DNA from: an uncultured Chloroflexia bacterium
GTDB taxonomy: Bacteria > Chloroflexota > Limnocylindria > QHBO01
Assembly (NCBI GenBank): GCA_963814375.1
Contig: CAWFCQ010000004.1
Coordinates: 224,001-288,000, forward strand
Reading direction: 5' to 3'
Length of the DNA stretch: 64,000 bases
The position numbers and the translations under genes were made by a program. The first letter of the stretch is position 1, and every line of letters begins with the position of its first letter. This document shows, piece by piece, positions 1-64,000 of this stretch. The notes under the pieces are model-generated. The model did not search any database, was not told the DNA's origin, and was given only the letters and a program-made list of their open reading frames with translations.

Positions 1-414
1 GTTCCGGCGATCGCTCCGCTCATCAGCCTGATCGCCGTGGTCGTCGTCATCGCGGTCTTCGCCGGGCTCGAATACTCGTTCGTCGCCATTCCATCGCAGA
101 CCGCCCTCCAGGAGGACCTTCCTCCCGACGTGCGCGGCCGGATCTTCGGCATCCTCAACACGCTCCTTTCGGTCGCCTCCTTCCTGCCGGTCATCCTGGC
201 GCCGTTGATGGCCGACATCCTCAACATCTTCTTCGAGGGCGCAGGGATCCCGGCGGTGATGGCGCTGCTCGGGCTCCTGACGCTCGGCGCGGGGATCGCG
301 TCGTGGCGCCGCAACTCGAGCGAGGGGCTGCACAGCCACGACCGCGGCCTGCCGCCCGCGGAGGCCGTGACCGAGATCACGGCGCCAGGCGTGCCGGACA
401 GCGATGGGGACTAG
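1..414 (+). CDS. MFS transporter, C-terminal part (truncated by window edge)
   Basis: Hydrophobic helices and the MFS_3-like motif 'QTALQEDLPPDVRGRIFG'; frame is open from the window start. Confidence 0.8.
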   Translation, partial: VPAIAPLISLIAVVVVIAVFAGLEYSFVAIPSQTALQEDLPPDVRGRIFGILNTLLSVASFLPVILAPLMADILNIFFEGAGIPAVMALLGLLTLGAGIASWRRNSSEGLHSHDRGLPPAEAVTEITAPGVPDSDGD

Positions 415-1735
415 GGCCGTCGCCCTCTCCTTCCTCATCGTTTCGGGGCTGGTCGCGTGGATCACGATCACGGTGCCATTCGCCGCTCGCGTGCTCCAGC
501 TCCTGATCGCGGTCTCGATTGCGTACGTGGCGTGGCTGGCGTGGAGAGGGGCGCGGGTCATGCGCCTTGCGCTGGCCGACGGTCGAAGCGGCGCGGCCGA
601 GCCCACCGGCCGTGCGGAGGCATTGCCGTTCGTTTCGCTGGTCCTTCCTGCGCGCAACGAGGCGTCCGTGATCGCCGAGACGGTGGCCGGTCTGTGCCGG
701 CTCCGCTACGCCGGCGCCGATGGCGAGCCTGCCTACGAGGTCCTCGTCGTGGACGACGGCTCGACCGACGAGACCGGCCGGCTGGCCACCACGGCCAGCG
801 CCGACGCCGCTCACGTGCAGGTTCGGCGACGCGAGCCCGGTACCGGTCGTCCGACCAAGGGCAGCGTCATGGCCTGGGCCATGCCATACCTGCGCGGCGA
901 CGTGATCGGGGCGATTGACGCCGACACGCGCGTCGAGCCGGCATTCCTCGAGCGGGCGATGCGCGCCTGGCGGCGAGACCTCGCGGCCGATGCGCTCCAG
1001 GTCGCGCGGAGACCCCGGAACGCATCGGTCTCGTGGCTGACCCGCGCCCAGGAGGAGGAGCAGCTCATGGACATCGCCTCGCAATGCGGGCGCTGGGCGA
1101 CCGACGGCACCGCCGAGCTGCGCGGGAACGGCATGTTCGTCCGGCGCGAGGCGCTCGACGCGGTCGGCGGGTGGAGCGAGCGCGCCATGACCGAGGATCT
1201 CGAGCTCTCGACGCGGATGGCGACGCACGGCCGCCACGTCACCCTCGCGCCGGAGGTGGCGGTCAACGAGGAGGCGGTCGAGACCCTCAGCGCGCTGTGG
1301 CGCCAACGGCTGCGCTGGGCAGAGGGAAGCATGCGGCGCCTGCTGGAGCATGCGCCGGGGATGCTCCTCGGCAGGCAGTCCCTCAGCCGCAAGGCCGACT
1401 TCATCGCCTTCACGGCCGAGTTCCTGGTCCCGCCGCTGTTCGCGACCACGATCGTCGCCAGCCTGCTCACCGTCCCGCTTCCACGCCCGGCGGATTGGAG
1501 CGTCCCGGCCGCGCTGTTCGCCAGCTACGGGCTCGGCGTCTTCCTGCTGGCATGCGGTGGTCTTGCGGCGACGGGGGAGCGAGGGCTTCGGATGGTCGGC
1601 CGCGCGATCCGCGGCGCCCTCTTCCTCTCGCACTGGCTGCTCGTGGTGCCCGTTGCCCTGCTCCGGATCGCGCTCGGCCCGGAGCCGAAGGGCTTCGTGC
1701 AGACACCGCGGTTCAGCGGTGGCCCGGACCGATGA
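404..1735 (+). CDS. Glycosyltransferase family 2 (processive, membrane-bound)
   Basis: PARNE, VVDDGSTD, DAD, TEDLE and QRLRW motifs; flanking TM helices. Confidence 0.9.
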   Translation: MGTRAVALSFLIVSGLVAWITITVPFAARVLQLLIAVSIAYVAWLAWRGARVMRLALADGRSGAAEPTGRAEALPFVSLVLPARNEASVIAETVAGLCRLRYAGADGEPAYEVLVVDDGSTDETGRLATTASADAAHVQVRRREPGTGRPTKGSVMAWAMPYLRGDVIGAIDADTRVEPAFLERAMRAWRRDLAADALQVARRPRNASVSWLTRAQEEEQLMDIASQCGRWATDGTAELRGNGMFVRREALDAVGGWSERAMTEDLELSTRMATHGRHVTLAPEVAVNEEAVETLSALWRQRLRWAEGSMRRLLEHAPGMLLGRQSLSRKADFIAFTAEFLVPPLFATTIVASLLTVPLPRPADWSVPAALFASYGLGVFLLACGGLAATGERGLRMVGRAIRGALFLSHWLLVVPVALLRIALGPEPKGFVQTPRFSGGPDR

Positions 1736-3363
1736 CGGCTCCTGCCGATCTCGTCGTCGCCGGTGAGGTGGTGGTGGCGGCCGAGCCCGGCGGCCTCGAG
1801 ACCGCCGAGGCCATCGGCATTGCCGGCGGTCGTGTCGTGTCGGTCGGTGCGCGCCGGGACGTCGTGGAGGCTGCCGCTGCCGGTGCTCGCGTCGTGGACG
1901 CGGGGCGATCCGCCGTCGTGCCCGGACTGCACGACTTCCACATCCACCTCGTCGGGCTGGCACGGACCCGTGCCGGCGTCCTCCTTGATGACGCGGCCGA
2001 CGGTGGCGAGGTGGCCGATCGCGTCCGCCGGGCCGCCGAGCGCCTTCCCGATGACGCCTGGCTCACCGGGCGTGGATGGTCGGAGGCGCAGATGGCGACC
2101 ATGCCCGCGCACGCGCTCGATGCCGCGGCGGGCGAGCGGCTGGCGTTCCTCTCCAGCCATGACGGTCACTCGGCATGGGCCTCGCCAGCGGCGCGCCGCG
2201 CGGCAGGTCTATCAGCGATGACGCTGGACCCCGCCGGCGGGCGCATCGAGCGGAGCCCCGCCGGGGAGCCGTCGGGAGTTCTGCGTGAGACGGCGATGGA
2301 CCTCGTCACCGCCCACGTGCCCGAGCCACAGGCCGCGGCCCTGCGTCCGTTGCTCGACGCGACCCTGCGCGACCTGGCCGGGCTCGGCGTGACCGGGGCA
2401 TCCGAGGCGGGGGATTACACCGACGCTCACGGGGTCGGGGCCGACGCTGCCTTCGGCGACTCGTACTCGTCGCTGACCGACCTCGGCGACCTCGTCGATG
2501 GGCGGCTGCGGATGACCGTGGGCATTCCGGCAGATGCGATCGCCGCTGCCGCCGCCCGCGGGCTCCGCACCGGCGCGGCGCTTGTCGGACGCCGCACCAT
2601 GCGCTTCGGGTGGGCCAAGGAGTACGCCGACGGCGCGCTCGGGTCCGGCACGGCCGCGCTCTTCGAGCCGCGCACCTGTGATGAGCCCGACACCGGCATC
2701 CTCCGGGTCACCGACGACGAGCTCGACGCCCTCTTCAGCGCGGCGCGCCCGGCGGGCATCGGCCTGGCGATCCATGCCATCGGCGACCGCGCCGCGGCAG
2801 TCGTGCTCGACGCGGCCTCGCGCGCCGCGCCACGGACGGGCGGCGTCCCCAACGACCGGATCGAGCACGCACAGCTGCTGCGTGAGGACGAGATGGGGCG
2901 GTTCGCTGCGCTCGGCGTCACCGCCAGCATCCAGCCGATTCACGCCGCCGCGGACCGCGACCTGGTGGAGGCGTGCTGGGGTGGGCGGCAGGATTCATCG
3001 TACGCGTGGCGGTCACTTGTGCGGGCCGGCGCGCACCTGGCAGCCGGCTCCGACGCGCCGGTCGAGGCGGTCAATCCGTGGCTCGGGATCTTTGCGGCGG
3101 TCCACCGGCGGATGCCCGACGACGCGCGAGACGACTGGCGCCCGGCGCAGGCGCTGACGTTGGCCGAGGCGCTGTCGGCCTATACGCTCGGGCCGGCGCG
3201 AGCCATCGGCACCGGCGACGAGGGGCACCTGCGCGTCGGCGCGCATGCCGATCTCGCCATCCTGTCGTGCGGCCTCGACACGCTTCGCGCGGCAGACGAG
3301 CGGCTGGCCGACGTTCGCTCGACGCTCACCTTGCTCGACGGTGTCGAGGTGCCTGCCGGCTGA
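1732..3363 (+). CDS. Amidohydrolase family 3 (YtcJ-like)
   Basis: [20 protein letters not shown] and GSDAP motifs; ATGA overlap with the upstream stop. Confidence 0.9.
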
Positions 3364-3433
3364 ACGTCGTTGCACCGCCGGTGACGAGTCGGATAGGATG
3401 CTCGGCGGGCGGGCAAGCGCAGCGGAGGATGCA

Positions 3434-3688
3434 GTGGCCGATCGGGACGACTCGTTCGAGGTCTCGGGCGCCGGGCGCGTCCCGGTAGGGCCGGGAAGTG
3501 ACTCGAACTTCGACTCGACCAGGCTGGACTTCGGCCATCACGCCGGCCGCACCCTCGCGGAGCTGGCCGAGACCGATCCGGACTACCTGCGCTGGCTCGC
3601 GCGCCACCCGTCAGGAGTCCGGTATCGGTCGGAGATCGCCCGCGTGCTGGCCTCGGCCGTTCCGCACGCGGGCGACTGGGAGCGCTGA
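3434..3688 (+). CDS. Small protein with DUF3820/ExoX-C-terminal-like motif
   Basis: GGAGGA RBS then GTG; 'LDFGHHAGRTLAELAETDPDYLRWL' motif. Confidence 0.65.
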   Translation: MADRDDSFEVSGAGRVPVGPGSDSNFDSTRLDFGHHAGRTLAELAETDPDYLRWLARHPSGVRYRSEIARVLASAVPHAGDWER

Positions 3689-3705
3689 TCTACTCCCCTA
3701 AGGGG

Positions 3706-4146
3706 TCAGCTCTCGGACGGCGACCCTTCGCAGCCGAGGCCGTTCGCCATCTCGCTGTGCGCGTCCCTGACGGCATCGATGCCCGGCTGGATCGTGGCGA
3801 GGGCATCCTCGATCGGCTCATCCGACGGGAAGTCGTCGATCGCCTGCGCGACCTCGTTCCACGCGGAGTCGAGCGCTGCGTCGTCGGCATCGTCGATTCC
3901 GGTGATCTCCTCGCGGACCTGGTCGAAGCTCGCCTGGACGTCCTCGCGGGCGGCCTGGACATCCTCGATGCTCGCGCTGGCGGGATCGAGGTCGGCGAGC
4001 GCCTGGAGCGATGAGTCGAGCTCGGCGAGGCTGTCGCAGACCGCGGTCTCGGCCTCGGACTGGGTCGCCTGGTTCGTGCACGCCGAGACGACGAGCATCA
4101 GCAGGACGCCGATGGTGAAGGCAGTGCGGGTGCCTATGGATCGCAT
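3706..4146 (-). CDS. Acidic helical lipoprotein
   Basis: Signal peptide with lipobox VSAC; GGAGA RBS. Confidence 0.75.
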   Translation of the reverse strand: MRSIGTRTAFTIGVLLMLVVSACTNQATQSEAETAVCDSLAELDSSLQALADLDPASASIEDVQAAREDVQASFDQVREEITGIDDADDAALDSAWNEVAQAIDDFPSDEPIEDALATIQPGIDAVRDAHSEMANGLGCEGSPSES

Positions 4147-4187
4147 GTTCTTCTCCAGTGGGTGATGCGTTGGATACGACCGTCCCT

Positions 4188-4203
4188 TGCACGGTGGATG
4201 CCG
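4188..4203 (-). promoter_or_regulatory. Candidate sigma54-type promoter
   Basis: CGGCAT-CCACC-GTGCA (GG-N10-GC) upstream of the lipoprotein gene. Confidence 0.5.
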
Positions 4204-4260
4204 TGGCGCGCCATCTCTCGAATCGTGACAGTGCCTGAGGGGACGCTATGATCCGGTAGC

Positions 4261-5511
4261 GTGATTGCCCCACCTGCGCCCCCTGCGGACCGATCCGCGC
4301 ATGCGCGCGCCGAATGGCGGCGACTTCGTGCCTGGCTTTCGACGATCTCACCCCAGGACGTCGGGCGGTCGCTGCTGGCGCTGTCGGTCGGCGGCTTCAC
4401 CTTGTGGCTCACGATCGCGACGTGGCCGGCACTCCTGCCGTTCTTCATCGGCGCGGCGCTCGCATACGCGGTCCTGCCCCTCGTCAACGCGATGGACACC
4501 GTGCTGCCGCGGTTCCTGGCCTCACTCTTCGCGATGGTCATCGTGCTCGCCGGAATCGTGGCCGTCTTCGTGATCATCCTCCCGCCCATGGCGCGCGGAG
4601 TGGGTCAGCTGGCCCAGGAGCTGCCGACTCGAGAGGAGATCGCCACGTGGATCGCGAGCGTTCAGGCCTCTCTCGGCGACCAGGGCGGTCCGGTGGCGCC
4701 GCGACTGGCGGAGCTGATGGAAGGTCTGGTTGCGGCGGCCCGGGGCGGGCTCACCGGCTCGACCGAGGATCTCGCAGAGCTGGCGCCGGCCGTGCTCCAA
4801 GGCGTCATCGGCGCTGTATCGGCCGTCCTGGGTCTCGTCGTCCTCCCGACCTGGATCCTGACCGTGGTCAAAGATCAGCGAGTGGGACGCGGCGCCATCT
4901 TCGCCGCCATGCCGGCCGCGTTTCGCGCCGACCTCTGGGCCGTCGTGCGGATGGTCGATCGCGTGGCCGCCACCTACATCCGTGGCGGGGTTCCGCTCGG
5001 GATCATGGTCGGGGTCATCATGTGGCTCGGACTCAGTGCCGTCGAGCGGCTCGGGTTCTCGGCTTTCCGCGAAGCGGGCCCGATCTCCGTTCTCGCCGGC
5101 GCCTTCCAGGTGATCCCGGAGATCGGACCCCTCATCGGCTTCCTTCCAGCGCTTCTCATCCTGCCGATCTCGGTGGAGCGTGCGGTGATCTACGTCGTGG
5201 TCTACGTCGCCAGCCGCTGGCTGGCCACGACCATCCTTGGGCGACGCGCCGCAGGCCGCAATCGCCTGCATCCGGCCATCCTCGTGCCGGCGATCGTCGC
5301 GCTGACCCAGTTCGGCCTGCTCTGGCTGTTCCTCGCCGGCCCGATGCTCGCGATCGGCTTCGACTTCGTCCGCTACGTGAACGGGCGGCTGTCCAGTCCG
5401 GCTCGACCGGCGGGGCTGATCCCCGACGAAGCGCCGGATGCGGCGTCGGCTGGCGCGGCCGCAGTTCAGCCTCTTCCGACGAGGCGTGCCCCGGTGATCA
5501 TCCATGGTTGA
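4261..5511 (+). CDS. AI-2E family transporter
   Basis: Multi-TM; 'PFFIGAALAYAVLPLV', 'IPEIGP', 'LHPA' patterns. Confidence 0.85.
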   Translation: MIAPPAPPADRSAHARAEWRRLRAWLSTISPQDVGRSLLALSVGGFTLWLTIATWPALLPFFIGAALAYAVLPLVNAMDTVLPRFLASLFAMVIVLAGIVAVFVIILPPMARGVGQLAQELPTREEIATWIASVQASLGDQGGPVAPRLAELMEGLVAAARGGLTGSTEDLAELAPAVLQGVIGAVSAVLGLVVLPTWILTVVKDQRVGRGAIFAAMPAAFRADLWAVVRMVDRVAATYIRGGVPLGIMVGVIMWLGLSAVERLGFSAFREAGPISVLAGAFQVIPEIGPLIGFLPALLILPISVERAVIYVVVYVASRWLATTILGRRAAGRNRLHPAILVPAIVALTQFGLLWLFLAGPMLAIGFDFVRYVNGRLSSPARPAGLIPDEAPDAASAGAAAVQPLPTRRAPVIIHG

Positions 5512-6706
5512 GCAGACCCCGGTTGCCGCGACTCCAGCCCCTCCGCCGCCGGCACCTGCGCCCGCCCCGGTCGAGGTGCAGACGCAGCTGACTCAGGTGC
5601 GGGTGCCGCTGTCCGATGCCGCGGATGCATTCACCGTGGCGGACGCGTACGGCCGGTTCCCGATCGTCGTGCTCACCGGCGAGCGCAGCCGTATCCGCAA
5701 CGAATTCGTCGTTGCCGGCATCGGCCTGGTCCTGGCGGCACTCCTGCTCGGCGTCAACATCGCGCTGCGAGGAGGGCTGGTCGCGGCCGGCGTGGCCCTG
5801 ATCGTCCTCGGACTCTTCAGGTCATTCATCGTGCGGGTGCCGGAGGGCGCCCAGGCGCTCGCACTGCGTGCCGGGCGGTTCGATCGCGCGCTTCCCGCGG
5901 GGAACCATCTGATGTGGCCGTGGATCATGGTCAGCCATGTCGTCACGCGCCGGGAGATTCCCTTCATGGCCGCGGGATCGAGGATTCCGACGGCCGATGG
6001 CGTCGGCGTGGACGTGTCCCTCCTCGTGACATTCGCGATCCGGGACGCCGATCGGTTCGTCTTCTCGATTTCGGCCCCCGACTTCGACCTGGTGTGCACC
6101 GCCGCCAGCCAGGAGGCTCTGCGGCGCCACATTCGCGGAGTGCCGTCCGCGGAGGTGCTCGACCTGGCAGGGGAGGCATCAGACGCGCTGCGCGGAGCGA
6201 TCGCGGTGGACCTCGAGACCTACGGTGTCGTCGTCCACAAGGTCGTCGTGGTCACGGTCCGCCTTCCGGCGGAGTACATGGCCTCGCTCGAGTCTCGCCG
6301 GCTCGCGGAGGTGCAGCAGGCCGAGCAGGCCGAGCGCCACACGCTCGAGCGCCGGGTCCAGGCCGACCGCTACGACCTCCAGCGCCAGAAGGCCCAGGAG
6401 CACCGGAAGCTTATCGACATCGAGGCGGCGAACGAGGCGGCTCGTCTCGAGCAGCTCGAGGCGCGCATCGGCGCCTTCCCGCAAGCCGCCGCGTGGGACG
6501 TTGAGAGCCAGCGCATGGACATCGCCAGGACCTTGGCGGGCAACGACCACGCGATCGTGTCAGTCGGCGATCCGGCGAAGCTGGCCGATGCGCTGATCGT
6601 CGCCGCAGGCCAGAACGATCTCCCCAGATCGGCGCCGTCGGCCACGAAGAAGCCGCCAGCGCCGCGAGCCGCTCAGAAGGCGAAGGGCGACTCGACACCG
6701 ACCTGA
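5504..6706 (+). CDS. SPFH/band 7 domain membrane protein
   Basis: Two TM helices, 'VRVPEG', 'TADGV' and a coiled-coil tail. Confidence 0.85.
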   Translation: MVEQTPVAATPAPPPPAPAPAPVEVQTQLTQVRVPLSDAADAFTVADAYGRFPIVVLTGERSRIRNEFVVAGIGLVLAALLLGVNIALRGGLVAAGVALIVLGLFRSFIVRVPEGAQALALRAGRFDRALPAGNHLMWPWIMVSHVVTRREIPFMAAGSRIPTADGVGVDVSLLVTFAIRDADRFVFSISAPDFDLVCTAASQEALRRHIRGVPSAEVLDLAGEASDALRGAIAVDLETYGVVVHKVVVVTVRLPAEYMASLESRRLAEVQQAEQAERHTLERRVQADRYDLQRQKAQEHRKLIDIEAANEAARLEQLEARIGAFPQAAAWDVESQRMDIARTLAGNDHAIVSVGDPAKLADALIVAAGQNDLPRSAPSATKKPPAPRAAQKAKGDSTPT

Positions 6707-6826
6707 TCTGGGAGCCGATGACCTCGCGTTGATGTCCAGTGGAACACCGCAGCGAGCATTCCGGTGCCATGGGCACCTGCGTCCCAACGACGCTCTCGGC
6801 GACCGCTGACGGGAGCAGCGCAGCCG

Positions 6827-8111
6827 TTAGCGGGGAGTCGGATCGAGGGGATCGGGAAGCCCGTCGTTGTCGTCGTCCGGATCACAGGCGTCGCCGAGGG
6901 CGTCACCGTCGGCGTTCTCCTGCTGGGGATTGGGGATCAGCACGCAGTTGTCAGGCCCGACACCGAGCGCCAGGTCGGGCACACCGTCGCCGTCAGTGTC
7001 GAGCGCGACGATCGGCGTGGGGGTCGGCGCCGGAGGCTGAGGGGGCGCGGGTGTCGGGCGTGGGGTAGCGGCGGGCGGCGGCGGTGGTGCGCCGGCGGCC
7101 GGTGGCGGCGTGGCGCTTGGTCCCGGAGCCGTAGGACCGCCCGTTGAGCCACCGCCAGTCGCACCGCCTCCCGCCGTTTCCCCTGCCGCAGATCCACCGC
7201 CGTCCACCGCCGCAGTTCCACCACCGGCAGCCGTTCCACCACCGGCATTCGTTCCACCGCCTGCAGCGGTGCCGCCGCCTGCAGTCAGTCCTCCACCTTC
7301 GCCGGGGGAGCTCGCAGGAGCGGGCGTCTGGCCACCACCAGGCGATGCTTTCGGCACGTCGAAGGTCAACCGCGAGCCGCGTGGTGAGGGTGGAGTCCCG
7401 CCGAGGACGTTGCCGCCTGGAGACGCGTTTGCGCCAACTTCCGGATCGGCGACTCCGGGCCATCCCGAGCCCACGAGGGCGACCCCGACCCCGATGATGA
7501 ACAGCAACACCGCCGCCGCAGCGTAGAGTCCGCGCCGCGACCGATAGTCCTCGGCAAGGCGCGCGAGCAGTCCGGGACGGGCAGCTGACGACGCGGCCGG
7601 CAACACGATCGGAGGCGCATCCGGCGCGGGTGCAACAGCAGCCGGCTCAGCGCTCGCCGCCCGGAGCGCGACTCCGGCTGCCTGCGCGTGTCGTTGAATC
7701 CGATCTGCCAGGGGCTGTGCTCGCAACGCATTCGCACCGGAGAGCCGTGCCAGCGCCCGCAATCCGACCCGCTCCGCGACGGTGACCTTGATGGCCAGAC
7801 ACGCGGTGTCGATCCGTGGGTCGCGGTCGTCGCCGGCCGGGCTCGGCGCCACCAGGGCCCAAGCCTCCGTCGCCGCCTGCCGGAGCCTGAAGTCGGCTCG
7901 ACGAGCCGTCCTGAGGCTAGCTCCGGCGGCCGCGCCCGGTGGCGGCGGGTGCGGTCGCCGTCGCGCACACGGTGCAGCGGCTTCTCGAGGAGTTCCAGCA
8001 GCCCCGGCACACGTACAGGTTGCATTCGAGGCAGTAGTGCGCGCTCGCGAGGTCGGCAGCCACCGAAACGCCACAGGCTTCGCAGTGAATCGTGGGTACG
8101 AATTGGTCCAC
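6827..8111 (-). CDS. Zn-finger / TM / Gly-Pro stalk / thrombospondin type-3-like repeat protein (apparent +1 frameshift near 7925-7950)
   Basis: Cys-rich N-terminus in ORF 7917..8348 joins ORF 6827..8074; C-terminal '[37 protein letters not shown]'. Confidence 0.65.
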
Positions 8112-8122
8112 GGTCGCCGTAG

Positions 8123-8138
8123 TGCACGTTCGAGGCCT
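8123..8138 (-). promoter_or_regulatory. Candidate sigma54-type promoter (leaderless)
   Basis: AGGCCT-CGAAC-GTGCA; GTG start 13 nt after the -12 C. Confidence 0.45.
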
Positions 8139-8182
8139 ACGTGTCGCCAGGCAACATACGCCGTAAGTCGGCATCCCGCGGC

Positions 8183-9199
8183 TCAATTGCCGGCTTGGGC
8201 GAGCCAGAGCCTCGAGCTCGCGTCGCCGAGGACCTCCACGAGCAGCATCGTGGCGCCGCGGTCCTCGAGGGCGACGAACGAATGGAGCCCGGGCGCGCCA
8301 GGGAAGTCGTCGGACGCGAGCGCGTGCCGGCCGGACGCGCACGCCCACTGCACGCCGTCCGCGCTCGTTGCCGCGAGGATCTGCATTGCATCGTCCTCGC
8401 CTTCGAGCATGACCCCGAAGAAGAGCAAGTGGCCGTCATCGGTCGACAGGAGATGCGGCTCGAACATCGTTCGGGCCTCGACTCCGCAGGCGCTGGGTCC
8501 GAGGGCCTGATCGTCATCCGCTCCTTCCAGCGTGGCGGCCAACCGCGTCCAGCTGACGCCGTCGGGCGAGGCGGCCATCCCGATGCGGTTGCGGTTTGGC
8601 TGCGCGACGCCGGCTCCGCCATAGCCCATGACGTAGCCATCGGCTTCCTGGATCACGCTCGGGTGGTCGGTGATCGCGCCGTCCCATCCTTCGCCGTCCG
8701 GCTCGAGAACCGGGTACGGGTGCGCGGTCCACGGTCCATCCGGCCCGGGAGCGGTCGCGCGCCACACGATCGGATCGTTGCCGCCGGGTAGGCGGCCGCC
8801 GCCGTACATGACCCACGTGCCGTCATCGTCGATGAGCACGGAAGACGGGACCGCGCCGATGTCGTCCAGCTCGATCTCGAAGTCCGCCAGCACCGATGCG
8901 GACGGGTCGCCCGACCAGCTCCTGCCATCCTCCGAGGTGAGGTGCAGGACCCGTGGTGGCTCCGCCGGATCCGCGTAGAAGGCGACCGGGTACAGGTGAT
9001 ACGTCCCGTCGTGCACCACCCCCGCGCCGGGCAGCAGAAAGGCCGCGCCGTAGTCAGCGGGCTCGATCACAGGCTGCTCGCCCACGATGACGAAATTGAT
9101 CGCGGCTCCCGAGGACGCGGGCGAATCCACGCTCGCGGTAGGCGCCTGGCAGGCGACAACCGGCACCATGCACACCACGAAGGCCAATCGGACCTTCAC
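8183..9199 (-). CDS. Lipoprotein with glycoside-hydrolase-like (GH32/43/130-type) beta-propeller
   Basis: Lipobox VVAC; repeated S-x-DG-x-x-W boxes; 'PVLEP..GWD..ITDHPSV'. Confidence 0.7.
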   Translation of the reverse strand: MKVRLAFVVCMVPVVACQAPTASVDSPASSGAAINFVIVGEQPVIEPADYGAAFLLPGAGVVHDGTYHLYPVAFYADPAEPPRVLHLTSEDGRSWSGDPSASVLADFEIELDDIGAVPSSVLIDDDGTWVMYGGGRLPGGNDPIVWRATAPGPDGPWTAHPYPVLEPDGEGWDGAITDHPSVIQEADGYVMGYGGAGVAQPNRNRIGMAASPDGVSWTRLAATLEGADDDQALGPSACGVEARTMFEPHLLSTDDGHLLFFGVMLEGEDDAMQILAATSADGVQWACASGRHALASDDFPGAPGLHSFVALEDRGATMLLVEVLGDASSRLWLAQAGN

Positions 9200-10035
9200 G
9201 CTGCGCTGGCCGCTCGTCGGTGCGCGTTGACACGGTCACGCCACGCCAGGAAGGCGCGGCCATCCTCCACGCGCCAATCCGGCCCACCGAAGCCGAGGGT
9301 GAACTGCGTGAATCCCAGCTCGAGGTATCGATCCGCGTCCTCGCGCAGGAAGCGGTCGATGTCGTCCGGCTGGAGGCCAACGCTCCACTCGATCTCGTAC
9401 GGGTCGCGGCCGATCGCCGTGCAATGGCCGATCAGCGCATCGACGGCGGGACGCACCTCGTCCAGCGAGTCCGGGAAGAAGGCGTGCCAGGCATCGGCGT
9501 GGCGGGCGACGATCGGCAGCGTCAGCTGGAGGCCGACGCCGGCGATCAGGATCGGCATGCGCCGCATCGGAGGAGGGTTGAGCGTCGCCAGGCGCTCGAT
9601 GATCTCGGGCACCGCACGGCCCAGCGCCCGGATCCGGCTGGCCCTCGTCCCGTATTCGTACCCGTAGCGCTCGTAGTCGCGTTGGAACCACCCGGCGCCG
9701 ATGCCCATGATCACGCGACCACCGCTGACGTGGTCGACAGTCCGCGCGATGTCGGCGTGGAAGTTCGGGTTGCGGTACGAGTTGCAGGCGACCAGCGGGC
9801 CGATCTCGATCCGTGAGGTCGCCTCCGCCCAGGCAGCGAGGAGGGACCAACACTCGAAGTGCTTGCCGTCCGGCTCACCATCGAGCGGGCTGAAGTGATC
9901 CCACGTGTAGAGGATGTCGTAGCCGAGCACCTCGCTGCGGATGGCGGAGGCGCGAATGTCGCGCCAGTCGCCGTGCTGCGGATGGAGCTGGGCCGCGATT
10001 CTGACCGGTCGGGTCGCATGGAGTGGTTGTTTCAT
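9196..10035 (-). CDS. LLM-class F420-dependent oxidoreductase
   Basis: WDHF, 'ECWSLLAAWA', 'NSYRNP', 'DHVSGGR..GIGAGW'; start could also be 10044. Confidence 0.9.
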   Translation of the reverse strand: MKQPLHATRPVRIAAQLHPQHGDWRDIRASAIRSEVLGYDILYTWDHFSPLDGEPDGKHFECWSLLAAWAEATSRIEIGPLVACNSYRNPNFHADIARTVDHVSGGRVIMGIGAGWFQRDYERYGYEYGTRASRIRALGRAVPEIIERLATLNPPPMRRMPILIAGVGLQLTLPIVARHADAWHAFFPDSLDEVRPAVDALIGHCTAIGRDPYEIEWSVGLQPDDIDRFLREDADRYLELGFTQFTLGFGGPDWRVEDGRAFLAWRDRVNAHRRAASAA

Positions 10036-10045
10036 GCGTCTCATG

Positions 10046-10074
10046 CTTGACCTTCCCCCAAGGGGAAAGTCAAG
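10046..10074. promoter_or_regulatory. MerR-type operator / divergent promoter
   Basis: Near-perfect palindrome CTTGACCTTCCCCCAAGGGGAAAGTCAAG with TTGAC on both strands; 19-bp spacer to AAGCAT on the minus strand. Confidence 0.75.
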
Positions 10075-10086
10075 GTATGAGGCAAC

Positions 10087-10878
10087 ATGTTCCCGATCGG
10101 CCGATTCGCCCGCCTCGGCGGCCTCAGCGCCAAGCAGCTGCGCGCCTACGACGCGCTCGGCATTTTTCGGCCGGTGTGGGTCGATCCGTCGAGCGCGTAT
10201 CGCTACTACTCTCCGGCGCAGCTGCCGGAGCTGCGTCGCATCCTCGCCCTGCGTCAGCTCGGGATGCCGCTCGACGAGATCGGCGAGCTGATCCGTGGCG
10301 GCGACCTGCGTACGGCGCTCTCCCGAAGACGCAAGGAGCTGGAGCGGGAGCGCCGCCTCGTCGAGGAGCGGCTGGCAGCCCTGGACATCAGCGTCGGGGA
10401 CACAGATGTCGTCGTCCGCCCGGTGGCCGTGGAGCCGGTGGCCGTCATGCGGGTCGACGACGCCGTCGAGCACGCGTTCGACGAGCTCGAGGCGTACGTC
10501 CGCGACCTCGGCCGCAGGGCGCATCGCCCTCCCGGCGCCATCCCGTCGCGGCGCGAGATCTTCGTGCCGGTCACCGGTCCGATCGCCGAGTCCGACCGCG
10601 TCTCGTATCGGCGGTTGCCGGCGGCGCGGGTCGCATCGGTCATCCATCGGGGCCCGTACGAGGGCATCGCGCGCGCTCGCGAGGCGCTGCTGCGGTGGGT
10701 GGAAGCCTCCGGCCTGGCGCCGGCAGGACCGATGCGGACGCTCTACCTCCAGTTCGGCGCCGATCCCGCCCTCGGCCTCCCACCCGGCTGGGTGGTTGAG
10801 CGATCCGAGGACCTCGTCACCGAGCTCCAGCTTCCCGTGACAGACGCTTCGGAATTCGCGCGCAGTCCTGAGGTCTGA
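10087..10878 (+). CDS. MerR family regulator with GyrI-like effector domain
   Basis: 'IGRFARLGGLSAKQLRAYD..YRYY' HTH; 'HRGPYE' GyrI-like motif. Confidence 0.9.
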   Translation: MFPIGRFARLGGLSAKQLRAYDALGIFRPVWVDPSSAYRYYSPAQLPELRRILALRQLGMPLDEIGELIRGGDLRTALSRRRKELERERRLVEERLAALDISVGDTDVVVRPVAVEPVAVMRVDDAVEHAFDELEAYVRDLGRRAHRPPGAIPSRREIFVPVTGPIAESDRVSYRRLPAARVASVIHRGPYEGIARAREALLRWVEASGLAPAGPMRTLYLQFGADPALGLPPGWVVERSEDLVTELQLPVTDASEFARSPEV

Positions 10879-10925
10879 TACGATCCGGACCTGCTCAATT
10901 GAGCACGAAACCGGCGCAATCGAGT

Positions 10926-11002
10926 GGGCGGCTAGCTCAGCTGGTTAGAGCACTTGCTTGACATGCAAGAGGTCACTGGTTCGAGTCCAGTGTCGCCCAC
11001 CA
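10926..11002 (+). tRNA. tRNA-Val(GAC)
   Basis: Full cloverleaf, anticodon arm CTTGC-TTGACAT-GCAAG, GGTTCGAGTCC T-arm, encoded CCA. Confidence 0.97.
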
Positions 11003-11026
11003 AGACACCGATCTGAGCACGAAAAT

Positions 11027-11045
11027 GACCGCCATCACGGCGGTC
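11027..11045 (+). terminator. Hairpin after tRNA
   Basis: GACCGCC-ATCAC-GGCGGTC; no U-tract. Confidence 0.4.
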
Positions 11046-11061
11046 TCGCGGCTTCCGGGCG

Positions 11062-11077
11062 TGGCAAGCCCGATGCG
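11062..11077 (+). promoter_or_regulatory. Candidate sigma54-type promoter
   Basis: TGGCAA-GCCCG-ATGCG; ATG at 11090. Confidence 0.45.
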
Positions 11078-11089
11078 ATGTCCTTCGAC

Positions 11090-11335
11090 ATGGGACGCCG
11101 CTGGTGGTTCTTCATCATCCCGCTTGGCCACATCGCCATTTTCGCGGTGTACTGGTTCCTGAGCTATGACCCAGCCGGCACCGTCATGTCGGTCCTGTTC
11201 GCCGTTGCCATCGCGGTCATGGGCTTCACCTTGCTCCCCACCATCCGCGACGTGGGACCGACCGCACCGGTCGATGAGGATTGGGATCGGAATCGGTCGG
11301 AGTCAGCCGAAGCCGCGGAGCCGGCCGACCGGTAG
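11090..11335 (+). CDS. Small 2-TM membrane protein
   Basis: Hydrophobic ORF MGRRWWFF...; alternative start 11078. Confidence 0.65.
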   Translation: MGRRWWFFIIPLGHIAIFAVYWFLSYDPAGTVMSVLFAVAIAVMGFTLLPTIRDVGPTAPVDEDWDRNRSESAEAAEPADR

Positions 11336-11470
11336 GCTGGGCAAGGCATCGCGTTTTCCAATCCGTCACCAAGCGGAACGCCTTGCGTCGGCAACGCGCT
11401 CGCCGGTGGCCCGCCAAGTGGTCGGCTGTCCCGCGCGGGAGGGAAGGATGCGTCGGGGGCGCGGCGGCCT

Positions 11471-11963
11471 CTAGTTTGCGGCCGCCTCCGTAGTTCGCTC
11501 GCGGAGCAGGAAAATTCCTACGCCGAGCATGATGCCGCCCCAGACCAGGAAACCGATGTCGTAGAGGAGCTCGTCTGGGCCGGGCCGCACGTGGTGCACG
11601 CCCAACAGGTGGTGGTCTACCAAGCCCTCGACGACGTTGAAAGCGCCCCATCCGGCGAGCATGCCCCCGACGAGGTGGGACCAGCCCAGGGAGGCACCAC
11701 TCCGCACCCCTCCCCAAATGAGCACGACCCCAATCAACGTGAAGACCCAGGTCGCGGCATGAAAGAGCCCATCAGCGAGCGTATTCAGCTCGAGATTCGC
11801 GATTGAGTTGGGGGGCGTGTGAGCCGACAGCATGTGGTGCCACTGCAGGATCTGGTGCAGCACGATGCCGTCGAAGAAGCCACCGAGCCCGAGCCCTAGC
11901 AAGATCGTACCGGCGGTAACGAGCGACCCGCCAGAGACCTGCGACTCGAGCCCGGTGCTCCAC
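11471..11963 (-). CDS. DUF2243-like membrane protein (start region apparently frameshifted)
   Basis: 'GFFDGIVLHQILQWHH', 'DGLFHA', 'DHHLLGVHHVR'; removing one G from GTGGAGC gives an in-frame GTG start. Confidence 0.8.
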
Positions 11964-11968
11964 CGACT

Positions 11969-12448
11969 CTAGGCGCTGGCGATCTGGACCGCGAAGTCGG
12001 CCAGGCTCTTGCCCAGCTCGTCCGCGCCGGCCTTGATCTCGCGCTTCATCCTGGTGGCCGCATCGCGGAGATCAGTGTCCTTGCGATCGCGGGCGATCTT
12101 GATGACCGCATCGGCGCTGTCCTGCTGCTTGCGCTTCAGGTTGAGGAGCACCGCATGCGCCTCGTAGGCCTCGCTCTCCTCGCTGTCGGCCTTGGATGCC
12201 GTCTCCTCTGCCAGGGTCGATAGGGCCTCGGCCACCTCTTCCCGCTTGCCAGCGGCGCCGAATGGCTTTCCGAACTTGACGAGCTGGTCGAGGTGGCGCT
12301 GGTCGATCTTGCCCGCGGCTTGGAGCTGACGCTTGACCTTCGCGACCGGGTGCTTCGTCGCCAGTTGCTTCCCGGTTTCGACGATGGTGGTCTGGATCGC
12401 GATGGCCTCGTCGAACTCGTGCTTGATGAACTCGGTCCCCGCTGGCAT
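11969..12448 (-). CDS. Ferritin-like four-helix protein
   Basis: GGAGGAG RBS, ATG at 12448; amphipathic helices with 'DQRHLDQL' and 'YEAH'. Confidence 0.65.
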   Translation of the reverse strand: MPAGTEFIKHEFDEAIAIQTTIVETGKQLATKHPVAKVKRQLQAAGKIDQRHLDQLVKFGKPFGAAGKREEVAEALSTLAEETASKADSEESEAYEAHAVLLNLKRKQQDSADAVIKIARDRKDTDLRDAATRMKREIKAGADELGKSLADFAVQIASA

Positions 12449-12500
12449 GACTGTTTCTCCTCCCGATGATTCATGGGGGGCGGCTGCCCGAGCCCCGTAA

Positions 12501-12516
12501 AGCAGGGGCTGTGCCA
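12501..12516 (-). promoter_or_regulatory. Candidate sigma54-type promoter
   Basis: TGGCAC-AGCCC-CTGCT. Confidence 0.65.
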
Positions 12517-12528
12517 GCCCGCTGAATT

Positions 12529-12544
12529 TGGCACAGCGGTTGCT
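12529..12544 (+). promoter_or_regulatory. Candidate sigma54-type promoter
   Basis: TGGCAC-AGCGG-TTGCT, a full consensus match. Confidence 0.7.
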
Positions 12545-12580
12545 TTTAGAGCCCGTCGACAAGAACAGCGTTCGGAGGGG

Positions 12581-12821
12581 ATGGACGTGGCTCTTGCACC
12601 CACCAAACGGCACGACCGGCCGGACGACCACTGGCTTGGAGCGCCGTAGGCTGCTCCGCCGACTCATGATTACGTGTCCCGTCACTGGAGCGGCGACCGA
12701 CACCGGACTTGACCTGTTCGATGTGCCTGAGGTCGGCACCAGACCGCAGCTCTTGATCGATTGCCTCGAGTGCGGGCAGGACCACCTTTGGAACATCGAT
12801 GAGGTAGTGGTCGACAACTAG
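12581..12821 (+). CDS. Small Zn-ribbon-like protein (apparent +1 frameshift near 12638)
   Basis: GGAGGGG RBS and ATG 12581; 'ITCPVTG..TG..CLECGQDHLW'. Confidence 0.65.
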
Positions 12822-12897
12822 GCTGACTTGGCTCTCACGCCCGTAGCGCGGTGAGGAATTTGGGGGAGTAGCATCGAGTCGTCTAGGGTCTCTCAGC

Positions 12898-13122
12898 TTG
12901 ACCCTGGCAGGAGGCCAGACCTTGTCGGATGCAACCCCAACCGAGGGCAATCGGAGTCCTAAGGGTGGATGGAAGCGTGCCGGGTTGGCCGCCTTGGCGG
13001 TATTCCTGATCTTCCTGGTGCTGTACGTCGTCGGAGTGATCCCACAGACCGGCGCGTGGGCGGCCGCTTGGATGCCATTCGCGGCGGTGGCGGGGTGGCT
13101 AGGGTACCGCGGCACAATCTGA
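12898..13122 (+). CDS. Small 2-TM hypothetical protein
   Basis: Hydrophobic ORF; start uncertain. Confidence 0.45.
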   Translation: MTLAGGQTLSDATPTEGNRSPKGGWKRAGLAALAVFLIFLVLYVVGVIPQTGAWAAAWMPFAAVAGWLGYRGTI

Positions 13123-13189
13123 CAAGCCATTGCCCTGGCATCCTGCTCTCCGCAGTTGTTCCGAAGTCAGGCGACGCCATGATCGGTGC

Positions 13190-13491
13190 GTGACGGACGG
13201 AATTGCCTGGAGTCGAGCGCTCATCGTCGGCCTAACAGTCGGCCTCGGCTTCGCCGTGATCGGAACGCTGAGCGCTGTCGCCGGGACCCTTGCAGAGCGG
13301 GAGTGGACCGAGTACTTCTTCAACTTTCTGATCGAAGCAGCCCTCTACGTCCCGATTGCAGTTGTGACTTCAGCGATCGCGATGAAGCTTCGACCCAATT
13401 GGGGGTGTGGTGCGCTGGGCTGTGCCGCAGTCCTTGGAGTCTTCACGTGGGAGGAGTAGTCATCGCCCTGATCGTCCCCCTCCTCAGCTAG
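13190..13491 (+). CDS. Small multi-TM hypothetical protein (possible frameshift near 13447)
   Basis: CATGAT-N6-GTG start; the hydrophobic C-terminus continues in another frame (VGGVVIALIVPLLS). Confidence 0.5.
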
Positions 13492-13764
13492 CCGGGAGGA
13501 TTGCGTCTGGATTGCTGCGGATGTAGCGCTTGTCGCCCGGGTCCGGCTCGACTAGTTCGCATTTGCGGAGAGCTAGAGGACTCAAGGTCGCGGCGATTGG
13601 CAGTCGCTCGGAGCGGCATTGGGCTACGACGCGGGTCTTGTCTGCGAATTGACAAGTCTCACGTCGGCCATCGGCTATGCATCTAGCGTCCCAAAGCCAA
13701 ACCTCGACAGAACATCTCGGCCAGCGCAGACTGCGCGTACCAGCCGGGACGGAGGAATTTGGGC

Positions 13765-14705
13765 ATGAGCGACACACCACTTGCCATCAAGGTCGCAGGG
13801 GAAGGCACTCGGGCCCACGCGTCCGCGTGGACCTCAGACGACGAGACGTGGATCAAGCAGCTGAGCGATTCCGAGAAGGTGGTTCGGATCCGGATCCCCG
13901 CGGATTCAGACTCAGACACCGAGGGTCACGCGATCTCGACCGCCGTGACCGTATTCGTCGACGCGGACGATGACGACACCGAAGGCCATACGCTGAGGCT
14001 GCACTTCCCGTCGGTTCATGAAGCGAACGACTTCCGTCGGAATCTGATGGCCGCGGGGCTGCTCACCGCGACCCTGGCGGTCGGCGCGGCAGGTGGAGCG
14101 GCAATCGGCATGGCCGCCTCCGGCATCGACGCGAACGAAGCCAGCATCGTCTCGAGTGTGGGCCAGTACGATCCCGCCAACATGGGTGGCACCATCACCA
14201 CCTCGGCTGCCAGCTTGGGCCAGGCCGATCCGGCCAACATGGGTGGCACCATCACGACCTCGGCTGCCAGCTTGGGCCAGGCCGATCCGGCCAACATGGG
14301 TGGCACCATCGCGCCAGCGGCTGCTAGCTTGGGCCAGGCCGATCCGGCCAACATGGGTGGCACCATGCACGTCGGCCGCCAGCTTGGGCCAGGCCGATCC
14401 GGCCAACATGGGTGGCACCATCGCGCCAGCGGCCGCCAGCTTGGGCCAGGCCGATCCGGCCAACATGGGTGGCACCATCGCGCCAGCGGCCGCCAGCTTG
14501 GGCCAGGCCGATCCGGCCAACATGGGTGGCACCATGCACGTCGGCCGCCAGCTTGGGCCAGGCCGATCCGGCCAACATGGGTGGCACCATCACGTCGGCC
14601 GCCAGCTTGGGCCAGGCCGATCCGGCCAACATGGGTGGCACGCCGCCGTCGGACACCAGCAGCGAGGAGGACGCCCCGCCGTCGACCCCGCCTGGCATCC
14701 GTTAA
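13765..14705 (+). CDS. DTEGH-motif membrane protein with 9 tandem GQADPANMGGT repeats (two apparent frameshifts)
   Basis: GGAGGA RBS; TM segment; the repeat reading continues across three frames and ends PPSDTSSEEDAPPSTPPGIR*. Confidence 0.75.
14161..14642 (+). repeat. Coding tandem repeat, 9 units (57,57,57,55,57,57,55,54 bp plus a partial 33 bp)
   Basis: Core GGCCAGGCCGATCCGGCCAACATGGGTGGCAC counted directly. Confidence 0.95.
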
Positions 14706-14801
14706 GCAGCCCAGAGGGTCACTCGGGCGGCTTTCTTAGACCTGCGTGACGACCCGCCGAGCGCTTTGAGCAATCCATAGCCGCTTGACGGCCGAGGACC
14801 G

Positions 14802-15752
14802 TCACAGCCACCCACGCCATTTGGCCGCGATGAGCGTGCCGGCGGCCATCGCCAGCATCGCGCCGATCACAACCCAGAAGAGGTCGGGCTGGTCGAACAG
14901 CGGGACCTTGAAGTTCATGCCCATGACGCCGGCCAGGACGACCGACGGCAGGAGGATCACCGACGCGAGCGTCAGGATCCGCATGGTGTCGTTCGTCCGC
15001 TGCGCCATGCGCGTCATGTGGATGTCGAACGTGCCGATCAGCATCTCGCGAACGTTGCTGATCGCATCGCCGGCGCGTTCGAGCCGCTTGGCGACGGCCA
15101 CGAACGCGTCGGCATGCTCGGCCATCGACGCCGGCAGGAAGTCCGGCCGGGACAGCTCGGCGGCCAGGTCCCGATGCGGGATCAGGATGCGGCGCACGCG
15201 CGCGATGCGGCGACGAACCTGCACCAGCCTATCGACGAGGTCGCGCTCGGTGCGCAGCGCCGCGTCATCGAGCCTGTCGACGATACGCTCAAGCTCGGCC
15301 GCGGCATTGAAGAAGGTGTCGACATGCCAGTCCATGATCGAGGCCATGAACTCCACCGACGTGAGGCGCCCGACCTCGCGCTGGTCCTGGATCAGCTCGC
15401 GGTGAGCGTCGAGGAACGGGACCGATTCAGCATGGTGTGTAACCACCCAGCCCTCGCCGGCGAGGATGCGCATTGGCACCGGATCGGCCTCGAGGTCGTC
15501 GGCCTGCGTCAGGAGGACGACTTCCACGGCGCCGTCATGGATGCTGGCGGCCGGCCAGTCCGCGTCGTCAAGCAGCCGCGCGGCGAGGTCGTCGCCGATG
15601 CCCAACGCGCGGGCGATCGCGTGGGGGTCGTCGGGCTCGTCGGCATCGACCCACAGCAGCTCGTCGGCGGCGAGCGGTCGCGACTCCCATTCGGCGATGT
15701 CGACCGCCTCGTCGGTACCGTCGGCCCTGCAGAAAAGTGCCGTGATGCTCAT
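14802..15752 (-). CDS. corA: CorA family Mg2+/Co2+ transporter
   Basis: GMNF signature and two C-terminal TM helices. Confidence 0.9.
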   Translation of the reverse strand: MSITALFCRADGTDEAVDIAEWESRPLAADELLWVDADEPDDPHAIARALGIGDDLAARLLDDADWPAASIHDGAVEVVLLTQADDLEADPVPMRILAGEGWVVTHHAESVPFLDAHRELIQDQREVGRLTSVEFMASIMDWHVDTFFNAAAELERIVDRLDDAALRTERDLVDRLVQVRRRIARVRRILIPHRDLAAELSRPDFLPASMAEHADAFVAVAKRLERAGDAISNVREMLIGTFDIHMTRMAQRTNDTMRILTLASVILLPSVVLAGVMGMNFKVPLFDQPDLFWVVIGAMLAMAAGTLIAAKWRGWL

Positions 15753-15900
15753 CGGGAGCGCGTGCCGCGCCGACGGGTCACTTGCGCCATCGGCGAAGCC
15801 GACTCAGAAGCGCAGGCAGCGCTCGATACGCTCGTGTGCGATCGACGGCGAAGGTCACGAGAACGACGACGATGACGGGTGCCACCAACGCCTCCACGGC

Positions 15901-16080
15901 CTAGTTCTCGCTCGCCACGGTGATGATCGCCTCGTCGCGGCGCCATTCGTGGTCGGCCCCGCAACGGTCGCAGCCATTCAGGACGTTGACCGTTGGTAGC
16001 TCGTCCAGCTCATCGCGTGAGAGCCCGGTTGGCACCATGTCACCGGTAGTCGGGCAAGTAATCAGAACCACCGACCTCAC
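15901..16080 (-). CDS. Small Zn-ribbon-like protein (paralog of 12581..12821)
   Basis: 'LITCPTTG..PTG..CDRCGADHEW'. Confidence 0.7.
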   Translation of the reverse strand: MRSVVLITCPTTGDMVPTGLSRDELDELPTVNVLNGCDRCGADHEWRRDEAIITVASEN

Positions 16081-16198
16081 TCGAGGGCCCCAGTTTCCTC
16101 TAGCCGGCGGCAGCTTCCGGTGAGTGCAGATGGAGGTGGACCCCGGCCGACCCATCAGGGCACGTGAGTCATGGCCGTGGCCCCCTGTGTCCCTTCAA

Positions 16199-16214
16199 TG
16201 CAACCGGCGTGCCG
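16199..16214 (-). promoter_or_regulatory. Candidate sigma54-type promoter
   Basis: CGGCAC-GCCGG-TTGCA. Confidence 0.65.
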
Positions 16215-16234
16215 CTGCGGACACCGAGCAGGCG

Positions 16235-16471
16235 CTAGCCGCCGGCCAGCGTGTCCTCGCTCGGCGGCAGCGGCGGGCTGATCGGGAGCAAGTCCTCGAG
16301 GGATGCGAGTAGGCTCGCCGAGCTCACCTCGTTTTCAGGCGTGCACTCGGCCAGGTTGGGTTCGGTCCCCGGCGTGAACGGCCCATGTGCTCTCGCCAGC
16401 GAGCCGTCCTCGGCTCGAATGACCAGGTACGGCATGTTGTCGTAAATGACCCGCACGGCATCGGCGACCAT
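16235..16471 (-). CDS. Small hypothetical protein
   Basis: GAGGA RBS and ATG; protein-like composition. Confidence 0.6.
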   Translation of the reverse strand: MVADAVRVIYDNMPYLVIRAEDGSLARAHGPFTPGTEPNLAECTPENEVSSASLLASLEDLLPISPPLPPSEDTLAGG

Positions 16472-16646
16472 GGCTTCCTCGTAAATAGGGAAGAGACTGG
16501 GCCGCAAAAGCGCATTGGCCCAGTCTCCGCTGTCCCCCGAGCGCGATCCCGTCCGGCCCTGCAGGGCTTTGCGAGCGGTCAGCTCACCGTGGCGGGTACG
16601 GCTCTCGGTTCAGCCTATTGCAGGATTGTGGCCAGTCCGGTCGCAG

Positions 16647-17238
16647 TTAGCGGTCGGAGCGGCTTGAACCACCCAGCAGTGAGCCGAGCAGGTCATCGAG
16701 GCCCTGTGACTGCGTTCGTGGCGTGGTCGTGGAGCCGGTGCTCCCACCGCCCAGGATCCCGCCCAAGAGGTCGTCGAGCCCGAACCCGCCGGCGCCACCG
16801 CTCTGCCGCTGCTTGCGCCCGAGCATGTTCATCACGATCGGGGCGAGCATGGAAAGCAGCGGACCGATGGTGCCCATGTCGAGGCCGCTCTTCTTGGCGA
16901 CTGCCTCCTCGGCCGCCGTCTGGCGATCACCGAGGGCGTGCTTCAGGATTCCGGTGCCGTCGGCGCGCCGACCACTGACGTTCCCGGCCAGGTAGTCGTC
17001 GAGGTCGTCGAGCAAGCTGCCGTCGTGATCTTCGGCGAGAGCGCGCGTCAGTCCGGGCGCGGCATTCGGGTCGGACGCCTCCGCCCCGAGTGCGCCGACC
17101 AAGAGCGGGAGGGCATCGTTGATTGCGCTCCGTGGTGCGATCGGGGTCAGCCCCGATCCGAGTGCTGATGCGCTGCACGCGCTCATCGGAGAGCTCGTCA
17201 TTGAGGCTATCGATCAGGGTCGCTGTTGGGGACGTCAT
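16647..17238 (-). CDS. DUF937-like protein (apparent +1 frameshift near 17130)
   Basis: 'HDGSLLDDL', 'DGTGILKHALG', 'LAPIVMNMLG'; the N-terminus lies in ORF 16927..17238. Confidence 0.8.
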
Positions 17239-17277
17239 CGGATTACCTACTTTGCTGGGTTCGATCCAGCAGTCAAT

Positions 17278-17293
17278 CGCAAGTCCGATGCCG
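17278..17293 (-). promoter_or_regulatory. Candidate sigma54-type promoter
   Basis: CGGCAT-CGGAC-TTGCG. Confidence 0.6.
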
Positions 17294-17393
17294 CGGATCG
17301 AAATCGCTAGCCCCGGGTGCTCTCAGGAGCCAGCCCAGGAGACGCGATTCAACGCCCCGCGGAACGAACACGTGGACGACGAGGAATGCTGCC

Positions 17394-17675
17394 TCAGGCC
17401 CCCGGCAGGCGGCCGGTGGCCTGCTCGTACATCGCGGATGCACACTGGCCGCACCCCAAGCCATCGGTGAACTCGTGGGGCTCATCCTGCTCGACCTCTT
17501 CGACGGCGAGCACCTGGCCGCAGAGGGCCACGAGTTCGATCGCGCTCCCGGAGTGACGCTGCCATGCGATCCGGTGCCACGGTCCGCCTCCGTCCGGGCT
17601 GCCGGCCCACACGTGCGTCACCGGCTCGAGATCCGGAGAGGCACCCGCCACTGATGTCTCAGGTTCCTGCTCCAT
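17394..17675 (-). CDS. Small putative Zn-binding protein
   Basis: GGAGGG RBS; WH...ALCG...CGQC pattern. Confidence 0.6.
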   Translation of the reverse strand: MEQEPETSVAGASPDLEPVTHVWAGSPDGGGPWHRIAWQRHSGSAIELVALCGQVLAVEEVEQDEPHEFTDGLGCGQCASAMYEQATGRLPGA

Positions 17676-17713
17676 CGTCCACGCCCTCCAGTGTCTCCTC
17701 GGAGCGGACCTGA

Positions 17714-17729
17714 CGCATGACCTGTGCCA
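17714..17729 (-). promoter_or_regulatory. Candidate sigma54-type promoter
   Basis: TGGCAC-AGGTC-ATGCG. Confidence 0.6.
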
Positions 17730-17767
17730 GCGGCCCACCGCGACGCCGACACGCGCACGCCGAGTCG

Positions 17768-18454
17768 TCAGCCGGAGGCGGCTGCCTCGGGGACGAACGC
17801 GACGCAGCAGCCGCCCGGACGCGCGTCGAGGACCGGCCGCAGGTCGTCGGCATGTGCGCCGCGCACCAGCCCTTCGGCCATGGCGAGGTTCGTGCCACAC
17901 ACCAGCGGACGGTGCTCGTTTGCCAGGGCGTGGAAGGGACAGTTCCGCAGCCGGATCGTGCCGTCGGCTTCGGTCACCGGCTCGTAGCCGCCGTCCTCGA
18001 GCGCCGCGACCAGCCTCCCGGTCGGTGTGCGTCTCCGTGACCGCCGGGCGAGCCGCTCACCGAGATCGCGCGCTGCCTGCTCGAGCGGCATCGGCACCGA
18101 TCCGGAGCCGATCTCCTCGAGAACCGATGCGAACAGCTGAGCCGCCCGCTCATAGCGCCGGTCGGGGAGCGAGACGGCGAACTCGCGATCGGCGCGCCAG
18201 TAGACGCGAGCGGGACGGCCCGCACCCGGGCCGACCTTGCCGGTCAGGCGCCGGTAGCCCGCATCCAGCAGGCCGGCGTGCTCGAGCCGGTCGAGGTGGA
18301 AGGTCGCGAGCGCCCGCGTGATGTGGAGGGCCTTCGCGGCCTCTTCGCGCCCCACGGGCCGATCCTGGTCCACGACCCAGTCGTAGAGCGCGCGGCGCAC
18401 CGGCTCGTCGAGGAGCGCGAGAGCGTCGAGGTCCTGGTCGCGGGATGGTGGCAT
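17768..18454 (-). CDS. ArsR/SufR-like HTH regulator with C-terminal Cys ligands
   Basis: 'ATFHLDRL..GAGRPARVY', 'NCPF', 'VCG', 'CC'. Confidence 0.85.
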   Translation of the reverse strand: MPPSRDQDLDALALLDEPVRRALYDWVVDQDRPVGREEAAKALHITRALATFHLDRLEHAGLLDAGYRRLTGKVGPGAGRPARVYWRADREFAVSLPDRRYERAAQLFASVLEEIGSGSVPMPLEQAARDLGERLARRSRRRTPTGRLVAALEDGGYEPVTEADGTIRLRNCPFHALANEHRPLVCGTNLAMAEGLVRGAHADDLRPVLDARPGGCCVAFVPEAAASG

Positions 18455-18548
18455 CGGCGCAATCTATCACATGGTCTGGCTCACAATAGATTGGCGGCGG
18501 GCCGTGCTGCGCGCCCCGCGCGCGAAGCTGGATCCGGTGCGCCACCGG

Positions 18549-19556
18549 CTAGCGACCGATGCGGCGGACGAGCCCAATCACTCCGAGCATGAGCCCGGCC
18601 AGCGCGACCCGCTTGCGCTCAGGGTGGAGCTCGAAGTGCGTCGTGAAGACGCTGCTCGACTTCGATCCGACGCCGAAGTCGCCGGTTGTCGAACCCGTAC
18701 CGGTGCTCGGGTCGAAGAGGTTGTCGCCGGCCTTGTCCGGACGCCGGGTCACCTGCTGCTTCCACGCTCGGCCGCCCTGGAGCATGTAGCCGTCGAGGAG
18801 CGTGGGGCTCAGCCACTGGACGACGGTGAGCAGCTTGCCCCAGCCGCCGACCACCACCTCGCGGCCGCCGTGCTCCGCGACGTGGCAGATTGCCTCGGCC
18901 ACCACGCGCGGCTCGTAGACCGGCGGCACCGGCACCGGCTCGACGCCGAGCTTCGAGCGCGCGGAACGGAAGAGCGGCGTATTCATGGACGACGGCATGA
19001 CGAGAACGACGTCGATGCCCGACCCGTCGGCCATCAGCTCCAGGCGCAGCGCCTCGCTGAACCCGGCAACCCCGTGCTTGCTCGCGACGTAGGCCGACTG
19101 GAGCGGGATGGCGCGGTCCGAGAGGGCGGAGCCGACGTTCACGATCGTCCCGCCCCCGGCCCGGCGGAGATGGGGGATCGCCGCCCGGGCGCCGTACATC
19201 TGGCCCAGCAGGTTGACCTGGATCAGCCGCTCCATCTCGTCCGGCTCGAGCCGCTCGGCCGGCGCGTAGATGCTCACCCCGGCGTTGTTGACCCAGGTGT
19301 CGATCCGGCCGAAGCGCTCGACCGCGCGTGCGGCCAGGCGATCGACCTGCTCCGCATCGGCGACGTCGGTAACGACGGCCTCGACCTCGCCGCCGATGCG
19401 CTCCACCTGCCGCGAGAGCTCCTCCAGGGCCTCCTGGTTTCGTGCGGCGACCACCACCGACGCGCCGCGCGTCGCGAGCTGGAGCGCCGTCTCGCGGCCG
19501 ATCCCCTGGGAGGCACCGGTGATGACGACGACCTGCTCCGCGATCGGCCTTCCCAT
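18549..19556 (-). CDS. SDR family oxidoreductase
   Basis: TGASQGIG, NNAG and YVASK motifs. Confidence 0.92.
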   Translation of the reverse strand: MGRPIAEQVVVITGASQGIGRETALQLATRGASVVVAARNQEALEELSRQVERIGGEVEAVVTDVADAEQVDRLAARAVERFGRIDTWVNNAGVSIYAPAERLEPDEMERLIQVNLLGQMYGARAAIPHLRRAGGGTIVNVGSALSDRAIPLQSAYVASKHGVAGFSEALRLELMADGSGIDVVLVMPSSMNTPLFRSARSKLGVEPVPVPPVYEPRVVAEAICHVAEHGGREVVVGGWGKLLTVVQWLSPTLLDGYMLQGGRAWKQQVTRRPDKAGDNLFDPSTGTGSTTGDFGVGSKSSSVFTTHFELHPERKRVALAGLMLGVIGLVRRIGR

Positions 19557-19558
19557 GA

Positions 19559-20011
19559 TCAGACGGGGCCGATCTCCTGGCCGACCTTCTTGAGCTCCAT
19601 CATGCGCGCGCCCAGCTGCTCGAGCTCGTCGGCCTCGAATGCCTGGCGCGCCTTCGGGAACATCTCACCCTCCTCCTCCTCGATGTGGTGCTCGATGTTC
19701 TCCTTCATGACCTTGAACTTGGCGCCCCACGTCTCGTCGGTGACGTCGGTGGCCTCGAGCTCGCCCATGATCTCGTCCACGACGTGATGCTCCTCGAACC
19801 CCTCGAGCACGATGTCGCGCGCCTTCGGGTGCGCCTTGAGCGCCGGGTAGAAGATCTCCTCCTCGATCCGCTCGTGGAGGACCATCTCCTCCTTCAGCTT
19901 CGCGAAGAGCTCGGTGCGCGTCTTCTCACCGCGCTCCGTGGTCGACTCGCCCTCGGCGAGCATCCTCTTGACCTTGGCATGGTCGTCCTTGAGCAGCGAA
20001 ATCGCGTCCAT
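19559..20011 (-). CDS. Hemerythrin/HHE domain protein
   Basis: DH, HERIEEEIFYP, EEH and HHIEEEE motifs. Confidence 0.92.
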   Translation of the reverse strand: MDAISLLKDDHAKVKRMLAEGESTTERGEKTRTELFAKLKEEMVLHERIEEEIFYPALKAHPKARDIVLEGFEEHHVVDEIMGELEATDVTDETWGAKFKVMKENIEHHIEEEEGEMFPKARQAFEADELEQLGARMMELKKVGQEIGPV

Positions 20012-20052
20012 CGGTCCTCCAACATTGCTGAAGATTTCTACGAGGGCCGATA

Positions 20053-20068
20053 CGCACGCCGCGTGCCG
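20053..20068 (-). promoter_or_regulatory. Candidate sigma54-type promoter
   Basis: CGGCAC-GCGGC-GTGCG upstream of the hemerythrin-SDR pair. Confidence 0.55.
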
Positions 20069-20077
20069 AGGCGGCGG

Positions 20078-20980
20078 TCACGCTGGGGACAGCAGCGCCA
20101 GGATCTCTTCCCGGGTCGGCATCCCGGCCCGCGCGCCAGCCGATGCGACCGACAGGGCACCTGCCGCGTTGGCCGCCGCGATCGCCTCCGGCAGAGCCGC
20201 GCCCGACGCCAGCCAGGCGGCGAGCACGCCGCAGAAGGTGTCGCCCGCGCCCGTCGTGTCGACGAGCTCGGCGGCAACGTGGCCGTGGAATCGCTCGCGC
20301 TGACCACCCTCGGCCAGCAGGGCGCCGGCGGCGCCCTGGGTGACCACGATCGGACCCCGGTGGCGGACGGTCAGCTCCTCGAGGGCGGCATCGGTGTCGT
20401 CGTTGCCGATGGCGACGATGAGCTCGTGCTCGTTCGGCGTGAGGATCGGCCCGAGCGCGAGGACTTCCGCCGGGAGCGCCCGGGCCGGCGCCGGGTTGAG
20501 GATGGCGAGCGTTCCTCCGTCGGCGGCGGCACGAAGTCCGGCCACGATGGCGTCGTTGGGGACCTCGTGGTTCGTGAGCAGGACGTCCGCCTCGCGGATG
20601 GCGCCGAGGTCGTCATCGGTGAGGGAGAGGAGGCTATTGGCACCCGGCGCGACGGCGATCTGGTTCTCGCCGCGCGGTCCGACCACGATCAGCGCGACGC
20701 CCGTCGGCTCTGCATCCAGCCGGCGGACGCGCCCGACATCGATGCCCTCCTCCTCGAGCGCGGCAACGCCGTGGTCACCGTGCTCGTCGGCTCCGACGGC
20801 GCCGATCATCGTGACGCCGGCTCCGGCGCGTGCCGCGGCGACTGCCTGGTTGGCGCCCTTTCCGCCGTGGTGGATGGCGAACCGACCGCCGAGCACCGTC
20901 TCGCCCGGCGCCGGCAGGCGGTCGGTCGTGACCACCAGATCCACGTTGATCGAGCCGATGACGACGACGCGAGACGACAT
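20078..20980 (-). CDS. rbsK: Ribokinase (PfkB family)
   Basis: GSINVD, GGKGANQA and DTTGAGD motifs. Confidence 0.9.
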   Translation of the reverse strand: MSSRVVVIGSINVDLVVTTDRLPAPGETVLGGRFAIHHGGKGANQAVAAARAGAGVTMIGAVGADEHGDHGVAALEEEGIDVGRVRRLDAEPTGVALIVVGPRGENQIAVAPGANSLLSLTDDDLGAIREADVLLTNHEVPNDAIVAGLRAAADGGTLAILNPAPARALPAEVLALGPILTPNEHELIVAIGNDDTDAALEELTVRHRGPIVVTQGAAGALLAEGGQRERFHGHVAAELVDTTGAGDTFCGVLAAWLASGAALPEAIAAANAAGALSVASAGARAGMPTREEILALLSPA

Positions 20981-21011
20981 GGCGCTGAGTATGCGCGTCC
21001 GCGTTCCGATG

Positions 21012-21611
21012 CTACGGCTGGAGCCGACGCGGGTGCCAGGAGCCGTCCGCGCCACGCCGATACTCGACCCGGTCGTGCAGCCGGTCCTGACGGCTCTCCC
21101 AAAACTCGACGTTCCGCGGGCTGATGAGGTAGCCGCCCCACGTCGGCGGCAGCGGGACGTCGTCAGGATGGCGATCCGCGATGGTTCTCACCAACGCCTC
21201 GAGCTCCTCGCGAGAGCCGATCTCCTGGCTCTGCGCCGATGCCATCGCCGACAGCTGGCTGCCTCGCGGCCGTGAGCGCCAGTAGGCGAGCGACTCCTCC
21301 TCGCCGAGCAGCCTGATCGGCCCGCTGACCCGTGCCTGCCGATCCAGCGCCGGCCACCAGAACGCGGCGGCGGCCCATGGGTTCACGGCCAGCTCGCGCC
21401 CCTTGCGGCTGGCGCGGTTGGTGTAGAAGCGGAGCCCCTCGCCATCGAGGCCGTGGGCGAGGACGAAGCGCACCGAGGGCACACCATCGGCATCGGCGGT
21501 CGCCAGCGCGAAGGCATTCGGGAGGGCGACCCCGGCGTCGGTGGCTTCCTCGATCCAGCGTCCCAGCTGGCGCACGGGGTCGGCGTCGAGGGTGGCGGGA
21601 TCGATCGGCAT
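21012..21611 (-). CDS. pdxH: Pyridoxamine 5'-phosphate oxidase
   Basis: FYTN..SRKG, RPRGSQ and EFW..RLHDR motifs. Confidence 0.92.
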   Translation of the reverse strand: MPIDPATLDADPVRQLGRWIEEATDAGVALPNAFALATADADGVPSVRFVLAHGLDGEGLRFYTNRASRKGRELAVNPWAAAAFWWPALDRQARVSGPIRLLGEEESLAYWRSRPRGSQLSAMASAQSQEIGSREELEALVRTIADRHPDDVPLPPTWGGYLISPRNVEFWESRQDRLHDRVEYRRGADGSWHPRRLQP

Positions 21612-21613
21612 GG

Positions 21614-22816
21614 TCAGGCTGGGACGAGCAGCGCGGGGAGAGCGGTGGCCAGCCGCTCGATGTCGTCGCGGGACACGTACGGCGCGGCGCTGACGCGGAT
21701 GAGCCGCCGCCACCGGGCGTCCTCCGAGCCGGGCGGCCACGAGCTCACCGCCACCTGGATGCCGGCCTCGATGAGCGCGGCGTGGACGGAGTCCGCGTAC
21801 GTGCTGGTCGGACGAACGTCGGCGGCCGCCCACGGCAGCGGGACCGAGACCATCGCGCCGATCATGATGTCGGGCGCCGGAGGCGGCTCCCCGAGCCGAT
21901 TGCACAGAAGATCCCGCGCCTCGATCGCCAGCCGATGCCCGCGGTCCCGCAGCGCTGGCCATCCTCCCGCGACGAGGCCATCGCCGAAGGCGATCGCATC
22001 GGGGATGGCGAGCCACGGGCTGGGGTCGTATGTGCCGGTCCAGTCGTGCTCGAGGCGGAATCGGCTGCGATCGGTGCGTGGCGAGTTCGCGCCGTGGCTG
22101 ATCGAGAGCGGCCGGATGCGGTCCTGGCGGTCGCGCCGGACGTGGAGGAAGGCGCTTCCCTTGGGCGTGAACATCCACTTGTGGCAGTTGGCGGCGGTAT
22201 ACGCGGCGCCGATGGCATCGAGATCGAGGTCGATCATCCCCGGCGCGTGAGCGCCGTCGACCAGCGTGTCGATCCCGCGCTCATCGAGCGCCGCAACGAT
22301 CTCGCGCACCGGCAGGACGAGCGCGGTCGGGCTGGTGACGTGGTCGACCATCACGATTCGGGTGCGCTCGCTGGTCGCCGCGAGAACCGCGTTCAGCGCC
22401 GCCTCGGGCGTCGCGCCGGGGTAGGGGAGCGCTGCGGTCACGACGCGCGCACCGGCAGCGACGGCGGCCGCCTCCATGGCGTTTCGGGCGGCGTTGTAGG
22501 CGTGGTCGAGCACGACCACCTCGTCACCTGCCGCGAGACGGAGCGAGCGGGCCACGGAGTTGATGGCCGCCGTCGCGTTCGGGACGAGAGCGAGGTCGTC
22601 CGGATCGGCGCCGACGAATCGGCCCAGCTCCTCGCGTACCTCGTCGAGCGCAGGCTCGAGGTCGCGCGCGAAGAAGGCCACCGGCTCGCGTTCCATCCGC
22701 TCACGCCATCGGTCCTGCGCCGCGAGGACCGCGCGCGGCGTCGCGCCGAACGAGCCATGGTTGAGGAAGGTGACCGCCGGGTCGAGCGACCAGTGGGCGG
22801 CGAGCTCGGAGGGCAT
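21614..22816 (-). CDS. Class V PLP enzyme (isopenicillin-N epimerase/EgtE-like)
   Basis: FLNHGSFG, VDGAHAPG and NCHKW motifs. Confidence 0.88.
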   Translation of the reverse strand: MPSELAAHWSLDPAVTFLNHGSFGATPRAVLAAQDRWRERMEREPVAFFARDLEPALDEVREELGRFVGADPDDLALVPNATAAINSVARSLRLAAGDEVVVLDHAYNAARNAMEAAAVAAGARVVTAALPYPGATPEAALNAVLAATSERTRIVMVDHVTSPTALVLPVREIVAALDERGIDTLVDGAHAPGMIDLDLDAIGAAYTAANCHKWMFTPKGSAFLHVRRDRQDRIRPLSISHGANSPRTDRSRFRLEHDWTGTYDPSPWLAIPDAIAFGDGLVAGGWPALRDRGHRLAIEARDLLCNRLGEPPPAPDIMIGAMVSVPLPWAAADVRPTSTYADSVHAALIEAGIQVAVSSWPPGSEDARWRRLIRVSAAPYVSRDDIERLATALPALLVPA

Positions 22817-22837
22817 CGGGTCGGTATCGTACGACCC

Positions 22838-23500
22838 ATGCCATCTGTGCCGCGCCCCGCAGCGATCGTGTTCGACCTCGACGGGACCCTGGTGGACACG
22901 GTCGATGCGCGCATCGCCGGCTGGGAGGAGGTCTTCGCGCAGGACGGCATCCCGGTGACCCGCGAGCAGCTGAAGCCGATGATCGGCATGGATGGCCGCC
23001 GGCTGGCGATCGCTGCCGCGGCGTCGGTGGGGGTTCAGGTCGACGAGGACGACGCGGCCGAGATCGACCGCCGGGCGGGCGCGCTGTTCGACCGCCACAA
23101 CCGCGACCCACGGCCGCTCAGCGGCGCTCGCTCCGCGCTGGCGCGCCTCGACGCCGCCGGCGTGACGTGGGCGATCGCCACCTCCTCGCGCGCGGAGCAG
23201 GTGACGGCGTCGCTTGCGGCGCTGGACCTCGCGACGTCGCCTCGCATCGTCGACGGCAGCTCGGTGGCGAACGCGAAGCCCGAGCCGGACCTGCTGCTCA
23301 AGGCAGCCGAGGAGCTCGGGGTGGCACCTGCCGGCTGCTGGTACGTGGGCGACTCGACGTGGGACATGCTGGCGGCGGTCGCCGCAGGGATGCATCCGGT
23401 TGCCGTGCTCGCCGGCGCCGCCGTTGACCGCGAGGCGCTGGAGGAAGCCGGGGCTGCCGTCGTCCTCGACACCCTCGACCAGCTCGAGATCGGGCGCTGA
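22838..23500 (+). CDS. HAD family hydrolase
   Basis: FDLDGTLVDT, KPEPD and VGDSTWD motifs. Confidence 0.9.
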   Translation: MPSVPRPAAIVFDLDGTLVDTVDARIAGWEEVFAQDGIPVTREQLKPMIGMDGRRLAIAAAASVGVQVDEDDAAEIDRRAGALFDRHNRDPRPLSGARSALARLDAAGVTWAIATSSRAEQVTASLAALDLATSPRIVDGSSVANAKPEPDLLLKAAEELGVAPAGCWYVGDSTWDMLAAVAAGMHPVAVLAGAAVDREALEEAGAAVVLDTLDQLEIGR

Positions 23501-23504
23501 TCCG

Positions 23505-26093
23505 ATGCCGCTGGAGGAGTATCGGCGCAAGCGCGACTTCGAGGTCACGCCGGAGCCGGCGCCCGGCGATGTCGTGGCGCGCAGCGGGCGCTTCACCGTC
23601 CAGCGCCACCGCGCCACCGCGCTGCACTACGACTTCCGCCTCGAGATCGATGGCGTGCTCGTCAGCTGGGCCGTTCCGAAGGGACCGACCCTCGACTCAC
23701 GCGCCCGGCGCCTGGCGATGCGGACCGAGGATCACCCAATCGAGTACCTCCCATTCGAGGGCGTGATCCCGGCCAAGGAGTACGGCGGCGGTGACGTCAT
23801 CGTCTGGGACTGGGGCATCTTCGAGCCCGAGGACGAGACCCCTGACCCGGCCAAGGGTCTGCGCCGGGGCGAGATAAAGTTCATCCTCCACGGCGAGCGG
23901 CTCCACGGCCGCTACACGATCATCCGCACCGACTCCGACGACGGCCGCGAGCGCTGGCTGCTGCTGAAGAAGAAGGACGAGGCCGCGATCGAGGGCTGGG
24001 ATGCCGAGGACCACCCGGCCAGCGCCAAGACGGGCCGCACGAACGACGAGGTGCGCGATGGTGTCGCGCCGCGCTTCACCGCCGATCCGCCGCGAGCGCC
24101 CGGCGAGATCGATCTTGCCGCCGCGCGGGAGGCGCCGATGCCGGACTTCATCCCGCCGATGCGGGCGACCCTCGCCACCGATCCGTTCGACGATCCCGAC
24201 TGGGTGTTCGAGGTGAAGTGGGATGGATACCGGGTCGAGGCCGTGGTGCGCGACGGCGCGGCGAAGCTCTGGACGCGCAATCGCCAGGATGCCGCACGCT
24301 ACTTCCCCGAGCTGGCGGGGGAGACATCCTGGATCGCCGCCAAGCAGGCGATCGTGGACGGCGAGGTGGTTGCCCTCGACGAGCAGGGCCGCCCGCGATT
24401 CAGCCTGCTCCAGGACCGGACCGGCATCCATACCGGCCGAGTGCCGGGGACAAACCGACGGGGACCGCCGGCGCCGGTCGTGTACCAGGCCTTCGACCTG
24501 CTCCACCTCGACGGCCGCTCGCTGCTCGGGGTCCCGCTCGAGGAGCGGAAGCGCCTCCTCCGCAGTGTCCTTCGTCCGCACCCACGAGTGAAGTACGCCG
24601 GCCACATCGAGGCGAATGGGACCGATGTATTCCGCGCCGCCCGCGATCAGGAGCTCGAGGGCATCGTGGCCAAGCTCAAGCGCTCCCCATATGAGCCAGA
24701 CCGGCGGAGCCGGTCGTGGCTCAAGCTCAAGGCCAGGCGTGAGCAGGAGGTCGTCGTCGTCGGCTGGCTGCCGGGCCAGGGGACGCACACCGACATCGGC
24801 TCGCTCATCGTCGCCGTGCGCTCCGGCGAGCGGTGGGCGCACGCCGGCCAGGTCGGCAGCGGGATCAACACGAGGACCCGGCGCGAGCTCCATCGGCAGC
24901 TGGAGGAGATGGAACGGCCCGACCCGCCGCTCGATCCCGCGCCGCGGCTCAAGGGAGCGCGCTGGGTCGAGCCGCGGCTCGTCGCGCGCGTCGAGTTCGC
25001 GGATTGGACGGCGGAGAATCTCCTGCGCCAGGCCGCCTTCAAGGGGATCGAGGCCGGCCGTGACCCGCGCACCGTCCGGCGCGAGCGTGCGGTGGCCACC
25101 TCGCGAGCCACTGCGGAGGCAGAACGGACCCATACTGAACGGCCGATGCGAGCAGCCGATGACGCCGTCGCCGCGCTCGATGCCCTGGAGCGCGAGGGCA
25201 CGTGGAACGTGGATGGTCGGGAGATCCGCGTCACGAACCTCGACAAGGTGCTGTTCACGCCGGTCGAAGGCGGAACGCCGGTGACGAAGCGCGACCTGCT
25301 CCGCTATCACGTGCAGGTGGCACCCACGCTCGTGCCGTACCTGGCCGGCCACGGGCTGACGGTCCAGCGCTACCCCAACGGGATCGAGTCGAAGGGGTTC
25401 TGGCAGAAGGACCTGCCGAAGCACGCCCCCGACTGGATCGAGCGCTGGACGTACCACCACCGGGAGGAGGGGCCGAAGGACTACGTCGTCGTCGACTCGG
25501 CCGCGACCCTGGCGTGGCTGGCGCAGGAGGCGGCGATCGAGCTCCATCCCTGGACCAGCACGACCGATGCACCCGACCGGCCCAGCTACGCCCTGATCGA
25601 CATCGATCCCGGGCCGGAGACGGCCTGGGAGGAGGTCGTCACGCTGGCGCGCCTGTATCGGACCGCGCTCGGCCATCTCGGGGTCGCCGGCCATCCCAAG
25701 GTCACCGGCAAGCGCGGCATCCAGGTCTGGATCGGCATCGAGCGCGGGCCCACCTTCCATGAGACGAGCGCGTGGGTGGAGGGCCTCTCACGAGCGGTCG
25801 GCAGCACGGTCCCGGACCTCGTCAGCTGGGAGTGGGCGAAGCGCGCGCGCAAGGGCAAGGCCCGGCTCGACTACACCCAGAACGCGATCAACAAGACCCT
25901 CGTCGCGCCGTACAGCACCCGTCCGGCTCCCGGCGCCCCGGTCAGCATGCCGTTCGCGTGGGACGAGCTCGACGACCCCGCCCTCCGCCCGGATCGCTGG
26001 ACGATCGCCGATGCCATCGAGCGGATTCGGGAGGCCGGTGACCCGTTCGCGCCGGTCCTCACTGATCGCCAGCCGTTGCCACCGCTCGGCTGA
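23505..26093 (+). CDS. ligD: NHEJ DNA ligase D (phosphoesterase-ligase-polymerase)
   Basis: 'HYDFRLE..SWAVPKGP', 'EVKWDGYR', 'EGIVAK', 'TNLDKVL', 'DIDP'. Confidence 0.95.
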   Translation: MPLEEYRRKRDFEVTPEPAPGDVVARSGRFTVQRHRATALHYDFRLEIDGVLVSWAVPKGPTLDSRARRLAMRTEDHPIEYLPFEGVIPAKEYGGGDVIVWDWGIFEPEDETPDPAKGLRRGEIKFILHGERLHGRYTIIRTDSDDGRERWLLLKKKDEAAIEGWDAEDHPASAKTGRTNDEVRDGVAPRFTADPPRAPGEIDLAAAREAPMPDFIPPMRATLATDPFDDPDWVFEVKWDGYRVEAVVRDGAAKLWTRNRQDAARYFPELAGETSWIAAKQAIVDGEVVALDEQGRPRFSLLQDRTGIHTGRVPGTNRRGPPAPVVYQAFDLLHLDGRSLLGVPLEERKRLLRSVLRPHPRVKYAGHIEANGTDVFRAARDQELEGIVAKLKRSPYEPDRRSRSWLKLKARREQEVVVVGWLPGQGTHTDIGSLIVAVRSGERWAHAGQVGSGINTRTRRELHRQLEEMERPDPPLDPAPRLKGARWVEPRLVARVEFADWTAENLLRQAAFKGIEAGRDPRTVRRERAVATSRATAEAERTHTERPMRAADDAVAALDALEREGTWNVDGREIRVTNLDKVLFTPVEGGTPVTKRDLLRYHVQVAPTLVPYLAGHGLTVQRYPNGIESKGFWQKDLPKHAPDWIERWTYHHREEGPKDYVVVDSAATLAWLAQEAAIELHPWTSTTDAPDRPSYALIDIDPGPETAWEEVVTLARLYRTALGHLGVAGHPKVTGKRGIQVWIGIERGPTFHETSAWVEGLSRAVGSTVPDLVSWEWAKRARKGKARLDYTQNAINKTLVAPYSTRPAPGAPVSMPFAWDELDDPALRPDRWTIADAIERIREAGDPFAPVLTDRQPLPPLG

Positions 26094-26118
26094 GCCGATG
26101 TCGGCTACCATGGGCACG

Positions 26119-26703
26119 ATGATTGAGCAGCTCCTGAGCGTGACCCCCGAAGCACGCGAGAAGATCGACAGCGTCCGCACCTTCAACGACTTCCCCGAGG
26201 CGGTGCTGCGCGTTCGCGTTCTTGCCCGCGAGGGACCGAGATTCCGCTACGAGATCGCCCTCGAGGATCCGCGCGAGCGAACCGAGGACGACCTCGCTGT
26301 CGAGCTGGACGGGCTCGGCCTCGTGGTCGATCCCAGCAGCGCCGCGGATCTCGCCGGCGCCACGATCGACCTGGATCCGGCCGTCACCGGCGGCGGGCTC
26401 CGCATCGACAATCCCAACGAGGGTTGGCAGGACCCGCTCGCGAAGGCGGTGCAGGAGGTCCTCGACCGCCAGATCAACCCCGGCGTCGGATCACACGGCG
26501 GGATGGTCTCGCTCGTGGAGGTGAAGGAAGGCACCGCCTACCTGCGCTTCGGCGGCGGCTGCCAGGGGTGCGCGGCGGTGGACGTCACCCTCAAGCAGGG
26601 CGTCGAGACCGCCATCAGGGCGGCGGTCCCGGCCATCTCGGCGATCGTGGACGCCACCGACCACGACGCGGGCGCCAACCCGTACTACAAGCACGCGCAC
26701 TGA
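26119..26703 (+). CDS. nfuA: NfuA-like Fe-S carrier
   Basis: Degenerate A-type N-domain plus 'INP..HGG..GGCQGC..TDH..NPYY'. Confidence 0.88.
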   Translation: MIEQLLSVTPEAREKIDSVRTFNDFPEAVLRVRVLAREGPRFRYEIALEDPRERTEDDLAVELDGLGLVVDPSSAADLAGATIDLDPAVTGGGLRIDNPNEGWQDPLAKAVQEVLDRQINPGVGSHGGMVSLVEVKEGTAYLRFGGGCQGCAAVDVTLKQGVETAIRAAVPAISAIVDATDHDAGANPYYKHAH

Positions 26704-26726
26704 CTGAGACGCCCACGGCGGGCAAC

Positions 26727-26760
26727 AAAAACGGGGCCCTTCGGGGCCCCGTTTCGCTTT
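26727..26760. terminator. Bidirectional intrinsic terminator
   Basis: AAACGGGGCCC-TTCG-GGGCCCCGTTT perfect 11-bp stem between convergent nfuA and peptide genes. Confidence 0.9.
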
Positions 26761-26762
26761 GC

Positions 26763-26888
26763 CTAGCGGCGAAGCGGGAAGTCGCCCCCGCCCGTTGCCG
26801 CCAACACGGTCGAGGCGAGGGTGAGGATGCTCAGGGCCGCCGCCGAGCCGGCAACCACGAGCGATCGAAGGATTCGACGTGTGCGCAT
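26763..26888 (-). CDS. 41-aa secreted pre-peptide, candidate signalling pheromone
   Basis: TAAGGAG RBS; MRTRRILRSLVVAGSAAALSILTLASTVLA|ATGGGDFPLRR; own terminator. Confidence 0.8.
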   Translation of the reverse strand: MRTRRILRSLVVAGSAAALSILTLASTVLAATGGGDFPLRR

Positions 26889-27014
26889 CGGTCCTGTGCT
26901 CCTTAGATGGTGCGGCCGAAGGCTTGGTCGGGGAGTGGCCGCGCTCGTGCGCAACCCTCCCCCCGATGGGACCAACCGGCAATGACCCGGGAGTCCCGCC
27001 ACCGATGCAGTGGG

Positions 27015-27069
27015 GTGGTACTTTCGGTCTGGGCCCTTGTCAAGTCATGCTTGCCAAGACGTGTAGACT
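27015..27069. promoter_or_regulatory. Divergent promoters and candidate operator
   Basis: Minus strand TTGACA-N17-TACCAC; plus strand TAGACT 6 nt before ATG 27076; CTTGTCAAG-N5-CTTGCCAAG. Confidence 0.6.
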
Positions 27070-27075
27070 GCCGCC

Positions 27076-28374
27076 ATGCCCAGAACCAGGACCGGCGCCC
27101 GCGCCCCCGAAAAGGACCGCGAGCTTGCGCGGCGGATCGGCCTCCGTATCCGCGAAGCCCGTCATCGCGCCGGCATGACCCAGCAGCAGCTCGCCGGCGA
27201 GCGCTACACAAAGGCATACGTGAGCGCCCTCGAGACGGGGATCGCCCGGCCCTCGATGGTCGCTCTCAGCTTCCTCTGCGAGCGCCTCGGCCTGCCGGCC
27301 AGCCACTTTATCGACGAGGCCAATCCGGTGTGGACGCGGCTCGAGGTCGACATGCGCCTCGCCGCCGGCGACTGGCAGACGGCAGCCGACGGCTACGAGA
27401 GCCTTCTCGCCGACGCGTCCGACGACTCGATGCGCGCCGACCTGCTCCGCGGCCTGGCCGAGGCATCGGCGCGTCTCGACCGCGGCACCGAGGCGATCGC
27501 GGCCGCTTCGGAGGCGACGCGCATCTACGCAGCCGCCGGGCGTGAGGCCGATGCCGCGCTGGCGCGCTACTGGATGGCATACGGCCTCTATCAGTCCGAC
27601 AACGAGCTCGATGCCCGCAGCGTCCTGACGGCGCTGCTCGAGCAGGTGCGTGGCGGGCTCCACGTCGAGCCGGACTTCGAGATGCGGCTTCTCACCTCGC
27701 TGGCGGCGGTCGAGTCGCGAGCCGGGCAGCCGTCGCGGGCGCTCACATACCTGGAGGAGGCGCGAGGGCTGGCCGCCGACCTCGACGACCGGCGGCGGGC
27801 CGCATTCCTCTTCAACCTGGCCATCAACTACCGCGAGGTCGGCGACTTCGAGGCGGCCATCCGGGCCGGCACGCAGGGCATGGCGCTCTATCGAGCTGCG
27901 GGCGCGATCTTCGAGTCAGCTCGGATCGAGAACGACCTGGCCCTGGCCTACCTCGCCACCGGGCAGATCGAGCGCGCGCGCGAGCTGGCCTCCGACGCGC
28001 GCCACCAGATTGAAGAAACCGGCGACGAGCGTTGGATGGCCGCAGTGGTCGACACCGAGGCACAGGTCGCCCTTGCCAGCGGGGACGTGGACGAGGCGCT
28101 GCGCCTGGCCAGCGTGGCGCGCGGCCACGCGGCCCGCAGCGGCAACGAGTTCAACGGGCTGATGGCGATGCTGACCGAGGCTCGCGCCCTGCGTGTCGGT
28201 GGCCGCAACGCCGAGGCCGAGGAGCGCTTCGCGGAGGCCGCCACGATCGCCCGAGCCAGCCGAGCACCAAGCCGGCTCCGCGAGGTCCTGCGGGAGTGGG
28301 CCGACCTTCGCGCCGAGTCAGGTGATCACCGCGGCGCCTACGAGCTCTCGAGCGAGGCGCTCGCGGTCAATTGA
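27076..28374 (+). CDS. XRE-HTH + TPR transcriptional regulator (RRNPP-like)
   Basis: 'IGLRIREAR..MTQQQLA..AYVSALETG..RPS' HTH followed by TPR-like helices (FNLAINY, ENDLALAY). Confidence 0.85.
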   Translation: MPRTRTGARAPEKDRELARRIGLRIREARHRAGMTQQQLAGERYTKAYVSALETGIARPSMVALSFLCERLGLPASHFIDEANPVWTRLEVDMRLAAGDWQTAADGYESLLADASDDSMRADLLRGLAEASARLDRGTEAIAAASEATRIYAAAGREADAALARYWMAYGLYQSDNELDARSVLTALLEQVRGGLHVEPDFEMRLLTSLAAVESRAGQPSRALTYLEEARGLAADLDDRRRAAFLFNLAINYREVGDFEAAIRAGTQGMALYRAAGAIFESARIENDLALAYLATGQIERARELASDARHQIEETGDERWMAAVVDTEAQVALASGDVDEALRLASVARGHAARSGNEFNGLMAMLTEARALRVGGRNAEAEERFAEAATIARASRAPSRLREVLREWADLRAESGDHRGAYELSSEALAVN

Positions 28375-28377
28375 GTG

Positions 28378-28407
28378 TTGACAGGTGCGGTCGGGGGACC
28401 GTACGCT
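28378..28407 (+). promoter_or_regulatory. Sigma70-type promoter for putative sRNA
   Basis: TTGACA-N18-TACGCT with no credible ORF downstream. Confidence 0.7.
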
Positions 28408-28412
28408 GTCGG

Positions 28413-28484
28413 CCGACGAGTCGGATGGGCACGCCGACTTGCCTGACGGGATCGGAGATGGGGCACGTCTCCGGTCCCTTTTCG
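28413..28484 (+). ncRNA. Putative two-hairpin small RNA
   Basis: GAGTCGG-ATGGGCACG-CCGACTT and GGGATCGGAGATG-GGGCA-CGTCTCCGGTCCC-TTTT; repeated apical motif. Confidence 0.65.
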
Positions 28485-28503
28485 CGTCCCATTCGCGTTC
28501 CCA

Positions 28504-29130
28504 TCAGGGGCTCGCCGAGCCACTCGGCACCGGTTCGACCAGCGTGAACGTCCCCCCGGCGATCGGCGCGGCGTTGGGGTCAAGGTGGATCCGCATCTCG
28601 TAGGTCCCGGCGCCCCACGCGTCGAGTAGCGCCGCCGCTGCGACCGTGAAGCCGATCACGGTCCGATCGTCGGGGACGGTCTGCGCCTCGACCGGCGCCT
28701 GGACCTGCTCGCTGGGCGATGGATCGATGCGCTGCACCTCGACGAAGATCGCGGCCGCCGCCGGCGATCCCGCCACGGCATAGGCGAAGGTGTCGCCACG
28801 GGCGAAGCGATCGGTTTCCGAGCCGTCTGCGATGGCGCCGCTGGGGGCGAGGGCTGCGCCGAACTCGATCGGCAGCAGCTCTGCGCCGGTGCCAGCGGCG
28901 GACGGGCTCGCGCCGGGTGCGGCCGTGTCACCCTCGCCACCCAGCAGCCGCACGATCCCCGCCACGCCGAGGATGAGGACCACGGCGACCAGCCAGCCGC
29001 CGATCCGCATGGCCCGCGGCGACAGCGAGATCCGACGTCCGGGACCGGGCCGTCGCGCCATCGACCGGTTTCGGAGGGGCCGCAGACGCTGTCGGATCGC
29101 CGAGGCCTGACCGCGACTGCCGGTGCTCAT
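28504..29130 (-). CDS. Hypothetical membrane-anchored protein
   Basis: Basic N-terminus, one TM helix, beta-rich C-domain; start uncertain. Confidence 0.65.
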   Translation of the reverse strand: MSTGSRGQASAIRQRLRPLRNRSMARRPGPGRRISLSPRAMRIGGWLVAVVLILGVAGIVRLLGGEGDTAAPGASPSAAGTGAELLPIEFGAALAPSGAIADGSETDRFARGDTFAYAVAGSPAAAAIFVEVQRIDPSPSEQVQAPVEAQTVPDDRTVIGFTVAAAALLDAWGAGTYEMRIHLDPNAAPIAGGTFTLVEPVPSGSASP

Positions 29131-29176
29131 CTGCACCGTCCACTGTATCGGGGCGGTGCACGGTACGATGGGCCTC

Positions 29177-29704
29177 ATGACACGGCGGCTGTTCATCTTC
29201 GACGAACCCGATCGATTCGTGGCCGGCACGGTCGGTCAGCCCGGCGATCGGGCCTTCTACCTCCAGGCTCGGAAGGGCGGCGCGCTGGTCAGCGTCGGCA
29301 TCGAGAAGGTGCAGGTCGCCGTGCTCGCCCAGCGACTGGATGACCTGCTCGACGCCGTCGATGCGCCCGCAGGCGCCGAACCCGGCGAGGAGCACGGGCT
29401 CGAGGAGCCTGTCGTCGAGCTGTTCCGTGTCGGAGCCATGGCGCTTGCATGGGACGCGGGCACCGGCGCCGTGGTGATCGAGGCTCAGACGCCGACCGAG
29501 GACGGGGAGTACGCCGAGCTGCCTGATGACGCCGATGATGGACCCGACCTGCTCAGGGTCCGGATCGACGCAACCAACGCTCGCGGCTTCGTGCGCCGAG
29601 CTGAGGCTCTCGTGGGCGCCGGGCGCCCGGCCTGCCCGTTCTGCGGCCAGCCGCTCGACGCGCAGGGCCACTTCTGCGCGCGCGGCGACGGCCAGCTCAA
29701 CTGA
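29177..29704 (+). CDS. DUF3090 family protein
   Basis: 'GTVGQPGDRAFYLQA..EKVQV..GRPACPFCGQPLD..GHFC'. Confidence 0.88.
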   Translation: MTRRLFIFDEPDRFVAGTVGQPGDRAFYLQARKGGALVSVGIEKVQVAVLAQRLDDLLDAVDAPAGAEPGEEHGLEEPVVELFRVGAMALAWDAGTGAVVIEAQTPTEDGEYAELPDDADDGPDLLRVRIDATNARGFVRRAEALVGAGRPACPFCGQPLDAQGHFCARGDGQLN

Positions 29705-29708
29705 GCTG

Positions 29709-30302
29709 ATGGTCGAGCCGCTCGACCCACCGCTTCGGGTCGACTGGCTCGACGCCGACGACGTCGGAGACGGGCTCCCCGGCCGGCTGGGGTTGACCTT
29801 CCTTCCCGGCAAGCACGGCGCTTCGACGCGCTATCCCGGGCGCGTCTATCGCCGTGAGCTGAGCCGCGACCTGGCGAGCCTGCGTGGCTCCGGCGTGCGT
29901 CTGCTGCTCCTCCTGGTCGAGGATCACGAGCTGGAGCGCTGGGGGGAGCCGGAGATCGTCGCCCGAGCCGCTGAGGCGGGGCTGCGCATCGAGCGCCGCC
30001 CGGTGCCCGACGGTCACGCGCCGGCATCGGTCACGGAGATGGACGCGATGATCGCCACGCTGACCGGCGTGCGAAGGTCTGGCGACGTGGCGGTGGCGTG
30101 CATGGGAGGCGTGGGTCGAACCGGGATGGTCGCCGCCTGCGCGCTCGTGTCGGGCGGACGCGCCGCCGCCGACGCGATCGTCCGGGTGCGGGCGGTGCGG
30201 CATCCGACCGCCGTGGAGACGGCGGAGCAGGTCGCCTTCGTCCGTGCCTACGAAGGTCACATTGCCACGAGGGACCCTCGCTCGGGTACGGTGGCGACAT
30301 GA
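29709..30302 (+). CDS. Cys-based dual-specificity phosphatase (CDKN3-like)
   Basis: CX5R motif 'ACMGGVGRTG' and 'AVETAEQ'. Confidence 0.88.
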   Translation: MVEPLDPPLRVDWLDADDVGDGLPGRLGLTFLPGKHGASTRYPGRVYRRELSRDLASLRGSGVRLLLLLVEDHELERWGEPEIVARAAEAGLRIERRPVPDGHAPASVTEMDAMIATLTGVRRSGDVAVACMGGVGRTGMVAACALVSGGRAAADAIVRVRAVRHPTAVETAEQVAFVRAYEGHIATRDPRSGTVAT

Positions 30303-30931
30303 ACGAGCGATGGGTCTGCAAGCGCTGCTTCGCCGACAACGAGGCATCGAGCGGCGCCTGTGTGAAGTGTGGGCTGACGCGCGGCGCGGAATCGAGCGAG
30401 TCGGACCGCGCCACCTGGGTCGCGGCGTCGCCCGCGGGGGCGCCGGCCGAGCGCCCGGCCTGGCAGCGGTGGCTGCGCTACTGGTGGGTGCCGGCACTGG
30501 CGGTCGTGCTGCTGGTCGGGTATTTCGCGAGCGCCCGTCGCGGGGATGACGGCTCGCTTGAGAACGCCGGGACGCTCAGCGTCGAGGATCTCCGGACCGG
30601 TGACTGCTTCAACGGTGGGGACGAGACCGAGATCAGCGACGTGGACGGCGTGCCATGCACCGAGGCACACGAGTACGAGGTCTTCGCGGTCGCGACGCAC
30701 GAAGCCGAGTCGCTTCCGACCGATACGGAGATGGATGGCATCTTCATCTCCCGGTGCGAGCCGCCATTCGAGGCCTTCGTCGGCACCCCCTACGCCGAGT
30801 CCGAGCTCTACGGCTCGATGATCACCCCTTCGGAGGAATCCTGGAACGACGGGGACCGGAGCTTCGTCTGCATCCTCTACGACCCCGAGAATCCCGAGCT
30901 CACGTCGTCGATGCAGGGTGCGAACCGCTAG
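30299..30931 (+). CDS. RanBP2-type Zn finger + TM + septum-formation-like domain protein
   Basis: 'WVCKRCFADN..CVKCG'; 'GDCF..VPCTEAHEYEV..PSEESWNDGDR..C'. Confidence 0.8.
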   Translation: MNERWVCKRCFADNEASSGACVKCGLTRGAESSESDRATWVAASPAGAPAERPAWQRWLRYWWVPALAVVLLVGYFASARRGDDGSLENAGTLSVEDLRTGDCFNGGDETEISDVDGVPCTEAHEYEVFAVATHEAESLPTDTEMDGIFISRCEPPFEAFVGTPYAESELYGSMITPSEESWNDGDRSFVCILYDPENPELTSSMQGANR

Positions 30932-33900
30932 CGGTTTCCGCGAGCTCCGCGAACTGGCATAGCGCGTTCGCCAGCCGCATCTGCGCCGGCGTTCTGGCTC
31001 GAACCCGAAGCAGGGCGGGTTCGGCGACCACGACCGCGACACACCGCGCCCGAGAGGTGGCGACGTTGAGCCGGTTCCGGGAGTACAGGAAGCCCATGCC
31101 ACGTGGCGCGTCCTCCGGCGAGCTGGACGTCATCGAATAGATGCTGACCGGCGCCTCCTGACCCTGGAACTTGTCGACCGTGCCGACTCGCGCCTCCGGC
31201 GGCAGAAGCGCGGCGATCGCCCCGACCTGGGCGTTGTAGGGGGCGACGACGAGTACCTCGCGGTACGTGATGGGGTGTTCCAAGCCGTCCTTGTCAATCC
31301 ATGTCGATCGACTGTCGACGATGGCGCGCACGAGCCCAGCCACCTGGTGCGCTTCCTCGGCGGAGATGCTGTCAGCGCCGACGTGATCGGCCGCGACCAG
31401 GCGTATGCCGGAGCCTCGCATCGGCTCCGGGCCGAACAGGCGCTGGGTCTCCAGGTTCGGACGTGACGCGAGTTTGCGCTCGTAGAACGCAGTTGATGTA
31501 AACGCCGTTACCGCGGGATGGAGCCGCCACGTGTGCTGGAGGAACAGGCCGAGCTCCTCCGGGATCGCGTCGTGTTCGCCGAGCAGGTGTGCCAGCGCCG
31601 AGCGATCCGCACCCGGCGGGTGCGAACCCTGGAGCGGCTGCTCGAGCTGCTGCGGGTCGCCGAGGAGCACGATGGAACGCGCCCCGCCGGACATGGCCAG
31701 CACGTTGGCCAGCGACATCTGCCCGGCCTCGTCGACGAAGAGGACATCGACGATCTCGCGGCTCGTGTCGGCTGCCCACAGCCAGACCGTGCCGGCGGCA
31801 ACGTTGAATCGACCGCGGGCGAGTCCGTCCTGCACGGCCGCGTTGTCTCCCACGTGCGTCACCCGGTCGTCCTCTGCCCGCGCTGAGCCGTCCGATACCT
31901 TCTGAGCGGCGCGCACCTCGACGACGCCGGTGGCTGCGGCGAGGACCTCCTCGAGAAAGTGCGTGATCACCTTGTGGCTCATGGCGCTGATGCCGATGCT
32001 CCGTCCCTCGCCCAGAAGCCGGACCGCCATCCTCGCACCGGTGTATGTCTTGCCAGACCCCGGTGGCCCCTGGATGGCGAGGGTGCCCTCGTCAAGTGTC
32101 GTGACGAGGCGGCACGCCGCGTCGAGGCCGGACTCGCCGGGCATGCTCAGAGGGCTGTCCACGCCCCGCTCGCGCCGCGGCGGACGGCGCAGGAGGAGGT
32201 CGCGACCGGCTCTCCATGGCCCGTCAGCGTCGACTCCGTTCGCGGCCACCCACTCGCCCAATGCCAGGAGTGCCGCGCGCTGGTCCCTGTCGTTGAAGGT
32301 GTCGAGCGGGACCAGCGATTCGGGGTGCTGGGGCTCCACGCCGGGCGGCCAGTTGAGCTCGACGAACGACGCCTTGTCGTCGATCTGGTGCAGCCCACCC
32401 TTGACCAGCCACGTCTTCCATGGCTCGCCGGGGAACTGACGATGAAGCCGCGGGTCATAGAGGGCGGATCGACCGCCGATGTCGTAGTCCTGCGGCGCGA
32501 ACTGGTAGCGCCAGGTCTGGCGGAGGTTCGACCTCGGAGTCGGGCGCCATGGGTCGCCGACCGGGCCGACGAGCTCGAGCGGCCCGAGCGCCCCCTTGTC
32601 AGCGGTCAGGTCGCCCTCGTCCAGACCGAGGCGATGGAAGAACTCCCAATAGGCGACCTTGCTCTCACGCCGGTGCCACGCCAGGAGCTGAGCGAGCAGC
32701 CACCTCGCCTGCTGCTCTTCGTCGCGCTCGACAGGGTCATCGGGGACCCCGGAAGTGAGGGCCCCGGCCACCTCCTCCACACGTGCATCCGAGGCGGCCG
32801 TCGAGACCGGCGCGTCGGGAGAGACCTCCGACGGGCGCGGCACGTCCCGCCCGGTCGCCCCGCCCAGCTCGACCCGCAAAAGCTCCAACCAGTCGCGGAG
32901 GGCCAGAGTGCTACGCACGTCGTCTCGGTTGTAGGCCGCGATGGCGTCGAGGATGTCCGATGACGGACGTTCCCCGTCCGCCAGCTGGAGCCATTCCTCG
33001 AAGGCAACGATGCTCGAGCCAGCGTCGCGAAGCTCGACCTCGCGCACGAAGTCATACATCGGCTCGAGCCGCTTGATCGAATAGCTCTCGACTGAGGCCC
33101 GAAGGCCCTGGCGGACCGCTCGGAACAGGTCGACCAGGACACCGCCGCGCAGAAGTCGGTCCACCTCGTCCTCGCGAGTGGCGTGGCGACCCATGAGGCG
33201 CCTGAGGGCGGTCGGCTCGTATGGCGCGTAGTGGTAGACGTGCATGTTCGGGAAACGCTCGAGCCGATCGGTCAGGAGGTCCATCAGCCGCTCGAACGCC
33301 GCCCGCTCGCCGGCGAGCGTCACGTCGCTCGGATCGAGCGGGTCGAACGACCAGATCGCCGTGAAGGTGCCGTCCAGGTCCAGGACTCCGAACAGGTAGT
33401 CGATCCCGTCATCGAGTGCGTAGGGATCGCCTTCGAGGTCGAGGAACAGGTCGCCGGGGTCCGGCTCGGGAAGAATGGTCAGGCCTCGCTCGGGCTCGAT
33501 CTGAGCGTCGGGCTTCGGGAGCAGGAGCTCGTAGATCGGCCGTGCCAGCCCGCGACCGGCGACCTGGATGCGTGCCTGCTCGCGCACGCGCTCGATGCTG
33601 GCGGCGCTGGAGCCGTCGAGCGGTGGATCGAGCGGGATCGGCGCGGCCGCGAGGCGTTCGACCGTATCGATCTGGCGCGCGGCCAGGGCCTTGCGTTGAC
33701 GAGCGTTGATGCCGGCAACGAGGGAGAGGTGGTCGTCGTCGCGCCTCCGCTGCACGCAGAGCTCCGCCCAGCGGCACACGTCGCAGTGATCGACGGGCTC
33801 CGGGTACGTCGCAGTCGGTGGGTAGGTCGCTGGCGGAGCTGGCGCGAGATCGGTCCCCAGCACCGCCTCCTCGAAGCGGGTTCTGGCCGCGTGGTAGTAC

Positions 33901-34487
33901 GCCATGTAGTCCTCGACCCGGAGCGTGGCGGTCTCTCGCGCGCTGCCGCCGAGGACGACTCGCATCTCCTGCGGGCGCACACCTTGAATGCGCTCGAGCT
34001 GGTCGACGTACGAGCAGATCTGAAGGACCGCGCCGGCTTTGACGTGCCTGGCCAGCTTCGTGTCCGCCACTTCGTAATGGTACGGACCCCACACCGATGG
34101 GTGCTGCGGCGACTCGACGCGCAGCAGGAAGTCCGCGTAGCCCAGCCAGCGGCCGTCGAAGAAGGTGGCCTGGAACACGGCGGCGACGCCGGAGGCCATG
34201 GCATCGATCGTCTCGGCCGCCTGGAGGCGCAGACGCTCGCCGCGCTCATCGCCCTCGTGGCGATCGATCTCGGCAACGCGGAGGCCTTGCGCGCGCAGGT
34301 CGGCCAGATAGCGCGCCTCGTGCTCGAAGCCTCGCCGCCGAATGACATCCAGCTCGCGGTCCTCTCGCATCGGCCGCGCGACGAGCCCGGCAAGGGCTGC
34401 CCGCTCGAGCGCCGTGAGGTGCTCGCAGGCCAGGTAGCCGACGAGGTCAGTTGCGGAGAAGACGGGCTTGCCGTCGATGAGCTGCAT
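30900..34487 (-). CDS. TM0106-family RecB-like nuclease / SF1 helicase
   Basis: 'ADFL..EVADTKLA', RNase H-like 'DLEG..YSIK..YNRDD', GPPGSGKT, DEAGQ, TVDKFQGQE. Confidence 0.9.
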   Translation of the reverse strand: MQLIDGKPVFSATDLVGYLACEHLTALERAALAGLVARPMREDRELDVIRRRGFEHEARYLADLRAQGLRVAEIDRHEGDERGERLRLQAAETIDAMASGVAAVFQATFFDGRWLGYADFLLRVESPQHPSVWGPYHYEVADTKLARHVKAGAVLQICSYVDQLERIQGVRPQEMRVVLGGSARETATLRVEDYMAYYHAARTRFEEAVLGTDLAPAPPATYPPTATYPEPVDHCDVCRWAELCVQRRRDDDHLSLVAGINARQRKALAARQIDTVERLAAAPIPLDPPLDGSSAASIERVREQARIQVAGRGLARPIYELLLPKPDAQIEPERGLTILPEPDPGDLFLDLEGDPYALDDGIDYLFGVLDLDGTFTAIWSFDPLDPSDVTLAGERAAFERLMDLLTDRLERFPNMHVYHYAPYEPTALRRLMGRHATREDEVDRLLRGGVLVDLFRAVRQGLRASVESYSIKRLEPMYDFVREVELRDAGSSIVAFEEWLQLADGERPSSDILDAIAAYNRDDVRSTLALRDWLELLRVELGGATGRDVPRPSEVSPDAPVSTAASDARVEEVAGALTSGVPDDPVERDEEQQARWLLAQLLAWHRRESKVAYWEFFHRLGLDEGDLTADKGALGPLELVGPVGDPWRPTPRSNLRQTWRYQFAPQDYDIGGRSALYDPRLHRQFPGEPWKTWLVKGGLHQIDDKASFVELNWPPGVEPQHPESLVPLDTFNDRDQRAALLALGEWVAANGVDADGPWRAGRDLLLRRPPRRERGVDSPLSMPGESGLDAACRLVTTLDEGTLAIQGPPGSGKTYTGARMAVRLLGEGRSIGISAMSHKVITHFLEEVLAAATGVVEVRAAQKVSDGSARAEDDRVTHVGDNAAVQDGLARGRFNVAAGTVWLWAADTSREIVDVLFVDEAGQMSLANVLAMSGGARSIVLLGDPQQLEQPLQGSHPPGADRSALAHLLGEHDAIPEELGLFLQHTWRLHPAVTAFTSTAFYERKLASRPNLETQRLFGPEPMRGSGIRLVAADHVGADSISAEEAHQVAGLVRAIVDSRSTWIDKDGLEHPITYREVLVVAPYNAQVGAIAALLPPEARVGTVDKFQGQEAPVSIYSMTSSSPEDAPRGMGFLYSRNRLNVATSRARCVAVVVAEPALLRVRARTPAQMRLANALCQFAELAETASGSHPASTT

Positions 34488-34559
34488 CGGTCCAGGAACC
34501 CCCGAGAGATGCCTCCAGCCTACTGCGCCGGGAGGACAGCTCGTGTGTCGCGCTCGCCC

Positions 34560-35346
34560 TTACGGCGCTGCCGATGGGGACGGCGACGGAGCGTCGGGGA
34601 CTCGTTCGATGACGAGCGTCCACGCGCAGTCCGAGATCACGCTCACGAAGACCTGGCCGCGGATGCCCAGGGCATCGAACGAGCCGGGTTGGAGCGTGCC
34701 GGGCACGACATCGTTGCCGATCGTGGCCCGGATCGCGGGTACCGGCTGGCCGGAACCCTCGGCCAGCGACACCGCGAACGAGCAGCGAACGCCCTCGGGA
34801 TCGAGCGCGACCCAGCGGATCGCGTGATCTCCGTCGCCGATCGCGACCGGCCCGTACTCCGCGTCACCGGTCTGCGCGAAGGAGGCGAGATGGGGCGAGC
34901 CCTGGCGCACCTCACCGGTGGAGCCGAGGAACGCATCCGGCTCGAGGCCGGCCGCCACCCAACCCTCCTCGAACTCCGGATCGGCGGGATCCGCGTCCGC
35001 GAGCAGGTACCAGCCGAGCTCCTCGACCGGAAGTGGTCCCATCACCACCTCGAGTCGTCGCGTCGAGCGGCAGCAGGCCGGTGACGATCGTGCCCGAGAC
35101 GCTCGGACGCTGCCGAACCCGCAGCCCGTCGATGCGCGTCGCGACGATCTCGCCGGCGGTGAAGTCCGGCACGGCCCCGAGGTCTGGCGTCGGCGAGGGA
35201 GTGACGCTCGGCGAAGCGGTCGGAGTCGCCACCGCGGTGGGGGTCGGACTCGGCGTCACGCGCGGCGTCGGCGTCGTCAGCGCCGGGAAGGTGCACCCGC
35301 CCAGGGCCACCCCGACGAGGAGGATGAGTCCGCGACGGTTCCCCAC
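34560..35346 (-). CDS. Lipoprotein with SH3-like domain (apparent +1 frameshift near 35055)
   Basis: Lipobox LGGC, PT linker, 'LRVRQRPS...LEVVMGP..GWY..GWVA' split over two frames. Confidence 0.7.
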
Positions 35347-35364
35347 CGCGCGAAGGGTAGCCGC

Positions 35365-36384
35365 TCAGCGATCGAGGCGGGGGATCGATGCGGCCAGCAG
35401 ATCGGCGATCTCGCGCGCGTTGGTCGTGCCGTAGTTGGCGTAGCAGTTGTTCATCAGGACGTGGACCTCCGGCACCTGCTCGGCGACTTCCCGAATCCGA
35501 GGGACCCACTCGCCGAGCTCGCCCTCGTCGTAGAGGTAGCGGAAGCGCTCGACAACCGGGATCCCGCTCTTCTCCCACGTCTCGGTGCGCCGTCCGTGGA
35601 AGCGGACGACAGCCATCTTCGGCGAGGTGACGAGCGTCATCGGCGGCACGGACGACCGCGTCCCGGGTGGCGCGTCGACCATGACGAATGGGATCTCGTA
35701 CTTCGTGAAGAAGCGCGTCGTTCGGTCCTGGTTCTTCTCGTTCAACCAGCTGGCGTGTCGCAGCTCGACCGCGAACGGCGTGTCGCCGAGGCGCTCTTTC
35801 GCCTTGACGATCTCGTCGCGGGACTCGTTCGACGGGAAGAACCAGCGCGGATACTGGAGGAAGACGGCGCCGAGCTTGCCGGAGGACCGCAGCGGCTCGA
35901 TTCCGTCGAGGAACCGCGCCCAGATCTCGTCCTCGATCTCGTTCGGAAGGTCGCGGGCGTAGACACGCTTCTGCGCTGCCAGCTCGGCTGGCAGTGCCTC
36001 GCGCAGGTCCTTCGGCAGCCGCTTCGGCTCTGATGGCTGGCCGGTCATGAGGGCGTGGGCCTTGATATCGAACGTGAAGTCAGGCGGTGTGCGTTCGAGC
36101 CACAGCTCGCCGGTGTAGCGGGACGGCAGCGCGTAGTAGGTGGCGTCGACCTCGACGATCGGGAACTGGTTGGCGTAGTAGACCAGCCGATCCTCCGCGG
36201 TCGAAGCGTCGGGCGGATAGAAGACGCCGGGAGCGGTCATGGTCGGATCGGTCCACGACGCGGTCCCGATGCGGATTCGTGAATCGCCCACGACGAGCGG
36301 CTCGCGCGCGGCGGCCGCGTGCGCCTCGCCTCGCTCGCCGGCCGTCTCCGGACCAGGATCGTGAGCGGTCGTCTCCTGGTTCAT
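35365..36384 (-). CDS. DUF72 family protein
   Basis: 'IGTASW', 'VEVDATYY', 'VELRH', 'RFHGR' motifs. Confidence 0.92.
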   Translation of the reverse strand: MNQETTAHDPGPETAGERGEAHAAAAREPLVVGDSRIRIGTASWTDPTMTAPGVFYPPDASTAEDRLVYYANQFPIVEVDATYYALPSRYTGELWLERTPPDFTFDIKAHALMTGQPSEPKRLPKDLREALPAELAAQKRVYARDLPNEIEDEIWARFLDGIEPLRSSGKLGAVFLQYPRWFFPSNESRDEIVKAKERLGDTPFAVELRHASWLNEKNQDRTTRFFTKYEIPFVMVDAPPGTRSSVPPMTLVTSPKMAVVRFHGRRTETWEKSGIPVVERFRYLYDEGELGEWVPRIREVAEQVPEVHVLMNNCYANYGTTNAREIADLLAASIPRLDR

Positions 36385-36449
36385 CGGTCAATGCTACGGC
36401 TGATTGATGACGAATCCTGTCAGGTTCAGCGGCCGAACGTCTCCGAATC

Positions 36450-36591
36450 GCTCGGATTCACGCCACGTGGGCGTAATGCGCGCCGATTGCCAGCGAGCTG
36501 TCCCAATTCACATCGCGTGGGCGCCAGAGCTCGCGAGCGACGGTTCGGCGAGGGTTAACCCGCGCAACGCACACCACCTGTGAATCCGGAC
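36450..36591. repeat. Dispersed ~140-bp structured element, copy A
   Basis: ATTCAC at 36456 and 36506, CGACGGTTCG at 36538, GTGAAT at 36580. Confidence 0.7.
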
Positions 36592-36614
36592 CGCCCGGCC
36601 CCGATACCCCGTTG

Positions 36615-37055
36615 CTACGCCTGACCGAGCGCGTGGCGCACCGATGCGGTCGAGAGAACCACCATGACCGCCGCCGCCAGCGCGAACCCGACCAGGTAGA
36701 GCGGGTGCCATTCAGCGACCAGCACGGCGATCCCGATCCCGATCGCCACCATCACCTGGATCACCGCGGCGAGCGTCCAGGAAGAAGGCCGTCGTCGCCG
36801 CGCTCCGCGCGAGGCGACCAGGGCGAGGATTCCGACGATCAGGGCGCCCGCGGCGCCAAAGCGGATCGCGTCTTCGCTCGACGGCGCGCCGCTGGCGGCC
36901 GCGGCGTCACGCACCTCGGCCGCGATCAGGCTGAGGAAGATCGCGACCACCAGCCCGCCGATGGCCTCGGCGATGAGGAGCGCTCGGAGCAGCCCGATCA
37001 TTGGCACCCGTGCGGTGGCCGGAGCGCTCGAGGCAGCCGCGTCGATCGCGTTCAT
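36615..37055 (-). CDS. 4-TM hypothetical membrane protein
   Basis: Hydrophobic ORF; TAGGCT upstream. Confidence 0.7.
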   Translation of the reverse strand: MNAIDAAASSAPATARVPMIGLLRALLIAEAIGGLVVAIFLSLIAAEVRDAAAASGAPSSEDAIRFGAAGALIVGILALVASRGARRRRPSSWTLAAVIQVMVAIGIGIAVLVAEWHPLYLVGFALAAAVMVVLSTASVRHALGQA

Positions 37056-37089
37056 GGATGGCGCAGCCTAGCCCATCGGCATCCAGATG

Positions 37090-37105
37090 GGGCATCGGAC
37101 GTGCA
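37090..37105 (+). promoter_or_regulatory. Candidate sigma54-type promoter (leaderless)
   Basis: GGGCAT-CGGAC-GTGCA; ATG at 37117. Confidence 0.5.
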
Positions 37106-37116
37106 TGGGCGTCGGC

Positions 37117-37614
37117 ATGGCACGCGTGACCCGACTCCCACCACGGTCCGGCTACCGGCCTCGCGAGCAGTCGGAGGTCGAGCTCATGGCGTGGCTGCTC
37201 GACAACAGCATTCCGGTGCCGCTGACCGGTGGGCGGCGCGTGGGCATCGACGGCATCATCGGCTTCGTTCCCCTCGTCGGCGACATCGCGAGCGCCGGGA
37301 TGGGGCTCTTCCTCGTATGGCGGGCATCGAGGATGGGGCTGCCGCGCATCGTGATCGCACGAATGCTCGTGAACACCGGCATCGACACGCTCATCGGCCT
37401 CATTCCGTTCGCCGGCGACGCCTTCGACCTGTGGTTCAAGTCCAACACCCGCAACATCGGCATGATGCGACGCCATGTGTCGCTGCCGGACGCCTCGACG
37501 CGCGAGGACTGGATCGGCATGGGCGCCCTGATTGGCGCGGTCATCGGCGTGCTCGCGCTGGTCGGCTGGATCATCTACTCCGTGATCTCGAGCCTCATCG
37601 GACTGCTGATCTGA
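37117..37614 (+). CDS. DUF4112 family membrane protein
   Basis: 'LLD..GIDGIIGFVPLVGD..RMLVN..IPFAGD.FD..KSN.RN'. Confidence 0.88.
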   Translation: MARVTRLPPRSGYRPREQSEVELMAWLLDNSIPVPLTGGRRVGIDGIIGFVPLVGDIASAGMGLFLVWRASRMGLPRIVIARMLVNTGIDTLIGLIPFAGDAFDLWFKSNTRNIGMMRRHVSLPDASTREDWIGMGALIGAVIGVLALVGWIIYSVISSLIGLLI

Positions 37615-38578
37615 CAGCGTGCCGCTCGAGGTGGAGCCGGGCCAGCTCGACGGCCCGGTCGCGGACGTCGGTGGGCTCCAGGATCTCGCCCGCGCCGCCG
37701 AGGGCGACGAGGCGACCCGGAACCTCCTCCGGCCAATCCACGCTGAGGCGGAGCCGATACCACCCGTCGGGATCGTCGCCGGTGTCGAGCCGCGTTGCCT
37801 CACGGACGGCGCGCTCACCAACCACGTCGACGAGCCGGCCGATGGCTCGTGGATCGATGCGGAGCGTGACCTCCATGCGCGGCGTGTCGCGCTCGTAGGC
37901 CGCGATCGACTCGCGCCAGTGGGTCGGCAGGTCGAAGTCGGCGGGGCGGGTGAAGGTCTCGCCGGTCGCCTCGACGCGGACGATCCGGCGTACTCGGTAG
38001 GTACGGATCTGGCCGTCGGCTGCGGCAACCACGTACCAGACGCCACCCTTGAGGACGACACCGAGGGGGTTCACCACGCGATCGACCGCGGCCTCCCCGC
38101 GCCGGTAGCTGATCCGCACCTGGCGCGATTCCCATACCGCGTCGGCGAGCGTCGCGAGGTTCGGCACGGCCTCGCTCGCCTGGAACCAGCTGGCCGCGTC
38201 GAGATGGAAGCGCTCCACCAGACGAGAAGCCCGCGCGCGCAGCTCCGTGGGCAGCGATGCCAGCACCTTGAGGCGAGCGGCCGCCACGACGGTGCCGAGT
38301 CCGAGCTCGGCGGCGGGTCCTGGGAGCCCCGACAGGAACAGCGCCTCGGCCTCGTCGCCGGTCAGGCCGGTCAGGCGGGTGCGGTAACCGTCGACGAGCT
38401 GGATGCCGCCGTGCGGGCCGCGCTCGGCATAGATCGGGACCCCGGCCGCGCTCAGCGCGTCGACGTCCCGGTGGATCGTTCGCTCGGAGACCTCCAGCTC
38501 CTCGGCGAGCACCGCAGCCGTGACGCGACCGCGCGCCTGGAGCAACAGCAGGAGCTGAACGAGACGGGAAGCGCGCAT
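37595..38578 (-). CDS. YafY-type HTH-WYL-WCX transcriptional regulator
   Basis: 'LEVSERTIHRD', 'GVWYVV..RTYRVRRI'. Confidence 0.92.
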   Translation of the reverse strand: MRASRLVQLLLLLQARGRVTAAVLAEELEVSERTIHRDVDALSAAGVPIYAERGPHGGIQLVDGYRTRLTGLTGDEAEALFLSGLPGPAAELGLGTVVAAARLKVLASLPTELRARASRLVERFHLDAASWFQASEAVPNLATLADAVWESRQVRISYRRGEAAVDRVVNPLGVVLKGGVWYVVAAADGQIRTYRVRRIVRVEATGETFTRPADFDLPTHWRESIAAYERDTPRMEVTLRIDPRAIGRLVDVVGERAVREATRLDTGDDPDGWYRLRLSVDWPEEVPGRLVALGGAGEILEPTDVRDRAVELARLHLERHAVRSAVR

Positions 38579-38615
38579 CGGTCCGAGGATACGCCGGAAT
38601 TCTCGCCAGAATTCG

Positions 38616-39134
38616 TCAGGTATGTTCCTCGATGAAGGCGGCGACGGCGTCGAGCGCAGCATCGATGACGGGCCCGACGCCGTGCCCCACGCCGGGATAG
38701 GTGACGAGAGTCGCGTCCGGAAGCTGAGGGACGGCTCGGCGCATCAGGTCGATCCGAGCAAACGGATCCGACTCGCCCGAGAGCAGCAGGACCGGGCATC
38801 GGATCCGCGGCCAGTGCGACGTGCGCTCCGCCCACGCGTCGTGGCGACCCGGCGCGTGCAGCGGATAGGCGAAGAGGACGAGCGCGGCCGGTGGCGTCTC
38901 GGCGGCGATGAGCGACGCCACCCGCCCGCCGAATGACTGCCCGCCGGTGATGATGCGGCCGTTCTCCCTGGCGATCGCCGCCTCGTAGGTCGGGACGGCG
39001 CGCTCGGCGGTTCCCTTAGGCAGGGAGATCAGCGCGACTGAGAAGCCGCGTGCCTCGAGGCCATCGGCATGCCGGCGCAGCTGCTCGGTCGAGCCCGATG
39101 CCCCCGGCGCGAGCAGGATCCGGTTCACGGTCAT
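38616..39134 (-). CDS. Alpha/beta hydrolase
   Basis: GQSFGG nucleophile elbow, 'YPLH', 'GESDPF', 'GH'. Confidence 0.88.
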   Translation of the reverse strand: MTVNRILLAPGASGSTEQLRRHADGLEARGFSVALISLPKGTAERAVPTYEAAIARENGRIITGGQSFGGRVASLIAAETPPAALVLFAYPLHAPGRHDAWAERTSHWPRIRCPVLLLSGESDPFARIDLMRRAVPQLPDATLVTYPGVGHGVGPVIDAALDAVAAFIEEHT

Positions 39135-39191
39135 GGCCCAAGGATATGACCTCCTCGCGCACCGATGCCGTCGCGCGCGTAGGCTGTGCTC

Positions 39192-39617
39192 ATGACCACC
39201 GAGAAGACCGCGAAGTCCGATGCCGACTGGCGCGCCGAGCTGACGCCCGAGCAGTACCACGTCCTGCGTGAGGAGGGCACCGAGCGGGCGTTCACCGGCG
39301 CCTACTGGGACGAGCACGGAGCGGGCGTCTACCGCTGCGCCGGCTGCGGCCAGGCCCTCTTCGACTCGGCCACGAAGTTCGAATCCGGGTCCGGCTGGCC
39401 CTCCTTCTATCAGCCGATGGAGCCCGGCGCAGTCGAGACCCAGACGGATCGCTCGTTCTTCACGACGCGCACCGAAGTCCACTGCTCACGCTGCGGCGGG
39501 CATCTCGGGCACATCTTCGACGACGCTCGCGATCAGCCGACCGGGCTGCGCTACTGCATCAACTCCGCATCGCTCGAGCTTGACCCGGGAAAGGTCGAGC
39601 CGATGCAGGAGGTCTAG
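39192..39617 (+). CDS. msrB: Peptide methionine-R-sulfoxide reductase
   Basis: [20 protein letters not shown] and RYCINS motifs. Confidence 0.96.
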
Positions 39618-39625
39618 CCGCTCCC

Positions 39626-40057
39626 TCAGCCGTGGGCGAGGCCGTGTCGCGCCCGCCGCGGGCGCCTGCGCTGGACGAGCGCAGCGGCCCTCGACGAGAT
39701 CGGCGGCAGGGCGCGGGGGGCACCGCGCAGCCACTCGATGGCCGACTCGAGGTCCTCCACCGAGAACGGCTTGGCCATCACGGCCACGTTCGGGCCGGCC
39801 ACGATGTTCACCGGGATCGAGGCCAGCAGCATCCCGGTGCAGACCAGCACGCGCGGAAGATGGAGGAGTGACTTTCGAAGGCTGACCGGCAGCTCGAGGA
39901 GCTGGGTGCCGTCGATGACCAGGCCATCGGGGCGCTGGCCCATGCCCAGCCGAGCCTTCAGCTCGTCAGGCGCGAGCACCTCGGCCTCCGGCAGCAGCTC
40001 GGCGAAGAGCCCGCGGATGCCCGGCTCACGATCGCTTACCCACAACAGACCGGCCAC
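39626..40057 (-). CDS. Single-domain (degenerate) response-regulator receiver
   Basis: 'PDGLVID', 'VCTG', 'AKPFSVEDL'. Confidence 0.65.
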   Translation of the reverse strand: MAGLLWVSDREPGIRGLFAELLPEAEVLAPDELKARLGMGQRPDGLVIDGTQLLELPVSLRKSLLHLPRVLVCTGMLLASIPVNIVAGPNVAVMAKPFSVEDLESAIEWLRGAPRALPPISSRAAALVQRRRPRRARHGLAHG

Positions 40058-40071
40058 GTCGGTGCCTCAAC

Positions 40072-40087
40072 AGCAAGCCGAGTGCCT
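40072..40087 (-). promoter_or_regulatory. Candidate sigma54-type promoter
   Basis: AGGCAC-TCGGC-TTGCT. Confidence 0.6.
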
Positions 40088-40195
40088 ATGGTACCGCGGG
40101 CTGCCAGCCCCCCAGATGGCTGACCTCGAGCGCGGCAGCCTCGTCGGCGGTCGCGGCAGAAGGGTCGTACGATCGGCGCGAGCAACCGTTCTCGT

Positions 40196-41755
40196 ATGGA
40201 GACCATGACCACAGGCAAGCCGATGACCACACCTCCGAACGACCGCCAGGCGGCGCTTGCCGGCGTCGCGGCGGGTGCGGCGGCCCTTGGCGGCGCCGAG
40301 CTGCTGGCCGGCCTGCTGCCGGGTGCGGCTAGCCCGGTCGTTGCGATCGGCGACCTGATCATCTCGCTTCAGCCGCCGGGCGCGAAGCAGTTCGTGGTCG
40401 ACCTCTTCGGCGAGGCCGACAAGCTCGTGCTCAACCTGCTCATCGCCGCGGTGGCGGTGGCGGGCGCGGCGATGATCGGCGTGCTCGCGCGCCGGTGGCC
40501 GATCGCCGGGCCGATCGGCTTCGGGGCGGGCGGGGTGCTCGCCCTGGCGGCAGGGCTGCGCGACCCCCAGGCCGATGCGGTGACGACCTTCATCGTTGCC
40601 GCCGCCGCGGTCGGCATCGGGATTTGGGTCCTGCGCTGGCTCTTCCGCCTCGCTGCGGAGCGCGGGCAGCACGTCGCCGAGATGCCGGAGTGGGGACGGC
40701 GACGATTCCTCGGGACCTCCCTCGCGGTGATCGGCGTCGCCGTGGGCAGCGGGCTCGTCGGACGCGCGCTCCTTGATCGAGGCCGCCTTGCCGCCGCACC
40801 GGCAGGTGCGATCCCGGACCCGGTGTCGACGGCACCGCCACCGCCCGACGCCGTCGCGCTGGCGGTCGACGGGATCAGCCCCATCGTGACGCCGAACACC
40901 GACTTCTACCGGATCGACACCGCGCTGATCGTGCCGAGGCCGAACCTCGACGAGTGGCGCCTGCGCGTCACCGGGATGGTGGATACCGAGATCGTGCTGA
41001 CCTACGAGGAGCTCGTTGCCATGCCGCTGCACGATCAGTACGTGACCATCGCGTGTGTCAGCAACGAGGTCGGCGGGAACCTCGTCGGCAACGCACTCTG
41101 GCGCGGCGTGCGTCTGAAGGAGCTTCTCGACCAGGCCGGAATCAACCCAGCCGCAACGCAGATCGTCGGCCGGTCCGTTGATGGATTCACCACGGGCTTC
41201 CCGACCTCGTACGCTCTCGCCGACGACCGCGAGCCGATGGTTGCCGTTGCCATGAACGGCGAGCCGCTCCCCGCCAGCCACGGGTTCCCGGCGCGCCTCA
41301 TCGTCCCGGGGCTGTTCGGCTACGTCAGCGCCACGAAGTGGCTGACCGAGATCGAGCTCACCACGTGGGAGGCCTTCGACGCCTACTGGGTGCCGCTCGG
41401 CTGGTCGAAGGAGGGGCCGATCCTGACGCAGTCGCGCATCGACACCCCGCGCGGCGGCGCGAGCGTCGCACCGGGCTCGGTGCCGATCGCCGGTGTGGCG
41501 TGGGCGCCGGATCGTGGCATCTCGGCCGTCGAGGTTCGTGTCGACCAGGGCGATTGGGATGCCGCCGAGCTGAGCGCGCCGATCTCGGATGCCACGTGGG
41601 TTCAGTTCGTCTACCAGTGGGAGGCGGCGGCCGGTGAGCACACCCTTGAGGTGCGCGCGACCGACGGGACGGGCGAGGTCCAGACCGATGAGCGCACACC
41701 GCCGCCGCCGGACGGGGCCCGCGGCCATCACACCATCCAGGTCAGGGTCGAGTAG
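40196..41755 (+). CDS. Membrane sulfite-oxidase-family molybdoenzyme
   Basis: 'CVSNEVGG', 'HGFPARL', 'ATKWL'; internal RR motif. Confidence 0.9.
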   Translation: METMTTGKPMTTPPNDRQAALAGVAAGAAALGGAELLAGLLPGAASPVVAIGDLIISLQPPGAKQFVVDLFGEADKLVLNLLIAAVAVAGAAMIGVLARRWPIAGPIGFGAGGVLALAAGLRDPQADAVTTFIVAAAAVGIGIWVLRWLFRLAAERGQHVAEMPEWGRRRFLGTSLAVIGVAVGSGLVGRALLDRGRLAAAPAGAIPDPVSTAPPPPDAVALAVDGISPIVTPNTDFYRIDTALIVPRPNLDEWRLRVTGMVDTEIVLTYEELVAMPLHDQYVTIACVSNEVGGNLVGNALWRGVRLKELLDQAGINPAATQIVGRSVDGFTTGFPTSYALADDREPMVAVAMNGEPLPASHGFPARLIVPGLFGYVSATKWLTEIELTTWEAFDAYWVPLGWSKEGPILTQSRIDTPRGGASVAPGSVPIAGVAWAPDRGISAVEVRVDQGDWDAAELSAPISDATWVQFVYQWEAAAGEHTLEVRATDGTGEVQTDERTPPPPDGARGHHTIQVRVE

Positions 41756-41761
41756 CGGCCC

Positions 41762-42979
41762 TCAGCTGGTCGGCTGGACCGACGGTGGCGCGATGGGGGA
41801 GAGGTGCAGCTCGACCCGCACAAGCCCTTCCTCGAGCGGCAGGTCCGTGACCTGGCGCCACGCCTCGTGCGAGAGGTTCGCGACGCGCTGGTCCGCCGTG
41901 CCGACATAGCACGGGCACGAATCGACGACCGGCATCGAGACGCAGCGGTCGGCGCACACCAGCACCCAGCTCGGGTCTCCGGTGGGGATACCGCCGCCGA
42001 TCTCGACCGGCAGCGCCACCGTGGCCATTCCCTCCCAGCCGGCGCTCTCGCCGTAGCTCGATGCCATCCCGGTCACGAGCCCGTCGAACGCCGCCAGCGG
42101 CGCGATCGCCTCCGGACCCGGGATGGTTGCCGCGAACGCGGCAGATCCGCCCGAGAGCGTCCCGGCCGGGTCGCCGGCGAAGGCGTACCAGTAGTCCTCC
42201 TTGCCCTCGAAGTACGGGCTTCGCTGGAGCCAGGTCTCGGCGCCGTCGATCTCGGCGTGCGGCAGGCGGGCGACCGCATCGGCGACGAAGTTCGGCTCGC
42301 TGGCGAAGACGTCGCCGAACGGCAGGTCCGGCGCGTCGAGCAGGGCCGCGACGAGGTGCGCGGCGCCCTCGTAGAAGTCGGTGGCGAAGTATGCCGATGC
42401 GCCGAGATCGGCGAGCGGTGCGCGGCTGTAGGCGCTGACGCGGCCGGCGGCCGTCTCCTCGTCGGCGGGCTCGTCGAATCCCTCGCCCGCGCCGGGGGCG
42501 TAGCACGCGTTCGAGTAGATCATCACCCAGCCGGGAGCCGGGCGCGCATGCTCAGCGATCCACGCCTCGCCGTAGTAGGCCAGCCTGCCATCGGCGAAGG
42601 AGTCGGAGTGGTCGCCCTTCGCGTTCGGCCCGTTCAGGCCCCAGCCGTTCGTGGTCGCCGCGCTCGGTGTGTCGGAGTACGGGTTCGGTGTGCCGATGCC
42701 GTGGCCGAAGTAGATGACGACGTTGGCACCCTCGACCGCGGCCAGCACGTTGTCGGCGGTGGCATCGGGCGAAAGGGCGGTGGCGACGGTGGCGCCCCGC
42801 ATCTCGGCGGCGGTGGAGGCCGCGTCGGCGAGGGCCAGGTACACCGGCGTCAGCTCCTCACCGACCGGCCCCACGATGATGGCCACCTTGATCGGCGTGG
42901 CGGCGCGTGCGGGCGCGGCGAGGCCCAGGCTGGCGAGGAGCGATGCCAGCAGCGTGGCGACGACAAGGACCGAACGCAC
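41762..42979 (-). CDS. Secreted protein with a putative clan CD-like peptidase domain and a DPBB/RlpA-like domain
   Basis: Signal peptide ARA; 'IYFGHG' and 'SNACY'; C-terminal 'ASSY..VVDSCPC..NLSHEAW..GLVRV'. Confidence 0.6.
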   Translation of the reverse strand: MRSVLVVATLLASLLASLGLAAPARAATPIKVAIIVGPVGEELTPVYLALADAASTAAEMRGATVATALSPDATADNVLAAVEGANVVIYFGHGIGTPNPYSDTPSAATTNGWGLNGPNAKGDHSDSFADGRLAYYGEAWIAEHARPAPGWVMIYSNACYAPGAGEGFDEPADEETAAGRVSAYSRAPLADLGASAYFATDFYEGAAHLVAALLDAPDLPFGDVFASEPNFVADAVARLPHAEIDGAETWLQRSPYFEGKEDYWYAFAGDPAGTLSGGSAAFAATIPGPEAIAPLAAFDGLVTGMASSYGESAGWEGMATVALPVEIGGGIPTGDPSWVLVCADRCVSMPVVDSCPCYVGTADQRVANLSHEAWRQVTDLPLEEGLVRVELHLSPIAPPSVQPTS

Positions 42980-43070
42980 GCGGATCCCCCGTGGGCACAA
43001 GGGTGTTCACCGAGTAGTTGCGTAGCATCGCACACGCGCGTGGACGCCACGCAAGGAGAGTCGCGCGCGG

Positions 43071-43916
43071 TTACGCCGAGGTTGCCTCGAGACCGTCCGC
43101 CGCTGCCGGTGGTCGCTCGTTGCCGAGGAGCGCTTCGGTGATCACGTCCGCCCAGGCGCTGTAGCCGACGACCGATGGGTGGAACTGGTCGCGAGACAGG
43201 ACGTCGACCCGTCCGCGGATCCGATCGGGGACCTCTGCCGCCAGGTCGCCGTATGCCGCCCCGGCACGAGCCGCCTCGGAGCGGCTGATCGGCCGAAGGA
43301 GGCGCGCGTACTGATCGGTCATAAGGATGAGCGGCTCGATCGCACGCAGCGCGCCGCGGAATGCCGGGATGCCGGCAAGGACGAGTCGCGCGTCGGGCGC
43401 TTCGGCTCGGATCCCCTCGAGCACCGCACGCAGGTCGGCGCGGAAGCGGCGTGGAAGCGTGCTGTGGGTGGCGTCGTTCGAGCCGATCACCACCGCGACG
43501 AGATCGGCGCCCGGAAGGAACGGCTCAGTCTCGCCCTTTCCGTGCGGCTCGAGCGCGTGCGGAAGCTGCGAGCGCACGAGGTCGGAGACGCGCGCACCTG
43601 CCCATCCGTAGCTGACGACGTGCACGTCGCGCGAGCAGGCGTCGGCGACTCGGCGGGCCATCAGATAGGGGAGCGAGTCCGCCGGCCGCTCCACGCCGAC
43701 GCCGGCCGTGGTGGAGTCACCAAGCACCACGAAGCGCAGCGGCGTTCCGCCAGCCTTGCCCTGGCTCGGGTACGCGATGTGGTCGATATAGAAACCGGGG
43801 TCGCCAGGCAGGAATTCCATGCGCCGCAGCCTCATGAGCTGCACGGCGACGACGCCCGCGAAGGCGCCGACCAGGGTTCCGAGCACGCGTGCCAACCGCG
43901 TGAGCCATCGATCCAT
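43071..43916 (-). CDS. SGNH/GDSL hydrolase
   Basis: LGDS, GSND and DQFHPS motifs. Confidence 0.88.
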   Translation of the reverse strand: MDRWLTRLARVLGTLVGAFAGVVAVQLMRLRRMEFLPGDPGFYIDHIAYPSQGKAGGTPLRFVVLGDSTTAGVGVERPADSLPYLMARRVADACSRDVHVVSYGWAGARVSDLVRSQLPHALEPHGKGETEPFLPGADLVAVVIGSNDATHSTLPRRFRADLRAVLEGIRAEAPDARLVLAGIPAFRGALRAIEPLILMTDQYARLLRPISRSEAARAGAAYGDLAAEVPDRIRGRVDVLSRDQFHPSVVGYSAWADVITEALLGNERPPAAADGLEATSA

Positions 43917-43968
43917 GCCCCTCACGCTAGCAAGTCGCCCGCCTTGACGCCAACAGCACAATCGGCGC

Positions 43969-44880
43969 GTGGCTGGAGGAGCGCTGATCATCGTCAACCC
44001 GGCCGCCGGTGGAGGGCGCGCCCTGCGCCTGATTCCGTGGATCCGCGAGCGGCTGTCGGGCCGGCACGATCTGGAGCTCGAAGTGACTGGCATGCCCGGT
44101 GACGCGGAGCGGCTCGCCGCCGATGCCTCGCGTGCCGGACGCGGGCGGGTCGTCGCCGTGGGCGGCGACGGGACCATCCAGGAAGTGCTCAACGGGATCA
44201 TGACCGGCGATCGCCGTCCCGCGCTCGGCGTCGTCCCGGTAGGCACCGGGAACGACCTGGCACGCAGCCTCGCGATCCCGCGCCACCAGGAGGCGGCATG
44301 GTCGCTCGCGCTCTCCGGCCCGGTGCGCCGCCTCGACGCGGCGCACGCGACCAACGGCGAGGGCACCTTTCGCTGGTTCGCCTCGGCCGGAGGCATCGGC
44401 TTCGACGCCCAGGTGGCGGCCTCGATGGCGGTCCGTCGCGGCTGGCAGGCGAGCCGCGCCGGCTATCTGCTGACCACATTGGCGGAGCTGCGCCGGTTCG
44501 AGAACCGACCGATCAGGCTCACCGTGGATGGGGAGGCGGAGGACCTGGAGGTCCTCTTCGTCGCGATCGCGAACGGCTCGTACTACGGCGGCGGAATGCG
44601 CATCGCGCCCGATGCCTCCCCCGACGATGGTCGCCTGGACGTCTGCGTCGTCGGCAATGTGTCGCGCCTGACGGCGCTGGGGCAGATCCCGAACCTGTAT
44701 CGCGGCACGCACGTCCGCCATCCGGCCGTCAGCATGCGGACGGGAGCCACGGTCTCGATCGATGGCGACTCGGAGACCCGCGTTCATCTCGACGGCGAGC
44801 CGTTCGGCACGCTGCCACTGCGGGTCAGGGTCGTCCCCGGCGCGGTTGACGTCGCCGCCCCGCCAACGCCGGCGCGCTAG
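43969..44880 (+). CDS. Diacylglycerol/lipid kinase family protein
   Basis: NPAAG, GGDGT, GTGND and YGGG motifs. Confidence 0.92.
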   Translation: MAGGALIIVNPAAGGGRALRLIPWIRERLSGRHDLELEVTGMPGDAERLAADASRAGRGRVVAVGGDGTIQEVLNGIMTGDRRPALGVVPVGTGNDLARSLAIPRHQEAAWSLALSGPVRRLDAAHATNGEGTFRWFASAGGIGFDAQVAASMAVRRGWQASRAGYLLTTLAELRRFENRPIRLTVDGEAEDLEVLFVAIANGSYYGGGMRIAPDASPDDGRLDVCVVGNVSRLTALGQIPNLYRGTHVRHPAVSMRTGATVSIDGDSETRVHLDGEPFGTLPLRVRVVPGAVDVAAPPTPAR

Positions 44881-44890
44881 GCTGCGTGGT

Positions 44891-45148
44891 GTGACGGAGC
44901 CGATTGAGCCTGCCATCCGCGTCGGGTCCCGGCTGTACGGGGCCGGGCGTCGCCGGATCGGCACGATCGACGCGGTGTTCGCCGACTACCTGCTCGTGCG
45001 GACCGCGGGCCTGCTGCCGATCGACCTGTACGTGCCGCGGCCGGAGATCGCGACGGCCGGCGACCGACTGACCGTGGAGGCCGATGCCGGCCAGGCCTAC
45101 GAGCGCTGGCATCGGCCGCTCAAGCGCGCACCACACGAAGAGCGATGA
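44891..45148 (+). CDS. Small PRC-barrel/DUF2171-like protein
   Basis: 'IGTIDAV..YLLV..G..DLYVP'. Confidence 0.65.
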   Translation: MTEPIEPAIRVGSRLYGAGRRRIGTIDAVFADYLLVRTAGLLPIDLYVPRPEIATAGDRLTVEADAGQAYERWHRPLKRAPHEER

Positions 45149-45522
45149 GCACCTTCACCGACGTCACGCTTGATGCGCTGCGCGCCGCGCGGACCGTCGT
45201 CATCGAGACGTCCGCCGCACCGGATACCGAACGACACCGGGCGGTGATCTGGATCGTTGTGGACGGCGACGATCGAGTGCTGGTGCGGTCGGTTCGTGGC
45301 CGGCGCGGCCGATGGTATCGCGAGCTCGTTGCCAACCCGGCCGGAGCGGTCGAGGCCGGCGGCGCTCGCCTGCCGATCGTCGCCGAGGTTGCCACCGACG
45401 ACGAGCGGGTTCGCTCCTGCAGCGATGCTCTCTCGGCCAAGTACCGCTCGGCGGGCGGCTCGCTGGCGGCGATGCTGCTCCCCGAGGTTCTCGACGCCAC
45501 GCTCGAGCTGCGTCCAGGCTGA
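45145..45522 (+). CDS. DUF2255/deazaflavin-dependent split-barrel-like protein
   Basis: 'IWIVV..VRS..RWYR..ANP..KY'. Confidence 0.75.
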   Translation: MSTFTDVTLDALRAARTVVIETSAAPDTERHRAVIWIVVDGDDRVLVRSVRGRRGRWYRELVANPAGAVEAGGARLPIVAEVATDDERVRSCSDALSAKYRSAGGSLAAMLLPEVLDATLELRPG

Positions 45523-45564
45523 GCCATGCTTCGGGCATCGGTCCTGCGGTAGGCTAGGGCAGCC

Positions 45565-46524
45565 ATGAACGACGCCGATACGATCCAGCCACTGAACGGC
45601 CGACCGCCGTACGCGCCCGGCGACGCCGATGCGTTCTACGCGCACGTCGGCTCCGGTGGGAAGGTCGAGGCCGACGACTGGCTGCCCGACGAGTACCGCG
45701 CCGCGGTGCTCAAGTTCGTCGAGATGCACGCGAACTCCGAGCTGATGGGCGTGCTCCCGGAGCGCGACTGGATCATGCGAGCGCCAACCCTTCGCAGGAA
45801 GCTGGCACTGACCTCGAAGATCCAGGACGAGGTTGGCCACGCGCAGCTGCTGTATCGCGTCGCCGAGGACCTCGGTAAGCCGCGCGCGGCGATGCTCGCC
45901 GACCTCATCGATGGTAAGACGAAGTTCCACAACGTCTTCCACTACCCGACAAGGTCGTGGGCCGACGTCGGGATCATCGCCTGGCTGGTCGACGCGGCGG
46001 CGATCGTTTCGCAGCAGGCCCTGCGGGATTCCTCCTACGCGCCGTACGGGCGGACGATGAGGAAGATCTGCTGGGAGGAATCGGTGCACATCATGCACGG
46101 CCGCGATGTCGTGCTGACCCTCATGAATGGGACCGCCACCCAGCGCGCCATGGTGCAGGAGGCGCTCGACCGCTGGTGGGGCCCGCTGATGCAGATGCAC
46201 GGCCCGCCGACCGACCCGGCGAAGGACAAGGACCTGCACTGGGGCATCAAGAGCAAGAACAACGAGCAGCTGCGCCAGGAGTTCCTCTCGATCTACGTGC
46301 CTCGGATCCTGGAGCTCGGCCTGCGCATCCCCGATCCGAACCTTCGGTTCGACGAGGCGAGCGGACGGTGGGCGTACACCGAGCCGGATTGGGCGGAGCT
46401 GAAGTCCGTCGTCACCGGGCACGGACCGGCGTCGCAGTCGCGCCTCGAGTTCCGCCGCGTGAATTTTGCCGACACCCAATGGGTGCGCGACGCGTTGATG
46501 GGCGGGGCCAGCGCGGCGGCCTGA
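45565..46524 (+). CDS. paaA: Phenylacetyl-CoA epoxidase subunit A
   Basis: HANSE, APTL, QDEVGH and EESVH di-iron motifs. Confidence 0.93.
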   Translation: MNDADTIQPLNGRPPYAPGDADAFYAHVGSGGKVEADDWLPDEYRAAVLKFVEMHANSELMGVLPERDWIMRAPTLRRKLALTSKIQDEVGHAQLLYRVAEDLGKPRAAMLADLIDGKTKFHNVFHYPTRSWADVGIIAWLVDAAAIVSQQALRDSSYAPYGRTMRKICWEESVHIMHGRDVVLTLMNGTATQRAMVQEALDRWWGPLMQMHGPPTDPAKDKDLHWGIKSKNNEQLRQEFLSIYVPRILELGLRIPDPNLRFDEASGRWAYTEPDWAELKSVVTGHGPASQSRLEFRRVNFADTQWVRDALMGGASAAA

Positions 46525-46539
46525 GCTCGGCGCCTCGAC

Positions 46540-46687
46540 GAACCGTCCAGATTCACACCAGGTGGGCGTTATGCGGCGTATCGGCCCGCGAACCGTCCAG
46601 ATTCACGCCAGGTGAGCGCCACGGTCTGAAACCGACGGTTCGACCGCTCCGTTCGCGCGTAACGGTCGCTCCATGTGAATTCCGACG
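46540..46687. repeat. Dispersed ~140-bp structured element, copy B
   Basis: GAACCGTCCAGATTCAC twice 50 bp apart, CGACGGTTCG at 46633, GTGAAT at 46675. Confidence 0.85.
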
Positions 46688-46725
46688 CTTCGCGTCGCCA
46701 ACGATGGCGGAGTACCCTTCGGCCG

Positions 46726-47037
46726 ATGAGCAGCACCGCCGCCGAGCGTGTCTGGGAGGTCTTCCGGCAGGAGGACGAGGGCGATCCCATGATCCACGCC
46801 GGCAACGTGAACGCTCCCGACGAGGAGCTCGCCATGCACTACGCGCGCGAGTTCTACGGACGCCGCGGCGAGTCGCATCGGCTCTGGATCGTCGCGCGCG
46901 ACGCGATCACCGAGCTCGACGACCCGGACCTGCTCAAGCCGCCGTTCGATCGGTCTCACAAGAAGCCCGGCGGGTACATCATCAAGCACAAGCTCGAGGC
47001 GGCGAAGGCACGCGCGGCGACGGAGGCGGGGGAGTGA
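46726..47037 (+). CDS. paaB: Phenylacetyl-CoA epoxidase subunit B
   Basis: 'WEVF..HAGNVNAPD.ELA..AR..Y.RR.E..LWIV'. Confidence 0.88.
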   Translation: MSSTAAERVWEVFRQEDEGDPMIHAGNVNAPDEELAMHYAREFYGRRGESHRLWIVARDAITELDDPDLLKPPFDRSHKKPGGYIIKHKLEAAKARAATEAGE

Positions 47038-47811
47038 CCACCGCACCCGGTACCCTGGACCTCGCAACCCGGGACGCGCTGGCGGAGCTGATCCTGAGCG
47101 TCGCCGACGACGAGTTCGTCATCGGCTTCTGGGACTCGGAATGGACCGGTATCGCGCCGATGCTCGAGGAGGACGTCGCAACCAGCTCGATCGCCCAGGA
47201 CGAGATCGGCCATGCCAAGGCGCTCTACGAGCTTCTGGCCGAGCTGACCGATGACGACGCCGACCGCATCGCCTTCGGTCGTGCCGCCGCCGACTTCCGA
47301 CACGCGGCACTCCTCAACCACGCGCGGGGCGACTGGGCGTTCAGCGTCGCACGTCGCTACCTGTACGAGACCGCCGATGCCGTCCGCCTCGCCGCACTCT
47401 CGCGCTCGACGCCACGAGCCGCTGGCCGCATTGACGGGCAAGATGCGCCGCGAGGAGACCTACCACCTGCTCCACGCCGAGGCGTGGCTCCGGCGTCTCG
47501 CAGATGCCCCACCGCCGGCCTCCGATCGGCTCGCCACGTCCCTGCGAGAGCTCTGGCCCGACGCCCAGGAGGTCTTCGCGCCGCTGCTCGAGGAGGAGGA
47601 GCTCGTCCGCTCGGGGCTCCTCGCCGAGCCGATGCGCGCCATGCACGCGGCGTGGATGTCAAAGGTTCGGCCAACGCTCGAGCCGATCGCCGGTGAGCTG
47701 CCGGACTCGGCGCCGAGCCTCGACGGCCGTACGCGCAGGACCGATGAGTTCGCCTGGCTGCATCGTGAGTTCACGATGGTGTCCGGCTCGGATGCCGAAG
47801 CCTCATGGTGA
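47034..47811 (+). CDS. paaC: Phenylacetyl-CoA epoxidase subunit C (apparent +1 frameshift near 47411)
   Basis: 'ADDE..LEEDVA..QDEIGHA' then 'EETYH..WL.RL' in the next frame. Confidence 0.85.
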
Positions 47812-48326
47812 CCGCGACCCCGCATGCGGCGCGCGAGCGCCGGATCTGGGACGAGCTGGCGCAGATTCCGGATCCCGAGATCCCGGCCATCAGCGTGGTG
47901 GACCTTGGCGTCATCGGCTCCGTCGCCGTGGACGGCCACCGGGTGCGTGTCCAGCTCCTTCCCACGTTCGTCGGCTGCCCGGCAATCGGCATCATGCAGA
48001 CGCAGATCACCGATCGGCTCAGCGCCCTCGAGCCGGCGACCGAGGTGGAAGTCGCCATCAGCTTCGACCCGCCGTGGACCAGCGATCGGATCTCGGTCCA
48101 GGGGCGCGAGCAGCTGCGCCGCAGCGGCTTCGCTCCGCCGGCGCCGATGCCGGCCGGACCGGCTCTCGGCCAGCTCGACGAGCTGGCGGTCCTGCCGATC
48201 GCCGAGTGCCCGTACTGCGGCTCGCGCAACACGACCCTCGACAACCCATTCGGGCCGACCCTGTGTCGGGCGATCTACCACTGCGCCGACTGCCGCCAGC
48301 CGTTCGAGCAGATGAAGCGCGTCTGA
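47805..48326 (+). CDS. paaD: Phenylacetyl-CoA epoxidase subunit D
   Basis: DPEIP, PTFVGCPA, CPYCGS and 'FGPTLCR..C..C..PFE' motifs. Confidence 0.92.
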   Translation: MVTATPHAARERRIWDELAQIPDPEIPAISVVDLGVIGSVAVDGHRVRVQLLPTFVGCPAIGIMQTQITDRLSALEPATEVEVAISFDPPWTSDRISVQGREQLRRSGFAPPAPMPAGPALGQLDELAVLPIAECPYCGSRNTTLDNPFGPTLCRAIYHCADCRQPFEQMKRV

Positions 48327-48334
48327 GCGCGCCT

Positions 48335-48350
48335 TGGCGTGCCGCTTGCA
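48335..48350 (+). promoter_or_regulatory. Candidate sigma54-type promoter (leaderless)
   Basis: TGGCGT-GCCGC-TTGCA; ATG at 48362. Confidence 0.6.
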
Positions 48351-48361
48351 TCGGGCGCGGC

Positions 48362-48595
48362 ATGATCGATCGTGACAAGCCACAAGGGCCAGGCCAGGGG
48401 CCGCTCGACCGCCCGGAGCGCGACGCCGGCGATCCCATCGGCGACGACGCGTATCCGGGCGGCCAGGTGCAGCCACCGACCGCCGACATGGACGACCCGA
48501 TCCCGGAGTCCGGCCTGCCCGGCGAGCCGGAGGCCGAGCCGAACCAGCTCGAGCGCGAGGAGGACGTCGGCCCCGAGCCCGACCAGCGGCCCTGA
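48362..48595 (+). CDS. Small acidic Pro-rich disordered protein
   Basis: 77-aa D/E/P-rich ORF filling the paaD-thrS gap. Confidence 0.65.
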   Translation: MIDRDKPQGPGQGPLDRPERDAGDPIGDDAYPGGQVQPPTADMDDPIPESGLPGEPEAEPNQLEREEDVGPEPDQRP

Positions 48596-48622
48596 CCCAC
48601 GCCATGCGCTACCCTTCGGCGC

Positions 48623-50434
48623 ATGGCCATCGACGCTGACGAGGTCGCCCAGGACGCGAGCGCCGCGCTGACTTCGGGGACCGAAGACCGCCTCGCCGCG
48701 ATGCGGCACAGCGCCGCCCACATGATGGCGGCCGCGGTGGTCGAGCTGTTCCCGGACGTGAAGCTGGGCATCGGTCCGGCCATCCGCGACGGCTTCTACT
48801 ACGACTTCGATCTGCCCCGCCCGCTGACACCCGACGATCTCGAGCAGATCGAGGGGAAGATGCGCGAGCAGCAGGCCGCGGACCTGGCCTTCGAGCATTC
48901 GCAGGACCTTCCGCGAGCCGAGGCGGTCGCGCTGCTCACCGAGCGCGGACAGCCCTTCAAGGTGGAGATCGTCAACGACCTGCCCGAGAGCGACGGGCCG
49001 ACCGTCAGCTTCTACCGCCACGGATCGTTCGAGGACCTGTGCCGCGGCGGCCATATCGGCTCGACCAGGGAGATGGGCGCCTTCAAGCTCCTGAGCACCG
49101 CCGGTGCCTACTGGCGTGGCGACGAGACGCGCCCGATGCTCCAGCGCATTTACGGCACCGCCTGGGACACTGCCGACGAGCTCGAGAAGCACCTGTGGCG
49201 CCTCGAGGAAGCGAAGAAGCGCGACCACCGCAAGCTCGGCCGGGAGCTCGACCTCTTCACCTTCCATCCCGAGTCGCCGGCTGCGCCCTTCCTCCACCCG
49301 CGCGGCATGGCCCTATGGCGAGCGCTCGAGGACTGGTCGCTGGAGGTGCGCCGCGACGCCGGCTTCCACGAGGTGCGCACGCCGAGCCTCGTACGCAAGG
49401 AGCTGTGGGAGACCTCCGGCCACTGGGGCAACTACCAGGACAACATGTTCGCCCTCGACGACCACGACCACATCAGCGGCCTCAAGCCGATGAACTGCCC
49501 GGAGGAGGTGCTGATCTACCGCACCCGGGCGCGGTCGTATCGAGAGCTGCCGATGCGGTTCGCCGACTACAGCGTCCTCTTCCGCAAGGAGCGCACGGGC
49601 GTCCTGGCCGGCATGTTCCGCGTCCGTCAACTGACCCAGGACGACTCCCACGTCTTCTGCCGCGAGGACCAAGTGGACGACGAGCTGCGGCTTGCGCTTT
49701 CGCTGGTGCGCAAGCAGTACGCGCCGTTCGGCTTCGAGCCGCGGGCCAAGCTGGCCACGCGGCCGGAGAAGCGGATCGGCTCCGACGAGTTCTGGGAGCG
49801 TGCGGAGCAGCAGCTGCGCGATCGGCTCACCGAGGACGGGATGGCCTTCGAGCTCGACCCCGGCGGCGGCGCGTTCTATGCGCCCAAGATCGACATCTTC
49901 ATCGACGACGCGCTCGGCCGGGAGTGGCAGATGGCCACGATCCAGGCCGACTACCAGCTGCCACAGCGATTCGACCTCGAGTACCGCGCCGCCGATGGCG
50001 GCTTCGAGCGGCCAGTGATCATCCATTACGCGATCTACGGCAGCTTCGAGCGCTTCATCGGCATCATCACCGAGGACTACGCGGGAGCCTTCCCGCTGTG
50101 GCTGGCGCCCGTCCAGGCGATGATCGTGCCGATCGCCGACCGTCACCTCGAATATGCAGAGTCGGTCCGCGCCGCGCTTGCCGATGCCGGCCTGCGGGCC
50201 GAGGTCGACTCCCGATCGGAGCGGATGCAGGCGAAGCTGCGCGAGGCGCAGGAGCAGAAGATCCCGGTCATGGTCGTGGTCGGCGACCGGGATGCCGAGG
50301 CCGGCGCCGTCTCGCCGCGACTCCGGACCGGTGAGTCGTCGCAGGGCGTTGCCCTCGACACCTTCGTCGCCGATCTCGTGGCGCGCAACGCGTCGCGCGA
50401 ACTGTGGCCCGTGCCCGCCGATACCGAGGCGTGA
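48623..50434 (+). CDS. thrS: Threonine--tRNA ligase
   Basis: RHSAAH, DLCRG, RDHRKLG, KPMNCP and FYAPKID motifs. Confidence 0.97.
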   Translation: MAIDADEVAQDASAALTSGTEDRLAAMRHSAAHMMAAAVVELFPDVKLGIGPAIRDGFYYDFDLPRPLTPDDLEQIEGKMREQQAADLAFEHSQDLPRAEAVALLTERGQPFKVEIVNDLPESDGPTVSFYRHGSFEDLCRGGHIGSTREMGAFKLLSTAGAYWRGDETRPMLQRIYGTAWDTADELEKHLWRLEEAKKRDHRKLGRELDLFTFHPESPAAPFLHPRGMALWRALEDWSLEVRRDAGFHEVRTPSLVRKELWETSGHWGNYQDNMFALDDHDHISGLKPMNCPEEVLIYRTRARSYRELPMRFADYSVLFRKERTGVLAGMFRVRQLTQDDSHVFCREDQVDDELRLALSLVRKQYAPFGFEPRAKLATRPEKRIGSDEFWERAEQQLRDRLTEDGMAFELDPGGGAFYAPKIDIFIDDALGREWQMATIQADYQLPQRFDLEYRAADGGFERPVIIHYAIYGSFERFIGIITEDYAGAFPLWLAPVQAMIVPIADRHLEYAESVRAALADAGLRAEVDSRSERMQAKLREAQEQKIPVMVVVGDRDAEAGAVSPRLRTGESSQGVALDTFVADLVARNASRELWPVPADTEA

Positions 50435-50456
50435 TCGGGGCCGACGCTTGAGGAAG

Positions 50457-50813
50457 ATGCGTGGCGTCGGCCAGCTGGCGCTTCTCTCGACCGACCCGCC
50501 ACGCGTCGCGGGGTTCTATGAGTCGGCGTTCGGGTTCCGGCGCCTCGCCGATGAGGACGGTGGGGTGGACCTCGAGCTCGGTGGCTTCGAGCTGAGCTTT
50601 CGACGAGGTGCGAGCGCCACGCGCGACGGGATCCAGATCGGCTTCAAGGTCGATACCGCCGCGGAGGTGGACGCCTGGGCGCAGGAGCTCGGCCGGCGTG
50701 GTTTCGCGCTGGCCGCACCGCCGTCGGGCGACCGCTGGGAGGGCTCGCGTTCGTTCCGCGTGGCCGATCCGGACGGTCGCCAGGTGGCGGTCTTCTACGA
50801 CTATCCGCGGTGA
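50457..50813 (+). CDS. VOC/glyoxalase family protein
   Basis: 'FYESAFG', 'F.V.DPDG'. Confidence 0.8.
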   Translation: MRGVGQLALLSTDPPRVAGFYESAFGFRRLADEDGGVDLELGGFELSFRRGASATRDGIQIGFKVDTAAEVDAWAQELGRRGFALAAPPSGDRWEGSRSFRVADPDGRQVAVFYDYPR

Positions 50814-50823
50814 CGCTCGTGCG

Positions 50824-50916
50824 TTGACCGTGTACCCGGTTGCGGGTATCATCGCCGGGCAATTCGCGTACGTTTGCAGGGCCACCCGTCCGTGATCGGC
50901 CAGGTGGCCTTGTTGT
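50824..50916 (+). promoter_or_regulatory. infC operon promoter and leader hairpin
   Basis: TTGACC-N17-TATCAT; AGGGCCACC...GGTGGCCTT followed by GTTGTT. Confidence 0.7.
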
Positions 50917-50932
50917 TGAAGGAGAGCAGGAG

Positions 50933-51568
50933 CTGGCAAGGGACCTCCGCATCAATGACTTGATCCGCATCCGTGAGGTCCGGGTCATCGATGATAAAGG
51001 TGAGCAGCTCGGCGTCATGGAGACTGCCCAGGCACTCGCCCTCGCTCAGGAGAAGGGGCTCGACCTCGTGGAGGTGGCGCCCACGGCCGTCCCGCCGGTC
51101 TGCCGAATCCTCGATTACGGTCAGTACAAGTACGAGCTGCAGAAGCGCGAGCGCGAACAGAAGAAGAAGCAGAAGTCGCAGTCCTTCAAGGAGGTACGTC
51201 TGGGCGTCAAGGTCGACGTCCACGATCTCCAGGTGAAGGCGCGACGCGCGGGGCAGTTCCTGGACCACGGGGATCGCGTGAAGGTCACCGTCCGCTTCCG
51301 CGGGCGCGAGATCAGCCACGCCAACCTGGGTCGTGACCTGCTCATGCGGACCGCCGAGCTCCTCGCGGAGCACGGCACCATCGAGCGCCAGCCGCTGCTC
51401 GAGGGACGCAGCATGTTCATCGTGATGGCCCCGCTCGAGAAGCGGGCCGAGAAGAAGACCGATGCCAACGGTGACGAGCCGGTGGCGGAGACCATCGGCG
51501 ACGCGATCGCCGCCAAGGCGCAGGCGCCCGAGGCGACGACCGAGGCGCCCGCACAGCAGGGACCGTAG
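50933..51568 (+). CDS. infC: Translation initiation factor IF-3 (probable CTG start)
   Basis: 'RIND.IR..EVRVI', 'DLVEVAP..PPVCRILDYG', 'FRGRE'; AAGGAGAG upstream of CTG. Confidence 0.95.
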   Translation: MARDLRINDLIRIREVRVIDDKGEQLGVMETAQALALAQEKGLDLVEVAPTAVPPVCRILDYGQYKYELQKREREQKKKQKSQSFKEVRLGVKVDVHDLQVKARRAGQFLDHGDRVKVTVRFRGREISHANLGRDLLMRTAELLAEHGTIERQPLLEGRSMFIVMAPLEKRAEKKTDANGDEPVAETIGDAIAAKAQAPEATTEAPAQQGP

Positions 51569-51576
51569 AACCAGCC

Positions 51577-51786
51577 ATGCCGAAGATGAAGACCCACAAG
51601 GGCACGGCCAAGCGCTACAGGAAGACCGGCTCCGGGAAGTGGATCCGGCCCAAGGCCTGGCGCGGCCATCACCTCGAGATCAAGTCGAGCCGCCGCACGC
51701 GGCGCTACGCCGGCATGGCCGCCGTGTCGAGCACGCACACCGATGCGCTCGAGCGCCTCATGCCGTACGCCGGCAAGGGGAAGTAG
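51577..51786 (+). CDS. rpmI: 50S ribosomal protein L35
   Basis: MPKMKTHKG..KR; synteny. Confidence 0.96.
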   Translation: MPKMKTHKGTAKRYRKTGSGKWIRPKAWRGHHLEIKSSRRTRRYAGMAAVSSTHTDALERLMPYAGKGK

Positions 51787-51789
51787 CCG

Positions 51790-52149
51790 ATGGCACGCGT
51801 CAAGCGCGGCGTCACCGCCCGCCGTCGCCACAAGCGGCTCCTCAACCGCGCCGAAGGCCGTCGCGGAACACGCTCAACGCTGGTGCGTCCGGCGCGCGAA
51901 GCGCTGATCCACGCCCTCGTCTACGCGTATCGCGACCGGCGCGACCGCAAGCGCGACATGCGCCGCCTCTGGATCGAGCGCATCAACGCCGCCTCGCGCC
52001 AGCACGGGGTCCCGTACGGCCGGTTCATCGCCGGCCTGAAGCGCGCCGGCGTCGAGGTCGATCGCAAGATCCTCGCCGACATGGCGGTGCGCGAGCCGGC
52101 CGCCTTCGCGGCGATGGTCGACACCTCCAAGGCTTCCTTTACCAGCTGA
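51790..52149 (+). CDS. rplT: 50S ribosomal protein L20
   Basis: [29 protein letters not shown]. Confidence 0.97.
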
Positions 52150-52173
52150 CCGGCGGCTGACGCCGGTCCCTCA

Positions 52174-52211
52174 CGGCCCCTCCCGGAATCCGGGACGGGG
52201 TCGTTCGTTTT
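52174..52211 (+). terminator. Intrinsic terminator after rplT
   Basis: CGGCCCC-TCCCGGA/TCCGGGA-GGGGTCG stem followed by TTCGTTTT. Confidence 0.7.
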
Positions 52212-52248
52212 CCCCGATGATTGAGCCTGAGCCAATGACGACATCCGG

Positions 52249-53331
52249 ATGAGCGACCTTCGAAGCGAGCTCGAAGCGCTGCGCGCGAGCGCGCGGGAGC
52301 GCCTCGCCGCTGCGACCGACGCGTCCGCTGTCGACGAGCTCCGCCATGCGCTCCTGGGCCGATCCGGAGAGCTGACCCGCCTGCTGAAGGGCCTCGGCAG
52401 CGTGTCGTCGGAGGAGCGCCCGGCGCTCGGGCAGCTCGCGAACACGGTGCGCGCGGAGGTGGAGGCTGCCATCGGAGCGCGGCTCGACGCCCTTCGAAGT
52501 ACGGCGCTCGATGCGCAGCTGGCGGACGAGGCGATCGACATGAGCGCCCCCGGCCGGCCGCGTCGGGTCGGGCACCTCCACCCTGTGCTGACGCTCATGC
52601 GCGACCTGCGCGAGGTCTTCCATGCCTACGGCTTCGAGGTCTTCGAGGGTCCCGAGGTCGAGACCGAGGAGTACAACTTCGAGCTTCTCAACATTCCGCC
52701 GGACCACCCGGCCCGCGACCTGTGGGACACCCTCTACGTCGCCGAGCCGGGAAGCGTCGAGGCGGGGGAGTCACGTCCGGCCAGCGACGGCACGATCCTG
52801 CGGACCCACACCTCGCCGGCCCAGATCCGAGCGATGCGCGCCCTCGATCCGCCGATCCGGGTCCTCACCCCTGGTCGCTGCTTCCGCTACGAGGCAGTCA
52901 GTGCCAGCAACGCCTTCGAGTTCCACCAGGTCGAGGGACTGGTGATCGACCGCGACACGAGCCTTGCCGATCTCAAGGGCCTGCTCGAGGAAGTGGCCCG
53001 CGCGCTCTACGGCCGCGACGTGCGCACCCGATTCAGGCCCGGCTACTACCCGTTCACCGAGCCGAGCGTCGCCTTCGACATCGGCTGCCTCGTCTGCGGC
53101 GGTGAGGGCTGCCCGGCCTGCAAGCGCAGTGGCTGGATGACGATCCTCGGCGCCGGGATGGTGCATCCGGCTGTCATTCGGGCCGGTGGCTTCGACCCGG
53201 ACGAGTTCCAGGGCTACGCGTTCGGGATGGGCCCGGATCGCATGACGATGCTGCGCCACGGCATCGGTGATATCCGGCTCCTGTTCAGCGCCGACCTGCG
53301 CTTCGTCACCCAGTTCGCCGAGGGCCGGTAG
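52249..53331 (+). CDS. pheS: Phenylalanine--tRNA ligase alpha subunit
   Basis: HPARD, LRTHTSP, FHQVEG and YPFTEPS motifs. Confidence 0.97.
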   Translation: MSDLRSELEALRASARERLAAATDASAVDELRHALLGRSGELTRLLKGLGSVSSEERPALGQLANTVRAEVEAAIGARLDALRSTALDAQLADEAIDMSAPGRPRRVGHLHPVLTLMRDLREVFHAYGFEVFEGPEVETEEYNFELLNIPPDHPARDLWDTLYVAEPGSVEAGESRPASDGTILRTHTSPAQIRAMRALDPPIRVLTPGRCFRYEAVSASNAFEFHQVEGLVIDRDTSLADLKGLLEEVARALYGRDVRTRFRPGYYPFTEPSVAFDIGCLVCGGEGCPACKRSGWMTILGAGMVHPAVIRAGGFDPDEFQGYAFGMGPDRMTMLRHGIGDIRLLFSADLRFVTQFAEGR

Positions 53332-53332
53332 C

Positions 53333-55777
53333 GTGCGCGTCCCGCTCTCGTGGCTCCGCGACTACGTCGAGGTCGAGATGTCGCCGCGCGAGCTCGCCGA
53401 TGAGCTGACCATGCGCGGGATGGAGGTCAGCGCGATCGAGCTGGCCGGCGGCGATTGGACCGACGTGGTCGTCGGGCGGCTGCTCGAGGTGACCCGCCAC
53501 CCGAATGCCGACACCCTGTGGCTGACGCGCGTCGACGTCGGACCCGCCGGCGGTGAGCTCGCCATCGTGTGCGGTGCTCAGAACCTGGAGGTCGGCCAGC
53601 TCGTGCCGACGGCGCTGGTCGGGGCCGTGCTGCCCGGCGACCGGCGCATCGAGCGCAGCAAGATCCGCGGCGAGGTGAGCCACGGCATGCTGTGCAGCGC
53701 GATCGAGCTCGGGCTGGGCGATGACGCCGACGGCATCCACATCCTCGGCCACGGCGACGATCTGCCGATCGGCCAGCCGGTCGCCGAGGTGGTCGGCGAC
53801 GTCGTGCTCGACGTCGACGTCAAGCCGAACCGCGGCGACGCCCTCAGCATGGTCGGGCTGGCGCGCGAGATCGCCGCCTTCAGCGGAGGAGAGCTGCGTC
53901 TGCCCGACATCGGCGTGGGCGAATCGGAGGAGGCGACCGACGCGCACGTCAGGGTGCGCATCGAGGAGCCGGAGCTCAACCCGCGCTTTGCCGCACGCTG
54001 GTTCGACGCGGTCAGCAACGGCCCGTCTCCGGAGTGGATGCAGCGCCGGCTGACGGCCGCCGGGATGCGGCCGATCAGCGCGATCGTCGACGTCACCAAC
54101 TACGTGATGCACGAGCTCGGGCAGCCGATGCACGCCTACGACGCCGATGCGGTCCCGGGCGGTGAGATCGTCGTGCGCCGAGGCCGCCCGGGCGAGCGGC
54201 TGACGACGATCGACCACGTCGAGCGCGAGCTCGACGACCGGATGCTGGTCATCGCCGACCGCGATCACGCGATCGGCCTGGCCGGGATCATGGGCGGGGC
54301 GTCGACCGAGGTGACCGAGGCCACCACGCAGGTGATTCTCGAGTCCGCGATCTTCCACGGACCCACGATTCGGAACACGTCCCGCCGGCTCGGGCTGCGC
54401 TCGGAGGCGAGCATGCGCCACGAGAAGGGCATCGGGGCCGATCTGCCCCGGATGGCGGCGGACCGCGCGGCCCGCCTCATCGCCGAGATCACCGGCGCCC
54501 GTGTCGGGCGCGGGATCGTCGACAACGATCCGGAGCCGAAGGAGCGCCGCCGCGTGGCGGTGGAGGTCCCGCGCATGGAGCGGCTGCTCGGCATCGGGCT
54601 CGATGCGGCGCGCGTGCGAACCCTCCTCGAGCCCCTCGAGTTCAGCGTCACCGGAGACGGGGCAAGCCTGGACGTGCTCGTTCCCGGTCACCGGCTCGAC
54701 GTGACGGAGGCGGCCGACGTGGCGGAGGAGGTCGCCCGCGCCCACGGATACGAGCGAATCGAGGGGCGCCTGCCATCAGCCGACCTGCCGCCTTATCGCC
54801 TCGACCCGAGCGAGCCACGCCACCAGGTGCGGCGCATCCTGGCCGGCATCGGCCTCGACGAGGTCGTGAGCCACGCCCTGATCGGCCCGACCGACCTCGA
54901 GCGCGTGGGCCGCGACCCGGACGATCCGACGCTGATCCGGATCCACAACCCGCTCAGCCCGGCACACGCGATCCTGCGGCCAAGCCTCACGCCGTCGCTC
55001 CTGGGGGGTCTGGCCGAGAACGCGCGGCAGCGGCGGCCGGACGCCTGGATCTTCGAGGTGGGCAAGGTGTACGTCCATCACCCCGACGGCCCATCACCTC
55101 GCGACCGGCGCTCCGAAACGGCGGGCACCGGGCGCTACGAGTCGTGGGAGCTCGGCATCGCGCTGACCGGCAACGCCGTTCCGCCGACGCCGGACGCTCC
55201 GGGCGATGCCGCCAGCGTGGCCCAGCTGAAGGGCGTCGTGGACGCACTGCACGACGCCCTCGGTGTGCCTCGGCCGTCCTACCGCGCGGAGGAGCCGGCC
55301 ACGGCCCACCGGCACCGGCATCCGGGCCGCACCGGCCTGCTGACGGACCACGGCGGACGTACCTACGGCTCTCTCGGCGAGGTGCACCCGCGCGTCGTCG
55401 AGGCATGGGGTCTGGCTGGTCGCCCGGTGGACGCGTCGATCGACCTCGGCTGGCTTCTCGGCCTCGTTCCGGAGGAGCGGCGCTCCGAACCGGTGCCCGG
55501 CGCGCAGCCGGTGGACCGCGACCTGGCGGTGGTGGTCGACGAGAGCACGCCGCTCGGCGAGGTGCTGAGGATCGCCCGGATGAGTGCCGGTCCCCTCGTG
55601 ACCGAGGTTCGCCTCTTCGACACCTACCGGGGCGAGCAGATCGGTCCTGGACGAGTCAGCCATGCCATCTCGTTCCGATTCCAGCCCGTCGAGGCGGGTG
55701 ACGAGAAGGCGGTCGAGAAGGCGCTGAACCGGATCCGCGGCTCGCTCAAGCATCATCTCGGGGCGGAGATCCGCTAG
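53333..55777 (+). CDS. pheT: Phenylalanine--tRNA ligase beta subunit
   Basis: SWLRDYV, HPNAD, CGAQN, PNRGD and EEVAR motifs. Confidence 0.97.
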   Translation: MRVPLSWLRDYVEVEMSPRELADELTMRGMEVSAIELAGGDWTDVVVGRLLEVTRHPNADTLWLTRVDVGPAGGELAIVCGAQNLEVGQLVPTALVGAVLPGDRRIERSKIRGEVSHGMLCSAIELGLGDDADGIHILGHGDDLPIGQPVAEVVGDVVLDVDVKPNRGDALSMVGLAREIAAFSGGELRLPDIGVGESEEATDAHVRVRIEEPELNPRFAARWFDAVSNGPSPEWMQRRLTAAGMRPISAIVDVTNYVMHELGQPMHAYDADAVPGGEIVVRRGRPGERLTTIDHVERELDDRMLVIADRDHAIGLAGIMGGASTEVTEATTQVILESAIFHGPTIRNTSRRLGLRSEASMRHEKGIGADLPRMAADRAARLIAEITGARVGRGIVDNDPEPKERRRVAVEVPRMERLLGIGLDAARVRTLLEPLEFSVTGDGASLDVLVPGHRLDVTEAADVAEEVARAHGYERIEGRLPSADLPPYRLDPSEPRHQVRRILAGIGLDEVVSHALIGPTDLERVGRDPDDPTLIRIHNPLSPAHAILRPSLTPSLLGGLAENARQRRPDAWIFEVGKVYVHHPDGPSPRDRRSETAGTGRYESWELGIALTGNAVPPTPDAPGDAASVAQLKGVVDALHDALGVPRPSYRAEEPATAHRHRHPGRTGLLTDHGGRTYGSLGEVHPRVVEAWGLAGRPVDASIDLGWLLGLVPEERRSEPVPGAQPVDRDLAVVVDESTPLGEVLRIARMSAGPLVTEVRLFDTYRGEQIGPGRVSHAISFRFQPVEAGDEKAVEKALNRIRGSLKHHLGAEIR

Positions 55778-55882
55778 CCCATTCGTTCGTATTGCGCCGT
55801 TGCCGGCGGCTGGTACCCTTGCCGCCGCCCAAGCGCGGACGCGCGGCCGGCCCAGGTGATTCATCGAGGAGGTTGACGAGGC

Positions 55883-56434
55883 GTGGAGCTGCTCTCTCAG
55901 CTGAGCTGGGTTGACCTGGCGATCATCGCGGCGCTGGCGGGAGGCGTCTTTGCCGGCTTCACGCAGGGCATGATCCGCTACGTCCTGAACGCCATCGCCG
56001 TGATCGTGGCGTTCATCCTCGCCTCGCAGCTCACGGAGCCGCTCCTCGACCTGCTCAGCTTCTGGGACGCCTTCACCCCCGAAGGCCGCGAGCTGCTGGT
56101 CTTCTGGCTGCTCTTCTTCGGCTTCGTGATCGCCGGCTTTTTCGTGATCCGCGCCGTCTACCACCGCACCCGCCTGCCGATCGTGAAGCAGCTCGACGAG
56201 CTGGGCGGCGCGATCTTCGGCCTCATCTTCGTCGGCCTGATCATCTGCCTCCAGATCGTGGTGCTCGACAGCTTCTTCCTCACCGGCGGCGAGACCGGTG
56301 GCTGGGTGGCGGCCTACTACGACGCGCTCAACGACTCCCTGATCGTGACCTTCCTCCGCGAGTCGGTGATTCCGACCATTGGCGTCATCATCAGCCCATT
56401 CGTGCCGGAAGAGATCGCCAGCCTCTTCTCATGA
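55883..56434 (+). CDS. cvpA: CvpA family membrane protein
   Basis: 'VDLAII..GF.QG', 'DELGGAIFG'; pheT-cvpA-mutS2 synteny. Confidence 0.8.
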   Translation: MELLSQLSWVDLAIIAALAGGVFAGFTQGMIRYVLNAIAVIVAFILASQLTEPLLDLLSFWDAFTPEGRELLVFWLLFFGFVIAGFFVIRAVYHRTRLPIVKQLDELGGAIFGLIFVGLIICLQIVVLDSFFLTGGETGGWVAAYYDALNDSLIVTFLRESVIPTIGVIISPFVPEEIASLFS

Positions 56435-57043
56435 CCGCGCCGGCGGCTCCTCGGTCGACGGAACATCCCCGCACGTGGTTCGACCGGCCCCGCCGAGCGC
56501 CTCGCTCGCGACCTGCTCGGTTGCCGTCTTGTCCATGACTCGATGGAGGGGGCGGTCGGCGGCCGCATCGTGGAGGTCGAGGCCTATCGTGGGCCGGAGG
56601 ACCTCGCCGCCCACTCGGCCCGCGGCCGCACGGCGCGCAACGCGGTGATGTTCGGGCCGCCAGGGCACCTGTACGTTTACCTGATCTACGGGCTGCACCA
56701 TTGCCTCAACGTCGTTGCCGGTCCCGACACGAAGCCGGAGGCCGTCCTCATCCGTGCGCTGGCACTGGACGAAGGCCTCGACCTGGCGCGGCGTCGTCGT
56801 GGCGTCGCCGTGCCGGACCGGCGCCTGGCGTCGGGGCCGGGCAACGTCGGCCGCGCGCTCGGCGTCGATCGAACGCTGAACGGGATCGACCTGCTGGACG
56901 GCCCGGTACGCGTCGAGCCACGAGACGCCGCCGCTCCGCGGGTGAGCCGCGGGCCGCGCATCGGCGTCGCCTACGCCGGTCCCTGGGCCCGGCGTCCGCT
57001 TCGCTTCTGGGTGACCGATGACCCCCACATCTCGCGCCGCTGA
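56431..57043 (+). CDS. mpg: DNA-3-methyladenine glycosylase (apparent +1 frameshift in CCCC 56488-56491)
   Basis: 'FDRP|AERLARDLLG', 'GRIVEVEAY', 'YVYLIYG.H.CLN', 'RIGV'. Confidence 0.88.
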
Positions 57044-59444
57044 CCGGGCGGCGGGAGCCGCGGCCGATGCCGGAACGCTGCGCGCGCTCGAGTTCCCGGC
57101 GATCGTCGAGCAGCTCGCCGCCCACACCGGCTTCGAGCCCTCGCGCGAGCTGGCGCTCGCGTCGGTTCCGTCGGGCGACGCAATTCACGTCGGGCTTCTC
57201 CAGGATCAGACCGATGAGGCCGCCCGCCTTCTCGCCGATCAGGCCCAGGCCAGCATCGGCGGCGCGCGCGACATCCGTGAGGCACTCGAGCGAGCCCGGC
57301 GGGGAGGGCGGCTGACGCCCGCCGAGCTGCTCGAGATCGGCGACACCCTCGTCGCCGGCCGGCGGTTCGCCGATCGGCTCCAGGCCTGGCGCGGTGACCA
57401 CCTCCGAGCAGTGCGTGACGCGATCGACCCGGCGCCCGAGCTTGCGGAGCGGATCTCGCGCAGCATCGACGAGGCGGGGGAGCTGCTCGACACGGCTTCG
57501 GCCGAGCTGGCCAGCATCCGGAAGCGGCTCCGGACCGCCCAGGACCGGGTCCGCGAACGCCTGAACGCCATGCTGCGCTCGTCGCAGCTCGCCGGCGTCA
57601 TCGGCGAGCCGATCGTGACCGTCCGTGCGGGCCGCTACGTCATCCCGATCCGGGCCGAGGCGAAGGGCCGGCTCAAGGGAATCGTCCACGACCAGAGCGC
57701 GTCGGGCGCGACCCTCTTCGTCGAGCCGCTGACCGTTGTCGAGCTCAACAACGCCTGGACCGAGGCGACCCTCGCCGAGGCGCGCGAGCGTGATCGGATC
57801 CTGGACGAGCTGTCGCGCGAGGTCGAGGCTCGGGTCGAGTCACTCCGCGACGGCGTTGACGCGCTGGCCAGGGCTGACCTGTGGATGGCGCGTGCGCGGC
57901 TCGGCATCGAGATGGACGGTGTTCGGCCAGAGGTGTCGGCCGACGCGGCCGAGCTCCTCTCGGCGCGCCACCCGCTGCTCGGTGACGCCGCCGTGGCGAT
58001 CGACCTGCGCATCGGCGATCGATTCGGCTACCGAGCCCTGGTGGTCACGGGGCCGAACACCGGTGGGAAGACGGTCTCCCTCAAGACGCTCGGGCTGCTG
58101 GCGCTCATGCACCAGGCGGGGTTGCGCGTACCGGCCGCGGACGGAGCGCGCCTGCCGGTCTTCCGCGCGGTCATGGCCGACATCGGCGACGAGCAGAGCA
58201 TCGCCCAGTCGCTCTCCACGTTCTCGAGCCACCTGCGCAACGTGGTCCGCTTCGTCGAGGCGGCGGGGCCGGAGACGCTCGTTCTGCTCGACGAGGTCGG
58301 GGCCGGGACCGATCCTGCCGAAGGATCCGCCCTCGCCATGGCGATCGTCGCGCAGCTGCTCGAGGCGGGCGCCACGGTGGCGGCGACCACGCACTACGCC
58401 GAGCTCAAGGCGTTTGCGACCGAGCATCCCGGGGTCACGAACGCCGCCGTCGAGTTCGACGTCGCCACGCTTCGGCCGACCTACCACCTGACCATCGGCC
58501 TGCCGGGCAAGAGCCAGGCATTCGCCATCGCCGAGCGGCTCGGCCTGCCGCCGCCGATCCTCGCCGATGCGCGCGCCAGGATCTCGGCGGATCACGCCAG
58601 CATGGAGGAGACGCTCGCGGCCATCGCGCGGGCGCAGGACGCCCAATCGGCGGCGCTTGCGGAGGCCGAGGCGCAGCTGGCGGCCGCGCAGGCCGAGCGT
58701 GAGCGCGCCGAGACCGGCGTGGCGATCGCCCGAAAGGAGGCCGGCGAGATGCTGGCCGATGCACGCCGCGGCGCCGACGACCTCGTGGCCCGTGCCGAGC
58801 GAGAGGTCGCGGAGATCCGTCGCGAGCTGACACGCCAGCGGAACCTCGGCCGAGGCAAAGGGTCACCGCAGGCAACGGCCTTCGACGAGATGACGCGGCG
58901 GGCGGCCCGGACCCGGAGCGAAGTGACCGCTCCGCCACAGGCAGCGGAGGTGGCGGAAGCGGCCGAGGACTCGCCGGCGGACGGGCCGCAGCCGCGGGTC
59001 GGGCTCTTCGGGCGGTCACGCACGCTGGGGAGCATCGGCCGCATCGTCGACATCAGCGGGCGGACCGGCCGGGTCACGCTCGAGACCGAGGGCGCGCGCC
59101 TGGTGGTGCCGGCCGACGACGTCGAGGTCGTGCCGGAGCCGATCAGCGGGCCGACGCCCCGCGACCGCGAGGCGGAGGAGATGCGGCGTCGCGCAGCCGA
59201 GCGCGTCTCGACCTCGATCGACCTGCACGGCGAGCGTGTCGAGGCAGCCCTGGAGCGGTTGGCCGCCTACCTCGACGACGCGTTGCTCGCGGGCCTCGAC
59301 AGCGTCGTCATCGTTCACGGCATCGGCACGGGCGCGTTGCGCCGGGCGGTCAGGGACGCGCTGCGGGAGCATCCCCGCGTCCGAGGCTTCCGCGGCGGCC
59401 GCAAGGACGAGGGCGGAGAGGGCGCCACTGTCGCCGAGCTCTAG
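57018..59444 (+). CDS. mutS2: Endonuclease MutS2
   Basis: TGPNTGGKT, SLSTFSSH, DE.GAGTDP and C-terminal Smr domain (DLHG..HGIGTG). Confidence 0.95.
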   Translation: MTPTSRAADRAAGAAADAGTLRALEFPAIVEQLAAHTGFEPSRELALASVPSGDAIHVGLLQDQTDEAARLLADQAQASIGGARDIREALERARRGGRLTPAELLEIGDTLVAGRRFADRLQAWRGDHLRAVRDAIDPAPELAERISRSIDEAGELLDTASAELASIRKRLRTAQDRVRERLNAMLRSSQLAGVIGEPIVTVRAGRYVIPIRAEAKGRLKGIVHDQSASGATLFVEPLTVVELNNAWTEATLAEARERDRILDELSREVEARVESLRDGVDALARADLWMARARLGIEMDGVRPEVSADAAELLSARHPLLGDAAVAIDLRIGDRFGYRALVVTGPNTGGKTVSLKTLGLLALMHQAGLRVPAADGARLPVFRAVMADIGDEQSIAQSLSTFSSHLRNVVRFVEAAGPETLVLLDEVGAGTDPAEGSALAMAIVAQLLEAGATVAATTHYAELKAFATEHPGVTNAAVEFDVATLRPTYHLTIGLPGKSQAFAIAERLGLPPPILADARARISADHASMEETLAAIARAQDAQSAALAEAEAQLAAAQAERERAETGVAIARKEAGEMLADARRGADDLVARAEREVAEIRRELTRQRNLGRGKGSPQATAFDEMTRRAARTRSEVTAPPQAAEVAEAAEDSPADGPQPRVGLFGRSRTLGSIGRIVDISGRTGRVTLETEGARLVVPADDVEVVPEPISGPTPRDREAEEMRRRAAERVSTSIDLHGERVEAALERLAAYLDDALLAGLDSVVIVHGIGTGALRRAVRDALREHPRVRGFRGGRKDEGGEGATVAEL

Positions 59445-62183
59445 GGCGGTTCGGCGCTCGGTGACGGGCTGATCGACGGGGTCGGCAGGACCGGCGTCTC
59501 GGCCGGAGTCGGCGACGGAGTGGGCGTCGGCGACGGCGTGGGCGTCGGCGATGGGGTGGGCGTCGGCGACGGCGTCGGCGTCGATGTCGGGACCTCGCCC
59601 GGCGTGCACTCCTCGGTGGGCGCGAACGGCGCATCAACCGGGCCGGGGAACGGCACGCGGATCGTGCCATTCAGCTCGTCCTCGCGGCCGGCCCACTCCT
59701 CGAGCCAGGCGCGGTTCGAGGCGGCCCAGGCCGGGTGGTCCGACTCCCAGTCGTTGAGGTCGAGGAACAGACGCATGTCCGCCACCGGCGGCGGCGGCTC
59801 GGCCGATGGATCGGGAGAGCCCGACGGCGCGGCGGGCTCGAAGTCGCCGCATCCCTCCTGCCAGATCTTGCCCGTCTCGGCCTCGATGGCGAGCTCGCGA
59901 TGCGTCGTGTCCTGCTGGTTCGGCGCACGGTCCGACCGGACGATCTCGGTGACGGTGGTCTCGGTCAGCTCACCGGGGAGCATGCCGCTCATGGCGTCGA
60001 TGGTCACCTCGACCACCCCGTCGGGCTGCCGGAAGTCGAAGACGGGCAGCTCGTTGAGCGCGGTGACCTCGGCCATGTAGTCGTGCCAGATGAACGTCGG
60101 GCCATCGGCCGCGAAGACGTCCTGGATGGGGCTGAAGTCGCTGTTGCCGACCCACACCCCGGTCACGATCGCGCCGGTCGGGTCGTCCGGGTCGTCGGGG
60201 TTGCCGGCCAGGAAGCCGAACGCCTGGAGGTCGCGGAAGTCGTTCGTCGTCCCGGTCTTCAGCGTTGCCGGCCGCCGTCCAGTCTCGGTCTGGAGCTGGA
60301 AGCGCGGACCCCACAGCGGGTTGGTGGCCGGATCGGTGTTGTCGGCCAGGATGTCGGTCACCAGGTAGGCCGATGCCTCCGAGAGCACCTGCTCCGCGTC
60401 ATCGGCGTCGGTGGCGTGGTCGTAGATGACGTTGCCGTCGGCATCCTCGATGCGCTCGATGAGGTACGGCTCCTGGAGCTCCCCGCCATTGGCCATCGCG
60501 CCGTAGGCGCCGGCAAGGTCAAGCTGGTGGATGCCGAGCGTTCCCAGCGTCAGCGACGGGACGGCATGCTCGTCGTTATGAAGCGGGTCGAACTCCAGAC
60601 CCAGCCGCTCGGCCATCGCCACGACGTTCTCGGAGCCGATGAGCTGCTGGGCCTTGCTGACCGGGACGTTGAGCGAGTACTTCAAGGCGTCGCGCACCCT
60701 GACCGGGCCGCGCTGCTTGTTGTCGGCGTTCGGCGGGTCGAAGCCCTCGGCGATGTCGGTGCGCACGTCCATGAACATCGTCGCCGGACTGATGACGCCG
60801 GACTCGAAGCCGGTGACGTAGGTGATCGGCTTGAAGGCGGATCCCGACTGGCGATACGCCTGGCCGATGACGTCGAAGTTCGGCTGGTGCTCCGGAGTCG
60901 TCTCGCCGTAGAAGTTGGCGCTGCCGACGTACGCCAGCACGGCGCCGGTGCGGTAGTTCACGGTCACGATCGCGTCGTTGTTGATGTTCCGGCCCTGGAG
61001 CTGGCGGATCCACGAGATGGCCTGGTCGCCGTACGTCGCGATCAGCTCCTCCTCGCTCAGCCGGTCGAGGTCGTAGGCGATCCGCGCCCACTTTTCGGCG
61101 CTGACCTGGTAGCCCTCGTAGTCGAGGGTGGTGATGATCCGCAGGCCGCCGGTGTCGAGCGCGCTCTCCCCGTCGAGCAGCTCGCTCGCCTCGCGACGCA
61201 CGGCGTAGACGAAGTGCGGCGCGAGATAGCTGAGGTCGCGCGGCGGCGCCAGGACGACCTGCTCGCGAAGCGCTTCGGCGTGCTCGGCCTCGGTGATGAA
61301 CCCCGATTCGAGCATCTGGTCGAGCACGATGTCGCGTACCACGATCGCCTGGGAGGTCTCGGGCACGACGTAGACGGTCTGGCCATCGATCTCGCGTCTG
61401 GACCGCCTCCGGCGTCGGGTCGAGCCGCGAGGGCGCACGGACGAGCCCGGCCATCATCGCGGCCTCGCTGACGGTCAGCTGGTCCTCGGGCGCATCGGAG
61501 GTGAGGTCCTTGCCGAAGTAGGCGTTGGCCGCCGCCCACACGCCGTAGGCATTGTTGCCGTAGTAGACCTGGTTCAGGTACATCTCGGCGATGCGTTCCT
61601 TGCCCTCGGTCCCCGGATAGCGGTCGTCGAGGCGCAGGGCGAGGATCGCCTCCTTCATCTTGCGCTCGACCTGGCGGCTCGGATCGGCCAGAAGGTCGGC
61701 GTCGAAGAGGCGCATCCGGACGAGCTGCTGGCAGATCGTCGACGCGCCCGACACCGTCTCACCGGCCTGGAAGTTCTGGAGCACGGCGCGGACGATGCTG
61801 CGGAAGTCGACGCACGGGTTCGACCAGAAGGTCTGGTCCTCGGCGGCGATCTGCGCGTCGACCATGACCTCCGGGATCTCCTCGAAGTCCATCTCGCGCC
61901 GGTCCTCGATCGCGAAGGTGGCGAGCTCGGTGCCGTCCGCGGAGAGGACGGTCGACGCCTCGATCAGGTCGAACTCCTCGATCTGGGCCACGTCCGGCAG
62001 GTCGCTGGTGAAGGCGGAGTACGCGCTGAGGATGGCGCCGAAGAGGCCGATGGCGACCAGCCCGAAGACGGCGAGGATGATGCGCGGGAGCGCGGTCGAG
62101 CCTGGGCGGCGGCGCGGATCGGTGCCCCTGGCTCCACGGCGCGGTGCAGGACTCCGGCCCGGCGTTGGCGATCGTCGGGTCAT
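59441..62183 (-). CDS. Class A penicillin-binding protein (apparent +1 frameshift near 61397)
   Basis: Glycosyltransferase motifs AEDQTF, GASTI.QQ, RK.KE, YLN; transpeptidase SAFK, SLN, KTGT; PT-repeat tail. Confidence 0.9.
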
Positions 62184-62330
62184 TCGGCCGGCAGGGTAGC
62201 ACGGACCGGCTCCAGACCGGTCCGCGCGGCTCGATGGTCGTCTGTGGCATCACGGCTCACGACGACGCCCTAGAGCCTCATGTTGCACGCGACGCAACCA
62301 GCCTGTTCAGGCGTCCGCGCCGCTCTGTGG

Positions 62331-62474
62331 GCCGTCCAGATTCACACCAGCTGACCGTTACGCGCGCTCATCTGCCTCGAACCGTCCAGATTCACACCAG
62401 GTGACCGCGACGGGCGGTTCCGACGGTTCGCAAGCCGTTCGGCGGCCTAACGCTCACTCGTGTGAATGTGGACG
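62331..62474. repeat. Dispersed ~140-bp structured element, copy C
   Basis: CCGTCCAGATTCACACCAG twice 50 bp apart, CGACGGTTCG at 62421, inverted copy ending GTGAATGTGGACG. Confidence 0.85.
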
Positions 62475-62556
62475 TTGCGCTGACTCACGCCGCTTGGCAA
62501 GCCATGGTCGTGGCCCCGCTGGAGTGGCGAAGGCGGCGCTCCGTATACTCGGACCG

Positions 62557-63849
62557 ATGGACAGCGCAGAGACCCGCACCGCGGTCCTCGACGATCTGGC
62601 CTGGCGGCGGATGATCGCCGACCACACCGATCTCGACGCGCTGCGGGCCGCGATGGCGGCAGGTCCGGTCTCCTTCTACGGCGGGTTCGACCCGACCGCG
62701 CCGAGCCTCCACTTCGGCAACCTCGTCCTGCTCGTCACGATGCGCCGCCTCCAGCTGGCGGGTCATCGGCCGATCGGGCTCGTGGGCGGGGCGACCGGGC
62801 TCGTGGGCGACCCGAGCGGGAGGACGAGCGAGCGCACGCTCCACGAGCGTGACGTGATCGGGGGCTGGGTCGAGCGCATCCGTTCGCAGGTCGAGCGGTA
62901 CCTGGAGTTCGAGGGCGAGAACGCGGCGATCATCGCCAACAACCTCGAATGGACCGCCGAGATGAGCGCCATCGACTGGCTGCGTGACGTCGGCAAGCAC
63001 TTCAGCGTCAACCGGATGCTCGCCAAGGAAGCGGTCGCCGCCCGGCTCGATGCCGGTGGCATCAGCTACACCGAGTTCAGCTACCAGGTGATGCAGGCAC
63101 TGGACTTCCTCGAGCTCTACCGCCGCCATGGCTGCACGCTTCAGCTCGGAGGCAGCGACCAGTGGGGCAACCTGACCGCCGGGGTCGACCTGATCCGGCG
63201 CGTCGAGGGTGCCCAGGCCCACGCCCTGGCGACGCCGCTCATCACCCGTCCGGACGGCGAGAAGTTCGGCAAGAGCACCGGATCGACGCTTTGGCTCGAC
63301 CCCGCCCTGACCTCGCCGTTCGCGTTCTACCAGTGGTTCGTCAACACCGACGACAGCGTTGCGGGGACCTACCTGCGGGTCTTCAGCTTCCGTTCGAGCG
63401 AGGAGATCGAGGCGCTCGAGCGGTCGGTGGCGGAGCGTCCGGACTCACGCGAGGCTCAGCGGGCCCTGGCGCTCGAAGTGACCGAGCTCGTGCACGGAGC
63501 CGATGCGGCGGCGCGCGCCGCCGCTGCCGCCGAGGCGCTGTTCGGCCGCGGCGACCTCGCAGAGCTCGATGCCGCGACCCTCGAGACGGCCTTCGCCGAC
63601 CTGCCGCGCGCGGACATCGCCGCCGCAAACGGCATCCCGTCGGTCGTCGATCTGCTGGTCGCGACCGGCCTGTCGGAGAGCCGCGGGCAGGCGCGCCGGG
63701 TCCTGGGCGAGGGTGGCGCCTACGTCAACAACGCCCGCGTCACCGATCCTGCGACGGTGCCCGGTCGCGATGAGCTGCTCGCCGGCCGCTGGCTCCTGCT
63801 GCGGCGCGGCAAGCGCAACCTCGCGGTGGCCGAGGTCACCGAGGCATGA
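62557..63849 (+). CDS. tyrS: Tyrosine--tRNA ligase
   Basis: GFDPTAPSLHFGN, QLGGSDQWGN, KFGKS and S4-like C-terminus. Confidence 0.97.
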   Translation: MDSAETRTAVLDDLAWRRMIADHTDLDALRAAMAAGPVSFYGGFDPTAPSLHFGNLVLLVTMRRLQLAGHRPIGLVGGATGLVGDPSGRTSERTLHERDVIGGWVERIRSQVERYLEFEGENAAIIANNLEWTAEMSAIDWLRDVGKHFSVNRMLAKEAVAARLDAGGISYTEFSYQVMQALDFLELYRRHGCTLQLGGSDQWGNLTAGVDLIRRVEGAQAHALATPLITRPDGEKFGKSTGSTLWLDPALTSPFAFYQWFVNTDDSVAGTYLRVFSFRSSEEIEALERSVAERPDSREAQRALALEVTELVHGADAAARAAAAAEALFGRGDLAELDAATLETAFADLPRADIAAANGIPSVVDLLVATGLSESRGQARRVLGEGGAYVNNARVTDPATVPGRDELLAGRWLLLRRGKRNLAVAEVTEA

Positions 63850-64000
63850 AGCTCGCCTTCTTCACGGGCGCCGTGGCATCGGGCTTCGCCGCCGCCGGAC
63901 TGACGGCACTGATCGTCTGGATCGTCACCGTGGTCACCGGCTCAACCGACCCATGGTCGATCGCGCCGGCGCTCGTCGCCGGCGTGGCGGCCATCATCGG
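63846..64000 (+). CDS. Membrane protein, N-terminal part (truncated)
   Basis: ATGA overlap with tyrS; hydrophobic open frame to the window end. Confidence 0.55.
   Translation, partial: MKLAFFTGAVASGFAAAGLTALIVWIVTVVTGSTDPWSIAPALVAGVAAII

Follow-up and report, generated by a model that had tools for sequence, protein, structure and literature searches.

A 64,000-nt piece of a soil Chloroflexota (Limnocylindria) genome, analysed over its whole length and here called the window, contains some ten instances of a short, directional, sigma-54-like promoter signal in front of small stress- or dormancy-like genes. The motif is a real, directional promoter-class element which defines a regulon of small genes. 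We propose that its copies act as -24/-12-class core promoters for a stress or dormancy regulon, most likely read by the sigma-54 (RpoN) holoenzyme, a reading to which we assign a probability of roughly 0.6.

Definition and enrichment of the motif

The strict motif was defined as GGCA[CT]-N6-TGC, with the fuller 14-nt form (t)GGCA[CT]-N5-nTGC(w). The window contains 13 matches (Table 1), compared to 6.19 +/- 2.66 in whole-window shuffles, of which 2 in 100 reached 13. Intergenic DNA makes up 11.2% of the window, yet it holds 10 of the 13 matches (binomial p = 6e-8), and each of these ten is oriented toward a start codon located 12-122 nt downstream. When the intergenic DNA by itself is dinucleotide-shuffled, 0.84 +/- 0.98 matches arise (maximum 5 in 500), against the 10 observed. 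When every 4-mer/N0-20/3-mer dyad (344,064 possible) was counted without bias over 5,920 nt of upstream sequence in gene orientation, GGCA-N7-TGC came out on top, with 11 of its 18 window-wide occurrences upstream (p = 1.5e-9, about 5e-4 after correction).

The twelve sites listed in the original prediction all exist, its coordinates lying one base before each GGC because the leading N had been counted. Nine of them are strict, in agreement with the description of most as GGCAY; these are the intergenic strict sites of Table 1 with the exception of 45534, which had been missed and which abuts a TAGGCT -10-like box, so that its membership of the regulon is uncertain. The other three, 8124- (GGCC), 11063+ (GGCAAG) and 48336+ (GGCGTG), are loose and lack statistical support of their own: without the strict sites, 11 of 111 loose matches are intergenic (p = 0.71, no enrichment), and the support for these three is therefore the start codon 12-13 nt downstream. 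The 64-aa Cys-rich ORF after 8124 (7917-8111) is a doubtful gene given its negative codon score (-7.8). The 81-85-aa membrane protein gene after 11063 (ending at 11335) has a good codon score and no orthologue in the related loci, and no Shine-Dalgarno sequence accompanies the 48336 site; the 77-aa gene that follows is real, its product having 85 homologues, with the N-terminal Met common to 21 of 22 aligned. No motif had been noticed before housekeeping genes, and indeed none precedes thrS, infC, rpmI, rplT, pheST or tyrS.

Pfam confirms the labels DUF2243, DUF937, DUF4112, hemerythrin and SDR originally given to the downstream genes, but not 'Zn-ribbon' (E at least 0.0076) or 'ferritin-like' (Pfam Ferritin E = 0.022). 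The latter had been applied to the 159-aa protein, which has 1143 homologues (the best 120 of the 1143 measure 159-204 aa, mostly 159) and no PDB relative at E < 0.09; its promoter probably serves the DUF2243 gene too. The 'receiver' label is weakly supported by BLASTP matches of the 143-aa protein to motif-preceded receiver proteins in loci L039 (E = 0.005) and L018 (3e-4). The DUF937 N-terminus at 17238 aligns with that of the L039 orthologue.

Table 1. Motif sites and associated genes in the window
Feature	Position	Strand	Remarks
Strict site GGCATCCACCGTGC	4189..4202	-	intergenic, divergent region; 42 nt before ATG of 3706-4146; Shine-Dalgarno-like GGAG before ATG
146-aa lipoprotein-like gene	3706..4146	-	signal peptide ending ...SAC; no family assigned
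Loose site GGCCTCGAACGTGC	8124..8137	-	12 nt before GTG at 8111; doubtful
Loose site GGCAAGCCCGATGC	11063..11076	+	13 nt before ATG 11090 (second ATG at 11078); possible member
Strict site GGCACAGCCCCTGC	12502..12515	-	53 nt before ATG at 12448
159-aa conserved protein, family not described	11969..12448	-	helical by composition
DUF2243 membrane protein	11471..11902	-	Pfam 1.5e-49; downstream of 159-aa gene
Strict site GGCACAGCGGTTGC	12530..12543	+	T before, T after; divergent partner of 12502, 14 nt apart
Small 'ITCPxTG' protein, LMITCPVTG core	12594..12821	+	start uncertain; paralogue of 15901-16155
Strict site GGCACGCCGGTTGC	16200..16213	-	before paralogous small gene 15901-16155
Small 'ITCPTTG' protein	15901..16155	-	start uncertain: ATG 16155 or GTG 16080
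Strict site GGCATCGGACTTGC	17279..17292	-	40 nt before DUF937 ATG at 17238
DUF937 gene	16647..17238	-	Pfam 5.8e-27; two frames, apparent frameshift ~17100-17200
Strict site GGCACAGGTCATGC	17715..17728	-	39 nt before ATG 17675
93-aa gene, no family	17394..17675	-	downstream of 17715 site
Strict site GGCACGCGGCGTGC	20054..20067	-	42 nt before hemerythrin ATG, 10 nt after pfkB stop
Hemerythrin-domain protein, 150 aa	19559..20011	-	Pfam 1.9e-17
SDR oxidoreductase (PRK07109 subfamily)	18549..19556	-	2 nt after hemerythrin gene
Strict site GGCATCGGACGTGC	37091..37104	+	12 nt before DUF4112 ATG at 37117; putatively leaderless
DUF4112 membrane protein	37117..37614	+	Pfam 4.7e-32
PafC-like HTH_11-WYL-WCX regulator gene	37595-38578		adjoins DUF4112 promoter
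Strict site GGCACTCGGCTTGC	40073..40086	-	15 nt before GTG at 40057
143-aa receiver-like protein	39626..40057	-	Pfam: nothing at E < 0.08
Strict site GGCATCGGTCCTGC	45534..45547	+	17 nt before paaA ATG; absent from the original list
Loose site GGCGTGCCGCTTGC	48336..48349	+	10 nt after paaD stop, 12 nt before ATG 48362; possible member
77-aa acidic, proline-rich conserved protein, family not described	48362..48595	+	downstream of 48336 site
Strict sites inside genes (3)	4121, 49095, 60440	-, -, +	strict-motif scan of window

Conservation in related loci and position relative to start codons

In the window and 80 related loci (1.147 Mb from the loci), the motif occurs at 0.415 per kb of intergenic DNA against 0.063 per kb of coding DNA. 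Between co-directional genes 46 matches are sense and 7 antisense, the bias persisting without the hemerythrin orthologues (24 versus 7, p = 0.003), and convergent spacers hold a single match in 30.9 kb. Among the relatives the motif precedes families also present in the window, namely DUF4112, SDR, single-domain receivers and the ITCP small protein (in L005, the 12594-12821 orthologue has its ATG 41 nt after a strict site), as well as Transgly_assoc, DUF2231, Iron_permease and glyoxalase genes. The proposed stress or dormancy theme fits the families in the window and its relatives. Hemerythrin orthologues of Actinomycetota-labelled loci instead carry the SigB/SigF-like pattern G[GT]TT-N13-17-GGG[TA]A[TC] (GTTT-N-GGGTAT) in 5 of 6 cases versus 0 of the 74 other loci; it is absent from the window.

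We regard the site before the hemerythrin gene as the best supported of all. A strict motif lies 37-64 nt before the ATG in 35 of the 74 non-actinobacterial hemerythrin loci, with diverged flanks, and in 32 of the closest 40 orthologues, at the same distances and with unrelated flanks. The gene has the top codon-usage score in the window (0.67 per codon), and its product is kin to the PA2171 ribosome-binding persister family, with a match to NCBIfam NF053874 (138 bits) that falls under the cut-off of 190. The SDR gene is probably on the same transcript; its L018 orthologue has a strict site of its own, 13 nt before the ATG.

The start codon follows the motif C by 12-15 nt at five window sites and likewise in L018, L020 and L039, with no ribosome-binding site before these starts. 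The four cases originally placed 13-14 nt after the C do exist, with 12, 12, 12 and 13 nt between C and start codon. Distances of 13 nt recur in relatives before DUF4112 (strict site in L020, the N-terminus resembling that of the window protein), one SDR gene and one receiver gene; in two of these relatives, the SDR of L018 and the receiver of L039, no more than about 13 residues precede the conserved domain, so that a start codon further downstream can be excluded. Counting the start codon as +1, GGCAC occupies -26 to -22 and TGC -15 to -13, the motif C lying at -13 or -14, 1-2 bases beyond the textbook -12. The predicted leaderless mRNAs are consistent with these recurrent starts, but they are not regulon-specific: the -10 box of the lineage, TANNNT, is present at -12 to -15 in 95 of 813 upstream regions, and leaderless mRNAs are a common habit of the Limnocylindria, not one special to this regulon.

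The factor reading the element

In its core, with a distance of ten bases from GG to GC, the motif matches sigma-54 promoters. Their consensus, which Barrios and colleagues reportedly gave in 1999, is TGGCACG-N4-TTGCW, and the seven fixed motif bases with their spacing equal what we take to be its most conserved bases. After GGCA comes C or T and then mostly G, and GC is preferentially followed by A or T. Conservation of T is weak both before GG (4 of 13 matches in the window, 36% in the loci) and at -15, where G, C or A are equally frequent in the window and loci. The predicted sigma-54 regulon is supported as regards a directional promoter-class element with a sigma-54 core, located at the -24/-12 position with respect to start codons that must coincide with the mRNA 5' end or adjoin it; that sigma-54 itself reads the element is likely. 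As had been noted for the window, Pfam (Sigma54 families in 0 of 72 window proteins) and tblastn reveal no rpoN or enhancer-binding protein there; across the window and the 1.147 Mb from 80 related loci tblastn found neither RpoN nor a sigma-54-type AAA+ (PF00158-type) activator, receiver domains being the sole activator matches. Among the 13 sites, no k-mer that could mark an enhancer is shared above background in the upstream 200 nt. In the literature, a passage of PMC3162934 reports sigma-54 and activators in 'some Chloroflexi', which favours the sigma-54 reading. Against it, a survey from 2025 that covers sigma-54 regulons of 16 phyla never mentions Chloroflexota in its main text and argues that high G+C disfavours sigma-54 (PMC12316311). 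Publication listings contained no paper tying leaderless mRNA to sigma-54 promoters.

We propose that sigma-54 RNA polymerase would form a closed complex by binding GG and GC, which are separated by one helical turn, and that an AAA+ activator encoded elsewhere would open it. This activator may act without an enhancer, given the intergenic spaces of 35-90 nt and the lack of a shared upstream element. Transcription would start about 12-13 nt after GC, at the start codon itself for the DUF4112 and receiver-like genes and probably also for the 77-aa and 81-aa genes, the mRNA consequently being leaderless, a frequent condition in this lineage; leaders of 25-40 nt that include a Shine-Dalgarno sequence would precede the remaining genes.

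In actinobacteria, the activator PafBC enables the housekeeping sigma-70-type holoenzyme to work at promoters that lack a -35 box ('sigma adaptation'). By analogy GGCAC could be a '-26 element' for such an activator and TGC the TGn register of an extended -10, an explanation compatible with the positions counted from the start codon, with the PafC-like gene adjoining the DUF4112 promoter and with the failure to find rpoN or a sigma-54 activator in the window and 80 loci. We consider it unlikely. A sigma-70-family holoenzyme requires a -10 hexamer, and at no leaderless motif site in window and relatives does the sharply defined TANNNT of the lineage follow TGC; at the positions expected for A(-11), A reaches only 10-12% across the loci, the strict motif occurs in 0 of the 95 promoters with TANNNT, and TG is not enriched before TANNNT. 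It appears quite improbable, too, that the lineage lacks sigma-54 and that its -24/-12-like promoter is read by an undescribed sigma factor, or a protein associated with RNA polymerase, distinct from RpoN. The element is real, conserved, directional and free of sigma-70 boxes, its flanks depart from the classical consensus, and neither rpoN, activator nor enhancer was seen in the DNA searched; however, an unrelated protein would hardly reproduce the seven best-conserved bases and exact spacing of sigma-54, and the loci sample less than 1% of each relative's genome, so that the absence of rpoN means little. Moreover, just four sigma-70-family genes occur in 1.2 Mb, none with the strict motif upstream and one with a loose match 92 nt upstream.

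The symmetry of the motif deserves separate consideration, as GCA and TGC are reverse complements, the spacer of hemerythrin promoters gives rise to a near-perfect palindrome (GCACGC-N-GCGTGC), and more distant Limnocylindrales have a clear TGCAAC-N-GTTGCA-like palindrome before the hemerythrin gene. That the element is the operator (GCA-N7-TGC) of a dimeric repressor or activator overlapping promoters of another kind nevertheless seems very unlikely to us. A symmetric site predicts no strand preference, against the observed 46:7 toward the gene; the flanks are asymmetric, with the 5' G invariant and C after TGC in 0 of 13 strict matches in the window and 3-12% of sites across the related loci versus 29% of in-gene matches; no covariation links position 5 (C or T) to its mirror position; and 12-13 nt before a leaderless start is too short for another promoter. 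At hemerythrin promoters a dimeric regulator could also bind at the palindrome, in addition to the proposed sigma-54 holoenzyme.

Comparison with known systems

The promoters of PafBC/RecA-NDp in actinobacteria combine a -26 element with TANNNT. They resemble the present sites in having an upstream element centred near -24 to -26, close to the start, and a WYL regulator gene is present in the window; here, however, the TANNNT hexamer is missing, and motif sequence and gene set differ. In Bacillota and Actinomycetota, the general stress regulons under SigB/SigF (consensus GTTT-N14-16-GGGTAT) comprise similar gene families, as the actinobacterial hemerythrin loci illustrate, whereas the promoter architecture described here is entirely different. 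With sigma-54 -24/-12 promoters our sites share the fixed GGCA and TGC with exactly seven bases between, the base preferences after GGCA and after GC, the absence of -35/-10 boxes and an end about 12-14 nt before the presumed transcript start. They differ in the very short spacers, the weak T before GG and at -15, the absence of a visible shared enhancer, the targets, which are small stress-like genes and not nitrogen, flagellar or envelope genes, and the several transcripts that would be leaderless. Enhancer-independent sigma-54 activators are represented by Chlamydia CtcC, Helicobacter FlgR and Borrelia Rrp2. Although no activator gene was found in the window and 80 loci and the parallel is one of analogy only, a single activator of this type, with no DNA-binding requirement, could serve many compact promoters, in keeping with the observation that the sites have no upstream element in common.

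Enrichment and extent of the promoter element

The strict motif, GGCA[CT]-N6-TGC, has 13 matches in the window, and the intergenic DNA, 11.2% of the total, contains 10 of them (p = 6e-8). When the intergenic DNA alone was shuffled with its dinucleotides preserved, 0.84 +/- 0.98 matches were obtained against these 10, with a maximum of 5 among 500 shuffles; the excess over background on which the original prediction depended is real. The element was also obtained when, without use of the predicted motif, all 4-mer/gap/3-mer dyads were counted over 5,920 nt of upstream DNA read in gene orientation. GGCA-N7-TGC was the top dyad, with 11 of its 18 occurrences in oriented upstream DNA (p = 1.5e-9, or about 5e-4 once corrected for 344,064 dyads), and the second-ranked dyad is the same one moved by one base. 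Enrichment was found for N7 only, a spacing that puts exactly one helical turn between GG and GC. Chance or composition as the source of the motif is ruled out by the shuffles, both of the whole window and of the intergenic DNA alone, and by the unbiased dyad count.

All twelve intergenic sites that had been proposed as a single sigma-54-type class were found in the sequence; nine of them are strict, while 8124, 11063 and 48336 match only the loose motif, GGC-N8-TGC. A further intergenic strict site, before paaA, was absent from the proposed list. The loose motif was rejected as the unit, because 11 of its 111 matches are intergenic when strict matches are left aside (p = 0.71), and this lack of enrichment leaves the three sites unsupported as motif matches, their sole support being the start codon that follows at 12-13 nt. 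Codon scoring is negative for the 64-aa ORF after 8124, which is placed in a stretch of 1.2 kb without a clear frame; the 77-aa gene after 48336 is real, its start being common to 21 of 22 aligned homologues. An RNA element was also rejected, the Rfam search of the window giving one tRNA only.

Coordinates of the motif sites and other features; the C is the last base of TGC, L029 and L050 are related loci, and all other positions are those of the window
Feature	Position	Strand	Observation
Loose site	8124		Start codon 12 nt after the C, no Shine-Dalgarno
Loose site	11063		Start codon 13 nt after the C, no Shine-Dalgarno
Strict site	37091		Start codon 12 nt after the C, no Shine-Dalgarno
Strict site	40073		Start codon 15 nt after the C, no Shine-Dalgarno
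Loose site	48336		Start codon 12 nt after the C, no Shine-Dalgarno
Strict site	45534		Before paaA
Strict site	20054-20067	-	Before hemerythrin
Hemerythrin gene	19559-20011	-
DUF937 gene	ATG 17238		N-terminus and body (frame of 17201) in different frames; break at ~17100-17200
paaC	~47400-47430		Halves in different frames, apparent frameshift
Stretch of ~1.2 kb	6982-8183		No convincing reading frame by codon usage
415-aa ORF	6827-8074	-	Sole match a thrombospondin type-3 repeat at the ORF end
tRNA-Val	10926-11002
Lowest-G+C part of window	11003-17700		G+C 0.66; seven motif sites and many small genes
ORF without Pfam family	13759-14739		19-aa repeat SLGQADPANMGGTITTSAA, shifting reading frame along the array
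Tandem array within this ORF	14159-14641		57-nt unit, 8.6 copies, 92% matches
PafC-like WYL regulator gene	37595-38578
Palindrome GGCACC-N4-GGTGCC	L029:2377-2391		Perfect; strict pattern counts both strands
Palindrome GGCACC-N4-GGTGCC	L050:1754-1768		Perfect; strict pattern counts both strands

Start codons and predicted leaderless transcripts

The short distances between motif and start codon that had been noticed in four cases were recovered as 12, 12, 12 and 13 nt after the C, and site 40073 shows a similar arrangement. In the relatives at least three sites have a start codon 12-15 nt after the C, again lacking a Shine-Dalgarno sequence. In two of these relatives the ATGs placed 13 nt after the C can be considered real, since the nucleotide-binding motif of a short-chain dehydrogenase-like (SDR) protein in locus L018 begins at residue 13 and the receiver fold of a protein in L039 at residue 2. 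As the mRNA must include the start codon, it is predicted to begin no further than 13-15 nt beyond the element. The other window sites are 39-53 nt from starts with GGAG-like ribosome-binding sites, the true start of the two ITCP genes being uncertain.

A different signal, TANNNT, shows a sharp positional peak: 95 of the 813 upstream regions of the window and the 80 related loci (L001-L080) have its first T at -12 to -15 relative to the start codon, with neither a clear -35 box nor a TG extension; judging from this pattern, sigma-70-type leaderless mRNAs seem to be common in Limnocylindria. The strict motif is found in 0 of these 95 promoters and TANNNT follows TGC at none of the motif-bearing leaderless sites. 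Motif and TANNNT therefore form two separate promoter classes, and a sigma-70 promoter with an extended -10 is ruled out at the motif sites. The literature records returned by our search did not include leaderless sigma-54 transcripts; one paper among them, a Chlamydia transcriptome, combined the terms 'leaderless' and sigma-54.

Regulon contents and conservation in related genomes

The first genes behind the window motif encode at most 184 aa each, or about 197 aa for DUF937 read from its ATG. They comprise a lipoprotein-like gene, a conserved 159-aa helical protein of no family (1143 homologues) followed by DUF2243, two paralogous ITCPxTG proteins, DUF937, a 93-aa protein, hemerythrin followed by an SDR gene, DUF4112 and a receiver-like protein; an 81-aa membrane protein, the 77-aa acidic protein and paaA are possible members only. 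A profile search of PDB sequences with the 159-aa protein gave nothing below E = 0.09. No other gene of the window has as strong a codon bias as hemerythrin, which matches NCBIfam NF053874, the PA2171 ribosome-binding persister protein family, over its full length with 138.1 bits (E = 2e-40), below the cut-off of 190; it is a relative, not an equivalog. As reported in PMC13041383, the Pseudomonas aeruginosa protein PA2171 binds to ribosomes and to FtsZ and promotes the formation of persisters.

The G+C content of the window is about 70% throughout, with a dip to 0.66-0.68 between 8 and 16 kb; the lowest part, which follows the tRNA-Val, could represent an island or no more than a grouping of small genes. 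Pfam searches on 72 candidate genes identified thrS-infC-rpmI-rplT-pheST, tyrS, mutS2, ligD and paaABCD, together with numerous small genes without family. The apparent frameshifts of DUF937 and paaC are either assembly indels or pseudogenes, and both parts of DUF937 align to a single orthologue in L039. The source names of the window hemerythrin homologues, and those of most of the 80 loci, taken from species-representative genomes, are 'Candidatus Limnocylindria', 'Limnocylindrales' and 'Chloroflexi bacterium'. Hemerythrins 66-84% identical to that of the window also occur on contigs labelled Binatia, Angelobacter, Verrucomicrobiia, Steroidobacteraceae and Patescibacteria (L013, L019, L030, L035, L038, L043, L078), four of which (L013, L019, L035, L038) bear the same promoter motif; these labels may reflect binning and not biology. 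The Limnocylindria are an uncultured class of Chloroflexota, abundant in soil and freshwater, for which PMC13212565 gives soil families with genomes of 2.4-3.2 Mb and ~68% G+C and an abundance in soils of up to 30%.

In 36 of the 80 loci the loose motif is found no more than 110 nt before the hemerythrin orthologue, and in 35 of the 74 loci not labelled Actinomycetota the strict motif is found within 130 nt upstream of it. By relatedness, the strict motif occurs in 32 of the 40 closest loci and in 3 of the 40 more distant ones. The C and the ATG are 37-64 nt apart, in most cases 41-49, and the flanking sequence varies between loci. In the window and orthologous hemerythrin promoters the conserved spacer gives GCACGC-N-GCGTGC, a near-perfect 13-nt palindrome not seen in other regulon members; a second, gene-specific regulator may bind to these hemerythrin promoters. 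The six Actinomycetota-labelled loci lack the strict motif (0/6); five of them (L049, L050, L056, L071, L074) carry G[GT]TT-N13-17-GGG[TA]A[TC] 40-110 nt before the hemerythrin match, compared with 0 of the 74 others. We take this pattern, GTTT-N14-16-GGG(T/A)A(T/C), to be the SigB/SigF general-stress promoter, and its GTTT-N14-16-GGGTAT form is likewise absent from the 74 non-actinobacterial hemerythrin loci. The promoter swap thus means that one phylum has the hemerythrin gene in a stress regulon and the other has it behind the -24/-12 motif. The more distant Limnocylindrales have neither signal before hemerythrin. A palindrome, TGCAAC-N3-6-(T)TTGC(A/G), is located ~85-95 nt before the hemerythrin ATG in L062, L065, L068 and L077, and also in L078 and L079; a dimeric regulator probably uses it as its operator.

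Among other genes, the strict motif stands 13 nt before the ATG of the DUF4112 orthologue in L020 and of the window SDR orthologue in L018, and precedes two single-domain receivers (L039 at 13 nt, L018 at 102 nt), the small ITCPxTG orthologue in L005 and, in related loci, Transgly_assoc, DUF2231, Iron_permease, glyoxalase and lipoprotein genes. L005 and L006 each have three sites lying no more than a few hundred bases from small genes, an arrangement like the window cluster at 11-18 kb. Since synteny around hemerythrin is not kept, the 80 loci lack orthologues for most of the window targets, and conservation is well testable for the hemerythrin promoter only. The gene families and the actinobacterial promoter swap suggest the label 'stress or dormancy' for the regulon.

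Direction of the element and the factor that reads it

The core GCA-N7-TGC is identical to its reverse complement, which makes a symmetric operator one of the main rival explanations; strand bias and asymmetric flanks rule it out as the main reading. In the window GCA is always preceded by G and TGC is never then followed by C (0/13). Between co-directional genes of the window and the 80 loci we counted 46 sense vs 7 antisense matches (p = 4e-8), or 24 vs 7 (p = 0.003) when the non-independent hemerythrin orthologues were excluded, with one strict match in the 30.9 kb of convergent spacers and 0.415 strict matches per kb in intergenic vs 0.063 in coding DNA, figures that are approximate because the gene calls in the loci, which cover 82% of the DNA, were made with a codon-usage caller for which the window served as training set. 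Several of the 7 antisense matches lie in long gaps, where this crude caller probably missed a small gene. The palindromes of L029 and L050, with C after TGC, are probably unrelated to the promoter class. A terminator hairpin of the upstream gene was discarded as well, the hemerythrin site alone being palindromic and having no T run after it.

We propose, with a probability of about 0.6, that sigma-54 would be the factor reading these sites, as their bases and spacing suggest. In agreement with the original statement on the window, neither rpoN nor an enhancer-binding protein was found there by tblastn with E. coli RpoN and NtrC. RpoN was likewise not found in the 1.147 Mb of the 80 loci, nor a sigma-54-type AAA+ activator (PF00158) in the 1.21 Mb of window and loci, where NtrC matched receiver domains only; the absence of rpoN weighs little, since the sampled DNA is <1% of each relative's genome. 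Among the matches listed from tblastn of a plasmid collection (60 of 366 and 60 of 361) no Chloroflexota RpoN was present; the phylum is compatible with sigma-54. In the 200 nt upstream of 13 sites no shared 6- to 8-mer exceeded a random-window null; a common upstream activator sequence can be dispensed with by an activator that works from solution. An activator-bound -26 element read by the housekeeping sigma, of the PafBC type, is another main rival, and the window does contain a PafC-like WYL regulator gene, but such a promoter requires TANNNT after the -26 element, which the motif sites lack. An autoregulated alternative sigma was ruled out: none of the four sigma-70-family genes detected in 1.2 Mb (E. 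coli RpoE and RpoS queries) has the strict motif upstream, the one in L040 showing a loose match only, at 92 nt. An undescribed factor is a further main rival. It is improbable, in our judgement, that Limnocylindria lack rpoN and its activators and that such a factor reads a compact, enhancer-free -24/-12-like promoter, drives a stress or dormancy regulon of perhaps at least 100 genes and starts leaderless mRNAs; if true, this would be a third way of bacterial promoter recognition or a natural activator-independent offshoot of sigma-54.

If sigma-54 runs the regulon, it would serve a lineage of 70% G+C as its general stress or dormancy sigma factor, with leaderless transcripts and no visible enhancers, which would extend its known roles and count against the idea, found in PMC12316311, that high G+C excludes sigma-54. 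The main text of this 2025 sigma-54 regulon survey does not name Chloroflexota, and the search records retrieved contained neither transcription signals in Limnocylindria nor sigma-54 in this class. Novelty as a sigma-54 promoter variant is conditional on the presence of rpoN, and the finding would be much larger if rpoN were absent. With its 14 nt the motif offers a means of predicting the dormancy regulon across hundreds of metagenome-assembled genomes, and the predicted regulon takes in several conserved small proteins without an assigned function, such as the 159-aa and 77-aa families, as well as the PA2171-like hemerythrin.

Sigma-54 promoters are characterised by consensus bases, exact spacing and distance to the start. 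The motif of the window and loci differs from them in a weak T before GG and a weak T at -15, which count against sigma-54, as do the negative searches for RpoN and its activators and the missing common upstream element. It resembles them in the fixed GGCA and TGC with exact spacing, the C/T and then G after GGCA, the A/T preference after GC, the lack of both -10 and -35 boxes and the distance to the predicted transcript start.

Follow-up and report, generated by a model that had tools for sequence, protein, structure and literature searches.

Organization of the cassette

The window (the whole 64,000-nucleotide stretch of DNA that was analyzed) contained a cassette composed of a short pre-peptide gene, P1, a divergently transcribed regulator gene, R, and a small RNA (sRNA) gene. 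Close homologues were named "Candidatus Limnocylindria bacterium," a class within the Chloroflexota, which bears out the host assignment made in an earlier, sequence-only reading of this DNA.

P1 (positions 26763 to 26888, minus strand), identified from its open reading frame (ORF), its conservation, and its codon-position pattern, encoded 41 amino acids. An AAGGAG Shine-Dalgarno (SD) sequence was located at 26899 to 26904 on the same strand, 10 nt before the ATG, and an intrinsic terminator, with a 12-bp stem followed by a U-run, was located at 26722 to 26757 (minus strand; -29.7 kcal/mol and z -3.15 upon folding), in agreement with the ribosome-binding site and terminator claimed earlier for the small ORF. 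A simple terminator scan overlooked this 12-bp hairpin, which could also terminate the convergent plus-strand NifU-like gene. The P1 product consisted of a basic N terminus, a hydrophobic stretch of ~20 residues, a Val-x-Ala site, and a tail made up of a conserved Gly-rich core ending in Asp-Phe-Pro and a variable basic end; the signal-like N terminus was judged by visual inspection and a crude scripted filter. Other functions for P1 were considered and rejected. A Tat signal was ruled out because the Arg-Arg pair was not kept among orthologues. A role as a lasso peptide or other RiPP precursor was rejected given the absence of adjacent maturation genes and the hydrophobic, signal-like nature of the leader, and a role as a ribosome-arrest or leader peptide was rejected given the terminator that follows P1, the lack of a same-strand gene downstream, and a Pro-to-stop distance ranging from 0 to 5 codons.

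R (27076 to 28374, plus strand) encoded a 432-amino-acid protein with an XRE-type helix-turn-helix (HTH) domain at about residues 12 to 80, followed by about 18 TPR-type helices at about residues 86 to 432. This architecture, which had been proposed from the sequence and was upheld, was based on Pfam matches to HTH_31 (E 1.7e-8), HTH_3 (E 4.9e-6), and TPR_12 and on an AF2 model with a pLDDT of 88.8; no family-specific match was found in Pfam or NCBIfam. Metatranscriptome contigs from three runs in two studies covered parts of the R gene with 0 to 1 differences over 151 to 163 nt, in libraries that may contain DNA; none of these contigs reached P1 or the sRNA, which carries no weight either way.

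The sRNA gene (28415 to 28484, plus strand), defined by conservation, folding, and covariation, formed two hairpins, both with GGGCAC in the loop, and in this genus the 3' hairpin was followed by a T-run. The region from 28375 to 28484 was nearly invariant in 20/20 same-genus loci, including both hairpins and a -35/-10 pair (TTGACA, 18-nt spacer, TACGCT) at 28378 to 28407 on the plus strand. By an automatic rule, the -35 box with TA-N3-T at 17 to 18 nt was retrieved in 68 of 80 loci, and in the 12 misses the rule had picked another TTGAC. The sRNA was present in 100/100 orthologous loci and as a single copy in the genome, its folding energy was -38.7 kcal/mol (z -3.67), and covariation was detected in the 5' helix of its long form. 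A coding function was rejected, as the loop AUG of this genus was missing in other clades. No Rfam family was found for the sRNA: in the window only a tRNA passed the gathering threshold, and an E-value search of 28340 to 28520 against Rfam gave far-sub-threshold matches only. Judged by these comparative features, the sRNA gene noted earlier as part of the cassette is real, with a predicted length of ~70 nt.

Two conserved palindromes were located upstream of R and at its 3' end. Site 1, the near-palindrome GTCAA-N7-TTGCC at 27039 to 27055, started 37 nt upstream of the R ATG and was found with at most one mismatch at -37 to -40 in 71/74 loci, with fixed half-sites and a free 7-nt spacer. Site 2, the perfect palindrome GTCAA-N7-TTGAC at 28366 to 28382, overlapped the last codons of R with its left half and supplied the sRNA -35 box with its right half; it was present in 70/74 loci, was almost always exact among the sites listed, and was retained where its position fell beyond the R stop codon. 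No further exact copy of site 2 occurred in the 2.5-Mb genome (four simulated genomes contained 0, 0, 0, and 1 copies). The palindrome over the sRNA -35 box is operator-like, as in an arbitrium-type layout, and constitutes a putative R operator. Across the genome, the palindrome showed no enrichment (19 sites with at most one mismatch, versus 14 to 22 in simulated genomes), and no wider regulon was visible.

The start of R had no SD sequence, and a -10-like hexamer, TAGACT (27064 to 27069, plus strand), was located 6 to 7 nt before the ATG, from which a leaderless R mRNA is predicted; the TA-N3-T pattern before R was kept in 18/18 loci. Two conserved intergenic blocks within 26960 to 27028, each with GTAC, were shared by all peptide classes and are candidate P1 promoter or 5'-untranslated-region elements or a candidate second R promoter. 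The conservation analysis allowed no assignment of the P1 promoter.

Conservation and linkage of the peptide genes

Homologous loci were collected by a search based on an 11-sequence regulator alignment. R was found in 24/24 same-genus and 12/12 same-family genomes, and P1 was divergent and upstream of R in 18/18 same-genus loci with enough flank. P1 recurred in 74/74 wider loci with flank, as a gene with a signal peptide in 49 and as a 12-codon ORF without a signal peptide in 25, and SD-like motifs preceded its start in the wider loci listed. The expectation that regulator homologues would be accompanied by an adjacent signal-peptide ORF was borne out in the genus and in those 49 loci, the ORF having a Gly-rich, aromatic-Pro tail. 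P1 (74/74), R, the sRNA (100/100), site 1 (71/74), and site 2 (70/74) co-occurred in orthologous loci, within a synteny kept across genera: LigD, (NifU), P1, R, sRNA, membrane protein, DUF3090, and phosphatase. Septum_form genes were further neighbors in the window, and no phage genes were seen beside the cassette, whose neighbors were LigD, NifU-like, DUF3090, phosphatase, and Septum_form genes.

Variation within P1 followed the reading frame. In core codons 31 to 38, the third position varied in 7/8 codons, the first in 2/8, and the second in 1/8; the pooled pN/pS was 0.405 in the P1 frame versus 1.33 and 1.74 in the other two frames. The Gly-rich, aromatic-Pro core of P1 is under purifying selection at the amino acid level.

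The pairing of an HTH-TPR regulator with a short pre-peptide gene extended across the phylum, in at least four gene orders and among paralogues with 25 to 50% identity. All eight of the paralogues with 45 to 48% identity had a convergent downstream gene for a 35-amino-acid pre-peptide, and the four orthologues of family f3 all had a divergent one. The pre-peptide filter was passed by 12/19 distant loci within the class and by 12/16 usable loci in other Chloroflexota families (each count including one doubtful downstream match), against a background for adjacent pre-peptides of 0.042 per kb, or 0.053 per locus scanned; the pre-peptides in the other families were 26 to 34 amino acids long.

A second pre-peptide gene with the same core, P2, was located away from the cassette (genome G000, contig C8, 129875 to 129994, minus strand). 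When ORF ends at P1 and P2 loci were compared, the longest common string was the 7- to 11-residue core in 21/21 genomes, and the N-terminal parts were unrelated. The P2 core of the same genome matched P1 at least as well as the P2 of any other genome in 16 of the 21 genomes, and strictly better in 9. Furthermore, core pattern searches returned exactly two matches per genome in 5/5 genomes of one class and in 4/5 of another, with zero control matches. A strict signal-type filter, which passed 28 ORFs in the 2.5-Mb genome (0.011 per kb), missed P2. None of the 19 operator-like genomic sites with at most one mismatch was near P2.

Peptide classes formed clades on the receptor tree (SH-aLRT 96 to 100), and the tail varied together with the regulator clade, a check suggested in the sequence-only reading, as well as with the unlinked P2; the co-variation of peptide class and regulator clade is confounded by vertical descent, all parts lying in conserved synteny. 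Between peptide classes, HTH identity was 0.76 to 0.83 versus 0.63 to 0.66 for the TPR domain, and the recognition-helix region was invariant in 87 regulators. The stronger conservation of the HTH domain fits a common operator and differing ligands. The sequence-only reading had pointed to Asn residues in TPR-like helices; N286 was the sole invariant Asn in the 11-sequence alignment A2 and was not invariant across the 87 regulators.

In the genus studied here and in most classes, both P1 and P2 kept a signal-like N terminus in regions that were otherwise unrelated, which argues that export is selected there. In one group, P1 was exactly 12 codons long in 25/25 loci, had a strong SD sequence, and showed no hydrophobic stretch in the upstream frame; in these 12-codon lineages P2 was also short (16 to 22 codons) and nonhydrophobic. 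Of the signal-less loci, one, L119, did not group with the clade of 24 rows but fell where the tree was unresolved. Since both peptide genes are devoid of a signal peptide in one or two lineages, a scheme in which the peptide is exported and reimported cannot hold everywhere alike. No exporter gene adjoined the cassette, and an EcsB/PptB-type exporter (PF05975) was found in 0/3 genomes searched, two of them of uncertain completeness; with no hydrophobic segment and no such exporter in the three genomes, an extracellular route is unsupported in the 12-codon lineages. Five SBP_bac_5 loci were present in the genome, none adjoining the cassette, and this family was widespread (11/14 control genomes).

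Comparison with known peptide receptors

The modeled TPR domain of R aligned full-length with the NprR and Rap receptors, and the top fold matches included the protein-binding TPRs LGN and APPBP2. The fold comparison with NprR and PlcR proposed earlier came out in favor of the sequence-only reading in that NprR and Rap were among the tied top matches; generic TPR proteins matched equally well. In a profile search against PDB sequences, RapH (4.6e-10), RapJ (5.9e-8), and NprR (2e-6 over 155 residues) were all outscored by designed TPRs, Pins/LGN, and AfsR. PlcR matched R in sequence through the HTH domain alone (E 0.0011 for the single sequence and 3e-9 for the profile), as did ComR. On these sequence comparisons, R cannot be shown to share ancestry with the RRNPP receptors beyond what HTH and TPR proteins generically have in common. 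A complex prediction for R with the 41-amino-acid pre-peptide, run without controls, scored 0.25, below the 0.32 mark, and is weighed neither for nor against binding.

Three traits of RRNPP systems were present: a cytoplasmic receptor with a TPR-type repeat superhelix, an N-terminal HTH domain, and an adjacent propeptide gene with a C-terminal core. The likeness of R to NprR of the Bacillus cereus group was that of a generic HTH-plus-TPR protein and was weaker than the likeness to designed TPRs. The NprX gene lies downstream of and co-directional with the NprR gene, whereas the peptide gene here was divergent and upstream; further differences were the host (Chloroflexota here versus Bacillus, of the Bacillota), the sRNA as visible output, and the second, unlinked peptide gene. 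The AimR-AimP-aimX (arbitrium) system of Bacillus phages shares with the cassette an HTH-TPR receptor, a signal-peptide pre-peptide, and an sRNA with an operator, here putative, at its promoter; in arbitrium the active peptide is short and C-terminal, and the small RNA promoter region carries the receptor operator. Arbitrium is phage-borne and governs the choice between lysis and lysogeny, which does not apply to the cassette: it was chromosomal, vertically inherited, and embedded in housekeeping synteny, and it differed in gene order. In addition, its sRNA had no Rfam family, and its apparent active core comprised ~8 residues ending in aromatic-Pro. Rgg-SHP and ComR-ComS of streptococci likewise combine a very short divergent or adjacent peptide gene with an HTH and helical-repeat receptor, and the 26- to 34-amino-acid Chloroflexota pre-peptides and the signal-less ORFs of 12 to 22 codons were similar to theirs in size; unlike those systems, R had canonical TPR_12 repeats, and EcsB/PptB was not matched in the three genomes. 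Rap, of Rap-Phr, has no HTH domain, unlike R, and PlcR, of PlcR-PapR, matched R in sequence only through the HTH domain, as given above. The cassette is a module resembling RRNPP and arbitrium systems, in a phylum new for them. The RRNPP-like reading proposed from the sequence gained support from the conserved adjacency, the co-varying tail, and the palindrome common to the sRNA and the region upstream of R; export, reimport, and binding are steps that we infer.

Proposed mechanism and alternatives

The cassette probably constitutes a chromosomal peptide-receptor-sRNA signaling module. In such a module, the P1 and P2 pre-peptides would be exported by Sec and cleaved by signal peptidase I after Val-x-Ala, releasing a short peptide whose active part would be the Gly-rich core of roughly eight residues ending in aromatic-Pro. 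The peptide would build up outside the cell, enter by an Opp/Dpp-type ABC importer, and bind the concave face of the R TPR superhelix. An R dimer would recognize GTCAA-N7-TTGAC, as suggested by the conserved sites, with one site over the sRNA -35 box and the other between P1 and R, across the predicted leaderless R promoter. Peptide binding would alter the occupancy of both sites, with the ~70-nt sRNA as the output, alongside feedback on R and probably also on P1. As a weaker guess, apo-R represses and the peptide relieves repression, since both putative operators overlap core promoter elements.

Spurious ORFs abound in high-GC DNA, and the crude signal filter passed 0.46 ORFs per kb, so P1 might be regarded as a chance open frame in 70% G+C DNA and the downstream element as only the regulator terminator. 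This explanation is virtually out of the question, because the frame, length class, start, SD sequence, and core were conserved in every locus with flank, the codon-position pattern and pN/pS fit the P1 frame only, a second gene carried the same core, and the downstream element combined a conserved -35/-10 pair of its own with covariation in the 5' helix. A more serious alternative is that R acts as a transcription factor on the neighboring peptide gene and the sRNA without having the peptide as its ligand. Under this view, another protein or a metabolite would occupy the TPR domain, and the secreted peptide would have a different role, such as acting on a membrane sensor or on other cells or serving as a small peptide of the membrane or cell surface. 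Consistent with this are the tie between RRNPP receptors and the protein-binding TPRs LGN and APPBP2, the unlinked position of P2 away from all 19 operator-like sites, and the limited meaning of the core shared by P1 and P2, which indicates selection for a single mature peptide but does not point to the molecule that reads it; R is, moreover, a putative peptide receptor. We consider the alternative unlikely, as the recurrence of the HTH-TPR and pre-peptide pairing in at least four gene orders at 25 to 50% identity is hard to explain unless the products cooperate, and the greater divergence of the TPR domain than of the HTH domain between classes is expected if the TPR domain reads a changing peptide.

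The peptide may also be a ligand of R that never leaves the cell, serving a private feedback or timer circuit and not a cell-to-cell signal, at least in the lineages with a 12-codon P1 and a 16- to 22-codon P2 and perhaps generally if the C terminus is read before export. The 25 nonhydrophobic, strong-SD P1 genes of one group, their equally short P2 counterparts, and the lack of an adjacent exporter gene or, in the three genomes, of the EcsB family point in this direction, but the signal-like N termini kept on P1 and P2 in the genus studied here and in most classes argue against it, and the peptides of Rgg/SHP and ComR/ComS are exported even though they have no classical signal peptide. According to the abstract of a 2026 preprint (PMC13692066), such peptides regulate gene expression when they are expressed inside the cell along with their cognate factors, which favors the intracellular alternative; overall, we judge it quite improbable. 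A broader proposal, offered tentatively and with some doubt, is that cytoplasmic peptide receptors of the HTH-TPR type, together with cognate minigenes, underwent a large and so far unrecognized radiation in the Chloroflexota and that P1 and P2 both lost the export signal in one or more lineages of the Limnocylindria, leaving a peptide of ~12 amino acids as the intracellular ligand of an sRNA-driving TPR regulator, a private circuit derived from a quorum-sensing ancestor.

RRNPP-type signaling, in which a cytoplasmic TPR receptor reads a secreted oligopeptide, is presented in the literature searched, for example in the introduction of PMC10075063, as a trait of the Bacillota and their mobile elements. 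A literature search for RRNPP or propeptide quorum sensing in Chloroflexota, Limnocylindria, or other phyla found nothing relevant, and the supplementary tables of PMC10075063 and PMC9765709 may list non-Bacillota candidates. If the signaling-module reading is true, a conserved module with relatives throughout the Chloroflexota would extend peptide communication beyond its known range, to an abundant class of uncultured soil and freshwater bacteria, and its sRNA, with R as the likely regulator, would represent a new family with strong conservation. The module would also provide a defined set of receptor, ligand, and operator that is testable in vitro without culturing, as well as a natural series, useful for studying the evolution of signaling specificity and privacy, that spans joint changes of ligand core and receptor and includes loss of the export signal.

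Peptide genes P1 and P2

A peptide-receptor-sRNA module was the best-supported reading of the locus; computed support came from conservation of the unit, selection on the peptide core, two matched cores, an NprR/Rap-like fold, a palindrome at two promoters, and a structured sRNA. The window corresponds to positions 224001-288000 of contig C4 in genome G000, which has a G+C content of 69.7%, and close homologs of its regulator carry the source name "Candidatus Limnocylindria bacterium," a class within the Chloroflexota. The small peptide gene P1 (26763-26888, minus strand, 41 aa) lies 187 nt from the divergent regulator gene R (27076-28374, plus strand, 432 aa, with HTH_31/HTH_3 and TPR_12 matches) and converges on a NifU-like gene. 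The ribosome-binding site and terminator ascribed to P1 in the sequence-only reading were borne out, with AAGGAG located 10 nt upstream of the ATG and a 12-bp hairpin and U-run following the gene (-29.7 kcal/mol, z -3.15).

The proposed pairing of regulator and pre-peptide gene also held among homologs, since an ORF adjoined the regulator in 18/18 same-genus and 74/74 wider loci. The same-genus set contained 20 loci, 18 of them with sufficient upstream flank, and each of the 18 had a divergent ORF of 39 to 43 aa at the P1 position. (Row L009 of the same-genus P1, upstream, and sRNA comparisons came from the unpublished genome G006; the named public locus L065 has an identical peptide, so that none of the conclusions rests on G006.) The wider set comprised 80 loci from named MAG records with R identities of 65 to 90%, 74 of which had flank; it partly shared genomes with the first 20, and the nonredundant set was 87 regulators. 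P1 was a 37- to 41-aa ORF with a signal-like N terminus in 49/74 wider loci. The remaining 25 had an ORF of exactly 12 codons at the same position, preceded by a strong SD and encoding a core of the same type, and a hydrophobic segment was absent from both this ORF and its upstream reading frame.

Within the genus, only a Gly-rich core ending in Asp-Phe-Pro was conserved in P1, with variation both in the signal-like part and beyond the Pro. Entropies at codon positions 1, 2, and 3 were 0.39, 0.26, and 0.77, and of the eight codons of the core, seven varied at the third position, two at the first, and one at the second. Read in the P1 frame, the pooled pN/pS was 0.405; the two alternative frames gave 1.33 and 1.74. 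Selection thus acts on the core at the protein level.

A genome search with the core sequence, extracted by script from the window, located a second peptide gene, P2 (contig C8:129875-129994, equivalent to L159:3376-3495, minus strand, 39 aa), with a core identical to that of P1 but an unrelated signal-like N terminus and tail. P2 is flanked by genes for an EamA-family transporter and a fused E1 dehydrogenase, a position conserved across genera, and was found at the same locus in eight further same-genus genomes. Back-translated core patterns had exactly two matches per genome, and none among the controls, in 5/5 genomes of one peptide class and 4/5 of another, the second match being the EamA/E1 locus with no regulator alongside. 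In an unbiased comparison of the 16 residues preceding each stop, in six frames at both loci of each genome, the longest string common to the two loci was the core, 7 to 11 residues long, in 21/21 genomes, and the match extended over positions that vary among genomes. The own-genome P2 matched at least as well as that of any other genome in 16/21 cases and strictly better in 9, and the median shared string was 9 for matched genomes versus 6 for mismatched ones. This matching within genomes points to a single lineage-specific mature peptide, probably of about eight residues with an aromatic-Pro end, kept in two unlinked genes. In lineages with a 12-codon P1, P2 was also short (16 to 22 codons) and nonhydrophobic, and four genomes of these lineages have it on the other strand of the EamA-E1 interval.

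One class (P1 of L081, L084, L085, L098, and L106; P2 of L192 to L195) has an invariant Cys after the predicted cleavage site, preceded by Ala-Ala. This arrangement resembles a lipobox, so that the mature peptide of the class could be lipid anchored.

The regulator and its genomic setting

R was present in 24/24 same-genus genomes and in 12/12 same-family genomes sampled. In a library of representatives at 50% identity, 121 clusters matched it at an E value of ≤1e-30 and 5497 at ≤1e-3. An AF2 model from a 37-sequence alignment (pLDDT 88.8) consisted of an HTH and, C-terminal to it, about 18 helices. In Foldseek, LGN/Pins was the top match (E value, 3e-9), PlcR came 32nd, and Rap proteins occupied ranks 34 to 50; the R profile matched the PDB chains of Rap and NprR at 5e-10 to 2e-6, scoring below designed and eukaryotic TPRs, and PlcR and ComR matched through the HTH only. 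The fold and profile matches indicate that R, as modeled, shares its architecture and fold with NprR-type receptors; membership of that family by descent is not demonstrable. Between peptide classes, the HTH was 76 to 83% identical and the TPR part 63 to 66%, and the recognition-helix region was invariant in 87/87 regulators. In the tree of these 87, peptide classes formed clades (SH-aLRT, 96 to 100); the signal-less locus L119 lay apart from the main signal-less clade of 24 rows, in a part of the tree that lacks resolution. In two same-genus genomes, R was in several pieces or had an internal TGA (G008:C12:7500-8780 and G016:C1:43131-44425); these matches may be pseudogenes or assembly errors.

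The pairing extended beyond the orthologous group. More distant orthologs of family f3 (~50% identity) had a divergent 40- to 41-aa pre-peptide gene with a related tail in 4/4 loci, and 8/8 same-genus paralogs (45 to 48% identity) had a convergent 35-aa pre-peptide gene on the downstream side, its Pro-rich tail being different. For regulators of ~30% identity elsewhere in the class, 12/19 loci (11 upstream and 1 doubtful downstream) passed the signal-type filter within ~600 bp, with a nominal binomial P of 1.7e-11 that treats related genomes as independent and takes its background (0.042 per kb, 0.053 per locus scanned) from G000 only. In other Chloroflexota families, 20 loci were fetched, of which 3 lacked a tblastn match and 1 lacked flank; 12 of the 16 usable loci passed (11 upstream, 1 doubtful), with ORFs of 26 to 34 aa. 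Beside one distant HTH-TPR homolog, a 60-aa pre-peptide (L128:2138-2320, minus strand) carries an 8-residue tail motif twice in tandem; multiple peptides within single RRNPP propeptides have been described (PMC9765709).

The module lies in a chromosomal context of housekeeping genes. Neighboring genes (23214-26093, 29123-29704, 29526-30302, 30098-30931, and 30900-34487) include those for a three-domain LigD (phosphoesterase, ligase, and primase-polymerase), a DUF3090 protein, a dual-specificity-phosphatase-like protein, and a Septum_form-domain protein, together with a 1195-aa minus-strand ORF. The order LigD, DUF3090, phosphatase was also kept in another genus (L103). Limnocylindria-type cassette contigs occurred in MAGs labeled Steroidobacteraceae, Binatia, or Angelobacter (L046, L047, L049, L053, L057, L084, L110, and L117), likely through misbinning or mislabeling.

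Palindromes, promoters, and the sRNA

The sRNA is in the stretch (28375-28484) that separates R from a convergent membrane-protein gene, and the DNA downstream of R was the best conserved of the locus. All 20 same-genus loci had, in order, a perfect palindrome, a -35 box, a 17- to 18-nt spacer, TA-N3-T, 6 to 8 variable bases, and a nearly invariant segment of ~70 nt with a two-hairpin fold (-38.7 kcal/mol, z -3.67); the -35 box, TTGACA, is the right half of the palindrome GTCAA-N7-TTGAC. An HMM of the segment, single copy in G000, had a same-strand match downstream of R in 100/100 orthologous loci and none in 20 f3, paralog, or distant loci. In other genera the sRNA form was ~100 nt. Among 34 such long forms, compensatory changes occurred at 6/8 pairs of the 5' helix; both sides had changed in 32 cells (shuffles gave 9.9 ± 2.9, and 0/500 reached 32), and 95.9% of cells were paired versus at most 52.8% with partners slid. 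The sRNA suspected from the single sequence was thus structured and conserved. Invariance of the 3' hairpin, GGGCAC loop included, in the 34 forms gives no information on structure; the constraint on the sequence of both suggests a specific function. The long forms (L081 to L119) have a G-rich single-stranded linker, five G then AG, before this hairpin and no T-run after it, so that in these genera it may be more than a terminator. No Rfam family matched the sRNA.

The exact palindrome occurs once in G000, at the sRNA promoter (site 2, 28366-28382); four simulated genomes had 0, 0, 0, and 1 copies. A version with one mismatch, GTCAA-N7-TTGCC (site 1, 27039-27055), precedes the R start by 37 nt. 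A site of this kind occupied the position upstream of R in 71/74 loci and the sRNA promoter position in 70/74, with half-sites fixed and spacers free, and related palindromes preceded the starts of paralogs and distant homologs themselves. The left half-site of site 2 was kept even where it lies beyond the R stop codon, and it is therefore a DNA signal rather than a coding constraint. TAGACT is situated 6 to 7 nt before the R ATG, with no SD there, and the R mRNA is predicted to be leaderless, in which case site 1 would span about -37 to -21; if the sRNA starts near 28415, as predicted, site 2 would be centered near -41. Two intergenic blocks (26960-27028), each with GTAC and ~35 to 40 nt apart, were conserved across all peptide classes and are not accounted for by the palindrome or the assigned promoters.

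Proposed mechanism and relation to known systems

The pre-peptides would be exported by Sec and cut by signal peptidase after the Val-x-Ala site. Uptake could then proceed through one of the five Opp/Dpp-type binding-protein systems in the genome, after which the peptide would bind in the TPR groove of R and alter operator occupancy. Because both operators overlap core promoter elements, we lean toward repression by R that the peptide would relieve. Since some lineages lack the signal, the system can do without Sec export; in these lineages, either another route serves or the action of the peptide is intracellular.

NprR-NprX is the closest known system by receptor architecture and arbitrium (AimR-AimP-aimX) by sRNA output, and its short or signal-less peptides are reminiscent of Rgg-SHP and ComR-ComS. 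The Chloroflexota module differs from these systems in its phylum, the absence of demonstrable receptor homology, a chromosomal housekeeping context, an unrelated sRNA, dual peptide genes, and a signal peptide that some lineages have lost. In the literature searched, including portions of PMC10075063, PMC12700828, and PMC9765709, no such system was reported in Chloroflexota. The module is open to direct in vitro testing.
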